DNA of 64,000 bases from Ophelia neglecta (Eukaryota): positions 130,820,001 through 130,884,000 of the forward strand of contig OZ260661.1 of the NCBI GenBank assembly GCA_965285935.1. Reading direction: 5' to 3'. Made by a program: the position numbers and the translations under genes. The first letter of the stretch is position 1, and every line of letters starts with the position of its first letter. The notes beneath the pieces are model-generated. The model was not told the DNA's origin and ran no database searches. It was given only the letters and a program-made list of their open reading frames with translations. Below, piece by piece: positions 1 to 64,000 of the stretch.

Positions 1-544
1 GACCTTTCAGAGATGGCGGCAACATACATTTCTGATTGACTGCAAAATACTGCAATATATGGACCTATCAACGCGTCGTTTACAAACCATTAATAACCCG
101 GTGCTGCTACTTGGGGCACAAGACTTCTTTCAGACGTCTGGCGGAGCGTTTTCGTAAATAATGCGGTTATTTCCTATCGTCTTGTGTATCGTGATAAGAC
201 GAGTCGATTGCACGATAGAATAGTGTGTACTGACGGTTACACTTGGCCTTGTACAGCAGAAGTTAATAGCAGCCTTGGTGAGATCGAATCGGAACATTAA
301 ATGATATTATCATGAACATGCAGACATTGTGTATTGTACGCCAGTTTCTAATCAGATTCATGTTATGAGGCGTCAAGTCATCAGTCCCCGCCAGCGAATG
401 TCAAAATCACTTGTGTACATCGAGAATGATTCATAGAAATATGACATAGCATCACACTTCGTTTTACTTCGATCTGAGGTATTTTGTTTGACAGTTAGGT
501 GCAAAATGGTTGATGCTGCCCACCCCCCTGCTTATGCAAGTTCC

Positions 545-660
545 CTGTTTAAACATCTTAAAATTGTGACATTGAAAGCGATTACAGCTTCGTCTTCGTA
601 GCAGTGGTCTGAATAGCCAGGTTCTGAATATAGAGGTGGTCTTTAAGGCAGGTTTCACTG
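545..660 (+). mobile_element. Truncated/diverged copy of the same MITE
   Basis: Right end TATAGAGGTGGTCTTTAAGGCAGGTTTCACTG|TA identical to the 54874 end; residual internal similarity (CTGTTTA.ACA, ACATTGAAAG); left TIR missing. Confidence 0.75.
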
Positions 661-3217
661 TATCTTCAATTTATCCTTCAAGAATGGACAAGAATATCTC
701 ATGTCTGTAGAACCTCGATTAAACTAAAATCTATCGCCACCAGTGTTCACACCCTGAGTTTAACTTTATTAGAAATTTATTAATTTCTCAGACGGCAGTT
801 TCTACTTTAAATAAAAAAACAACTTACTAAATCATTATGCTGGGGGTGGGATTGTGGCCCTTTTTTCTGACAGTAGGGTCTATCTAAATAATATCTGGAT
901 ATCATGTTCACCCACCTCGGGAAAACAAAAGATCTCATGGGACCTTAATAGCTATCAGATTTTTATCTGTTTTAAGTTTTTTACTCGGTTTTGTTTCGGA
1001 GTCTGAATGTCATTACATGCGACACTTCAATAAATTAACGATGGTGTTAAATGACACTTCTGGCGATTTCGGCGTTATAATAAAAATTCATTTCAACTGA
1101 TAAATATATTTGATATCCTGAACAATAGTAACATATGTCATGGTTCTCTCAGAGCAGGGTAAATAATGTAAGAAGAGAAAATAAAAGACACATCAGTTAA
1201 CCTTCAAACACGTGTGCTGTGAAGTTCAGGGGGCTATTAATTAATTTACATTTTGAGAAATATCAGAACGATTTTAGTTACTGTTAGAAATTGTACAACC
1301 ATGCGAATAAACAGATGTCTCCAAGCAAAAATTGTCTATTTTTAGTGGTTTGGTTTAAACGCGGCTTATAAATAAGGGAATCTTTGAGAAAAATCATCGG
1401 CAGAAGATTGGGTTTAATATTACCTTTTGAAATTACCAAGTTGTTGAATTAAATCTTTTTTTAATTGCGCGTCCATGTAGGGTCTATTTTTTGGTGGTGG
1501 CTACGCATTTAATCTGACCGTTAAAAGTTAGATGATATATTTATGACATTGCACCCTAAATATTATAACATGGCTGTTTGAATTGTAAACAGTAACTGTG
1601 AGTTCCAATACATGCATATTAATCATAACTTCTCAACTAACACTTTTCATCTGAGCGTCTCTCCTTCACTGTTCAAACACTGGTACTCAAATACAAATCT
1701 CAAAAAGCTTTCTAAATTGCTGCGGGTTAGAAAGTGATACATTTGAGGGAATGGTGTCCATATGTTAAGCTGCGGGCTCTGGAATAACATTTGGTACTGC
1801 TACCGATACTATACAAACACGCCGACACATGAGACAGACGTTCACAGTTTAAGAGGCAGTCGAACCCCACTAAGACTTATTTATTGTTGTCGTTCTGATG
1901 TTAATATAAAGATACACACCCAAGGTAATGTCTGAACTTGACATTGACTTGAGGCGGTGTCCACGAGTCACGAGGCACCCCTATTTATTTATATATATGC
2001 ACTATCGGACAAATAACAGTAAGCCTGTGTTAAGTATATGTGGCTACACTTGTACCTGACATGTCTTAAGGCTCTTTGGAGACACACCCCTGACAGTACA
2101 GTAGATGGTATCCATACCAATATCTCTTTATCTCATAGCAAGATGACATGCTAATATATAACATACAAATTAGTTAGCAATATTTAAGACCCATTTGAAG
2201 AGATCCCCTGATAGAACGCACAGAATATATACACTGATAAATAAGCTTATAATTACAAACGCATGTACTACATATTATACATGCAGCCCGCAGGTTAGAA
2301 ATAGCCGCAGAAAAAATTAAACCCCTCGCTCGATAAAAGTCACTGAAGCAATAGGCTTGTAGAAAAACTAAATTTGCTGTTTAGCCTTTAAAGTAGGTAT
2401 TGCCAAAACACTTATAACAATTCTAGATGAATCTGTCACACTCTCTATACTCACTTAGTCTTTAAATTTTGATGAAGACGTTTGTTCATCGTAAAGAGAT
2501 GATATTCTGACAAGGAGTTATCGTCCTGTTTTTTATGCCTGGTTCGCATTTCCCTTCCCCGGAGCTGGTAGGAAGCTAACCCCCTCATTATAAGGGTCCA
2601 TGGTCCAAAATATCATAATTGTGTAACCGCAAATATATACCCAGCCTTTATTTAATGCTGAGTCTGCAATAACTGACACTTAGCGCCTCGGGTTAACGAC
2701 TAAGATAATAATAATTATATTGGTAATGATGATGGAAGTAGTTTTTATGAAGATGTTACTTGTTTTGTTAGGTAAGACGACAAAATGATAGTCGGTGTCA
2801 CCTGGATGAGATTTTTTTTTTTTTGTAATATACTTTCTGGGACTAGCTGAACTTGAGTTCACCTAGTCCCTAATGACAGATCACCTTGACATGGCGGTGA
2901 TTTGTCCACACCTCTGACTTAGGGCGTAAGGATACACCGATGTATTGATTTGTCGTATTTTACATCGCTTGACCTGGAGATACGATAGGTATACATCGAA
3001 ATGCCTTGTAGTGACAGCTTCTCAGCCTATTCCAAGACCAAGTCGCCAGCTATGCCATGGAATACCTACTGCAACATCAACTGCAAAAAATTTCAGCCCA
3101 CCGTATGGCCACAATCAGCTTGACGCTCATTTCCCAGACATTTAGGAAGTTTAAACTGTGTCATATATAGGCCACTGAAATAATGGAGAGAGACATCACA
3201 TCGTCGTTTTTCTGCTA

Positions 3218-3395
3218 CAGTGAAACCTGCCTTAAAGACCACCTCTATAATCAGACCACCTGTCTATTCACACCCCTTATAGGATGACCGTGCTGTATAC
3301 TTTCAATGTTAAATAACCTGTCTAAACAGACCACCTTCGAAATCAGACCAGCATTTTCCAGTCCCTTTGGTGGTCTTAATTCACAGCTTTCCCTG
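3218..3395 (-). mobile_element. 178-bp MITE, Tc1/mariner/pogo-type (TA target site), full copy
   Basis: Ends CAGTGAAACCTG / CAGCTTTCCCTG, TA on both sides, internal AGACCACC repeats; reverse complement of the copy at 54697. Confidence 0.85.
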
Positions 3396-6300
3396 TAGAT
3401 ATCTCCTAATTACAACTTCCAGGGCATTGAGACCCACAAAATGGTTGATAAAGCATCCAAGAATACAAGTTAATTTAGAATATACCATAAATGTGAAACA
3501 ATGGTTCCAAGAATTGAGGGTTGTCAATACAATTTTCCTGTCAAACGTAATTTTGTTTGCCATTTCTGATTATACATATATAAACGATTATATTCTGTCT
3601 ATATGCATCTTGTTAAAGAGAACTGTCGAAACTAATGGAAAAAGTAGTCTACAAGTGTTAGAATTTGCCTTTCTTCCATATGAATATAAAGCTTCACCAC
3701 TAGTTGAAGCATCCGCCATAATATTTGGCACTCAATGCCCAAGTTCTTTGGCAAAAAAGTTCACAGTAGACCTGTGTCCCTCGTAGTCCTCATCGAATGA
3801 ACAGCTGTTGCAACCACTGTGGGCACAAATTACAGGGTAGGGACTGGCACCAGGACAATTGTCGTCTGAATTTCCCGGAAAGAGGCAGTGAATGTCCAAA
3901 CGCGGAAAGGCTGCCCCCTTCACTCCCACTGCGAAGGGATATAATTAGTGCGAGAATTGTAAGGAAATATGTGCGTTTATTATACTTCCGGGATGCGGGT
4001 TTGATGATAATTTGATAGCCTGACCCGAGATGGTTTTGTCAATAGTCAGTTAAAGGCCTTACATAAACATATAGACTGTCACTGGTAACAAGTGTATGTG
4101 GATTGCTCTCAACCCCTCTTCAATTCCCTCAAAACCGCTTGAAGTACCAAGGCTAGAGGTGTGGTTGACGGCACATGACTCAATGTGCTGATCGCGTGGA
4201 CTGAATAAATTAAGACTATGCTGGTCCTAGCAGGGGAGCAGGTAACATATTGGCCTCCCTATGGTTATGTGACACTACACCAGCATGTTATCTGTAACAC
4301 CTGTACCCAACTCAGCTGGCGCCACTGTAGGACTCACGCAATAGAACTAGGTAGCCGAACCAGTTCATTGAAATCATTAAACGGTACTGGTTTCATATTG
4401 TTCGGTGAATTAAATTGAATAGTCTCGGATGCTATTGTAATTATGATTGGCTGTTGTGTTTTATTTAATAAGAAGTGACCACATTTTAATAGAAGGGCGT
4501 CGCATTTGTAAAGAGCTAAGGCCTGTGACAGCTGTGTTTATCTCTTCTATACAGGCATATTTAGAAATAAATTATGATAGTATGAGGTTTGGCCTGTCGA
4601 AAGCATGAGCTACCCGTTGGATAATTGCACAGTTTCTTCGATAGGTTTCACCGTTACCATTTGTTTGCATATTTTTTATCATATTCGATACCCTTGTTAT
4701 GCGTGGTGCCACAGATATGACTCAACGCCCCACAGCGGGGAAGGGTGGGGGGCTTTAGGGGGGGGGGGAGGGGGTTCTCATAAAAAGAAAAGTATTAGAT
4801 GAGCCACTCTAATAGTTTGCTTGAATTAAACCTTAAATGAAGGTTCTTGATAATCACCTGACTAGACAACCTTCTTAACTAATGTAATATATAAAATTGG
4901 AAAAGAATGGCCACATTAATAAAAATCGCCATTATATATATTGTTATATATATTGGTAAAACTTTTAAAGAGCGGCCAAGTCCCCCCCCCCCCCCGCACC
5001 CTCCCCTCAATCCCCAACACACTCCTCAATACTGAGAAGTAACGCCGCCTTCAATTCGTCATCTCTCCTCTTTTTTCTTAACACCGAACACTTAGGAGTG
5101 TTGTCTCCATTTCAAAAAACTACTAGCACAATAACCACAGATAGATAATAGTATTTCAGCGATGGACGACCAGTGGAGAAGAAATTCCACAATGTTTCCA
5201 CAGAGTTCTTAAGTTTGTTTTGTCTGCAAATGATCCTCGATTTTCATTTTACATATCGAAATTCAGTATTAGTGTAAGTGTGAATTTAATGATGATACTG
5301 ATCCGATTTTTACATTTTTTTCATGGGATCCAGATGTCTTAGAAAAGCATCCTATATTTCCTGTTTATCTAAATTCAATAAATATCGTTTGCTTTTTATA
5401 TTACTTTTTTCGATGCATGAATCATTGCGGAAGGTGGAGACTTGGGACTGGGAGGGAAAGTTATTAAATCCATCGCCAAGGTTTAAGTATCAGTGTTTCC
5501 TCGCTTGTGGTTCGAAGTCCATGTTCACCGGCGATAATATCGGTCTCGGTGACTAAGTCGTCTGACGTTAAGTTCTGACGACTAGAGATAAGCTATGATA
5601 CATGGTGTCAAATCTGTTTCTTTCACCTCATGGACCTCACAACTGCTACTGTGCCTCTTTTCTTCATTGTGCTTTCACTTGTCAACAAGTTTGGCGTATC
5701 GCTTCATCAGGATTGTTCGAGACAGTATGGGTTTGGCGCGCTTTTCTCAACAAGGAAGCCGGCAGTCATTACGAATAAACATAAATACGGCTACTTAGGT
5801 CGTTGTTTTGTCGTCGGCTTTACCAAATTGGTAGCTTATGATGCACCATGCCGGGATACTCTAGATTACTCGTTTTTGGTGTCCGGACGAGTATTCAAGG
5901 TCGTGTCAAAGTTGACAGCCGGGCTTGTCTCCTGTCAGAGACGCCCGGTGTTTGGGAGCTTTGACAGGTACGCGGTTTAAGTATACTTCACTCAGCTCCT
6001 TCACCTGTCCGTTAATGTGAGAAAGGACTCATGATTATTCTAATTAGCGATGCGCATAATCACGAAATGAGGTTGACAATACTGAGATCACTCCACTCAA
6101 GAAACATAAAAGGCAGAGACGATTAATGTGACAATAATGTTAACATCTATAGTTTTTATTGATGCTGATAAACTACAAGCTCCAAGACACTGTTTATGTT
6201 GACCTCGAGATAAGATGTCCCATCTCCAAGTAAATATTCCTCTCCCGTTCTTGCTTCTTGATTTTCCAACCGCCAATCACGGGCGTCTTTGAACTTCTTT

Positions 6301-6984
6301 GTGACCAGTCTAAGTCGTCTGAAGGTTATTTGATGTCGTCTGCTCTGGGTTCATTATCCTGTTGACCCAAGAGACAATCTTTTCAGCTCTCATATTGTAA
6401 TTCTCAGATTTGTATGGAAGGGGTGTTCCAATAAGACTGTTTCTGGGCTGATTGGGACAAGTTTAAAGATAGATGTATGGCTATCCTGACTCGAATCAGC
6501 CTTATTGGAAAGCGATTACAGTAACGAGAGATGAAGGTCAAACGTGCGAAGTTAATAAGATACGCATATAAAGCGCCGGAAATAGTAAACAAATGCCTGT
6601 GTCCGAAGAAAACTGAAGCCATAAGGTCATTTTTGACCTTTGGCTAGGAAACTGCTCTTAGAAACGCCGGGTCACAGCAAAAAGCAGGCGTCAGAATTGA
6701 TCAGATTAAAATTGGCGAATGAATTGAATTGGCGAACATGATTTATATTATACTAGAATTGATTCACCTTCTACAAAAGCAACAATTTAGGGAACCTAAA
6801 TTAGAATATAATGAGGAATATGAAGTCACAGAAAGTTATGAACATTCAAAATGACCATGCTGCATGCTATAAGAGGTAGTTAAAATAGCATATGTATTAT
6901 AAATTTAAAATTGTACTTGAAAGTGCACCTGAAAAACGCATTTGACAAAGAAAGAATCCTCTTTTCTTATCTATCTTTTTCTAT

Positions 6985-8200
6985 AGTATATTTATTTATG
7001 TACTTGTTAACCCTGGTTAGCCCTAGCAGGGCACTGTTTTTAAAGAGGCCCATTTTAAAAATTTGCATTTTACATTAGAAAATCATGTGTTCATATGTAC
7101 GCATACGGTACTTAGTTCGAAAATACACCTACACACAATGAAATACACCAAACTGGAGATCATAGATCATACATTCTCATTGCTGACATGATTACCTACG
7201 ATGCGTCCATAAAAATAGTTGATCACCATAATACAATACAATCACAATAGTTGATAAATTGTTTATTGTTGATGTCCCATATACATTTTTTACATCTTCA
7301 CTACAATAAAAGCTGTTCGAGCCAGAATTTCTGCCATTGCAAGAAAACCTTAATACTACTCCTAGAAAATTATTTCACATTCTAACTTCAATTCAGACGT
7401 TCTGAATCTGAACTCCTTTCCAAGACTCAATATCATGTCTCCACTGATGAGGTCTGCTTTAAATTTGCCAGTGTTCGCTTGGCTCGGCATCTTTAGTACA
7501 CTGGAGGCTTTGGTTCCTCTGTTTAGCAGTGTATTATTATAAGATAGAGAAGACAGTGAATGGGGAGAGAAGCAAGATTCTCTACCCGAGTTGACCGTAG
7601 ATATACTATCAAAATAGAGTTATTTAGTAACTGCAATACACGCCTTTCCATGTCGTCCAACCCTTGAAGCAGAATATAAATATGAATATTTTGAAACAAT
7701 GCCATAATGCAATTTTGAACCCAAGTAGGCTACTGCCTGGTTGTTCAGCGCAAAAGTCGAAAAGTTCCGTCAATGATGGTCGTTTTTCCTTAAACCTGCC
7801 AACATCTATCTGGTAGAAATATATTGTTATCATCAGTGCATTTGTATCCGAAAATAGTATAATAACAAGCCACATGCAGCCCTGTACCGCTATATCTGCA
7901 GAACGAAAACCTTATTTTTTCAACAAATCTTTCGTTGAAATCGTTAAACAGAAGTGGCACTAAAAACATCTTCACTGGCTAGGATCACGTGTCACAGGGT
8001 ACGCGGTAGAATTCGATAATAGTGCCTTGTCTTTTTTATACAGCCCCCTGACCAGTAATGTTTTAAATAACTTTCTTTCATTCCGGTAAAAAACAGTGTT
8101 CAATGCAATATTAATAGAGCTCAAGTCGATATACTGGTGTTTAAACAAAATACTAACCATATGCCGCGTGCTTGTATACGCTTTTTCTTTTGTTTTTATT
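6985..8200 (-). mobile_element. Highly degenerate non-LTR retrotransposon (CR1/L2-clade-like) RT fragment and 3' end
   Basis: Broken minus-strand ORFs give YIDLSS...LNTV, PVTRDPSQ/FLVPLLFNDFN and CTDDNNIFL in the order of RT motifs (DLSKAFDTV, GVPQGSILGPLLF..IND, ADDT.IF). AATAAATA-type tail near 6990. Confidence 0.5.
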
Positions 8201-9319
8201 TGGCAAAAATAGTTTTATAAAAGTGTTAATAAACTGGAACCGTTTTAAATACTAAACGGTTAATTCCAACTAAAATCACATCAAGATAACAAGCTACTTG
8301 ATAGCATTCACAAGTAGTTATTAAACAATAGTACATTCGTATTCATTCGTTGCATAGAAATGCTAAACGCTGCGATAAAATCGGGAACATTCTACCTGGT
8401 ATCTATAGTATTACATAATAAATGATGGACCATTGTCCTCCCCTTTTATCGCCCTTCTTATCGGCACATAGATCTAGTAGTTTATCATAATGACAAATGG
8501 GAAAACACAGAAATAAATTGTCTTACAATACTTTTATGAATGTTGGCTTTAAACTCTCTTATTTTTTAGCCATAAAAGATTGCCCTATGATCGTGTTTGT
8601 GAATAGGCTATTCTTTCCACCATGGATATGGTTTTTTTTATTATATCGCATTCAGCTGGCGGTAAAAATGGAATTCAATGTGGTTCATTCAGTATATGCG
8701 GCGTGTATACAATTATCCCACCGCATTACGTCATGTTCTATGCATAAGAAACGAGCGATAAAGAACTTCAATCGAGAACGAGTCAATAGATTTTGACTGC
8801 ATGCTATAACTTTTAAATTTTCAAGTTTCCCCGGAAGCGCAGTGCCGTGATAAAGACACAAAGATGTTTATATACTACTGAGTACTTTGTCTTTCCAGGG
8901 TTACTCAACATACAAGTACACTTTTTAGATATAAATTTGACAATTTATACTAAAATAACAACTTAATAGACCAATGTCCAGCCGCCAATAATATTGCGCT
9001 GGGCTTAAAGTATGTTCATATTTTGCTGAACTTGAGATATTTGTTAAAGCAGACCCGCAAACATATTTTGGTTGAGTTCATTTGAAATAGACTTGCTGTA
9101 TTGTATGTACATTTAGCATGTACCGGAAAGACTAACCGACAAGCTCTAAATCAATTATTGTTTAAACGAACTTGATAAAGTCATAATTTAACATTTTTCA
9201 TCGGCTGTACATTATGTGCCTACTTCATGATCATAATAAGATCAGTTAATTTTATATAATAATCTAACCGTATTTCACTTGTTACCATATTCACTACTGA
9301 ATAACAAAGGAAGTATTAT

Positions 9320-11151
9320 TGACGAGACAAATTATTCATTTATTTATGCAAAGAACACATAATATAATATACATTAACTTTGTACATGTCAACAGAGTAG
9401 CGATTGAAATCTGTAAGTTTGATATCCTAACCTAGGTATATAATAAGGTCTAATAGAAGTTGAATTCAAGTTTAATTTACCAGTCTCAGTATTTAGGTAT
9501 CTATATAATATCGCTCTTGGGTCAGCTTGCAACAACTAATTGAATATAAATTAAGAATTCAATATCTCCAATAAAACAGATGGGTGTTAATGCTGGTTAT
9601 AAAACCGAGTAAGAAGGACAAATTACAAAGCCATCAACCGCTGAAACACAAACGTAATTTCAGCAATGAAAATAATTTAACATATATTTCCGCTCATCAA
9701 TATTTAAAGAGCACTTATGGGACAATAAGTGTGAAGGTACCGATACATTTTCATTGTCACTATTATATTCATGTGTATCAGGGTGTCAGCTTTGTGTTGT
9801 ACCACTGGACAGTGTTTCGAAATGACAACAAAACATAATGAATGACCAGTTAATAGCCAGATGACCAAACATAGACAACTGGGCGTGTTACATTTGTTTA
9901 TGTCCTTCCACTAAACAGTTTAAACTTCAATGGGCGAAATTAAGGCCCCTTAATTGCAGTTAGAAATTAGTTGCACAAACAGCAGGTAAGTTAATGTTTC
10001 ACATTTGATGCATTCCATATTCCGAATGAAAACGATAAGAAAAAAATAACCCTTTCTGCCATGCATTCAAGTTGATTTGTGAAATGCATAACCCGGAAAT
10101 AATAATTCTTTTGACATCTAATGCTGAATGATGAAATTACAAATGGGCTTTTGTGGTATGGATTTCTGAGCTAGAAGTTGAGAGGAAGTTATGTTTGGGC
10201 AGCTCTCCTAACATATGGGAAGCGTACACTATACACAATGCCTTGTAATGCAACCTATGTCGTTATGGCAACGTAAAATGCCGGCTTATACACTCACACC
10301 ATAAATTACGTATATTCGGAAAGACACCGAAACTGGTTTGCATTGCTATATATTACATATTTTGTACAAATCCAAAGAGATCATGCTGCTAGTAGTTATG
10401 ATCATTAATATTACAATAATATTTTCACCCTAGTAATTGTATTGGTGACACCATGGCAACTATATACATGGCGGAGACACGTGGCACCAAAGTAAGGCCA
10501 GTTCCGGTAGTAGTACTAATAAATGTCTGTGGGTGCGTAGTAGTGTCTTCCATTTATGGTATTGCTCCCCCTGGTGTCTATAACTGGCGTTAATTCACAA
10601 CACTATCCAGACAAAAACCTACAATAAGCTGCATCCTTAGATTCCACACAGTCTTAATATCTGGTTATATAAAGATTTACTAAGTACGCGCCTGTGAAAG
10701 TAAAAGTCTTTTCTGGCCACTTCCGCTAAGAAAATTGTTCCAATACCAATTCACGCTCCTTTTATATCAAAGGTCCTATGTCGGTTTTCAAGGAATAGGC
10801 CCACGTGACTACATATGAGCTAATCCTCCTTTTTTGGCGGGCGACCGGGGTAAATTTAGGACCCATAGAACAAATCCGGAGAAGGCGTCCCTTTTAAAGA
10901 CAGTCACTGCGGCTAAACTGTTACTCCAACAGACGGTCTATAACAAGTATTTCTAAGATCACTGCGTCCTTGAGTTAAATTGAGACGTCCGGGCGAAATG
11001 CCTGCTGGGTAATACTGGGGAATGCGAACGCCAGATGGCGCTGGCTGACAGCTAGGGTGCCCCAAGTTCACTACGCACGTCTAGTGTTCTGGTTGTCGGA
11101 TCCTCAGACAAATGGCTAATGGCAAAATCGGTCACTAGAGGTCACTGGTTC
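9320..11151 (-). other. GATA123: Probable ~1.8 kb 3' UTR with poly(A) signal AATAAA at 9344-9339
   Basis: First AATAAA I found downstream of the stop, with UGUA elements just upstream (~9370-9386) and U/GU-rich sequence downstream. The end point is inferred. Confidence 0.5.
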
Positions 11152-11565
11152 CTATGCCATGGCGCCGACCATGCTGTGGTGATGCGGTGAATTGGTTGAG
11201 AGGTTGAGCCCTGAGGAAGTATAGAGGCTGGATCCGCCCATGCCCAGGGACCCGCCCAGGCTGCTGCTGGGATAGACACCCCCGAGGCCTCCCCCGAGCC
11301 CGCCGTTACCGCCCCCGTGGTTGGCATGCCCCGTGCTGTGGTGCATGAACCCGGTGCCAAAGCCTCCTGCGCCCGTCATATACGTCGGCATTGGTGTATG
11401 CATGGGGTGCTGGAGGTTGGGGGGACTGAAGGTTCCGAACGGCCGGTCCAGGGTAGGCTTCAGCAGGTCCATGGACCCATTCTTTCCCTTCTTCTTGCTC
11501 TTGGTGGACATCTTTCTGTTTCGGGTCTGAATACCGTCCTTTTTCATTGTCATGGGTCGGTTAAC
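11152..11565 (-). CDS. GATA123: GATA1/2/3 last coding exon (VNRPMTMKKDGIQTRNRKMSTKSKKK...HHHSMVGAMA*)
   Basis: Acceptor TTCCAG|; basic IQTRNRK tail; C-terminal SMVGAMA resembles GATA2/3 SMVTAMG; stop TAG at 11154-11152. Confidence 0.97.
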   Translation of the reverse strand, partial: VNRPMTMKKDGIQTRNRKMSTKSKKKGKNGSMDLLKPTLDRPFGTFSPPNLQHPMHTPMPTYMTGAGGFGTGFMHHSTGHANHGGGNGGLGGGLGGVYPSSSLGGSLGMGGSSLYTSSGLNLSTNSPHHHSMVGAMA

Positions 11566-11752
11566 CTGGAACATTAAAATATAAACATTAAATCAATGCA
11601 TCAAATACTAAACCATTAGTGCATAGATATACTCCAAAACATTTCATAAATATAATCCAAAAAAAGTAAACAATAGTATTCCTTTGACTTAATGTAAGTT
11701 GTCAACGGTACTTAAGTTGTTTAAAATTATCAATGTTAAATATTTTAGGCCA

Positions 11753-11895
11753 NNNNNNNNNNNNNNNNNNNNNNNNNNNNNNNNNNNNNNNNNNNNNNNN
11801 NNNNNNNNNNNNNNNNNNNNNNNNNNNNNNNNNNNNNNNNNNNNNNNNNNNNNNNNNNNNNNNNNNNNNNNNNNNNNNNNNNNNNNNNNNNNNNN
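11753..11895. other. Assembly gap (N run) in the last GATA intron
   Basis: Run of N. Confidence 1.
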
Positions 11896-14800
11896 ACTAC
11901 TCCATGGTATACTGCTTTCAAATAGAGCGGTGCTCGCGATAATGCCAAAAAAAAACAAGAGATTGCTCGTGTTATGGTACAGCACGAGTCAGGCAAATCC
12001 ATGATCTGTCAAAGGGCGAAAATACACTAATGACTTGATATATCTACAGCGGGGTTGACTGAACCCAATGAAGTCATAAATATGCCCAGGAATCAGGATA
12101 GCATGGTCAGTTGCCACCCCTATAGACGCAATTCCGATAATAATATTGCACTATTTTAGCCATTTCTCCTCTTTGCTCCACGACAAAATTCTCACGACTG
12201 ACGGAGGTGGGACTCATCAAAACAAACCTAAGCTGTCAAATAAAAAAAGCATGGTCAACCGTATCCATGGCTGAGAATATATTTTCTGTTGCCGCCTGCC
12301 AGCTGGGTTAAGTTTATGTTATCATAGCCTCACATCCCTTTCCCCGGGCTCGGAATCCCCAAACACCCAACAATAACAAACAGAACGGCTAAGGTAACTC
12401 CTATGACCTTTATTCCGAAATGTATCGGCTAGCAAAATGATTTTCCAATTCACTGAGTACACAACAACACAGCCAGATAAATATCAACGATAAAACTCAG
12501 ACTCTGGTCCGGATCATCCATTAGTCTCCCCAGGAATGAACAAACCCCAGGGAAACAACTAGTAAAACATAATGGCAAACAGAAAACAGGATTTACTTCT
12601 TGGCAATAGGTGATCTAGGAAAACATGCCATAAAAAACAGTAAATCTGCTGCCAATCCCGACTATTGTTTAGAATTAACAAGATAAGTTTTCTGGTAAAT
12701 TCTACCTTGTTGATTATAGACATAGCAGACATGTCGCTATATATGAGCGTTTGATTTTCAGTGATAAACACTGAATGTCTTTTAAATTAAAATGATGTCT
12801 TTACATATATGGTGGGTGTCGTCTGACAAAGAGTCGTCTGCCACCCAGGTCGTGTCAGGAGAGGTGGCCGCTTGGCGCCAGTCTCTTCGCCTCACCACCT
12901 CCACGTATGTTAGGCCATGAACATGATAACACTTCTTACATACCCCAAAGCATATGTTTATTTGATCACAATATTAACATTATTTTCTCTATAAACCATA
13001 TGAAAATGAGGATCAAGGGCGAAAACAGGTGTGCCCAGCCGTTCATATGTTTATTAAAGAGCTGTTTCTTAATCTTCATTTCTTGTTTTGGTCTGGTGTT
13101 GATCCAAAATGATGGTGCATGGGCTAGTATAAAAGCAGTTATCTTTGGTGTAAATACCATGTGTCTTTTGTACGTTGGGTCTAAGGGTTATATGGTACAT
13201 CATATACCTAAGATAAAGATAAGATCGGGGGCGGGAAGGTATCGAGAACAAGCCAACCAGAATGAGAGAACAAGATCAGGACAAGTACCTGACAAAACGA
13301 TAACTTTTATATGTATTTCGCTCCAATTGGTTCGAAGTCGTTTATAATCGACCCTTTAATTATGCAGGTTCATTGCATTTTATATCAAATTTACCACATT
13401 TATGAATGCAAATTTGGATTCACAGACTTTAGCAGTGAAAAGCCAAGTAGTGAATATGGTGCCTACTAGTCAAACCTTGCAGTTCTTCAATTACAACGAA
13501 AACAATAACTTTGAGCCACATTAGGGTCAAGACCAGGTGATCGCCCATAATGATAGCAAGTTTGTGATCAAATATTGGTGATTTCTCTTCATTTCAGACG
13601 ATTGCTGACGCATTAAGATGTAGATGGGTCCTCTGACTTTTCTTTGAAGCTGACTTTACCAATTCCACACCCTATCACTGCCGTGTAACTCGCCCAGCCA
13701 GACCGGGCAACAAGCACGTTCTCTCTCACCACGACGGCGCCAACTGGGTGTCGGAAAATATGCACCTCATCCAAAAACGGCTCCCGTTTCCCACCCGCCA
13801 AGCCACCAATATTACCAGGGTATCCGGTGGCCTATCAAGCAGAATAGCAGGCGCAAAGATGGCTAAAATATCGTGAAAATAGGTGGGAAAATTAACGAAA
13901 TACCAGGTTTAAACACCCCTCTAAGAGCAGACAGAGAATCACTTAGATTTGGAGACATCTGAGGTGGCCACAAAGGAGTTGGTTTACCTCTAATGTGTCT
14001 CGCAGTAATCAAGGCAGTGGTAATTTTATCCAATTCCACAAGTGGTAATGGGGTAAATAATACAACCCGCTGGGCACCCACCGCGTTCTACAAAGGATTG
14101 CGTACCCTAAAGTCAATACTCCATACTTCTATTTGTCAATCGCCATGTAACCAACAGACTCGCCTGCAAGCTAACAGAAAGAACCCCTTTTAATGTCAAA
14201 TTATCCCAATAATAGCCAAGCAGAAGTTGATGGGACTATTAACAGAGCGAGGTTTCTTTGCTGAGCACTTATCTCCGCGTTCCTCAAGCTCAGATCTCTC
14301 TCTAATATTACATATTGTGCCATGCCAGTCGCCTAGCGTCACATTTGATTAGGACATGTCAAGATCATTTAATGTGAAGTATACATTTAGCTAACATATA
14401 TAATTAAATGGAAGGATATTTAATTTCAGTGAATTGCTATGCAGTTCTGCTTCTGGTGAAACCAAATATATTCCATTGGAATGTTATGGAACACTTTGTT
14501 ATGGGGGGTCTTCGCATCACAGACAAGAACTCACCGGGGTAGTAATCAGAAAAATACACATATAGTGTTGCCCTCTTGTACAGTAACTTATAGACACCAA
14601 ATTGATTTCTTAAATTACAGAATGTTTTTTTATCATCACAAGCGCCATATCCTTGTATAAGACTGGGAGTGCTTGTCGCCCCATTTTTTATCAGGAAAGA
14701 ACATCTGGATCCATGTTGAACTTTGACAAAGAAAAGGCTAAAATTATATATATATATATATATTTGTGTTGTTTTACAGCAGAGAATGAGATAAATAAAG

Positions 14801-17755
14801 CTACAAAGTCATCAACCTGAATATAGGCCTATCGGGTCAAGTTGAATTCATTCCGCAAGTCTATACCTCTACTTAGTGAGCGAAATTAAACGTTGCTCCA
14901 AGGCAGCGGTCTTTAAACTGTGAGCAGAATTAACTATCTTTCGTGGGATTAGTTCTTTTTGGGAGAAATTATACGATGGGCAAAATAGCCTGACTTAATC
15001 CAATATTTAGCAAATAGGACTATTTTTATATACATGGTCTGTACAGCTTTATTGGCCCAAGAGAATGGATCAGGTTTCATGTGCCTCTGATCACATCTGA
15101 TTTAGAAAACCTCCACTTTTTATTTGAAGTTTAACCGAGATGTAACATTACTGTGTGTCAAATAAACTTCATTCGTGTCATTCCGGTGTCTTCTTGTAAA
15201 TGGGTAAATGTGTTTTGTGATGTTTTCCGCCACTTTTCCCGTCGTTATCCGGTGAACAGCAGTTACTAACAATTTATGAACTCAAAATACGCGAAGTCAC
15301 ATCCAGTAGCTAAGTGAGTTTCGATACATTAGCAAATTTGGCAAAACATCCCCCAAAATTATCACCCCAGCATGGCTCCAGCAAACCTGCTATAGTCGAC
15401 ACCTATAGCCACGGGCAATACATTGTCCATTTTAGCCTCGACAATATATCTACAATAACAGACATTTACGTGCCTCCAACTATTGTTTGACTGCTCCATT
15501 AAAGTTTGGTTATGTAGGGATATGGCCGTAGTTAGTTTTATTGTGTTTAGATGGTGCAGTAGGCGTGTTGATGGGGTTTGGCGCTGGGCGAGCGTGCGGA
15601 GTCCATTATGGCCCAGCGTGCCTACCTCCCCCTAACCCCTACCCGCTAATCACCTGTCCTGACACCCTAAGGCATTCCTAACTCCTACCTATATAGTCCG
15701 CCACCATTGTCCAGCAATATTCAAATGTCTTAGATCGCCATTAAATGATAAAACTCGCTCTGGATGAGCTGGCATCACTCTGTAGCTTATTTTCTTTCAC
15801 TGCTTTCCAATTGCACATTTGTATGATGCAAATATTGTTTCACAAGTTGGCATGCGTACATAATATATGGCCAGGTTCGGTCTCAAGACAAACAGGAGAA
15901 AAAATGCTGGCGCCAGTTTGCTAGTTAGAACATAATCTAAATTGTACAAAGGTGTCGACATTTCCTTGTCAGGTGACTTTTGAATAAAGCACACATGCCT
16001 GTACAAATTTATCCTTAATGGGAAAAATTGGTCTCTACACCGGAATGAATTTCTTTTCTGGTGGCTTGTGCGGTATATGTCTGGTAGACATCAAGGTATA
16101 CTGCTCTTACAAGTTAAAGAGATGGTTATCAATTGGTGGGATAAAATAAAATGAGGCTCGGTGATGTTCACCTTCTGATGCACATCTTCGCACTCATTTT
16201 TCCCTCCTCGCGAGGAGCTAACCTCGGCCATTAAACACCCAACTGGTATAATACAATCCGAGGTAAAATTCATTGTGGCATTCCAAAAAGGTCGTTTGTT
16301 CATTGCTGTGTTTACATACACATAGATCGCACACGGCAAAAAACTCCATGTATATTTTATGCACACTCTGGAGGCGGGAAAGAACTTGGCTTTGCACGGC
16401 TGCTTGCCATCGTCCAAGGTGTCTTGTCTGTGATTCTTATTGGTCTAAGGGGCCTCTAGAGAACATGTCAACTAGGCAGGAAAACAGAAATGTCTGTTTG
16501 TAAGGGCTTTAGCACTTTTTGGAGACAGGCTTGTGTTATTTCTTGAGACTCCTTATTGCGCATGCGGCGAGTTCTAACGAGTCAAATCTTCATAGGAGCT
16601 ATTGGTTGTGTAAACAAGACTAGCGCATTATCTTGTGGAAAAATATTCTCATTATTTCTACTGTGCTTCATTAGCTTTCTCATACCAAATTAATTGATGG
16701 CACCGCCGTTATCTATCAGCCCCCTCAGCGGGACGGCCATGCTGAAAGAAACCAACTGTTCACAGCTATTTCTAACCCGCAGTAAACGTTCTGCTTAGAA
16801 AATAAACCGTTTGGGCGCAGTTACTGCGGTCGGAATACCCTGTCTATCGCCATGATATCTCTACACAAGCGAATGTAAGCGTATTATTACAAAGAATTAC
16901 AGCTAAGAAAATAAAATGTGGTCCCACCGAGTCCGCCAACTCGATTGGAAAATCAGCCACATGCCCTGGTGCGGCTACAATTCTACTAGCCCAATTGAAA
17001 CGAGGCTCGGCTGATCACAACCGATTACCAGCAATAATTATTCATTTTCAGGCTAAGCGTTTGTTTTGATTGCTATTGTGCGGCTGGATTAATCATGTAA
17101 ATATTTCATAAACAATCCAGCTCCCCACGGAACTAGCTCAGACGAGGGTCAGTGAAGTGGGGCCTAGCAGCTTTAAGCGCCAAGTCAAATTGTCGTCTGC
17201 CAAATTGAGCTCAGCATGGCCTTACAAGTACAAACAACATACTCGGCTGAAACGCTTTAACAAATCATAAATTGTTAAATTTATTAGGGGATCACAACAT
17301 AATTCAAAGCAAATTCCATTTAACTCCCTCGTTTATATACATAAATCAAATTACAGAATATGTATGCTTATATTATTATTAACTTTGCATTGGTAAACCC
17401 TAGAAAAAAAAACACTTATTATTTTTATTTTGTCCAATGCAAACTAGCCCGCTTTAAATATGAATGTCAGGTCCTTGTTAGAAACAGGAGAGCATTGAAC
17501 ACAATTTTTTTCTTCCCAAGTATTTAATTATTTTCCTCGATCCGGAGAACCCGCCCTCAAACCCTCGCCCCTTCTCGCTTTGAGGAAGATCAGACGTGTA
17601 ACTAGCAAATCGACAGGTGTGCCCTTGCCGTAGAATAGTCTAGAACCAGCCACCAGCACAAATCACAGGGTGATTAAAATAGACTACAACATAGCTACGA
17701 AACTTGATACCAAAACACCCCGACCCCCGCTGATACAGCTCTAATTTACCCTTCA

Positions 17756-18232
<477 letters not shown>

Positions 18233-21200
18233 TCATGATCCCTGTATGAACATAATTACCGTCTTAAACCCAGTATTTGTCTGTTATTAACAAAAGGCCA
18301 GCCACAAAAGGTCTGATGCCATTCTCGTCGTATGGAGACCGGAGCTCTTAAAGTGGCTCCAAGCTTCCTGCAGGATGGCTGGTTTCACAAAATAAATTTG
18401 ACAGGGGCTTTAGGGTTGTTGGCGAAACATGTCGGGTATTTTAAGCTTTGTCGACAATGCTATCTGTCCCATCAGCTCTCGCCAATTCCACAACCTGTTA
18501 AGTTATGATAAAATTTACCGATACGAATCCAAGTCAATACTAGTTACAAGTTTTGGGCCTGTAAGTGTATAGTTAGAGGAGTTTGATGAGTGTGTAGTTG
18601 TCTTTATCACACCTGACATCTACAGATACCGGCTCTGGAAAGAAACAACTCGACAGCCCTCTAACATGAAACTTAACCCTCTATTACACCCGGTTTTATA
18701 CCTCTCTCAGCCAGCAAATTTAATTCAGGTTAATTGTTTAATGTCAATGTTTTTTAAGCTAGAAAATCGGCCAAATATGGAGATATAATTACACAGAGAA
18801 TGTTAAGGCAGTAGCAATGTTAGCAAGACCGGAGAGAAAGAGATTTGGTCGCCAATTTCACAGTCTTCGGATGGGGGCCATTTTGATTGCCAGGAATTTA
18901 CCGCCGATTTTCACGGCTGATCGCCTATTACTGGCATGGGTTCAATGAAGACTGCTGATTATCTCGAAATTCCTTCATTATCGTCCCTTAGCCCTCATTT
19001 GAGGCAGCCGATCGTTTTCAGAGCTGCTGTCGCCAGAATTTCTCCAAAAACCAAAGATAGGATATTTGTGCCTGGTCCCCACAGTCTTTAAGGCTCCTAC
19101 CATCGTTAATTACTAATTAATGTGCTCAAATTAATTGGTTTGTACGGCAAGATGTTGGCTAGGGAGTATTTAAATGTCCTATGGGAATTGACAAGACGCC
19201 AACAAAGTCGATGTTTACCGGAATCATCTCACAGTCATTGAATATGGCGTCCAAATAGCAAGCCGGACGACCTTGATTTCGTTTCTACATCGGGGAATTA
19301 GGAGGGACGCTGGGTAAAGGTTTGATAGTTTTCCGCGAAGGTGATGAAGTGAGACGCGTTCACAGACGCCACCCCCTGCAGGCGACACTTCCAAGTTACC
19401 TGCAGGCAATGGTAAATAATTTCTAGAAAATTCTCTGTGATCTTTGGTTTAATTCTAAATAATCGAAGAGTTCTTAATCGACCACCCAAGTCCCAGGACG
19501 TGATAACGATTCTCGTCTGCTTAATTCATTCTTGGCAATATCACGGATGAGTGGGACAAGCCTTCCAATCCTCAGAGTGAGGGACGATCAAAGAGGGAAG
19601 CTGTTTTTCTGTTTATATTTTCAGCTCTTAGGTCTAGTGGCCAAAGAAAGGACTACAGTGAACGCTTGGCGCCACATGTATTAGCGGGAAACGGCTAAGC
19701 GGGCAAAAATAGAGAGTTCCCTTTACTAATTTCATCTATAGTACTAAGAATCAGCCGACACCATTCTTTCAAAGATGGCACGACTTATTGGTATTCTAAA
19801 ATCTCACATATTCGTATTCTTGCCGTGATCTGGGACGCGTTCAGCTGACATTTATCGTCTGCGGCGGAGAGAGGCGTGCGTTTCGGTTTACTGCCACGTG
19901 TCTCCATTTTCCGGGCAATATTTCCACCTGCTTCATTTGTAAAACAAACCGCCATTTCACGGCGATCAGTCGCAGGTGTCAAACGTTAATGTCTCCACTA
20001 AAGCCATTCCGGTGCCGATAAACTGAGATTTGCATAAATCGACGGACTGCAAAGTGGCAATACCCAGATAACAATATGGATTTCCCATCCTGGAGCCTGA
20101 GAGAATGATTAAAGGGCCAATTTAACTGCTCCGACCTGAGAATATGAAGTCATTTCGGATTGTCCAATCCACTATCTGCTTTATTGAATTTAAAAATATG
20201 CAAGCTAGACCTCTGATTAAATTTCCACTTCAATAATACATGATTTTACACTATTGGTCAAAATGTACAGGCGATTTGTTTGGTCATTAACTTGATAAAA
20301 GGTGATATTAAAAGAAGATTAGCCTATCCCAGAGCCAAACATCCAGATGTTTGTTTCCTGGCCATTACTCCCAGAATACAAGCCGTTTCTGTGGTTTCTG
20401 AAGGGTATAAGCGGCCGGCCGGCCATGATTGTCTAACCTTTCCCCTTGCTTTCGGTTAGTTTGGTTATTTTACTTCGTCTCTTCACCTGCCCTCGTTTAC
20501 AAGGAAAACAGCCCCGGGCCATAGCAGCGTCCAGCGTATAGAATATCAAGATGGCGTATTGAGAGACAGTAGACGCCCGTTTGTGGTGAGTTTCGAGTCT
20601 ATAAACCTCTATAAAGAATGGCAGCTCACAAAGTCACCGGGTAATTAACTATTGAGGAAATCATGTGAGGCCGAATCGTCCCCCCCGGGCCATGACCGAT
20701 GAGGATTTATCAGGAGAGAGCGGTGTGATTAGGGGTATTGTGGGGGCCAGACAGGGGGTCATTTAACACATCGTGTCTGGGTGGGTAAGCCAGCAGGCGC
20801 CGAGGAGGAGACAACCCCCAAACACCTCAAATCCATACTGCCGTCTTTCTATACCCAATACATCTAGGCCTCCCCAAGGCGCTTTAAAATCAATCGGCCT
20901 CCTTGTCCATTGACCACAAGTCGGGCATATAAAGGCCAATGCCACGGTCCTCAGCCTCCTATTAACTCGCACTGGTGCCCTTGTCTGGGGAAAATGATGC
21001 TGTCAAGATTTCTAAAGCCAGTCTTTCCCATTCACCACAATAAAAGACGATTTAAATTATTTGTCCATATGGGGAAATAATTTACATAGCCTCTCGAGCG
21101 ATTGGCGTCCGGTGTTGGCTTTTGTCCAGGGTGATATGGGAGTTCCCAAGATACATTACAGAAATATAACAACTCGATGGACTTTGTACCTATAAAAACA

Positions 21201-22084
21201 GGAGCATAGTTCTGAATGGAACATGTCGGTGCCGAAATCATTGTTTTAAAATCCGGCAACTGCAGGCGTTTTGACACTAATATAGTGAGTGTGTAAACTT
21301 ATGTGGTGACTCTCGAGGGCATTGTCCGATATTAATATCATCACGTGACATGGGATGGATTCATAATGATTACAAAGTTGATACATAAGCCTATATTAAC
21401 ACATGTAATCTAGCACAAATTTGTTCTCAAAATTACACCATATGTTTATTTCCCCGTGCCTTTCCAGGAAATCGTAACTGCATCCATATATATAAGTTTA
21501 AAACACAGAAGAAACTGACTTAGGAATTTAAGAAACAAAAATTCACCTCAGAAAACTGTAGTATGAAACTAAGCTGATTGAATAAAGATGTCGCCACCTC
21601 AGCGTGCCAAGAAGATTAAGAAAAAGAACTCTGAACTGGCCTTGTCTACATATTTTATTATAGAATGGGGAATGTATCGTGTAGCTTTAGTATCTAATTG
21701 CGAGCAATGGAAGCTTCCTGTATGGAATAGATACTAGCTCAATAACTAGAACAGGAAATGTTCGATTGTTCGCAATTCCAAATCATTTCCTTAATTTCCA
21801 ATCGTAGCTTATAAGAATGAATACTGTGTCACACAAATGCTGTCAGCCAGGCCCAAACATTAAACATTTTACCATGCAGTACCAAACCGTCTATGCTTTT
21901 CATTAAATATAGTTTCTTAGTAAATGTGCGTTTTTGCCTATCATGAAGCATCTAAAGATTATTTTTACATCAGTTTGTTTTTCATTATAAGAAAATTAAT
22001 ATATTAATATTGAATAACAATAAATGGAGATAGCATATGCACGGAGGGTGTTATTTGTTTCTTCGATTTTATTTATTGGTATTA

Positions 22085-22291
<207 letters not shown>

Positions 22292-23737
22292 CTAACCCGG
22301 CCTGAAGCATAAAAACAGGTTTTTAGGCCATAATATATCACCTGTGAAGGGCACAAACAAATAAATCGTGAAAAGATATCATGACATGCTTACAGTCATT
22401 CTCATAAAAAATAACGATATATGTATAGATCAATGGTTGATTTTTCGCCTCCAGCTCCAAGGAATAGTTATTTGATAAATTCATATATGGAAAAAATATG
22501 CTTATCTTGTTATCAAATAGTTGTGGTGCCATCAAACTGGGAAGACTTTTAAGATATGGGACACGCCGGGAGTGTTAAATATATATATAGGTGTACAGTG
22601 AAAACATACATGGTTTGAATATTGTGAAAGGCTCAACTTACACATTTAAATGAACTCATTTATAAAAGAATTAAAACTGTCAACACGTTTTATAACAATG
22701 CATTCCCTTTTTACTTCTAACTTGTTGTTTGATGTTTACCTTCTGATATCAGCAAAACTGCCGATGCTAAATATTTTATTCCGGTATAATTCAGCAATTT
22801 TGTACCCCTGGTTGACGGTTTAAAAAACCCACACTTAAATTGGTTTTATTGATTTTATTTGAATGCCATGTGCCAAAATATCATGTAGGATGTTAATGTT
22901 ATATTAGTGCATGACATGCCCGATTATTTATTAACTAAACGAATCAATTTATATACATTCATCAGGGATAGAACGGAAAAAAACTATTCATTGCAATGTA
23001 AATAAAATATAATTTGATACGTTAATCAGGAAGGCGTTGCAGACATGTCAGCATAATAACATTACACACTATTACCATGAGTTAATTTCACGGAATCTTT
23101 TAATCGATGCAATTTGCGAAATGAAGAATTCCCACATCAATGGACAGTTCCTAGGAACGAGCTCTCAATCAGTGGTCAAAACACAAATATTTAGGGCACG
23201 TAAATTAAAAACCTCGTGGAATGTGTTGTATCTGAGAAGATGATGATCTAGATTCTTGCGGAGATAGAATTTAGGCCCACAGTTGTAACTTTCATCTCTG
23301 AGACTTGGCAAGAATGTCCCGAGACACTAATGGATTTGTCTAAAACTCCCGACAGCCGTGGTTTACAAGTATTACACTTCACTCAATAATATAACTAGAG
23401 GAACTGAGTCAATTGAATCTAACGTTAAGGGGGCGCGTTCTACTCAAACTGTTAACTTTCTGTTGTTTTTCCCGCTAGTTGAAGCCCGATTTTTCCGGTG
23501 TTTCAGTGCTATAGGCAGCTTCGGTTTATCTTTAATAGCTTACCAGCGGCAGGACTAGAAAGGTGAACACTTCAAAGACAAAATCTTATTGATTTAAACG
23601 GGGAGTACCTTCTCCACTTTGGAGTTTTTATCCCGATAGCATACTATTTATTTCTAATACACACAGCGTCCGGGGAAGGCAAAGATTGGAGCCGGGATCA
23701 GAGGCACAGCGGGGGTTGAAGGGAGACTGGGCGGCAT

Positions 23738-23827
23738 TCGGCGAGAGGGATACCGGGGATCTGAGGGTCCGGCCGCCCGACTCGGCGAGAGGGATCCCGG
23801 TGATCTGAGGGTCCGGCCGCCCGACTC
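23738..23827. repeat. 44-bp GC-rich tandem duplication (2 copies)
   Basis: TCGGCGAGAGGGAT(A/C)CCGG(G/T)GATCTGAGGGTCCGGCCGCCCGAC at 23738 and 23782, two mismatches. Confidence 0.9.
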
Positions 23828-24954
23828 CGAATACTGATGAAGATGATAAGCCTAAACACTTTCTGTCAGCAAACTTGAGAAACTAAGATGCCTCGCATAG
23901 CTAAGGGGATGTGAGATTGTAATCAAACAATGACAGGCCGTATTACGGCTCGTCATGAGAGGGTTTAGGTGACCCGGGGATGGAAAACCACACGGCAATG
24001 GGAAGGCAACAGCCAGACATTCCAAGCGGAATTACTATCAAATCTCTTATCGTCTGCAAAGGCCCGTCCTCTGCAATGGAGCGGGTCAATTTATATAAGA
24101 TGACTTCTTCCGGAATGTTAGAGGTGTTTGTAAAGTATAGAGGTAATATCTGCCGCGTTAGGTGGTCGGTGTGGGGGTCGGGGAGGTGTGGGGAGAGAGA
24201 GGGGGTCGGACGGGAGGTTCAGGGTCCTATTGCAGGGAGCCGCCTCTCCGGCGACTAGGCAACCGTCTAAGCATACCACCCGTCGAAGTCAAAGACACTC
24301 CAAACTCACATCAATCTCGACTCAAATTGGTGCTTTACGGCATGAGGACTCTTGAGCACACAATTTGCGGCAATTACTCGAGCAACTCTACTTACAGGGC
24401 AAGGTGCTCGCCGAACGTCAAACTTAATCTGGGAGTAATAGCCACAGTGAAATCGGAGAGCCGAGTCTCTCTGGCGTGCCACTTCCAATATAGCGGGATG
24501 CTATTAAGTGAACCAAGTGGGGGCCACCCCGACTCATACACGGGTACTAAAACTACTGAGTAGGGATAGACTGAACTCACTGTCGTGGGGAGAGTCTTGG
24601 AACCTAATAGAATTCGACGGCGTATACACAACTACATTAAAATGTTCACAGGCTTTACACATAAAAATGCACATGGGATAATTCCAATATCTTCTACACA
24701 AGCCTCCTGCCCTTTTTATTTGAAAAGAAGTATCTATATCCATACTTGAATGGCAAAATTAAATAGTCGGACCATTTCTACGCGGCGATGGTTTTTCAGT
24801 CCTTAACGTGTTGTAATTAAGATATACATCGCCATTTTGTGGAGATATCTTAGCCGCAGATCATGCTAATCGCGATGGTAATCAAATCTCTACCGATATC
24901 TCTATTTTGCCGCCGAGTTCGTGTGCTGGTGACCGTTTCGGTAGATCGAAAAGA

Positions 24955-25128
24955 AGGTGGCGGATCTAAAATGTTCGAAAAACAGGGTCGGCTTTGAATG
25001 ATAGGGTTAGGGATGGGTGCCACCATCCGTACCCTCATCCAGGGGGAGTTTGGGCCGCATAGAGAGGGGACTCCTATTGCCAACTAAAGCGATCTCTAGG
25101 ACACCCCACCCCCCTTGATCCGTCAGTG
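24955..25128. mobile_element. Possible degenerate MITE with GC-rich TIRs
   Basis: Left GTGGCGGATCTA versus right TTGATCCGTCAGTG (imperfect inverted repeat) with internal G/C runs. Similar relic ends near 45850 and 58680-58820. Confidence 0.3.
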
Positions 25129-27384
25129 AAAACCTAACAGAAGGTGCCCTAGATCGAAGATAGGACACAAAATATCCCTAAGCTATTCTCTACACACGGC
25201 AGGTGCTGGCTAGAAAAGGACTGAAATTCACCTCTCTAAAACCGCCCAGAGCCCAGTTCAAATCTAAACTGTATACCCGCGAGGAAATCAAGGCCGCTTG
25301 AGACAAAGAGAGGTCTGTTGTTACAATGACTCGTGGACTGATTTATTGTCAATTTACAGTGTCGTCTGCTTCACAGGAAAGGCGTACGCGCCGAGGACAT
25401 TTGGCCATACTCACTGCCTGTTAGCTTTAAAATAATTATTGCTAAGTTTCATCTGCAAATGTTGAAAATATAGGGCCAGTATCTTTCCATCTACAAACGC
25501 TTGTTTGTTATTAGCGTGGGAAAGACCCCATAACAGATATAGCAAAGCCATTAAGCAAAGGACACAACGTGAAATGACCAGCCTTTATGATTTATCCTAA
25601 ACGGTTCAATAAACGCGCCAACTCAAAACAAAAGAGTGATCGGAAAAGTGTCTCTAAAGAATTTCAAATTCTCAACTCCCGAGCGCGGCCGAACTAATCA
25701 GCTTATTTTCGGATCAAATCAAAGTGGAACCTAATGCAAATAGCCATGTAATTATAGGTCGTTACGTTATCACAAACTAATTAATTTGCCGGAGAGGTTG
25801 TTAAATAGCCAATCAACACGTCCGATACATCGAAGTATAGGCGGAGTGGTCTTTGAACATGACCACGGGACTGCGCTTTTCGCCCTACTCCACGTTCTCA
25901 GTTAGAGTGGGCAGTGATTGTAAACAAATAGTGCGCGGTACAAAAGCGTCCCAGCAGGAGGTGGGGATTTGGAAGACTTTGCTTTCTTCCGCTTCCTGCC
26001 CCCCTCGTGTGCCAAGTGGACTTGAAATGTTTCGAATTAGCTAAATAAATTAGACATCAACGGGCTTAGGAGGCAGTACAAAGTCGCTGTCTCCCTGTCT
26101 GTTTGCCAATAATTAGGCCTGTATCCATTGCGGGGGCCGAGGAGGGCGGGAAGGGGGTCCCCAGCCGACACTGTGCTTTAATTTAACCAGAGAAACACGA
26201 CCCTTCCTTATCCTATCTGACAATCACACCGGTTAAGGTTGGATTTCGTTTCCTCTGCCCCGTTCCGTGTTTTTAATAGGAGTTTAACCGATCTCTTCCT
26301 GTTTACCGTTTGCCCCTGTTCGCACCGAAATTAAATCAGAGTAGCGTTTCAGATTTGAGATTACTGGTAGGAGACAACTTACATTTTAAGGACTTCGACC
26401 CCGTCTTCACCTGCGTGAAGTTATCAACACCATAAATTCGATAGCGGAAAACTAAAACGAGGCTCAATGGCCACCCTTGGACAAAAAAGTGTGGTCTTGA
26501 TTGGCAAGCCGCGGACTATAAGGTCTATCTAATTAAACAGCCGAGCGTTTGCCAAATCAAACTAATAATTCATCGAGAAAAAAAAACTAGTCACGAAATT
26601 AGTGACATAAATCGGAGAACTGATCTGTATCGATTAGATCGGTGGCGTATCGCGCCTGGATGACAATATCCGGACGAATTTCAAGCGTCCATTTTGTGGC
26701 AGGACATGAAGATTTAATCGCTACAAACAACGAAACATTGATTTCGTCTTCTGATATCATTAGCAAAGGTTATTTCGCACCGTTAATATTTAATAGCTAA
26801 CATAATCTGATATGGGGGGATTGTGTCAAAATCCATAAAGATGAATAAGCGTGTTCTTTGCCCCATTAATTCCGGGTAAACCTGCCGCTCCACACGAAGG
26901 GGTCATGATTTATTAATGATCACAAAGCCCATCCAGTCAAGAGAGCCATTGAGGCAATAATTTACGACTAACACGCTCATTATAAATAAAAACTCCAATT
27001 TGTTTTAAAAAAACCCAGGAAAATAGTTCCAAGAAGCGGTGATAAACAGGTCAGGAGAGCATAAGCTTTGGTTGTTATAGCTGTAGTCCAGGTGAACAGG
27101 CATTCTAAACCAGACCACAGAGCCCGCAAAAAAAACCTCAAGGAATCGACTTGGTTATGTGGGCATATTATTTCACTTATTGCTCAAGGAGAGATAAAAT
27201 GGATTCTACCTGATGTATTCTTTTAAGCAAATTTGTTTAGCACTATTAACGTTCAGAAGAATCTCATCATAAACTTTATTTGCTAATAAAGAGAAGAATT
27301 CTGGGTTCTCATTGTCATATGGAGAGGTCAACACATAGATGCTTAAGAGGGAGTTTATCAAATGTAGTTTAATTGATGGCTTAC

Positions 27385-27897
27385 CGGACGATGACCTTGA
27401 CTTAGTCCTGACCCGCGCCAAGGTCGCGGCCTTGAACATGGACGCCGGGTGGAAGAGGGCTCCGTTGGCATAATCGGAGCTGGTCATGTAAGGGTAGGTG
27501 GGCATGGGGTGGGTGGGAGCGTGACTGCCAAAACTAGCTGACACCCCCACACCTATCCCACTGGTAGACTCAACCGACCCCTGACCCCCCTCCATCTTGG
27601 GCTTGGTGTCTGGAGTATACTCCCCGTTTGCGCCTGCGCCTTGACCCCCCATTTCCGGTGTACTGTCTTTTGGCGGGGTTGGCGGGAAACTGAAGAGATG
27701 TGCACTAGAAGTGGCTCCGTTGGTGATACTGCTGCCGTGGTGGACACCCATGCTTGGGCTGTGGTGGTTGAGGGGTTTGGCCTGGAAGGGGCTGAGAGAC
27801 CAGCCCGAGTGCGCATGCGGCACCATCTTGGTCTGGTCCGTGATCCACGGGTGCAGCGCCGAGTGGAAGTGAGGTCGGCACATCTGTCCTGTCGCAC
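27385..27897 (-). CDS. GATA123: GATA1/2/3 second coding exon (QMCRPHFHSALHPW...HLFSFPPTPPKD...THPMPTYPY...KSRSSS)
   Basis: Acceptor CTGCAG| before 27897 and donor G|GTAAG after 27385; 513 nt, phase 1-1. Contains the GATA2/3 signature motifs CRPHF, FPPTPPKD and HPxPTYP. Confidence 0.95.
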
Positions 27898-30800
27898 CTG
27901 CAGCGAAATGTGATTAAAATAATTAACACTAGTCAGAATTGATCATTATCACAGAGGCAAAGAAATAACCTTTATATGACAAATAGGCGGGATAGGAAAT
28001 AGAGATGTGCCATACAATTTTGAAAAACTGTGACATGCCCACAACAGTTCAATTTAGTTAGAGATGGAATTCCAGTAACGATATGGTAAAATCAGTTTGG
28101 ATTCTCCCGATATTATCTGATGGTATTTTCCTTATTTAATGATTTTATAATACCAACAATGATTTTAAACACCTATGCATCAAAGAAAAGCTCCAAATCG
28201 TCAAGCCTATCGAATTGAGTGGGTAATATATTTATCAGTTGTCTATCACCAGAACAATTTGCGGCGCTCTGAGCGTCCTGTTTGTGAAATGACCTGATGA
28301 CTGGTGATTTTCACAACGCTGCTGATTTTTCTCCGATATACTCTAGGTGATGTTATTTGAGAGTAAACAGTTTGCACGCCAGGCCGTGTTCCCCCCTGTC
28401 TGCACGGGCGAAATAATCATGTACAGCCCTCCCTAACTCCCAATTCGAGCTTATCTCCCTCGCTAACGACAGCACAAAGCAAAATACACATGAATTTGAT
28501 TATAATATGCGCAAAGATTAAGATAACAAAACGGATTTTATATCGTTATTTGATGGAAACCGTCTGGACGCGATGCCAGACGACTTTTTGCAGGAGCCAA
28601 GGTCTAATGAGCAAGTTTACCAAACAATTCCCTCTCCCAAGCGTATAATGCTGTTAATCCCGCAAATTGGTCAAGCTAAATTACCTATTTACGGCAGTGT
28701 CGTTAGAGTAAAACAGGCAGCGCCGTGCACGGGTCGTGGTCCCTGTGTTTTAAACACATTAATGCGTTACTAATCGCATTTGGATGCGAGCTCGGGAGGT
28801 ATGCGTTGTGTTGAGGGACCGACTGGTTATTAATATTGACAACCAGAAACAGGACTGGCTCAGTGAATCTCCAATAAACTCACACACATTCCCCCAGGCG
28901 TCATAATTTGCCGTATGCCCTCACGGTCTCGTCTGCTCAAGCATTTTCCTCCAAAGGCACATTTATAGTTTCCTACTAGATCGCAGTTTCCGAATGTTTT
29001 TGTTAGGGTCAAAGATATGTTCAAGCAAACAATGGGCGAAAAGAAGACGGATGTTCACAAATATTCTCATAATCCACCCCTCACAGCTGATTTGGGATCT
29101 GAATCACGGTGTGATTGTTAAACATTCAATTGGTGCTTTGTGCATAGTGTTGAAACATTTTCAAAAACAGAAACAAAGACGAGCTAGGATTGGCGCAGAT
29201 GTTGTTGGTGTTATGACAGGGAGATCATTCGGGCATTTGTCGTAACAATACCATATGAAGTCCTCAGAATAAAGTGCACTAACATCGAACAATAATCGGC
29301 TTAAAGCACTTAGGTTACAACAGTCCAATACCATCAACTCGTCTCTGTTATGACTAAGCTTATTATTTCTTATCGAGGGCCTCCCTGAATAAACTCCACT
29401 ATACAAAGAAACCAACTTGTGTTGTACATTTCAACAACATCCTATCAATAGTATCCTTAAATACCTTTAAGAACAATTGTGTTGTACCCAGAATGCTTAG
29501 GGCACTTTAAAAGACTCGCGTGTGTACTATACAGGTATGTTTGCTAGGACACTTCAATTCATTTAACAAGCTTAGATTTCAAGAGTGTTAAATCGGCTGT
29601 TTTGATGGGCCCGGTAGCCTATCAATGGCATGATCACTGTTTAACCTACACACAAACGCCTATAGCCAGTGTTTGATGTTGTTTTATATTAAATATTGAC
29701 AGATCCCCTCAATCTCTTTATGCCGGCAAGTGGGTTTGTCAAAGCCCAACAAAGGCACAAGTAAACTTGTTGATTCTGACAATGCTGTGTTTGACACCGA
29801 GAATTACCTCGCCAGTTTTCTTGCGACTGTAGCAGGAAAAGTAAAGATGACAAAATAGTCTTACGACACCCCAAGGGTACAGGGACTCGTGGAACAGTGA
29901 GAAAATCCTGACATCGCGATGAACTCTACTGTCTCGTACATAAGAAGGTACTGACAAAGATTGGGGTTCTATAGTTAAGGGCAGTGAATTGAAATACAGC
30001 ATCTTGTAGGTAACGCCGGAGCAGAACAACCTTGACTCATCCACCAATATTGGCAGACGACCGGCTTGACAATATAAGCAGACGATCTCTGTTCAGCACA
30101 AGATCCGCACAAGATTTCCAAAGAATGCTTGGTCAAATATTATGGGAAATAATTTAAAAGTACTTAACATATTTGGAATTGAGGAAATAAAGAGTAAATT
30201 GGCATAGAGGATTGTCGGGGAGAGTACAAGCCTAGTCCTTAAATGAACGTAACATGCCTGTATGTCCCTTGGAACGATAATAGCTCTTAACTCTACCAAA
30301 ATTACGTTGAATGTTTTTCCAATATGTCCACGGACCTATTAGAAGGGACCACCATGTTTTTTGGCTGGGAATGTTGATGGGAAATCAAGCTCTATTAGTA
30401 AATGGCGGCGGGCAGACGACAGTTTGCGGTCGGTGAGTGAGATTTGACACAACATACGAAACCATTTCTAATGACATTGGGCGCCGTTGAGATATTTGCG
30501 TGGGACATCGGGTTCGCCTCTCAGACGGGCTGTTGTCTTACAGTGAAACAAGCATGAAAACGGACTTCAGGTCGGTGATATATTTTGAAACATGAGATGG
30601 GCAATATTCGTGCAGCAGCGGGCTGAATTGTACAGTGAGGGACGAGAAAATGAAAGCACTCTTCATTTGAACGTCACAGACATGACAAGAAAATCGCTCT
30701 TCCCAAAGAAGTAAAGACTCCCGTTTGAGTGGCTCTGGTCAAGCGGCTTTCTTGGGGTGAATGCCTTAGAAATCTTGATAAAGACCAACTCCGCTCGCTC

Positions 30801-31775
30801 TGGCCCATGTCATATCGGATTGTTATAAAAACCATCAAATGAACTACCCATTACAACTAAATTGAATACAGATCTGATAGAGTTCTCTACGCAAACGCGA
30901 TATTTGTGCTAAGCTTGGTAGCCATGACTGTAGGATATTCAGTCAGTCTACGGTAGCTATTGTTGATTTGACATCTTGAAAACGTTTGCATCAATTAACA
31001 AACATTCTTGACTTCAGTTCAGTCAAGAGGGTGTCATATTCTTAAATAAATAGATTTCAGTCCTAATTCTCAAAGAGTTCAGTGTCAAAGTGTTTTTTCA
31101 GTACACTTACGACAACTCACAGCATGGCTTATTTTACTTTCAAAACATTAACGCCGCAATATTGCATAGTAAATATCATACTGAAAAAGGATTCTTAAAT
31201 ACATGGTATATATTCGGCGAAAATAGTGATGTGATATCTTGAGGAAGTTATCATACACGCCCGCTAAATAGGAGAATTGCCATCCATCAAGACATGTTCC
31301 GCGTCAATATGAAAAGCAGACGACAAGCCGTGGTGACCAGATACGAGACTGAGGGATGGCATTTTAAAACTAAACGCAAGCTAATTCCAACCTGAATATG
31401 GGTGATATTTATTTTATTTTGAGTATACTGGACAGACACGAAACTTAACGCGTAGCTTGCCTGGCAAATTCAGGAGCCTGGAGACATTTGCCCGCCAGAA
31501 AGGGCTGATGGTGAATGGCCGCTAGGCGGAGCCAGTCACTGAGAACATAGGCACTAAAATAGACTAAAGTGGAACCCGGAGTGGGACTTCTCCAACCCAA
31601 GGCTAGAAATTAAATATGTGATGATTCATCATCGGGCGATATTAAAACGGTCCTACTTGACTCACCGCAACATGCGTTTGAGTAGGGGAGGGTTGATGGG
31701 AGGGTGGGGGGGGGGGGGGGGGTACAGCTAACATTACATAGGACTATATACGACAAAGCTACAAGAGAAACTTAC

Positions 31776-31992
31776 TTGGTGAGTGTCTATATCCTGCGTG
31801 CATGGCTGCAGCTCGCTGACTTGTGTAGTAACTGGCTGGGTTTACATGGTTCGAGTTCGTGTCCATACTGCCATGGAAGAACATGTCCTGGGCCGACATG
31901 TCCCCGTCCATGCCTACTCCTACCCCCGCGCCCATCCCCGAGTGGTCGGGACGGATCCACGGGCTGCCCTGGTGCTCCTGAGCCACCTCCAT
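31776..31992 (-). CDS. GATA123: GATA1/2/3 transcription factor, first coding exon (MEVAQEHQGSPWIRPDH...YRHSP)
   Basis: ATG at 31992 gives an MEV...W start typical of GATA2/3, with an 'MFFHGSMD...YY' motif. Donor A|GTAAG after 31776; 217 nt, phase 1, matching the next exon. Confidence 0.9.
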
Positions 31993-32254
31993 CCCTCCGT
32001 GCCCCTCTCCCCCGCCGTACAGACTCTCCGTGGTGAGGCTAGGGGTATCGTGCCGGTATAGTTGCTGGCTCACTGGCTCGATCGCTCCACTCGATCTGAT
32101 CCTCCGATCTCACACACTATCACCAGGGACAAGGCTCGGACGAATCGAGAGATTCCCGGAGAAAACTTATCTGAGAATATATCGCCAAATCAAACCGTCC
32201 GATCGCAGTAATCCGGACTCACCGACGAGATGTACTCCTAGACTCGCTTGGAAG
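31993..32254 (-). other. GATA123: 5' UTR portion of the first coding exon
   Basis: Strong acceptor TTTCCTTTCTCTTTCAG| before 32254. The 262 nt down to the start codon contain no ATG. Confidence 0.7.
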
Positions 32255-32859
32255 CTGAAAGAGAAAGGAAATGTATTAAACTCTGGGTGAAATCAGACAG
32301 GAGGGAAAGGTTGTTGAATGGTTGTCAACACAGCGGTGATAAGGGGTGAAATCGCAATTTTACCGCGAAAAGTGACTCGATATCTGAGATATCAAACGCG
32401 CGGGCTAAGATAGCCCCTATCAATTTATATCGACAATCAATTCAACAACGAGTCGACTTCAGACTTGAATTCAGATGGAATGCGATATTAACAAACTTAT
32501 CCCAAGTTAAATCGCACCTACAATCCGAAAGTGTGATAAGTCGTCTTTGGTACCGGCACTATATGGTGATTATCAAAGTGATATCAGGATAGTTAGCTAC
32601 ATAATGGTAATAGTGTAGGGTTATACCATGTGATAAGATGGTATCCTAGAGTACTGAATGATACAATGGTTCCTAGAGGCTCAGGCAGGCTGCTATCATA
32701 ATCATCTCCCCGTAGTAGATAAGTCCGATACTCATATCCACAGTGCAAAGACACAAACTGAAATCTCTAGCAACTGTCACACTCTCTACGTCCCAACTCG
32801 GAATAGATGTGTGTGGAGGCGATTCATCGACAAGGAACGGTTATTCCCAGGCTTCTTCC

Positions 32860-33070
32860 CGTCTCGTTAACTGACAGGGCCGGGCGTGGGGCCGCCACGC
32901 ACTCTGCACACACATTTGTCACCGCAAACTTCCAGCAGCCAATCAGCGCAGTCGAGACATGGGTAATTTTCCGTGCCGGACGTGATACATGATAAGACGC
33001 CCACGCTGATTGGCCGATACTGATTTGTACCCGGCGTTCTCCAATTTCGCGCCTGTCAATCATGGAGACG
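32860..33070 (-). promoter_or_regulatory. Candidate proximal core promoter of GATA1/2/3
   Basis: Inr-like TCAGTT on minus (32874-32869), GC/KLF box GGGCGTGGGG (32882-32891), three CCAAT boxes (~32939, ~33009, ~33041), TGATAA at 32990, locally CpG-rich. No convincing exon-1 donor identified. Confidence 0.55.
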
Positions 33071-36000
33071 GCTTAAGCTAACTAGCACAGCGGGGTGCTG
33101 CCCTCCGAACACAGGACCCTGTGCGCAACATATGGAGGAACCACCCCACCGCGGGAGAAGCTACGCAAATTTACAATTCAATGCGCCCAGGACGACCAAT
33201 TTCACAGATTAAGGAAGTAAACAATATTAAGCCCTTCCCATCTCCGCAATCACCAGTTTTTACTACGGCAATAACAGTGTCATATTCTATTTAGCTCAGT
33301 TTTCCCGCCAGCATCAAGCTTTACGGTGACTTTCGGTTGGTCGTGCTCTGTCTTTCTGGTTTACTTTATCTGTCGGAGATCGCTGTCACCGGGTTGGCAC
33401 TGATACCCCTGACGCGGTAATTAAAATCTAATAATTATTCTAGCCGAGGACCTGTTGCGTTCTGTAGTTTTACTGGAGGAGACATGTTTGTGGGTGGGAG
33501 AATTAATCACATTATCAGCATGTTTTGTGGGTTATCTTCCAGAAGCCTTGTTATCGTGTATTATCGGAATCTCTAGAAGCCATGCCCCTGCCCCCGAAGA
33601 TTGTCATGGCTTTCAGACGCTTCCATTCACTCTCGCTTCATTGCCAGTGCATTTTCTTTCAATCAAACATGTCACCTGTCCGTCTTGAACCAAGTTTACC
33701 ATAGGCTAGCGGGGATCGGGCGTTCCCAACCAAATCTAACTTCATCTTCAACCCATGCTGTCAAAATTGCCATCGGCCATTTCACACCAATCACCAAATC
33801 AATGTTTTATTGGATCTAGACTACAAAGATTCTCATTAAAAAATCTCCTTTTATGCAAAATCCTTACACGAGTTATGTAAGTCATTCTTACGCATATAAA
33901 GCAATCAAAGTTGACTCTAATACCAAGACTTTCCCACGTTAAAATGTTATTGCATTTGCTCATTTAATTTGTGAATGGTGTATTAATAGACCGAGGGCTG
34001 GAGCATGACTCGGGGATTTTACGAGCGGCTGAGCCGCTATGTCCGCGGGGACAGTGAGGCCGAAGCAGCCCGCCCGACAGATTGTGTAGATTGCAATGTG
34101 AATTAAAATGTTGTTAGAATTACATGAACGATTGTGAGTCGATGTTGATACATGTTGTATGAGTGGATTTAGACAGACCAGAAACAAAGCTCTACTACGA
34201 TAATGTGCTTATAATTTCTGTGAAATATTTACCGTAGTTACCGGTAGTTCAGTGGCCAGATATGTGATCAGGTCATTTAAGTAACACCATGCAAATTGTT
34301 AATGTTTCCAAATCATGCTGCTGCTGTATTTTGCCAATTGAAGAGGCAATATGCCTTAGCCATAAAACGAACAGGGACACCTGACGGGCTATTGAATTTA
34401 TTGGTTATAAAAGCGGTCCCACCCCTGATTGGAAGCTGCCCACTCCCCGCCCTCAAGACATGTGTTAAACACCCGACCCCCCCCCCCCGACCCACATACA
34501 CCGGAAGCCTATGTACCAGCGGGGGACCTAGAGATCCGGAATGAAGGATCAGATACACAAAGGAGATTAACAAGAACCTTTAATGTCGGTAAACATTTCC
34601 GAACGGAAGCCCCCTCCCATTATTGAATAATATCCCCCTGTAAACGTTTTACACATTTAAAACTAACGTTATATATGTTACTTTATCATGTGGGGTTGTT
34701 TCCCACCCACCCCTCCTCCCCTCCAAAACCTCGGACATTTACCAAATGGACATCTTGCTCATCGGATGGTGGTCATTATCGATCATAAATCTCAGTTATT
34801 AATTACTAATGCCCGTTGCCCTCATTTTGTGGCCGACTTTTATTGCTTTTTTCCTCAATTTTCGCCCATTGCTCAACGTGGCCACTCCGTTCAACTATTA
34901 ATGTGCCAAAGCTTACAACATTATTTTCTACTCTGAAATTGTAAATGTGTTTGACCTCACTCCCGCTAGTTTATGCATCACTTGTACTAAGGAACAAACA
35001 CCCCCGGGCACTCCCATTAGGGCTCTGGACGTGCAACCACATTCTCTGCTGCTACTTTTAAGAAATTCTAGAGTTACAATGTGCAAGAGTAACTTAAGAT
35101 TGATGCATTTGTATTATATAATGCTATTGGTCGACAGAGCTGAAACATATGCTGGCCAGCGTGTATTCAACGCACGCCGGACGGACATCTCAGATCAAAT
35201 ATCTGGCCATTTCCAATGAATTTTGGTCGACATTTTAGCCGATTCGGGGCGGTTTAAGCCAGGATAATTTGCCGGAACGAAGCGAATGATCCTAGGGACA
35301 ATTTGGGAACTTTCTGATTTGATCTCTGACATGGTTGACAGCCTGGGTCGAGTTTTCAGTGCCCATATCGTATTAATATCGGCTCCGGTTAAGACGCGGC
35401 CACTTGAAGCCAATGACTCGGCAAATCGGCCATTTTACCGGGTCATCGACGAACGCCGTGATGCAAGATGCCGTAAACTGCGAGTGATTTTGCGACAACC
35501 CATCTGGCGCTGTTTTCTTTCCATTAGGGCTGAGACTCCGCCTGTAGTATCGCCCGTAAACCTCTCGTGTCACGGAGATCCCAAATCTGACACTTTATGA
35601 CAGCTTATAAACTACAGCTTGTGCGGATAAACGGCATCGTAAATACCCGAGGGCAGACGACACGGAATGCGGCTTAATGTCTCTGGCTTGGGAGTAGCCA
35701 CGGCCTGAATACCCCTCACCATCACTGGCCTTAAGGCAATACCATGGGACAAGTGTTTGGTGCACCAATGCAATTTGTATAAATATATCAGATAAAATGC
35801 AATTAAATAGCTCAACTTTGCTCTAGCAACGCATATAACCTTTCGCAAATATAGATTATAAGCAGCAGTCAAGAGTTTTCTAGATATTGCATGCTCTTGA
35901 AATGGTATCCAAAAAACAGCCATTATGATATTCGTCCCAATAAACTTTTATTTTAATTAGCAGTGTATGTGCCTATAACGAAGATCAATAACAATCATTT

Positions 36001-36642
36001 TCGTCTGTCCCTTCTCGTTCTCATGGAATCTCAAATACTCTTAATATTACTCAACTCGCGCATTACTTATAGTGTGAGTTACTCATAACTGTGTCGAAGT
36101 CGACTCATAAATTGTGAGTCAAGGCGTTTATGGCTTTAGGAAGTGGCTATTACCGGGCGATATCAACTCTCAAATGACTTGATTGGGGATAATCAGCGGT
36201 AATGTGTCGTTAAGACATCGCGGCACACCTGGGCTAGCAGGCTCAGATTATATGGTCAATACGGGATGGCCGGTTTGTAATAAATTACGTTATTTGGGTT
36301 TTTTTAGCCTCCTGTTGCTGAGTGACTTATTGTGGGGACCCTAAGCCAATACCTGGCTCCCATACCATACTCTATACCTCCTGTTGACAAAAATAACCTG
36401 GAAAATGGGGAGGAAATTTGAAAAAACCAACAGTGAGATGAGAAAACAATTTACTGAGGATAAATATAGTTTATGTTCCATGAATTTCTTTTTCCCAGGA
36501 ACCTTATAATATGGGCAGAATGAGGAGATGTGGGGGTAGGCAGTTGGATGGGGGGGAGGGAGTCCACATTATTGAGATATAAGTTTATAAGAATTGGGTC
36601 AGCTCCATCGGGGAGGTGTGGGAAGGCATAGCTTGCCCTCAA

Positions 36643-37694
36643 TCAGCTGACCGACCTCACCTTCCCTGTAAGCTGACCTAACCCTCCCTGTGAGCTGACC
36701 CTCAACTTCCCTGTGAGCTGACCCTCCCCCTCCCTGTGAGATGACCCTCGCCCTCCCTGTCAGCTGACCCCCACCCTCCCTGTGGGCTGACCCTCACCCT
36801 CCCTCTGAGCTGACCCTCCCCCTCCCTGTGAGCTGACCCTCCCCCTCCCTGTGAGCTGACCTCCCCCTCCCTGTGAGATGACCCTCGCCCTCCCTGTGAG
36901 CTGACCCCCACCCTCCCTGTGGGCTGACCCTCACCCTCCCTCTGAGCTGACCCTCCCCCTCCCTGTGAGCTGACCTCCCCCTCCCTGTGAGCTGACCTCC
37001 CCCTCCCTGTGAGATGACCCTCGCCCTCCCTGTGAGCTGACCCCCACCCTCCCTGTGGGCTGACCCTCACCCTCCCTGTGAGCTGACCCCCACCCTCCCT
37101 GTGGGCTGACCCTCACCCTCCCTGTGACCTGACCCTTCCCCTCCCGGTGTGCTGACCCTCCCCCTCCCTGAGAGCTGACCCTCACCCTCCCTGTGAGCTG
37201 ACCCTCACCCTCCTTTGAGCTGACCTCACCCTCCCTGTGAGCTGACCCCCACCCTCCCTGTGAGCTGACCCCCACCCTCCCTGTGGGCTGACCCTCACCC
37301 TCCTTTGAGCTGACCTCACCCTCCCTGTGAGCCGACCCCCACCCTCCCTGTGAGCTGACCCCCACCCTCCCTGTGGGCTGACCCTCACCCTCCCTGTGAG
37401 CTGACCCTCACCCTCCCTGTGAGCTGACCCTCACCCTCCCTGTGAGCTGACCCCCACCCTCCCTGTTGGCTGACCTCACCCTCCCTGTGAGCTGACCCCA
37501 CCCTCCATGTGAGCTGACCCTCCCCCTCCCTGTGAGCTGACCTCCCCCTCCCTGTGAGCTGACCCTCCCCCTCCCTGTGAGCTGACCCTCCCCCTCCCTG
37601 TGAGCTGACCCTCCCCCTCCCTGTGAGCTGACCCTCCCCCTCCCTGTGAGCTGACCCCACCCTTCCTGTGAGCTGACCCCCACCCTCCCTGTGA
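36643..37694. repeat. Minisatellite, 22-23 bp unit CCCTCCCTGTGAGCTGACCCTCA, ~45 copies
   Basis: Directly visible tandem array; period 23 measured between 37395 and 37418. Confidence 0.97.
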
Positions 37695-38822
37695 TCTTTC
37701 ACGCTCCCTATGACCTTGACCCCCATCGCCCCTGTCACACCACTCTCTTGGCTTTTTATATAGCCCGATCTGCTTCAAATTATATGCGATTCCAAGCACC
37801 TCTAATATTTTCTCCGGCGCTATCAAGACAGGGAATACAACCCTTCAAATCAAAGGTTTCTCGTATTTGTTTTAAAGACGAAAGACAAGATAGTGGACTG
37901 AGAATCCCGCACTAAGCCGTGTTGGTAGCTCCGACCTCCATTACACATGAATTCACAGTATCAAAGAGAGCTAGCGGTCTGGCATAGCGGGCAGTAGGCG
38001 TTAAATTTCCGCCTGTTCCTCAGCTCGGAGGCCTATCTTCCGCCTGGCTACCCCGGGCGGCTGCTCCATTGACCGGAGCGCCCTCCCCGAGCCCGGGGCC
38101 CCGACAGGCACCTCTCCGGCCGCTGATCGCCGCCGATAAGCCACCAGTCTCCGAGAGCCCTGATATGTATCGGCCGCTGTTTACACAACAAACGCCAGAA
38201 ATCTATCGGCAAGTTTTTCTCAGAACAACTGGGGCCAGTGTAGCATAAGTCAACAGATTTTCTGAAGAAACAAGCAACACTAAGAGTTCGGGGAAAGGCT
38301 AGTGGATCTAATCTCCACGACAAGAATAACACCTTCCTGGAGCCAACAGCTCGGGGAAATATAGTTTTGGGTGAAGTGGTAGAATGCTGCACATTTTAGA
38401 TTCTACTTCTCAACATCGTAAATATTCAAAAAATGAAATAAATCGGAATTAATCACGTTTCTTATCAAGTCCTGCCGACTAGATTATAAGCTTATTGTCT
38501 ATAGATGAATCCGAGACATTTGCTCCCCGTCATTTTGGTCAGAGTCTGACATTCGTCCCAGTACGGTTTGGAATCGCTATATCTTGAATAATTATCCTAA
38601 ATATATGTTAGAAAATGGACAACATATGTGTTATCAAATGGACAATATTTGGATGAAAAAAAGCAAAAAAATTATTTTTAAATTATATTCAAATGGTGAA
38701 CATAAATTCACGGGGTCATAAATGCTGGAATATGGCTTAATTTGGGTCGGAATGGTAGGAACACAAGGGCTGGGACCACCATATTGAGGGCGGTCAAAAT
38801 GACCGGATATCTTTAGATATAT

Positions 38823-38930
38823 GATGAATGAATGAATGAATGAATTATTTATTTAGCTGAGCATAAAAAGGTGTTGTTTAATATTATATAATATAGGGAA
38901 ATGAGTCGATCTCCAATCGGAGAAGACCAG
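38823..38930 (-). mobile_element. Possible LINE/SINE 3' tail remnant
   Basis: Minus strand AATAAATAA followed by an (ATTC)n tail. Confidence 0.3.
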
Positions 38931-41900
38931 CATATCTTTATCACTGTATAAAATATAACTCTATAAGTGTTATCATTTAGAATCTGAAAAATTGAATCAA
39001 AAAGAGGATATTTTAGCTGATCGGCCTCTTTGGCTGTTTGCTTTAACTATTGGTTAGACGCGTGGGTACAGAGGCTATGCGGAGGTCATGGATATGTCTG
39101 TCTGGAACGAAGCAAAATATTGTCGGCAATGCTAGGGCTAGGGTTTGGAGTTAAGTTTAGGTTTAGGGAAAGGGTTAGGGGTTATGTGGGTCTAGTTTTG
39201 TGGCCTTATCTCGGGATTTACCCACTGTGCAAGGCATCCGCTTTAATCAAAGGACTATAGAGGACAGTCCGAACATTTGCGGTGTTGACTGAAGTAAAAT
39301 GGTAGCTACTTAAAGTCGATGTTAATAGTTATGAACAGATCACTTTCCGGCCCATATCTCGAGGATGTGTGGCGTCCCTACTGGTGTTTGTACCGCTGAT
39401 GACAGGCTTGGACCGCCCTCAGCGGGCGACGAGACGGGGGACCTGCCAGGGGGCAGTGTCGTGCGACCGACCGGCTAGAAACACCAGACCTTCCCGGGGC
39501 GACCGCGCTCCCTCCACGGGAAAGGAAGCTACTTTCCCCCGCGGCACTCACACGACCATCATCCACCACATGCCGCGGACGGGAAATGAAATTTTCCACT
39601 AGCACCCTGCAAAGTGACAAATTAACTCATTCGCCCACCGCTACCGTTTTAACCCTAATTCCTTTATATGAAGCGGTGATTTTCTCGGCAGGTGCCCCGA
39701 ACCGGCCCTGGTTTGGCTAGGGTTAAGCCCGGGGGTAGAAGCGGATACCCATGACAGATCACCTGGTTGTTAATGTATAACTATTACTGTCCCCTCCGTG
39801 TCAAAAGTCATCTCCTCACCCGGCGTACAGCACGGGAGGTGTGACCAAATCATTACCTACACCGCCTAGAAACCCTCAGGAAAACTATCAAAATCTGACA
39901 GATATATTTAACTCTTACGCTCCCGAACAAACCCAGTTGGAGTTGAAACGTAGTTTGTAATTTTCGGTAAAATAGTTCTTTAAGTGTTGTTCCGGTATCC
40001 GCTAGCATTTCGTCTTTTCCCCTCCAGACTCCAGTTTTTCTCGGTTAAGTGCTCTTGAGTACTGTGTCTCTAAAACCCCACAAGCGACGCGTCTGTTTGA
40101 AAATAGAGTTACATTTCCTCCAAAAACAGGTTCCCTGCTGAGTCGGTGCTTTGGCCTAATGAAAGGCGCCTCTTTTTAGTGCCCAAACAACTGATAAATT
40201 TGTTATGCACGAAGTTTACGCATATCTGAATAGTGCGTAGTAAAAACGATTAAACAACATGGTTTAAGGTCAACTTACAATGTTTTCAACCTGCTATGTT
40301 AATAGATAATAGTACATTATAATTATCAAGGCAGTCGCAAGCTAAAAACTTGGAAAGTTTTGTCAATATGGAGGCGGGTCAAGTGATCATAAGGATACAT
40401 TTAGAAACATTTTTAGAGTAAATCTCAATCAAGTAAAAAAGTAAGTTCTTCAGTTGTTTCGGTGGATTTTTGTAACGGTAAACAGAAGTTTAATTGGTGG
40501 CTGTTAAAAACCATGTTGCTCCGAGATAAGCTCAGATAGCAATTAAGTTTACATTTGTTCTGAAAGTTCTGTCAATATACACATCCGGGTAGCGGTGTTA
40601 CAAAAAACAGTTGCTTTTCATTCGGGACTATAAAGCAAAGTCGTTTCTTTTGTTCAAAAGGCTAACTTATGCATAATGTTTTCAGTACATCTGTAGACAT
40701 TAATGTATATCGGTACTAAATATGCCTAGATATAAAACGCAGGCTATTTTTGTCCTCTCTGCCATGACAGTGCATGTGCCACAGTCTCGTCTGGCGGTGG
40801 ACCGCTTGACAGTAGAGACATCTGGCGGCAGTTTGCCAAACTTACTGATCTGCTAACTTGCCGCCTTTTGTACGACTGATTCCAATCGGTGGGCTTTGTT
40901 TGAGATTAGAATGGGCACGCTCCTGCAGTTATGCACAACGTAATCGATACAAAAACGACTTTTTGTTATGAACAATAAAAAAGTTTTTATCTTCTGACGA
41001 ACCTACGAGATTTACGACAACCCAAGTCAATAAATCACTGAATTGCTGATCAGTGATATCGTTAACCTTTTAATGTTAATGTTTAAACCACATGGTATAT
41101 ACATTTATACATACATACATGTACATATATATATACATGTATATATATATGTGTATATATATATTACTCGCTGGGTTGTAGACATACCAAACCAGTATTA
41201 ATTCCAATACAAAAAATGCATTATACTGCGCAAACCTTTCATTTAATCTGTACATCCAAGACGGTCTATCATGGATATATTTACAAACTAAACACTGCGA
41301 ATAAATATGGCTGTGCATCACAGTTTCCACTGATCGCCACCAGCTGGCGCCACTTGACGGCGACCACGGGCTGTGGCTCCGAGATCTACCAGAGAAAAAC
41401 ACGGTGTGAAAGACGCGCTTAAACGAGGACTTGCTAAACGCATTGCCGCTATACAGACTTTTTTAAAGTAGAAAAGCCCAGGTATGACAGTTTGGGATTC
41501 TTTTGAAATTATCTCTTTTTTTTCTATTAAAAAGATGAAAACATTGGCGATGAGTAAGCATATCCACTGAAAAAACCCATCAGATCGCCTCGCTGGATAA
41601 TAATTTGTTCAGAAAAACTAGTGCTTTAACATTCCTTCGTTTTGATGTTCCTTCATGTTGATCAAAGGAAACAAAAAACGCTTGGATACGGGTATTAAAT
41701 GATTTAAAAGTCACAATGACTATAGAAACTTTATTAATATTATGAAGCAGTCCCCAAGCCACCATTTAGACCTTATCCATGGTTAGTTAAGGCAACTACA
41801 GGTCTACTCTTGCACTTATATTGTGAATGTTCATTTTTCTCATATCATTATTTCATTTCATCTAATGTTGCTAATCTCAGGGTGAAACACGAAGGCCATT

Positions 41901-44900
41901 AAACACCTTGTGACGATAGATTTAGTGATCTCTAGAGAGCAACATCAACTGGTCCAAAATTAGGAATCCACAGAATCTGAGTTATATTTCCCCGCCCTTA
42001 TGGAAAATAAATAACGTTACAATTTAAATCATTGTTGCTCGTGAAAAAAAAACAATCGTTTTTCAAAGCCCACTGACTTTGACAAAGGTCGGGTTTAGCG
42101 GTAATAACATCTGATCGAATCATTTACCACTAGCCTTATCCTGTACGAATATCAGCACTAGAGGGAGATATCTAATACAAGCCTGAACATCCAACAGATA
42201 ATCACGCTCACCCCGGAGCAATCAGGCCGATAAAAGAGCACAGCAAGTTGGTAGTGATCTCGGAGACAAGTCAGGCAGATTCCAGTTTTATACCCGGTTT
42301 AGATCGCTTACCTTATTCGCCGATGCCCTACGGATACTGTGACTTCGATGACAGGGGATCCTTAGATCCTGACTTGTGGTACAAAGGCGGAAGATGATCC
42401 CTTTGTGAGTTTAAGACTTAATCTGTCGTGCTCAAGCGCCGATATTACTGAACTTGTATTGTCCAACCGACAGAACAATGCTGTAGATGTTCTGGACGAT
42501 GGAGATAAGAGCCGAGGATGATTCACAGGCTTATCTCTTCTTGTGTCCCCGCAGAGCGCTGATAAACCCCGCGAATGTCATCCCAACTCACGGCATTAAA
42601 AGTTATAGTCGTCTGCAAAGCGGCCTGGGCACGTGCTCGGCCTCATTTGCATATCGTCATGGTTGGCGCACGCTCCCATTGGTCGGCCTCTGGGGACGCA
42701 GGTGCTTCTCAATGGACGCCCTACAGTAGGACACCTAAGCCGGGAATGGTTTATGCCCGTTTGTTTGTGCCTGTAATATCCGGATGGGTAGGGGGGAGTT
42801 TTAGACAGGTGTATATAGTAGCTGGGGAGTGACGCGGGGGGGGGGGGGGGCAAGGGGTAGGGAGAGGAAGAGGGAGCCAAATGTTTGATACTTCATTCTA
42901 TGCTTGGATAAAACCTCTGAGTACTGAGAAATGAAGGTGAAACTATGTTACAAAATAGCCTCTTGTTCCAGATAATCTATCTTTAAGCACAGAACAGTTT
43001 CCTTAAATCCAAGCCAGAGAAATTGTTAATTAAAAGTTACCGTAGAGTGATCAATATGAATTCAACAATCCTCCACCGGCATGTTCAATTTATATTGATT
43101 ACAAATTTACTTTCTCTAACAGCACCTTATAGACACACAACTCTCTATCATATTGAATGTTTCTGTGATGACTGAACAAGCATTGATCAGGGGTATTTTG
43201 TACATTCTGGCTACAACTGACGGGTTATGAACCTGTCACTGCGGTCTAGTCCGCCCCTCCGCATTCCGGGGATTGTAGCCCCAGTTCCGGACAGTGTCCG
43301 GGTAACGCACTACGCCAAGCTGAACCAAGACATGACTAGGGGATAAGCTGTGATCCGAGGGCGGGTAATTGTTATAGGGGCCAGACAATAGGCCTAGCAG
43401 GACCCCCGCCCCTACATCACTGGCCATATTGTCTGGGCCCACCTGACACCACCGACCGTGAGCCGGTGTGTAACTGTCATGTCACAGACCCCAGGTGCCA
43501 ATAATGAATGACTGGACATGGTTTTTGAAGCCACCGGGAACCAGCATCGCAAATACCCCTCTATCTTCCTGTTCTGCCACAGGCCAGATATAAAATGTCG
43601 GAAAAATTGATGAAGGGAATAAATCGCATATGTGGTTACATCACAAACCGCAGACATATGGTCTACTCGGACTCGATGTACGACTCCGACGGCGGGCCGC
43701 TGAATTTTCCATTATTATAATCATGGAGGTAATTGCCCTGTTTACCCACTGACTCAACGGCAAATGTTATCCCAGAGAGGGGCAGTGAGGACGAAAACCT
43801 AGTGGTGCTGATGACTGTAAACAAGATACTGCCTGATATGAAAAAGGGATAGAATTAAAAGGATTTCCAATGCCACTATATGGCCGTATGTTTTCCGGAT
43901 TTAAAATGGCCCCTTTTGTTAACTCAAGTAGCAGGCGGGCTCTAAGCCGGCAATGTATCATTCGATAATTGTTACTTTTTTATCAATTGTACAATTTTAA
44001 GTAGATATAAGCCTTCATAATTGATTACTAGTTTTGAAAATGTTATCAGGTAAAGCAGTTATCCCTGTCGATATTCAATAACCGATCAATAAACAATATC
44101 GATTATTTGTACTCCTATAATAATTTACACCTTATAGGGCAGGTTCTGTAAGGTGGAATGATTTACATGAACCATCAGAAAGAATGAATGCTCACCGATC
44201 TTAACATTATTCTGAGATTGCAAACGATTTTTGATAAAGGATAATGTCTGGTTAGTCCGCTTATCGTTTAATTCGGCACAGAAGGCAGACTAATTTATTT
44301 CGAGCAGGGAGTATATTTAGGCTTACTCCACGCACAGTCTACAAATGATGTGTTTTGCTCATCAATGAATTCCGCTCGTTATGCGAGGAAAACGGCTACT
44401 TACACAACACGAAAACTATCCGATTTTACCCTAAATACGTCGTGACAAATTGATATATCTTTCTACTTTTTGCAGTCCTGATCAAACGGATTTTTTGCCA
44501 CTGATTCATCCACATTAGCATGTGGTTTGCCTGTTGTTTTTACTAATAAAGAGGCGATCAAGGCGTGTAAGGTTAAAAAATAAACAGCGATACGCATATT
44601 CAGAAATCTGCTAAACCCGTGAATTAATGTCCAGTTAACGACGGGCCGGGCCCGGGGGATGACGGCCTATAGGTGTCAGTCTTTATTGCCTTGCGACTCC
44701 AGAAGAATTAAAGACGTGGCACCAATTGCCTGTCAGGGATTTTGTGACCTTTCACTCTCACGATTTATTTCCAAGGTCATTGTTTATAAGACGGGACGCC
44801 GGTCGCTCGGTGTGACTGTAATAGCCATTTCCCGCCGTTTGATTGTCATGTCGTCTGCGAAGCTGGCCTCCTGGAGGCACGACAATTGCCGACAAATCCC

Positions 44901-45460
44901 GAGCGCTACCGGGACGACACGGTGGGTTCTCCCATTACTGACAATGGTGTCACTTTCACGCCACCCGGAGAGACGAAATTCATTATCAAATTTATTCATT
45001 TAACACTCGGCAATCAATTAATTCTGGACAAAACCGAGTCGATTCAGAGCAGCAGGTAGCATTCACCCCGGAGCAGAACTTTTACTCGGCACACGTGCGG
45101 CAGCCATTTTAACAAGAGACGCCCGAGGTACGCCTTTCGGGAAGGATAATAAATTCCTTGGCTGATCAGAGGTTGTGTTGTAGAACTATTGCGGTGGCAG
45201 ACGATCAATGTTGGTAAAGCTGCTTTCTGCACTAGTGAGATACAATATTGATTTTATCCAATCCCGGTTAGCTGTTGTTTGGTCTTATAGACCTAATTGT
45301 ATAATATGCTTGCATGCATATAATAATAGGATAGTCCATTCCTAGAATTGTTTCATAAATGATTCTTTGTAACTGGGCCACAATCTAGCTTAATCATATT
45401 GTAATCTAGTTGTAGATCTAACCTTTGACCCTACCCCGTAAATGTGTCGGTTGGACTTGT

Positions 45461-45681
45461 NNNNNNNNNNNNNNNNNNNNNNNNNNNNNNNNNNNNNNNN
45501 NNNNNNNNNNNNNNNNNNNNNNNNNNNNNNNNNNNNNNNNNNNNNNNNNNNNNNNNNNNNNNNNNNNNNNNNNNNNNNNNNNNNNNNNNNNNNNNNNNNN
45601 NNNNNNNNNNNNNNNNNNNNNNNNNNNNNNNNNNNNNNNNNNNNNNNNNNNNNNNNNNNNNNNNNNNNNNNNNNNNNNNNN
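45461..45681. other. Assembly gap (N run)
   Basis: Run of N. Confidence 1.
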
Positions 45682-47550
45682 GTTTCTAGACCATGGTTTT
45701 ACATTGTTAATAATAAGCATTAACTTCATTCAGCCTACATGCTCACATGGTCAGGAGATATCAGCTGGTTATATTTATAGGTTTTACTTTTACCACTGTT
45801 GTTAACACGCACCGACTCCCCCCTCCCCCCCCCCCCCCCCAATATATCCTAGGCTCCGCCACCAATTTCATTTCTATTCCCACAATTCCCTTGTCTTTTT
45901 AATCAGCAGACTTTGCTTCCGAGGGCCAACCATACGTGTAGGAAAAGGAGGAATTCCGATTGGAAACTTATACGCAAGAGCTTATATATTCTACATTAGT
46001 TCGTCCCTCATACTGTCAAGTTGCCACATAGAAACCCGTTGGAAACCGTGAGTTTTGGTAGCCACTGATTAAGAAGAGTGGAATTTTCTAAATTTTGAAT
46101 CAAAGGAACAAAATTGACCGATCAATGATTCCCCGATGATACGTAAAAAAGTCGTGAAAAGAAGTTCGGTGGGATTCATGTGGGCAGAATGTATAGATTT
46201 TCGAACATAAAGTTTTCGCACAAAATATTGCTCCCATTCAATTCTCGTTCCTCTTTATGTCACTGGGCATTGCATACATGACACAAAATAGAAAACACAC
46301 CTATAATATTTCATCGGATGTAAGAAAAGCTTCTTAATTTCCTAAAAAAGTTACATAATATGCCGCCATTGAACCTCAACTTGCTGAGGGGTTCGAATCT
46401 CATTCGTCTATATTAAAAAAAACAGTCCCTCCTCACCAAGATATTTTCTCTATCAGAGACAATGTTTTGTCCAGATATTATCTTGTCACATAATACAAAT
46501 ACATGTATATTAAAGGTCGATATTTGCAGCTATCATGAGGTGGGCGGGAATTTTAAATATCTGTGCCTTTTCTTGTCAAAGACCTTCTGTAAATTCCTAT
46601 GACAAAATGAATTGGAACACGCGCAGTTGTGTCTTGTCTATTTGAGTTCTATCATCAAGCAAAAGGAAAATTGCGCTGTATAAAACATTTAATCTTAAAC
46701 ATTATAATTCGGAGATCAGATTAAACAGTAGATGAAACCAATGTGCCATTTCTAGCGCCATCTTCGACCTACCCCCCCCCCCCCCCGCCATTCCACCACC
46801 CACCCCCAACTGGGGATGAAAACTCTATGAAAGCCCAACACCGGATATTAAAGGTTTCTGGTTTGGTTGGGGGCGGAGAGGAGGCTTATAATCCAATTAT
46901 AGAGGCATTGGAATTGTAAGATAACTTTTGATCTGTGTCGTCCTCGGAGAATCTGCCCACTCTTGCTAACTTCCCGTACGCCGGATAATGACCAAATCCC
47001 TCGAGACGAGCCCAGATCCCGCGAGACGATAGCAGAATAAGAGGCAATGAAATTAAACAAGGCAGATCTAAGTGCGTTAATTAGACTGAAGGCACAGTGA
47101 ATCTAGTCCTGACTGCGACTGCGCATTACACAATGTGCCTCGCCCTTTTATATCTACCATCCCGGCCAGTTCTCCTTAAATTGCCAGATTAAGTACTCGT
47201 CATTTTATATTTTAGCACGCCGACACGTGCTAGGGCAGAATGGCATCCCGCCCCTTCTTCTCGTTACCAGGACTACGCTCTAAATCTCCCACAAAACGAG
47301 AATTGACGAGAATTAGGGATAAACGTTGTTTAATCGGGCGTGGAAGCCTATCTGCTACGAGATTTCGGAATCTCGTGGGAATTGGCTGCGTCAATTGAGT
47401 ACGTCAACAAACGCCGAGTACAAACGGCTTGGATCGGACAAGCTAGTTAGGTATACAATAACTGACTGACATCGCAGCCATCAGCAATAAGGAGAGGACA
47501 CAGCATTGCCGGTCCTAGAATTATTTAAAGGGGAGGGCCGCTTTCGTGGC

Positions 47551-47700
47551 GATTTGATTTGATTTGATTTCATTTATTTGCAACATATATTACAAAAACA
47601 GTTACAAACTAATAATTAATAAGAGATAAATGCTGCTGGACGCCAGTTATAGCCACAGCCGTTGATGCTGGACGCCCATGTAAATATATTCAGCTTTGTT
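47551..47700 (-). mobile_element. Probable 3' tail remnant of a LINE/SINE
   Basis: Minus strand ends AATAAATG(AAATC)4, the poly(A)-signal plus microsatellite tail typical of CR1/L2-clade elements. Confidence 0.4.
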
Positions 47701-48413
47701 TAGGTTGTTTAAAGGTGGTAGGTACAAGTATAGTCGAACAAATAAATATAGCAAAGGAACAGATAGATTATTGTTGTTGGCGAGGACGGTGGCCTCCTGC
47801 TTGAGAAGCCCAGTACCCCAAAACACTCTCTGGTCCAACAATACTGGATGCCCCCCCCCCCTTCCGACCCCCTCCCTTATAGATGTGGCCGAGCATTTAA
47901 TATCTTTGTCTTTATCAAGTTTTAGCAGGCAATGAAAAAGTAGGACAAAGTCCCAGCAGTCTGCGCGTTGATAGTATCCCTTCACCACATTAAATCCTTT
48001 ATTCCGTATCGTCTTTTCAATTTACGATAAAAACAAACATGCCTTAGTTCCTACCAGGCCGACATTTTGAAGGTGTTTTATACTATTATTATTTTTCCAA
48101 CTACATTTTTATTATAATGACGAATATCAGCCACATTTTTCAGGAAAGTTGAGAAATCCAACCTCAAACCTATTAGATTCTAAAGAACTCCTTAGTCTAC
48201 CCGACAATCAACTTATAACAATGGTACCCGCTTCGACTGTATATTACTAATAAATATTCTGAACGCTTACAGAATAAAGCTGGAACATAACAAACCATCA
48301 AAGGTTCCATTGACACCGATTTTTATAACTAATTTTCATATCACCTGCATGTTTCTCGCCATTGACTTTGAAGTAGCTTAATTTGACAGTTTTTTTGACT
48401 TGCTCTTCACTAG

Positions 48414-48533
48414 ATAACACCGAGACTGGTGACCTGTATCGACGGGAAGGTCGTCTTTGATCAGCGGGACTATGAGGCGTACCTCACTCTGCTAGGCATG
48501 GGCAGCCGTCATCCCATCGCGTCCGGACGGCAG
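48414..48533 (+). other. Orphan exon candidate (120 nt, open in phase 0: ITPRLVTCIDGKVVFDQRDYEAYLTLLGMGSRHPIASGRQ)
   Basis: Polypyrimidine tract + TAG acceptor, CAG|GTGAGC donor, GC-rich block in AT-rich flanks, one open frame. No family recognised. Confidence 0.4.
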
Positions 48534-51500
48534 GTGAGCCTTATTGTTCATAATTGTTATTGAACATTAGCCTATTAATATAGAATCTACGTGACAAAAA
48601 ATGCCCATATTCTTTCTGCGTGTTAATATTCCTTTTAAAGAAAGGTTAAGTGTTGTTATAAATCAATGCTTAACATGATTATTAAGCCCAAAAATTTCAA
48701 ATTCTAATGATCCTACATAGAATGCCATACACCTGCCCAGTCCCAAAAAATTTGAGATTCCAAAATCATCTGTTTTGGTACCGAGTTATACGCCGGGCAA
48801 TAATTCAATCAATAGGTATATAGGTGAAGAAGTAAAGTGAGTAACAAACATACGAAATTGATCACATGCATAGATCTGTGAAGGTCAAGGTGCAGGCTGA
48901 TTCAACAGACCCGACCCATAACCTCAACTCACAGGTGTTTTTTCATGGAAGGGTCGAGAGGGGGGCGGGGGGGGGGGGGGTTCCTTCAAAAGTGACCTCA
49001 TTGAGTGTCTTGAGAACAAGCGCCCAAGCACCCATGTTATATTAAACATATTATTTCATAATACAGGGTTCAACAGCAAGAAAATAAGAATATTTGTAAA
49101 TAGGAAAAGTCCTTCCGATATTTCGGTAGATCTTAAAGTGGTCCACACAGGCACACACACACAAACACACAAATTGTTTGTAACAAATTTTAACAAGCCA
49201 AATGAATGAATTTGCACGGAATATCTGAGTCATTCCACTTAAAAGCTGACTTAAGTTATTTTAAAACGGTCAAATGAAGCTATATACGGATTTATGATGC
49301 CCGCATGATCGAAACACACAAATGAAAACTTGTTATTGTGTTTCAAAAACCAATATGGAGATTCGAAGGGTAATTACTAAATGAAAGGAACAAGCTCACT
49401 CTAAGCATTCTGGGTAAAGTCAACAGTATCTGTATGATCAAAAACTTATCATAAGATGAGCTTTTGAATTATTGATTTATAAAGGATGATAGCATGCAGG
49501 TGAAACCATGTTTAAATAGCCAATCGATTATCAAAAAACAATTCATAAGCAACACATTTAACATATGAGATTTTGATTATTATGAAATGAAGGAGCCATT
49601 ATGCATTTTTTCCTAACCAAAATCACCGAATTCATAATCATCATATCTAATTAGCATGCAACACAATATTTGAAATAGAAAAATACTTTGATATTGCAAC
49701 ATTAAACAATTATAGTTTAACGACTTAAAGTCTGTTTTTCCGAAATAAAATAAATCAACGACATAGAGGCCACTTCATATTCATAGAAAATAATAAATGA
49801 TATAAAAAGAAGAATGGTATCAATAGACAAAGAACATTAACAGCTGGTTTGGAGTAATCTGTTCGCCATTCGTGGGTCGGTAAACCATATGCCTGCCGTT
49901 CGGCCGCCGGTCAACACTATGGCTGCCATTCAGCGACCGGTCAAGTGCACAGACGCACACAAAATTCTCACACAATATCACTGATATATTCCTCCACTCG
50001 GCGGCGTGAAGATTCTTGTTTGGGTTAGTAGATCTACTAACTGCGGCAAGAATCTTCAGGCCGTCGAGTCCACCAAAGGCGGTCGATACAATGTCGGTTT
50101 TTGGCAAGAAAAGTCGTTTTAATGACATGACTGCTTTCTCTATAGATGTCCATTTGTTGACGTCTCTACGAGATATTATTGAGAGTCATCCCTCGGGCGC
50201 TTGGTGAAGACCGTCTTTGTCCACAATGTACTCAAATAAATGTGGTAATCCTCAGGTTGCTAGAGGATTTCTTCGTTCATCTAGGCACTGAACTGAGCAA
50301 TTCATTATAAAATGAAGGCGATGGTCGCAAGAATCAGGATATTTTACTATTCAGTATCTGTTGTTCACGCTGAATTGTACGGTGCAACGGCAAGCTTTCA
50401 ATACTTACATCCCGTTAGACTGTGAATAAAACAAATAAAAACATGCCATCTGCATTTTACTTCATGTATCGTATGGTAACAAGAACACATTGCATCGGGG
50501 TCCATTTTATTTATGAGCCCATGGTTTATGGATAATCTTATGTAGCTTTTTTAATATGTAAGCAGGGTTCGTTCGATTAATTTGTTTACTCACTCTATAT
50601 AGAATTATTCTAAAATGCCTAATTTTCCATTGATTTGTCAATTGGTTGCACACCACCTGATGTTTTTAATAGTTTGGAAAATGAATAACCTTGCCCTTTT
50701 CTCTATATTCAATGTAATGTCCCACGTAACCTTTTTTTTTACTATAGAAATATCTCTCCGTGCAAATGGAGTCCCCAATAACATTTTCATCGATAACTTG
50801 AACTATTTTCAGAGGTCCCAACTTTCTCCTGTAGTCAGCGCCTAAATATTCTAAACAGTATTTTATTTTATTTATCTAAAATTAAATTAAATCAAATTAA
50901 ATCAATTAAATTTATTTTAAGTTCTTTCAATTTTTAATGACATCCCATAAAAAAACCAGTCACTAAATAAAATAAACAATAGTTATGTGGTTTATTTATT
51001 TTACTTCTTAACCATTGGTAGCCTTAAGCTTATCAGTTTTACCTGAAGCTCTAATGGACCAGCATGAAATGTACTCAACACATACACAATCTGTAAGCGT
51101 ATAAACTGTACGGACAAATACCTAAAGTTATATAACCGGTCGTGCAGTAAAGTGTACGGAAAATTACGTCCACCCCCCCCCCCCCAGCCCCACTACAACC
51201 CTCTCCACCCCGTGCCCTCCCCCGGTATATTCCATTTTATTCACTTTTAATGCGAGTATAATCATCTGTTGTTTCTCAAAGGGTAGTTATACGATAGCAA
51301 TCCTTGAAAGACCTCAGTGTGGTCTCCCTGACCTTTATATAATTTCGTAACTGTATTTTATTATTTATTAAGTGTATGATATATAATTAATGTTAAATTG
51401 GCCATAGTGTAATTCGGTTCAATAAAAAAGTTAGTTTCTGAGTTTAAATCTGTTATAGAATTTAAAATGAATTACGATGGCGTGAGAGTATATTTTTACC

Positions 51501-54500
51501 AACTTTGATAATTATCAGCTGGGACTGACTGCCTTCCCATGGACCTACCATGCCTACAATTATATATTATGTTTATGCCTGGCTACAGTATGTACAGTTA
51601 TTAATTATAATATGCAGCCAATCACTCTCAGGGATGGTTCCCACCGGATAGTTAATTGTCGCAAGGGGTCTGCTCAGGATAAGTTAAATGAAAACGGGAA
51701 TACAAGATGGATATTGCCCAGCATGTGCGATTCAATGTGCCAACTATGTGCCAAATTAGCCCGTTCAATGTGTATTTGAACTTTTTATTTAATAAAATTG
51801 TAATTTAGTGAGCATTTCCTAATTATCATTTTATCTATCAATTTTTGTTGTGCATTCTATGTCATCGCCGATTGTACATTAATTGTTTAATTCAGGTATG
51901 AAGTAGAAATCAATCTTTTATTGAAAATTTGAAACTAAACTTGAATATATATTAGCAAGATATCAACTGGAAATTCATAAACGAATTTCCCAAGTGAATT
52001 AGTGAGCATTCGACTCATAGTAATGCTGAGTCACAATGGCCAGGATTCGCTAAAATAAAACATGGCAGTGTACCGGGATGTACTTGTTCACCCAGCAATA
52101 GACATGTCGAGTTGGTCACCAATTACGGAAAAATAGCAAATATAATGCTTGTGTGGCTCTGTAAAACAAAGAATAATCGTCATTGCCCGCGGCACAGTCG
52201 AGCCGCCGACTTTCCGGCGTTTTGCCACCATTTTGTCTCGGTGACATGCGCACTGACCCGTTTCCGGCGACAATTACCCTCCGGGGCAGACGACAATTTA
52301 CAGCCCGCGTGTTAAGCGCTCTGCCGTTCGGGGCGGTCACGGATCAGGGCCCATCTCCGCCTGATCTCAGCAGATAAGCTATTCTGATCAGCTCTCGATA
52401 ATTTTGGCGGCAAAACTCAGAGCGAACGTTTGACAAACGATCATGTTGGGGGCAGGAGCCCTTGCAGCTAAAATAAGGGTGAATTTGGACTGAAAAGAGA
52501 CCGCCCTGGGAGAATAACACTGTTAATGTTATCGTATTGATCGGCAGACGAGTTAGGGAAAAGAAACATTTTGTGAACCAAAGAAATTTGAAGCTACCAA
52601 TCCCGCCATTATTCTAACATCTAGAAATTTATCATATCCGCTTGCAGTAATTATGTAACAAAACGACGCCCTTGGGGTATACTCAAACTTTTCAGTTGCA
52701 CATTTAAAGCTTTAAATTTCACCGTCTTATATTAAAAATATTTGCCATATTGATAAGACATGAAACAGAGCATAGATTTCATGGAGCATGCATATAATTA
52801 TGACAGCTAATAGCACCAACCACAATAAAGGCAGTAGGCCTCGTAAACATTTTCAAATAAGCGCCATTGCCGTTTTTGATAGGACTCCAAGCTTATTTTC
52901 TGCGGAATTTGTCCTTTTCCATTTTTTACACCGGCGAACTTGCAGCAATGAAAATGTAGGCTTACTTTAATATATTCCACCACTTATTGCACATTTTAAC
53001 CTCTGAGTGAGAATTGGGGTAGAAAACGATATTTGATTGTTTCATAATTTATCTTTTATTTGTGTTTCATACTATGAGATGGTATAATCTATAACATTAG
53101 TTCGACATCGATCTTATATACCGACAATATTGATTTCATGTCAAAAGGTGCATTACATTGACTCCGTACTCCGTACTCCGTACATTGACCCCTCTCTCCC
53201 CACAAACAACCTACCTATAACTTATGGTGGGATGATAAATAAGCTATAGGGCCTCAATCAATCTATCTAATAATCTGTGACATATCTGCCACGTTCGCGC
53301 TTAAATATATTCCTTTGTTTTTCACCCCTTCAGGTTTGATTTTATTCCGGTAGAATTTGATCTCGATCCGATCCGAATGATATCTGAGAAATTCATCATC
53401 ACACATCTGAATTTGGAACTGTATGTGGCATTTGCATCGAAATTGTTGGACAATATATTATGCACAGTATGGCTGAGCCCATCTGATAACAACTATCTTG
53501 ATTTCAAATTTCAAAATTGTGAAATTATAATCTACAAAATATGGCTTATCTGCCTTCACAGATTGTTGGTATCAACTGTGCGCGCGTGGTGCTGACAAAC
53601 TGCGAGCAGACGACACAGCCGATAACCCAATTCAGCTCACGATTCAACCAATAAATCAGTCCTATGTCAGGCACATTCACAGATCCCTTTCTCTCGAATA
53701 TCGATAACAAAACCAGCCGAGTTGGAACTGATAATCATCTGCTCAACAACCTGTTGCAGTGGGCTCCTAATTGTAGAACGCTTTGTTTTCTAGAAGGATA
53801 CATACAATACAGGAACCGAGACTGCACACGTGGATCAATTGACAAAGATTATTGTTTTAAACGGCACTTGATGTTCGGAATATTAATAGGTAATAAATAT
53901 TTAAACGTTGCTTGTTGAATTATAAATTGCAGACGATGATTGTGCATCTGGTATACGCGGGAAATGGAGTTTAGTTTTTTCCTGGCGAACATGGCCTATA
54001 TAGGTCTGATATTTTATTTGTTGTGGGCCTACATAGGCCTACATTGAAAATGTGATTATTGTAATTTATAAAAAAAACACAGGAATAATAAGACCTATTA
54101 CATTAATCTTTTTGGCATAAAATTGATAATTAAACTTTATAAATGATGTTTACGGATTGCGGCGAATTTGTGGCAACCGGTTTTATAGAAAAACATTCGC
54201 TTATTTAAAAAAAAATTATCATGAATTTAGAATATTTATAATATTCTATCTTGTTGAACAGTTTTGGCAAGTATATTTTACGCGTAAGTGGAAAATGGTC
54301 GATATATACTCCCTAGTGCACGAGCTTGAATTAAAAGTGCTGGTGTATTGTGTATTCAGTCTTATTGATGTAAAATTAAAAAATTTAGGAAACTGTGAAA
54401 GAAATACATAAGTGGACGCGTGTGACAAATTACAAGCAGTGCGAGTCGGGAAGATAACACTTTTGATTAAGGTGTTTGGGTTACAGATCCCCTGGAATGT

Positions 54501-54696
54501 TATCCTAGAGGCAATGCCTTTACTAGTATATTCCTATGATTTATGTTAATCATTTAACTGTGGATTCAATACCATTCGGTAGGCAAATAGATAAGTAGAT
54601 CGCTGGAAACAAGCTTTAAAAATGATTCAACTGTCCCAGGCCTAGCTAGAGTTTGTATACACTAACGATAGGTCATCAGCTGTACAAATGTATATA

Positions 54697-54874
54697 CAGT
54701 GAAACCTGTGAATTAAGACCGCCAAAGGGACTGGAAAATGAAGGTCTGATTTCAGAGGTGGTCTGTTTAGACAGGTTATTTAACATTGAAAGTAAACACC
54801 ATGGTCCTCATTTTGGTGGTCTGAATTGACAGGGGGTCTGATTATAGAGGTGGTCTTTAAGGCAGGTTTCACTG
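54697..54874 (+). mobile_element. 178-bp MITE, same family, full copy
   Basis: Perfect 12-bp TIR CAGTGAAACCTG...CAGGTTTCACTG flanked by TA target-site duplication; internal GGTGGTCT repeats. Confidence 0.9.
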
Positions 54875-56947
54875 TAGTTGCCTTCAGATATATCTGGGCC
54901 GATTTGACTGAACGAGCATTGTACATAATGTGACGAGTGTGACAGGAAGCTATGATAACATGACAGGGGTTAAGTGTACAGAAAGAAAATGTTCTCCTCT
55001 AATCCCTTCTGTGAATATTAAATACATAGTAAACCAACCATGAATTAATTAACTGAGCGCTTCAGGTGAAGAACCGGCCTGGGCTGATCTGTCAGACTTT
55101 ACCATAGCGTGTTTACAATATCCAATGACAGAAGGGCCTGCTTGCCTCAATAGTCAAGATTTTACCGACCTCGCCTTTTTCGAATACTATACACGAGCTC
55201 ATGTTTATTTTTAAGGGTTTCTAACAGCTCTCGCCAGGGCACAAGTGGCTCCTTCGGAGCCTGTTTTGCCTTGACTTAACCTGTGGGCACTCACAACTTA
55301 GACGTTCTACTTACTGCAGATTGTTGTCATTTATTTTTATTAAAATATATATGTATTGCAACTGAAGTCAAAGCTCTTATGGTCGTCCAAACCGAGAAAG
55401 ATCCTTCAACTAGTGCTATTAAGAAGTGGCTAAAAAAATCTAAAAATATTGTTTAAGTCGACAAACAATACAAAAACGTAATTGGACATTATTGAATTAT
55501 TTCTTTTTAAAAATAATTTGAATATACCTAGACCTATATTCAGTACGGATGCTTCCCTCTTTGATTAGTGTGTGTCACTGACTGAAAGTCAACCCCGTGC
55601 TAGTGACTTTCATATGTTTAGCCGAAAACATTATAATTCAAGTGAACTTTAATTCAAAATAAATTTTTAGTTCCCATTGAGATAAAATACAACAAAATAA
55701 CATGGACACTAACCTAAGTACAATAGGATAATAATGATAATAATAATAATAATGTTAACAACAGTTACAAATTAATAAAGTAAAGGAACAAAGGGGACAA
55801 GACTCCGGACTGGAGTATGGGTCCTGAACTTAGCTACACGAATGAATTTCAAATTAACAAATTAACAGTGAATACAATAAATGAAAAATATGAAGATTAA
55901 CTATAAATATTTCCAAAATAAATATTTCTACATCTAAGACCTAGGAGGAGTCCTGTACTGATCAAATAATTTAGCTATAGAAGTTTATTTATGTCGGTAT
56001 CATTCTATGTGTTTTTTTAATACACAAAGTACCAAAGCGTATGTGGCTTTTGAAATATTTATTTTCTGAATAGGTAAAGCTTTAACGTTGAATAACTATG
56101 ATTACATAAATATGACGTAATTCCAGTTTACCTTCTGATGACTATTATGACAATACTAATCAGGCGTGTATACTCAAGAGGGAAGAACTAACGAATACTT
56201 CTTCTTAGAATACATTCCGATATGTCCATATCCTTATATGGGCCTAGGGGTGTGGCCCTCATAGGCAATGACGCGACCCTATAAACAGTTCTTAGAATAA
56301 TTAGCCTATTTCCGGTTCATTTTAATCACAACTCACGAAGTTATTTTAAAAAGAAGGAATCACAAGCTATGTATGTCCGGAAAGAGCATTAGCAAAATGA
56401 GACATCACGGATAAGATGTCGGAAATGAAAGTATTTTCATCCTTCCTGGGAGTCCATCCTCTTCACTTTCGCAGTATTTATGAAACATCCGTACTGGAAA
56501 TTTACCGATAATACACGGCACGAAACTAAGAGATTATATGACTTGGGCACACAATGCAATGTGTCGGCTACTCTCCTTCTTTTCGGCGTAGAAACTTCCG
56601 GATTTGGGTCCTACCCAAATAAGGAGGGCGCTTCAAAATGGTGCCGACCGTATGCCGAGTCTCTGCTGTCGTCTGCCCGAGAACCGCCTCCAGTTTATAA
56701 ACCAACCGGCCATATTTCACGGGCGAAAAGCCGAGAAAAAGCACAAAAACCAACACCACTGGCACAGATCGGCGTTTTATCTGGCCGCCGGCATGAGTGC
56801 ATCTTAAAATTCTGAGCGTATTGGCCATTCTGTGTGAGGTCGGTGGCAACAATCGTAGGCCATCCTAATCTGGTGGTGTTCGGGAGAGATAGCGGGCCTT
56901 AGGGCGGGGATGGGCTCGCAGAGGGGCAGATAGAGAGAGCTACTCAC

Positions 56948-57023
56948 CTTATCTCGGCGACACACGCCTAGTTAGCTATCGCTCCAATACACAGCCACCG
57001 ATAGCCCACTCCCGTCTTTTATA
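56948..57023 (-). promoter_or_regulatory. Candidate distal TATA promoter plus short non-coding first exon
   Basis: Minus-strand TATAAAAG at 57023-57016 and perfect donor AAG|GTGAGT after 56948, in a CpG- and GATA-rich island. Confidence 0.4.
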
Positions 57024-60000
57024 TGGCGGGCGAATTAAATATGTTTATCACTACGGTCTAATTAAATGATCGATACGGTCGCCATCGATGGAGTGATACG
57101 GCTCACGACGCGGCGGGATAGCAGGGCGCGCCTGAATGTAGTGCACCAGATCACACATATTCTGGGCCCGAATCACTACGCATCACAATGTTATCTGCAA
57201 TAGCCCTTATCGAGCATAAAGGGTGCAATATTGGACATCTATCCTCTCGAAAGCCACATCCCATCTCGCTCGAGATTATCTCGGCCGATGTGTAATTTTC
57301 AATATTTTCTGCCGCCCGATCAATGATTCTCGACGAGATAACTTTACATAAACCGGAACTGCGACATCGAATTGAGACATTAAGGAGCGGCTTTAAATCA
57401 GAAAAATAACCGAAAATACGAATTTGAGAATGATAAACGGGAGGCGTTCGTTAGAGGTTTCCCCCCGATCCAACCCATAACCTTTTGCTCATTCTTCACG
57501 GCAGACGACAAGCCAGAGTAATAAGATTGACTCTATTTCTAGGTTTCTCCCGCCGGGCTTCTCGGATTAAGAATACCTAATAAACAATGTCCTTATGATG
57601 TAATAAGAAGGCCCAGTAGATCGAAATCGTTGCTGATTTACGCCTAAACGCGTCCAAGAAACCTGCTAACGCCGCCGATTGTGATTCAATCCATTATCCG
57701 GGCCGCGTTTAGTCAGAGGGCAGATTGAAATCGGCGTTGTTGATGTGTTTTAGTCTCTGAGCAGACTTGTAAGGTCACCAGCCCTGATACTGATAGTCAA
57801 CATATTTACAAACCTCCATCCAATCCCTGTCGACGTCCATCTTGGCCAGCGGGTGTGTAAAGTCACCTTACCGAACTATTCAAAATCTGGCCTACACTTT
57901 CTTGTTTGGGTATTTATCACAATGAATGCCAAAAATATTTTGTAATGATATTGAATGTCATTCTAACAGAGAAAAGACGATCCGAAAATTATCATGAGGT
58001 AATTCCCTGATTGGATCATGAATGAGAACATCCAAGGAAATGTCTTTTCCTTGGATTAAATTGATTGTAAAAGCTGCGAGAATAATTCGTCCACATAGCA
58101 GACGAGTTTGTTAAATTAACTTACACTCCACTAGACCAAGTACCAGTAACAAAAAAAAATATAATATAGCTGTTGCAATGAGGTAGCAAGTATAAATATT
58201 ATGTGTTGCTGTGTTTCCTCGTGATCATAAATGAATTGTTTCCACTTTAAAAAAGCAAAGAATTTTTTCAGTGTAGGCCTACATGTACATGGCTTGAAAT
58301 TGTGTTAATTGTTGTTCAAACCAGCAATATACGCCTTATGCAAATTCATGAAACCGACTTCGACAAAGGGCCACCTGTGTCTACGATATAGCCAATGTGC
58401 TCTTACAGTTATATATATATATGTTTGTGTGTGTGTGTGAGCTCTTGTTTTTATTCAGACCGCCCTCTCAATGCATTTTTACAAAGCGGGATACTGAATT
58501 GAATCCTACATGAATAGTGTGTTGCATGGCAAATGTTGTCACCAACAAATAACAGAGACATTATGTAAGTTGTACCCGGAGAATTGTTAACTTGTATTAC
58601 AGGCCAAATCCGAAAAAAAAAATCTAGTATGTAGAGTAATGACTATATAAAAGCCCGGAAATGTAATTTCAAAACAAGGGGCCACTACTAAGCCGGGGGG
58701 AGGGGGGGGGCTTAAAATTTTTGTGAACTATATATTAACGTATAGAAGGGAGAGGGTCTAAGCTGGGGTTCGCCCGGGGTCCAGGCCCCCCGCCCCCGGG
58801 GTCCTAGGGCCGTCCCCCTGACGAGATATCCGACAATAATTTATCGATTGGCATGTCAAAAAATTATCTGCATTAATTAATTAGTAAAAACGTCTTTTTT
58901 TAATACATCAGTGCGCTAGTTGTTTACATGCAGCCTTAGTATAATTACATACACTTATTTAGGTAGGCTTGGTATAAAACCGACTATTAATTAATGTGTG
59001 CGTGTGTGTCTAAAGATATATTATATAAATTATCATGACAATCAGTATACAGAATTTACATATCCTATTTTTATATATGATTTTATATCCATGCATGTGA
59101 ATGAATTTCAACCCGTCTCATGTAAAAAACGTGTTACCTGTATGATTGTACAAATATATTTCGCTGGATCCCTAGGAAAAACATACTACCGTTAGGGGTG
59201 TCTGGAATAAAGATATTTAATAATCTTGTGATATAGATATATATTGTTTCCGTTCAGATAAAATAAAGTTGTGTAAGCATAGCATTGGTGTCTTACACTT
59301 TTATGTTTAATATTGAATTCCTAAGTCACTATAAATGTTGTAGATTTATACCCTTTAATACAAAAAAGCACATTATAAATGTATCGATCTCTCGTCATTT
59401 AACTATAGTGTTCCAATGATTTTGCCAGGTTAAAATGCTGTTTCTAGATCAGAAAACAACTAGAGTCGCCTAGATTCGGCGAGGCTCTGAGAGGCGGCAT
59501 ATTGTCGGCCCGGCCACCAAATACTCCAAGTCTAAGCCGCTTTGATATAGCTATAATTGTAAAATGGCGGGCTAGCTTTATATGGCTCGCAGCTGAGGGT
59601 AAATCGACCCGTGTAGTCGGGCTGCCGAGCCTCTCGCCTACCCGGCGCGTCCGACCCCAATCCCCAACCTACATCAATCTTCCCAAATGCTCGGTTGCCA
59701 TAGCAACTATCGGGACTTTTGCCGTTTTGAACATTTTGCGCATTAATCTGACATCTCGCCGTAGTCTCGTTGACGACTGGCTGTATTCTCGGGCCGAGTG
59801 GTTAGCAGGAGGCCTGAAGGACGCACAACGATTTGGGTGGGTCTATCCGGTCTGTACGGCAGAACCACGCAGGGTTAGCTTCTGGCAACGCTAATAGCGA
59901 TGGTGGCGGATTTTAAGACGCCATGATCGCGGTTTTCGATAAGCAGACGACACAGCTAAAATGTCAACTGATAGGATGTATCTGCTCCGGTCTGTAAAGG

Positions 60001-62279
60001 AACCTAATTAGGAAGAAAACATTACCTATTATAAAATAATTTACATTAAATAGTACTATCACTGCCACCATACATAGCATCTGATCATTGATACTTCGAT
60101 CGATGCCATAATAATTATTCACCAAACATGTTACTTCCGATCAAATCAGAGAAAAACAGCAACCAATCCACCATTCTAATTTATACTTCACCATCTGGTT
60201 TCGCAGTCATGTTTCTAAAGGGAAAAATGACAGTTCAAAAATGTACAATATACTTTATCGGAAAATCAGGCAGAAGCACATGTTTCCCCTCGAACATAAA
60301 TGGCCGCCAGTAACAAAGACCTTAGAGAAGCGAAGATTTTTTTTGAATAGTAATCATGTTTGTGGTGTTTTGATACATCCTTGAATGGAATTAGTTTAAC
60401 AGGTGTTCGAGCGATAAGACAACAGTTGGATTTCCAGCACGTTCGGACATCTCGCTAGTCCGTGATGGGGCATGATAAAAAGATATTAGTCTTTGGGCTG
60501 GATGAATTTCCAACGCTGGTCACATTCAGCGGCTATCACGTGATGTCAATCAGCGGACCAATCAGGTGATCAATCGATCAATCAGTATTATCTCTGTCAA
60601 ACGATTCCAGGCCAGCCAGACGCTGCATCGATTCACACCATACAAGCGCAAATAATCCTTTCCGATTTCACTTTTTCATCCGTCGCTGATCCGTTTATTG
60701 CTTTCCGAGTGTGGCGAGTCTGTCGAGTTTGTATTTTAGCAGTAACATCTTTCAGTCATGAGGTGACATCTCAGGGTCAGACCATGTCGTCTGTGACACT
60801 GATCCGGTTCCGGTTAGGAGCATTGATACAATGACATTGATCTGACATTCGGCGGTAAGTCGGTCATTCATATGCGCGGGGGACCTGTAGTACGCGGATT
60901 TGGTAGATTTGCTAACAGAGAGGGGATTGGCACAGGTAACCATAGCAACCAAAACAAAGATCTTAAACTTGAACAGGGCCCAATAGCGAAGTACAACATT
61001 ATGTAGCAGAAAAGTGACATCCCATTCAGATAATAATACGACCAAATATGGCATCCCGTTCAGACAATATTACGGCCAAATAAAAAGAGCTCGATCTACA
61101 ACTTACCACAGAATACAAGGGAAATGCAGTGTTTCCGACCTTATCACTTTTCCCTTTCTGTCTTCAACAAGTGCCCCCCCCCCCAAGCCCCTCAAACAAC
61201 TCCCGCTCTGCATATTCTTCTTCTGATTATTAGTAGGCCTATACATAGTGTCTGTCTATGAGAAGGACTAACTCGTTTTAGAAACTGCCTGTTACTTCCT
61301 GTCTTGCCTACCGCATTCTTTCGACAATGTTGTCCCTGTCAGGCAATAGACAATTTTAAAACTCACGCCATTTCATCCACCCCACCCATCCGGCCCCCCT
61401 GCACCCCACCCCCTCCCCTCCAAAAAAAAACACTTGAGCATCCTCCTCGCGTAGCCCCTGGCCCCACGCCCGGCTAGAAAGAATGCTATATCCGTTAGGC
61501 TATCCCTCCCTCCTTCCGTCACAGGTCCCGTGACGACGTCTGACCAACATTTGCTGCCCAATCCCAACCCCCTCCCCCCCCCCCTTCCCCGTCTTCGCTC
61601 CTCGCAGGCCGACATCAAAGTTTGGACAATGGCGCCCCGTTATCAGCCTGTACCACGACCTCATCAGCTCTCTCGCCTTTGTACCGACCAGTCATTCTCC
61701 TAATAAGATCAGAGTCCCAATCTTCTTCATACCACCTTAATGACTAATTTGCTGAATTTGCAAACACCACATGTGCACATGGATGTCGAAAGCGATATGT
61801 CTTCTCGCCACAAGCCCACAGGAAATCGTCTGCTCGGAGGCGCGAAAATTAGACGGACGCTGTGTTTGGAATCGTCTTAGGAGCTCTCCACTGGCTGATG
61901 AAAGAAGTAGGAAAATGACGGGAGTCGGCTTTGAAACAATCCTGCTTAACTCGGCCTGTCCCGGGGATCACAAACGAGCTAAACACGAACTAATGCCAAG
62001 GTAAACGAATCATAACAGATTGCCTATATGGCCGGGTTATTGTCAGTCCTGTCTCGAGGGACTAATGCTATATTTTGGCCGGTCAATAATTGCACTGGAA
62101 GTGCACGACAAGACAACTGAGAACGGAAATCATCATTTATGTTTTCACAAGGCTTAGCGAAAATCTCGTCAGTATGTATCAACTGTCCATTCTCAGACTA
62201 GGCATTGGGAAAAACATGGCGACGCCGCATCAAAGCCGCAGCCCGCCACGGAAGGACGGCAGCACTGGCCTCATACCTG

Positions 62280-63422
62280 GTGAATCCAGATGTCGTATGG
62301 GTGTGCCACCCCCGGATGTCGTAACAATATTACGTAATCATGAGCCTTACCAATGTGCCGTATTCAGTTGTCGCATTCGTGTGCCGTATCCACAAGCATG
62401 TTGTATATTCAGGTGCTGTACCCAGATGTCGTACTAGTGTGACGTATCCACATGTTGTTTTCAGGACTGTCGCCGTATGCAAATGTCGTCTGCGTGTGCC
62501 GTATCCAAATGTCGTCTGCATGTGCCGTATCCAAATGTCGTCTGCGTGTGCCGTATCAAATGTCGTCTGCGTGTGCCGTATCAAATGTCGTCTGCGTGTG
62601 CCGTATCAAATGTCGTCTGCGTGTGCCGTATCACATGTCGTCTGCGTGTGCCGTATCCTAATGTCGTATTTAGGTGCCGTATACAGATGTCGTATGTGGC
62701 TGCCGTATCCGGATGTCGTATGTGAGTGCCGTACTTATATGTCGTATGTGGCTGCCGTATCCGGATGTCGTATGTGGCTGCCGTATCCGGATGTCGTATG
62801 TGGCTGCCGTATCCGGATGTCGTATGTGGCTGCCGTATCCGGATGTCGTATGTGGCTGCCGTATCCGGTTGTCGTATGTGGCTGCCGTATCCGGATGTCG
62901 TATCCGGATGTCGTATGTGGGTGCCGTATCCGGATGTCGTATGTGGGTGCCGTATCCGGATGTCGTATGTGGGTGCCGTATCCGGATGTCGTATATGGGT
63001 GCCGTATCCGGATGTCGTATGTGGGTGCCGTATCCGGATGTCGTATGTGGGTGCCGTATCCGGATGTCGTATGTGGCTGCCGTATCCGGTTGTCGTATGT
63101 TGCTGCCGTATCCGGTTGTCGTATGTGGCTGCCGTATCCGGATGTCGTATGTGGCTGCCGTATCCGGATGTCGTATGTGGCTGCCGTATCCGGATGTCGT
63201 ATGTGGGTGCCTATCTAGATGTCGTATTTAAGTGCCCTATCCAGATGTCGTATGTGGGTGCCGTATCCGGTTGTCGTATGTTGCTGCCGTATCCGGTTGT
63301 CGTATGTGGCTGCCGTATCCGGATGTCGTATGTGGCTGCCGTATCCGGATGTCGTATGTGGCTGCCGTATCCGGATGTCGTATGTGGGTGCCTATCTAGA
63401 TGTCGTATTTAAGTGCCGTATC
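62280..63422. repeat. Minisatellite, 25-26 bp unit (CCGTATCAAATGTCGTCTGCGTGTG grading into CCGTATCCGGATGTCGTATGTGGCTG), ~40 copies
   Basis: Directly visible tandem array; the 26-aa periodicity of the overlapping ORFs equals 3 x 26 nt. Confidence 0.97.
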
Positions 63423-64000
63423 TTTGTTATTGGCCAAATATGAGTCCTAAGGGAAGCGGGTGAAAATGTCCCGAATTTTGGATCCACCAGCGGCATTGAT
63501 TCCATTCGTAAAAGGGTCAAGCAGTGTAACAAGGCCCACCGTTTTATTCCGCGCAGAAAGTAGGCTAATTCCAGGCAGGTGGCAAGCTGTTTCCGGCATA
63601 ATTTAATTCCGCTCAGTTCACAGCCTTATTCCATTCACAAGGTGTAGTCACCTGTATGCCTTCTGTACAAATATAGTAAAATCGAAAAAATGCAACACCA
63701 AATAGACAAACATCTTAGTTGTTTTTTTCGGCGGGACTCGTCTGGTCGAAGCCAGTTCCTTTCCATAAACCAACACGTATACTGGATATTTTGATACCTT
63801 TAGAAATGAATAATTCAAAGCAGTGGAACGAAATATTTATAGTACGGTTGGGGAAGAAGTCTGGAACTGATGGAATAGGTGCTCAGCAAGGGGGGGAGGG
63901 GGGGGGAGGGGGGAAGGGGGGGGGGGACTTCCATTACCTAGACATACGGGGACGTCCTGCTTCCAGGGTCGCAATTATTAGGTAGAGCGCCTCTATTAAG

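What the first reader, a model, noticed from the sequence alone, without database searches (positions are those of the whole stretch)
6334..62650. Dispersed GCAGACGA(CA) motif strongly over-represented across the whole GATA locus
Seen: the 8-mer GCAGACGA/TCGTCTGC occurs at least 25 times outside tandem arrays, on both strands and with unrelated flanks (near 6334, 12833, 17191, 19513, 19855, 24050, 25360, 28929, 30053, 30078, 30412, 31316, 35653, 42608, 44849, 45197, 52286, 52544, 53606, 53929, 56667, 57501, 58098, 59943, 61826). Twelve are the full 10-mer GCAGACGACA. A base-composition estimate gives ~1 8-mer and <0.1 10-mer in 64 kb. Many hits lie in CpG-rich islands with GATA and TGACA sites, and I saw none in coding exons. 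Established: the motif contains the SMAD element CAGAC, and GATA2/3 are BMP-responsive in vertebrates, but the fixed GAC(A) extension is not part of the SMAD consensus. Inference: this is the site of an uncharacterised sequence-specific factor that marks enhancers, possibly methylation-sensitive because it spans a CpG.
Basis: partly seen in the sequence, partly recalled or inferred. Interest (0 to 1): 0.8.

Follow-up and report, generated by a model that had tools for sequence, protein, structure and literature searches.

The report
Short DNA word marking GATA landscape
A nearly invariant 10-11-base DNA word, RGCAGACGAYA, is scattered about every 2.5 kb through the 88 kb around a GATA1/2/3-type gene and is also concentrated at Hox and other homeobox genes of this genome, so it is most likely the docking site of an unidentified DNA-binding protein that marks developmental-gene regions.

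Summary
GCAGACGA occurs 32 times in the window (0.76 expected) and GCAGACGACA 19 times (0.04 expected). Seven of each lie in one minisatellite; the rest are dispersed with unrelated flanks.

With tandem arrays masked, it is the most over-represented word at every k from 6 to 10. The dense zone has edges: 42 of 45 hits in 264 kb lie between +6 and +94 kb. That stretch is the GATA gene plus about 60 kb upstream, and it ends at the next gene and the first retrotransposons.

Density there is 12-fold (8-mer) and 20-fold (10-mer) above the genome rate. One-mismatch variants are not enriched, and the CpG is kept intact.

A positions-only test links the word to homeobox genes (5.3-fold within 50 kb; Hox region 11 sites vs 0.87 expected). 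Kinase and helicase loci show no enrichment.

The SMAD reading fails: the bare CAGAC core, GGCGCC and BMP composite elements are not enriched. The core hexamer equals the Hand1 "D-box" CGTCTG, but the flanks differ.

Best reading: the site of an unidentified, highly specific DNA-binding factor acting across developmental-gene landscapes.

This scan had already noted the same word on other DNA of this genome (NK1, coe, POU3, engrailed, Hox). No binding, chromatin or cross-species data could be tested.

The parts
6334..64000 (.). Motif-dense domain, the part inside the window. It continues to about +93.6 kb, i.e. about 29.6 kb beyond the window's right end.
   Evidence: 42 of 45 GCAGACGA hits in 264 kb lie between +6336 and +93618. 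Density is 11.7-fold (8-mer) and 19.9-fold (10-mer) above the genome rate.
6334..6343 (-). 10-mer GCAGACGACA; a second core CAGACGAC lies 21 bp away on the same strand (6315)
12834..12841 (-). 8-mer site; a second core CAGACGAC lies 15 bp away on the same strand (12819)
17191..17200 (-). 10-mer site, in the intron below the ZnF2 exon
19513..19520 (-). 8-mer site, intron
19855..19862 (-). 8-mer site (GCAGACGATA form), intron
24050..24057 (-). 8-mer site (GCAGACGATA form), intron
25360..25369 (-). 10-mer site, intron
28929..28936 (-). 8-mer site, intron 1; last of the run of eight minus-strand sites
30053..30085 (+). Same-strand pair of 8-mers 25 bp apart (30053, 30078); first of the run of five plus-strand sites
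30412..30421 (+). 10-mer site, intron 1
31316..31325 (+). 10-mer site, about 440 bp below coding exon 1
35653..35662 (+). 10-mer site, upstream of coding exon 1
42609..42616 (-). 8-mer site
44849..44858 (-). 10-mer site
45197..45204 (+). 8-mer site, 264 bp left of assembly gap 2
52286..52295 (+). 10-mer site
52544..52551 (+). 8-mer site
53606..53615 (+). 10-mer site
53929..53936 (+). 8-mer site
56667..56676 (-).
57501..57510 (+). 10-mer site, right of that candidate distal promoter
58098..58105 (+). 8-mer site
59943..59952 (+). 10-mer site
61826..61833 (-). 8-mer site
62484..62645 (-). Seven 25/26-bp minisatellite units that each carry the 10-mer; the adjoining 26-bp unit family (62649-63421) lacks it
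11152..11574 (-). GATA1/2/3-type gene, last coding exon (context, holds no motif site)
   Evidence: ORF ending ...HHHSMVGAMA
17972..18046 (-). C-terminal GATA zinc finger, within its exon (context; exon ends approximate)
   Evidence: [25 protein letters not shown]
22097..22254 (-). N-terminal GATA zinc-finger exon (context)
   Evidence: [25 protein letters not shown]; 78% DNA identity to orthologue locus L021
27350..27883 (-). Coding exon 2 (context; 3' end approximate)
   Evidence: ORF; 22 homologues, best E 8.5e-42
31759..31990 (-). Coding exon 1 starting MEVAQEHQ... (context; ends approximate)
   Evidence: ORF; resemblance to the GATA2/3 N-terminus is from my own knowledge

Best explanation
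RGCAGACGAYA (mostly GCAGACGACA) is the recognition site of an as yet unidentified, very sequence-specific DNA-binding protein or protein pair. Selection keeps many exact copies of the site scattered through the regulatory landscapes of developmental transcription-factor genes. At this locus about 35 dispersed sites plus a 7-copy array cover the GATA1/2/3-type gene, its introns, its 3' flank and about 60 kb upstream. They stop where the neighbouring gene and the transposons begin. Because the same word marks Hox and other homeobox loci with unrelated expression patterns, the factor most likely acts on the whole domain. It could set or stabilise a chromatin state such as Polycomb/Trithorax-type regulation, or tether enhancers and promoters. 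It is less likely to be a tissue-specific enhancer input or a BMP/SMAD response element. Shown: the enrichment, its edges, its specificity, the retention of the CpG, and the association with homeobox loci. Inferred: that a protein binds, and what binding does.
For: Counts against shuffles: 32 vs 0.76 and 19 vs 0.04. Top word at k=6-10 after masking arrays and top word in an unbiased domain-versus-flank contrast. Bounded domain: 42 of 45 hits within 88 kb of 264 kb although CpG o/e is similar throughout. Right edge at a kinase ORF and a LINE. 11.7-fold and 19.9-fold above the genome rate, P=3e-25 and 9e-17. Flanks unrelated. All-or-none specificity: the 10-mer is 17 in the domain and 0 in the flank, and the 24 one-mismatch 8-mers together are 46 in 85 kb vs 79 in 176 kb. 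CpG kept: intact 35 vs decay forms 5 in the domain, but 3 vs 12 in the flanks. Genome-wide, the intact 10-mer (7634) exceeds its three decay forms combined (6993). Genome-wide excess of the extended word: 4.6-fold for the 10-mer, 13-fold and 4.4-fold for two 12-mers. Association with homeobox loci: 5.3-fold within 50 kb, p=6e-8; 4.2-fold, p=3e-4, without Hox and NK1; Hox region 11 vs 0.87 expected. Kinase plus helicase loci: 1 vs 1.5 expected. No site lies in a coding exon.
Against: No binding, accessibility, chromatin or expression data exist for this organism in the tools. Only three DNA runs of one sample were found. Conservation could not be tested: the only orthologue loci found are distant (about 50% aa identity), align only in exons, and carry one 8-mer each. 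A complete lack of tolerated mismatches is unusual for a transcription factor. Most sampled sites (about 80-90%) are not near a homeobox gene. Forkhead, bHLH and T-box tests were underpowered, so 'developmental genes in general' rests on homeobox genes, this GATA locus and unchecked first-reader notes. The GGCAGACGACAG sample showed a weaker association (2.8-fold), and part of it sits in tandem repeats.
Confidence: 0.6

Rival explanations
1. It is an ordinary enhancer input: the site of a conventional developmental transcription factor that is a shared upstream regulator of these genes. One candidate is a bHLH heterodimer of the Twist/Hand family with an E-protein, because the core hexamer CAGACG is the reverse complement of the Hand1 'Thing1/D-box' CGTCTG.
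For: CGTCTG is documented as the degenerate E-box bound by Hand1-E12/E47 (PMC3084786). The informative positions (two bases, hexamer, two to three bases) span what a bHLH dimer would contact (the footprint size is from my own knowledge). Sites sit in slightly CpG-richer patches with TGACA 1.8-fold nearby. Close same-strand pairs are mildly over-represented, 4 vs 1.04, p=0.02. GCAGATGA, a canonical E-box with the same flanks, is 5 in the domain vs 2 in the flank.
Against: Only G-CAGACG-A is enriched (35/3). The published Th1 consensus flanks C..C are 2/2, and canonical E-boxes are not enriched in the domain (0.95-1.35-fold). Sites are spread at random over 88 kb rather than grouped into a few enhancers (CV 1.03). 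The same word marks Hox and other homeobox loci with unrelated expression. No mismatch tolerance.
Confidence: 0.2
2. The sites are SMAD-binding elements that make GATA (and the other genes) BMP/TGF-beta responsive.
For: The word contains CAGAC/GTCTG, the SMAD-binding core (sequence; PMC11607640, PMC9508838).
Against: Outside the full word CAGAC is 1.09-fold, GGCGCC 0.71-fold and GTCTAGAC 1 vs 1. BMP-SE GRCGNCN5GTCTG is 0 in the domain and BMP-AE GGCGCCAN4GNCV is 1 in the domain vs 2 in the flanks. There is no information at the positions where the pMad half-site would lie. The bases flanking the core are as fixed as the core, which is not expected of the short MH1 site.
Confidence: 0.07
3. The sites are relics of a transposon, a MITE or an expanded minisatellite, or a by-product of composition or mutation bias, and have no function of their own.
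For: Seven copies sit in a minisatellite here. Other tandem arrays carrying the word exist elsewhere on C1, with 12-, 96- and 736-bp periods.
Against: Information is about zero in all flank positions. No flank-to-flank similarity beyond physical overlaps, and random positions give as many or more hits. Dinucleotide shuffles and the order-3 Markov model do not explain the counts. CpG o/e is the same inside and outside the domain. The CpG is retained rather than decayed. The domain holds no long transposon ORF, while the flanks do.
Confidence: 0.05

Closest known systems
Hand1 'Thing1 box / D-box' CGTCTG (degenerate E-box bound by Hand1-E12/E47 bHLH heterodimers)
   Same: The core hexamer is identical (CAGACG = reverse complement of CGTCTG), including the CpG (PMC3084786). 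The informative span of about 10-11 bp is compatible with a dimer footprint.
   Different: The published consensus flanks (GG-CGTCTG-GC) are not the enriched ones here; only T-CGTCTG-C is. Canonical E-boxes are not co-enriched. The distribution is domain-wide at many unrelated developmental loci, not a few tissue-specific enhancers.
SMAD-binding element and the BMP silencer/activating elements (GRCGNCN5GTCTG, GGCGCCAN4GNCV)
   Same: Contains CAGAC/GTCTG.
   Different: The core alone is not enriched, there is no pMad half-site at the required spacing, and the composites are absent.
Short recruitment motifs that mark a whole chromatin domain: Pho/YY1 sites in Drosophila Polycomb response elements, MSL recognition elements on the fly X, rex/MEX motifs and pairing-centre motifs in C. 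elegans (my own knowledge, not tested here)
   Same: A short word is strongly concentrated in defined chromosomal territories. It is associated with the gene class (Hox, NK, engrailed, GATA, coe) that is the classical Polycomb target set.
   Different: The sequence differs. Sites are scattered every 2.5 kb or so through the landscape rather than packed into a few hundred-bp elements. No chromatin data exist. The factor is unknown and the word appears lineage-restricted.
CTCF-type oriented architectural sites (my own knowledge)
   Same: Strand orientation comes in blocks (12 runs vs 18.5 expected, p=0.02-0.04), and the sites stop at the domain edges.
   Different: The word does not resemble the conserved CTCF consensus as I recall it. 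The orientation signal is weak. Sites fill the domain rather than sitting at its borders.

Membership tests
SMAD-binding / BMP response element | GTCT/CAGAC core present | tested here: met
   The word contains CAGAC.
SMAD-binding / BMP response element | The core itself is enriched where the element acts | tested here: not met
   CAGAC outside the full word: 1.86/kb in the domain vs 1.71/kb in the flank, 1.09-fold.
SMAD-binding / BMP response element | Composite with a GC-rich pMad site at fixed spacing (GRCGNCN5GTCTG or GGCGCCAN4GNCV; PMC9508838) | tested here: not met
   SE: 0 in the domain, 0 in the flank. AE: 1 in the domain, 2 in the flank. No information at +9 to +15.
Hand1 Thing1/D-box (bHLH degenerate E-box) | Hexamer CGTCTG | tested here: met
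   The core hexamer is identical.
Hand1 Thing1/D-box (bHLH degenerate E-box) | Flanks of the published consensus site (GGCGTCTGGC) | tested here: not met
   C-CAGACG-C is 2/2 and GCCAGACGCC is 0/0, while G-CAGACG-A is 35/3.
Hand1 Thing1/D-box (bHLH degenerate E-box) | Binding by a Hand/Twist-E-protein dimer | not testable with these tools
   No binding data. Needs EMSA or DAP-seq with this organism's proteins.
Transposable-element or MITE fragment family | Flanks of the copies align with one another | tested here: not met
   Information is about 0 from -25 to +31. BLAST of 150-bp flanks gives only physical overlaps.
Tandem repeat / minisatellite | Copies lie head to tail with a fixed period | tested here: not met
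   This holds for 7 of 32 copies only (62484-62645). The 25 others are dispersed, with gaps of 25 to 10314 bp and CV 1.03.
Polycomb/Trithorax-type recruitment motif | Concentration at the classical target gene class (Hox and other homeobox genes, GATA) | tested here: met
   Hox region 11 vs 0.87 expected. Homeobox loci 5.3-fold, or 4.2-fold without Hox and NK1. Kinase and helicase loci 0.7-fold. This GATA domain is 12- to 20-fold.
Polycomb/Trithorax-type recruitment motif | Coincidence with H3K27me3/H3K4me3 domains and binding of a recruiter | not testable with these tools
   No chromatin data for this organism.
CTCF-type architectural site | Non-random orientation with respect to domain structure | tested here: inconclusive
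   Strand runs: 12 vs 18.5 (p=0.02), 18 vs 25 for the 7-mer core (p=0.03), and p=0.04 after collapsing close pairs.
CpG-island-associated element | Sites lie in CpG-dense patches | tested here: inconclusive
   CpG 4.9 vs 3.5 per 100 bp within 50 bp (z=3.5), but GC is only 0.455 vs 0.415, and CpG o/e is 0.7-0.9 across all 264 kb.

The most novel reading that the evidence does not exclude
This genome uses a single near-invariant 10-11-bp word as a cis 'address label' for developmental-gene landscapes. A lineage-specific factor reads the exact word, possibly in an orientation-dependent way. Through hundreds of domains, each holding tens of sites, it specifies which stretches of chromosome are handled as Polycomb/Trithorax-type, transposon-poor regulatory territories. 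That would be a sequence-encoded definition of genomic regulatory blocks, which has not been described in animals.
Probability: 0.3. Interest if true: 0.85.

Novelty: new variant of a known kind. Interest (0 to 1): 0.7.

Why it matters
How animal genomes specify which large regions behave as developmental regulatory landscapes is open outside flies and vertebrates. These regions are long, transposon-poor and Polycomb-regulated. Here the sequence offers a simple handle: one exact word, about 6000 copies in excess genome-wide, with sharp domain edges and a measurable link to Hox and other homeobox loci. That makes the question directly testable. One could pull down the reader protein, map it, and delete sites at one locus. 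If the factor is a known family used in a new way (for example a bHLH pair on a D-box-like site), that would also be informative.

Tried and rejected
I fetched no further letters by other routes and used positions and counts only.

(2) Literature searches for the word and its sub-words returned only primers and unrelated oligonucleotides. The 'TCGTCTG' hit in a Smad paper is filler in an artificial reporter.

(3) Organism identification failed. Sequencing runs are coded, the Atlas look-up was uninformative, and the accession search found nothing.

(4) Rfam found nothing in the window.

(5) Cross-species test: the best GATA exon-2 relatives are only about 50% identical. One contig had no DNA served. 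The two usable loci carry one 8-mer each and align only in exons. Conservation is therefore neither supported nor refuted.

(6) Forkhead, T-box and bHLH position tests were underpowered, because few of these genes lie on the sampled part of C1.

(7) A second domain-specific word set (TACAGGTAACAAGACC) turned out to be a local 20-bp tandem array at 88.1-89.3 kb.

(8) TAGGCCTA, the second-ranked 8-mer in the window, is not domain-specific (7 vs 8).

(9) Read laying was not used. The only runs are DNA contigs of what is probably the assembly's own sample, and laying them over the gaps would have come close to reading the gap letters.


Full report
OBSERVATION

GCAGACGA occurs 32 times in the 64-kb window on both strands, against 0.76 expected from dinucleotide-preserving shuffles (largest shuffle 3). 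GCAGACGACA occurs 19 times against 0.04 expected. Seven copies of each belong to a 25/26-bp minisatellite at 62484-62645.

The choice of word is not what produces the result. With all tandem arrays and homopolymer runs masked, and an order-3 Markov background, the family (G)CAGACGA(CA) ranks first among all words for every k from 6 to 10. The 8-mer is 25 vs 1.26 and the 10-mer 12 vs 0.11.

ANATOMY OF THE WORD

I aligned 48 CAGACGA sites from the locus. Information is confined to R(-2) G(-1) CAGACGA Y(+7, C 26, T 10) A(+8), and is about zero at every other position from -25 to +31.

A BLAST of the 150-bp flanks of the 35 dispersed 8-mer sites against each other gives only the physical overlaps of neighbouring windows and one marginal 14-bp match. 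Sets of random positions give 8-36 such hits. The sites are therefore not fragments of a repeat family.

Specificity is unusually sharp. In the DNA I hold, the exact 10-mer is 17 in the domain and 0 in the flanks. The 24 one-mismatch versions of the 8-mer together are 46 in 85 kb of domain against 79 in 176 kb of flank, which is no enrichment. Among the 16 N-CAGACG-N forms, only G...A is enriched (35/3).

THE ENRICHMENT IS LOCAL AND HAS EDGES

I fetched 100 kb on each side of the window. Of the 45 GCAGACGA hits in the 264 kb, 42 lie between window coordinates +6336 and +93618, and only 3 in the remaining 176 kb. GC and CpG o/e (0.7-0.9) are similar throughout.

The dense stretch contains the GATA1/2/3-type gene on the minus strand. 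Its coding exons lie at about 31990-31759, 27883-27350, 22254-22097 and about 18075-17950, with the last at 11574-11152. The dense stretch also takes in the gene's 3' flank and about 60 kb upstream.

It ends where a protein-kinase ORF (93.5-94.5 kb) and a LINE (96.3-99.8 kb) begin. Further right lie LRR genes and an LTR retrotransposon. No long transposon ORF lies inside the domain.

Against the genome-wide rates, the domain holds 11.7 times the expected number of 8-mers and 19.9 times the expected number of 10-mers (P=3e-25 and 9e-17). The genome-wide rates come from 26,791 8-mers and 7,634 10-mers in 762 Mb.

None of the 25 window sites lies in a coding exon.

SIGNS OF SELECTION

The word contains a CpG. 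In the domain, intact sites outnumber the CpG-decay forms GCAGATGA and GCAGACAA by 35 to 5. In the flanks the ratio is 3 to 12.

Genome-wide, the intact 10-mer (7,634) is more frequent than its three decay forms together (14,627 - 7,634 = 6,993), even though CpG is depleted in this genome.

The bare 8-mer is only 1.17-fold above its reversed control genome-wide. The 10-mer is 4.6-fold above, and two 12-mers are 13-fold and 4.4-fold above. At position 9, C accounts for 58% of GCAGACGANA. The excess therefore belongs to the extended exact word.

IS IT SPECIFIC TO THIS LOCUS?

It is not. Further DNA could not be fetched, so I used positions only.

The first 100 places of the 12-mer AGCAGACGACAT sample chromosome C1 from 0 to 106 Mb. 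I compared them with the homeobox hits of a Pfam search of the genome:
- Within 50 kb of a homeobox hit the sites are 5.3-fold enriched (16 of 98, p=6e-8).
- With the Hox and NK1 regions removed they are still 4.2-fold enriched (p=3e-4).
- The Hox region (C1:60.45-61.40 Mb) holds 11 sites against 0.87 expected.

A second sample, GGCAGACGACAG, gives a weaker 2.8-fold, and part of it sits in tandem repeats.

Protein-kinase and helicase loci on the same stretch show no enrichment (1 site vs 1.5 expected). Forkhead, T-box and bHLH genes are too few on C1 for a test.

This scan had already noted the same word in this genome at NK1, coe, POU3, engrailed and Hox windows, and a follow-up had reported a 12-fold concentration in the Hox cluster. 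My position test reproduces the Hox figure independently. It also places three sampled 12-mer sites within 22.5 kb at the coe window. The other notes remain unchecked.

WHAT IT IS NOT

SMAD. The word contains CAGAC. Once the full word is blanked, CAGAC is 1.09-fold in the domain, GGCGCC 0.71-fold and GTCTAGAC 1 vs 1. The BMP silencer element GRCGNCN5GTCTG is absent, and the activating element GGCGCCAN4GNCV is at background. Both formulas were checked in PMC9508838. There is also no information at the positions where a pMad half-site should lie.

Context. WGATAR is not enriched near the sites. CpG density is modestly raised (4.9 vs 3.5 per 100 bp) and TGACA is 1.8-fold raised.

Spacing. Site placement is indistinguishable from random within the domain (CV 1.03), apart from a mild excess of close same-strand pairs (4 vs 1.04 expected, p=0.02).

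A DOCUMENTED RESEMBLANCE

The core hexamer CAGACG is the reverse complement of CGTCTG, the 'Thing1/D-box'. This is a degenerate E-box bound by Hand1 with E12/E47 (PMC3084786).

The span of informative positions would fit a bHLH dimer. However, the published consensus flanks are not the enriched ones here, and canonical E-boxes are not co-enriched. I keep this as a candidate for the reader protein, not as a membership.

INTERPRETATION

The best-supported reading is a binding site for an unidentified, highly specific factor, with exact copies maintained by selection throughout developmental-gene landscapes (confidence 0.6).

Several observations point to a domain-level role: the domain-wide random placement, the sharp edges at neighbouring genes and transposons, and the presence at loci with unrelated expression (Hox, other homeobox genes, GATA). 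Such a role could be recruiting or stabilising a Polycomb/Trithorax-type state, or tethering. A tissue-specific enhancer input fits these observations less well. This step is inference, because no chromatin, accessibility or binding data could be consulted.

Rivals:
- An ordinary enhancer factor such as a Hand/Twist-E-protein pair (0.2).
- SMAD elements (0.07).
- Repeat relics or compositional artefact (0.05).

UNEXPLAINED

- The complete intolerance of mismatches.
- The strand blocks: eight minus-strand sites from 6.3 to 28.9 kb, then five plus-strand sites from 30.1 to 35.7 kb, and so on. This gives 12 runs vs 18.5 expected, p=0.02-0.04.
- The recurrence of the word inside tandem arrays, here and elsewhere on C1.

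LIMITS

- The closest GATA orthologue loci available are distant and align only in exons, so conservation is untested.
- The two assembly gaps were not filled. Gap 1 lies in an intron between collinear exons, gap 2 lies upstream, and no site abuts either. Together they could hide about 0.15 sites at the domain's density.

Noticed in passing
window 36655-37694: A 23-bp tandem array of about 46 copies (unit CCTCACCCTCCCTGTGAGCTGAC). It is GC-rich (0.56) with strong C-over-G skew and lies upstream of GATA coding exon 1. It sits at a switch from plus-strand to minus-strand motif sites.
   Followed up: no
window 62472-63422: A 26-bp minisatellite with two unit families. The seven leftmost units (62484-62645) carry GCAGACGACA. 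The main family (TGCCGTATCCGGATGTCGTATGTGGG) differs from them by two substitutions in the word and lacks it.
   Followed up: partly
window +88.1 to +89.3 kb (L013:4100-5300): A degenerate 20-bp tandem array (TTACCTGTAACAAGACCCTG). It produced a second apparent domain-specific k-mer signal, but it is local and not dispersed.
   Followed up: yes
window 6336-61833 and on to +93.6 kb: The motif's strand comes in blocks, and the word points away from about 29.5, 45.0 and 57.1 kb. The last point is flanked by sites at 56667 (-) and 57501 (+), around the candidate distal promoter of first-reader note s1-743247. Runs test p=0.02-0.04.
   Followed up: partly
G000 C1:60.53-61.08 Mb: At least ten homeobox hits, all on the minus strand within about 0.55 Mb, which looks like an intact Hox cluster. 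C1 (149.5 Mb, 20% of the genome) holds about half of all homeobox hits but few bHLH, Forkhead or T-box hits.
   Followed up: partly
G000 C5:111.3-115.9 Mb, C1:135.9-140.5 Mb, C9:15.8-19.8 Mb: Large tandem expansions of single-exon protein-kinase ORFs of about 290-310 aa. The kinase ORF at the right edge of the motif domain (+93.5 to +94.5 kb) may be a relative.
   Followed up: no
G000 C1:3512985-3531355: Seven GCAGACGACA sites, all on the plus strand, spaced 1.9-3.9 kb apart. This is either a dense motif domain or a tandem segmental repeat. Other arrays carrying the word: C1:3290393 (12-bp period), C1:21029711 (96 bp), C1:50208934-50213926 (736 bp).
   Followed up: no
window +106.4 to +107.7 kb (L015:2391-3710, + strand): A 440-aa open frame that begins near ...IWFQNRRRKD, resembling the end of a homeodomain, but has no Pfam hit. 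It lies outside the motif-dense domain.
   Followed up: partly
window +130 to +146 kb (L017-L019): A GC-rich (up to 0.58) satellite-like region that reads as proline/serine/leucine-rich open frames on the plus strand. It is interrupted by an LTR retrotransposon (pol ORFs at +138.7 to +143 kb).
   Followed up: no
window, dispersed (14824, 43389, 54034, 58274, 61234 and others): The palindrome TAGGCCTA is the second most over-represented 8-mer in the window (10 vs 1.09 by the order-3 Markov model). It is not specific to the motif domain (7 in the domain, 8 in the flanks).
   Followed up: partly
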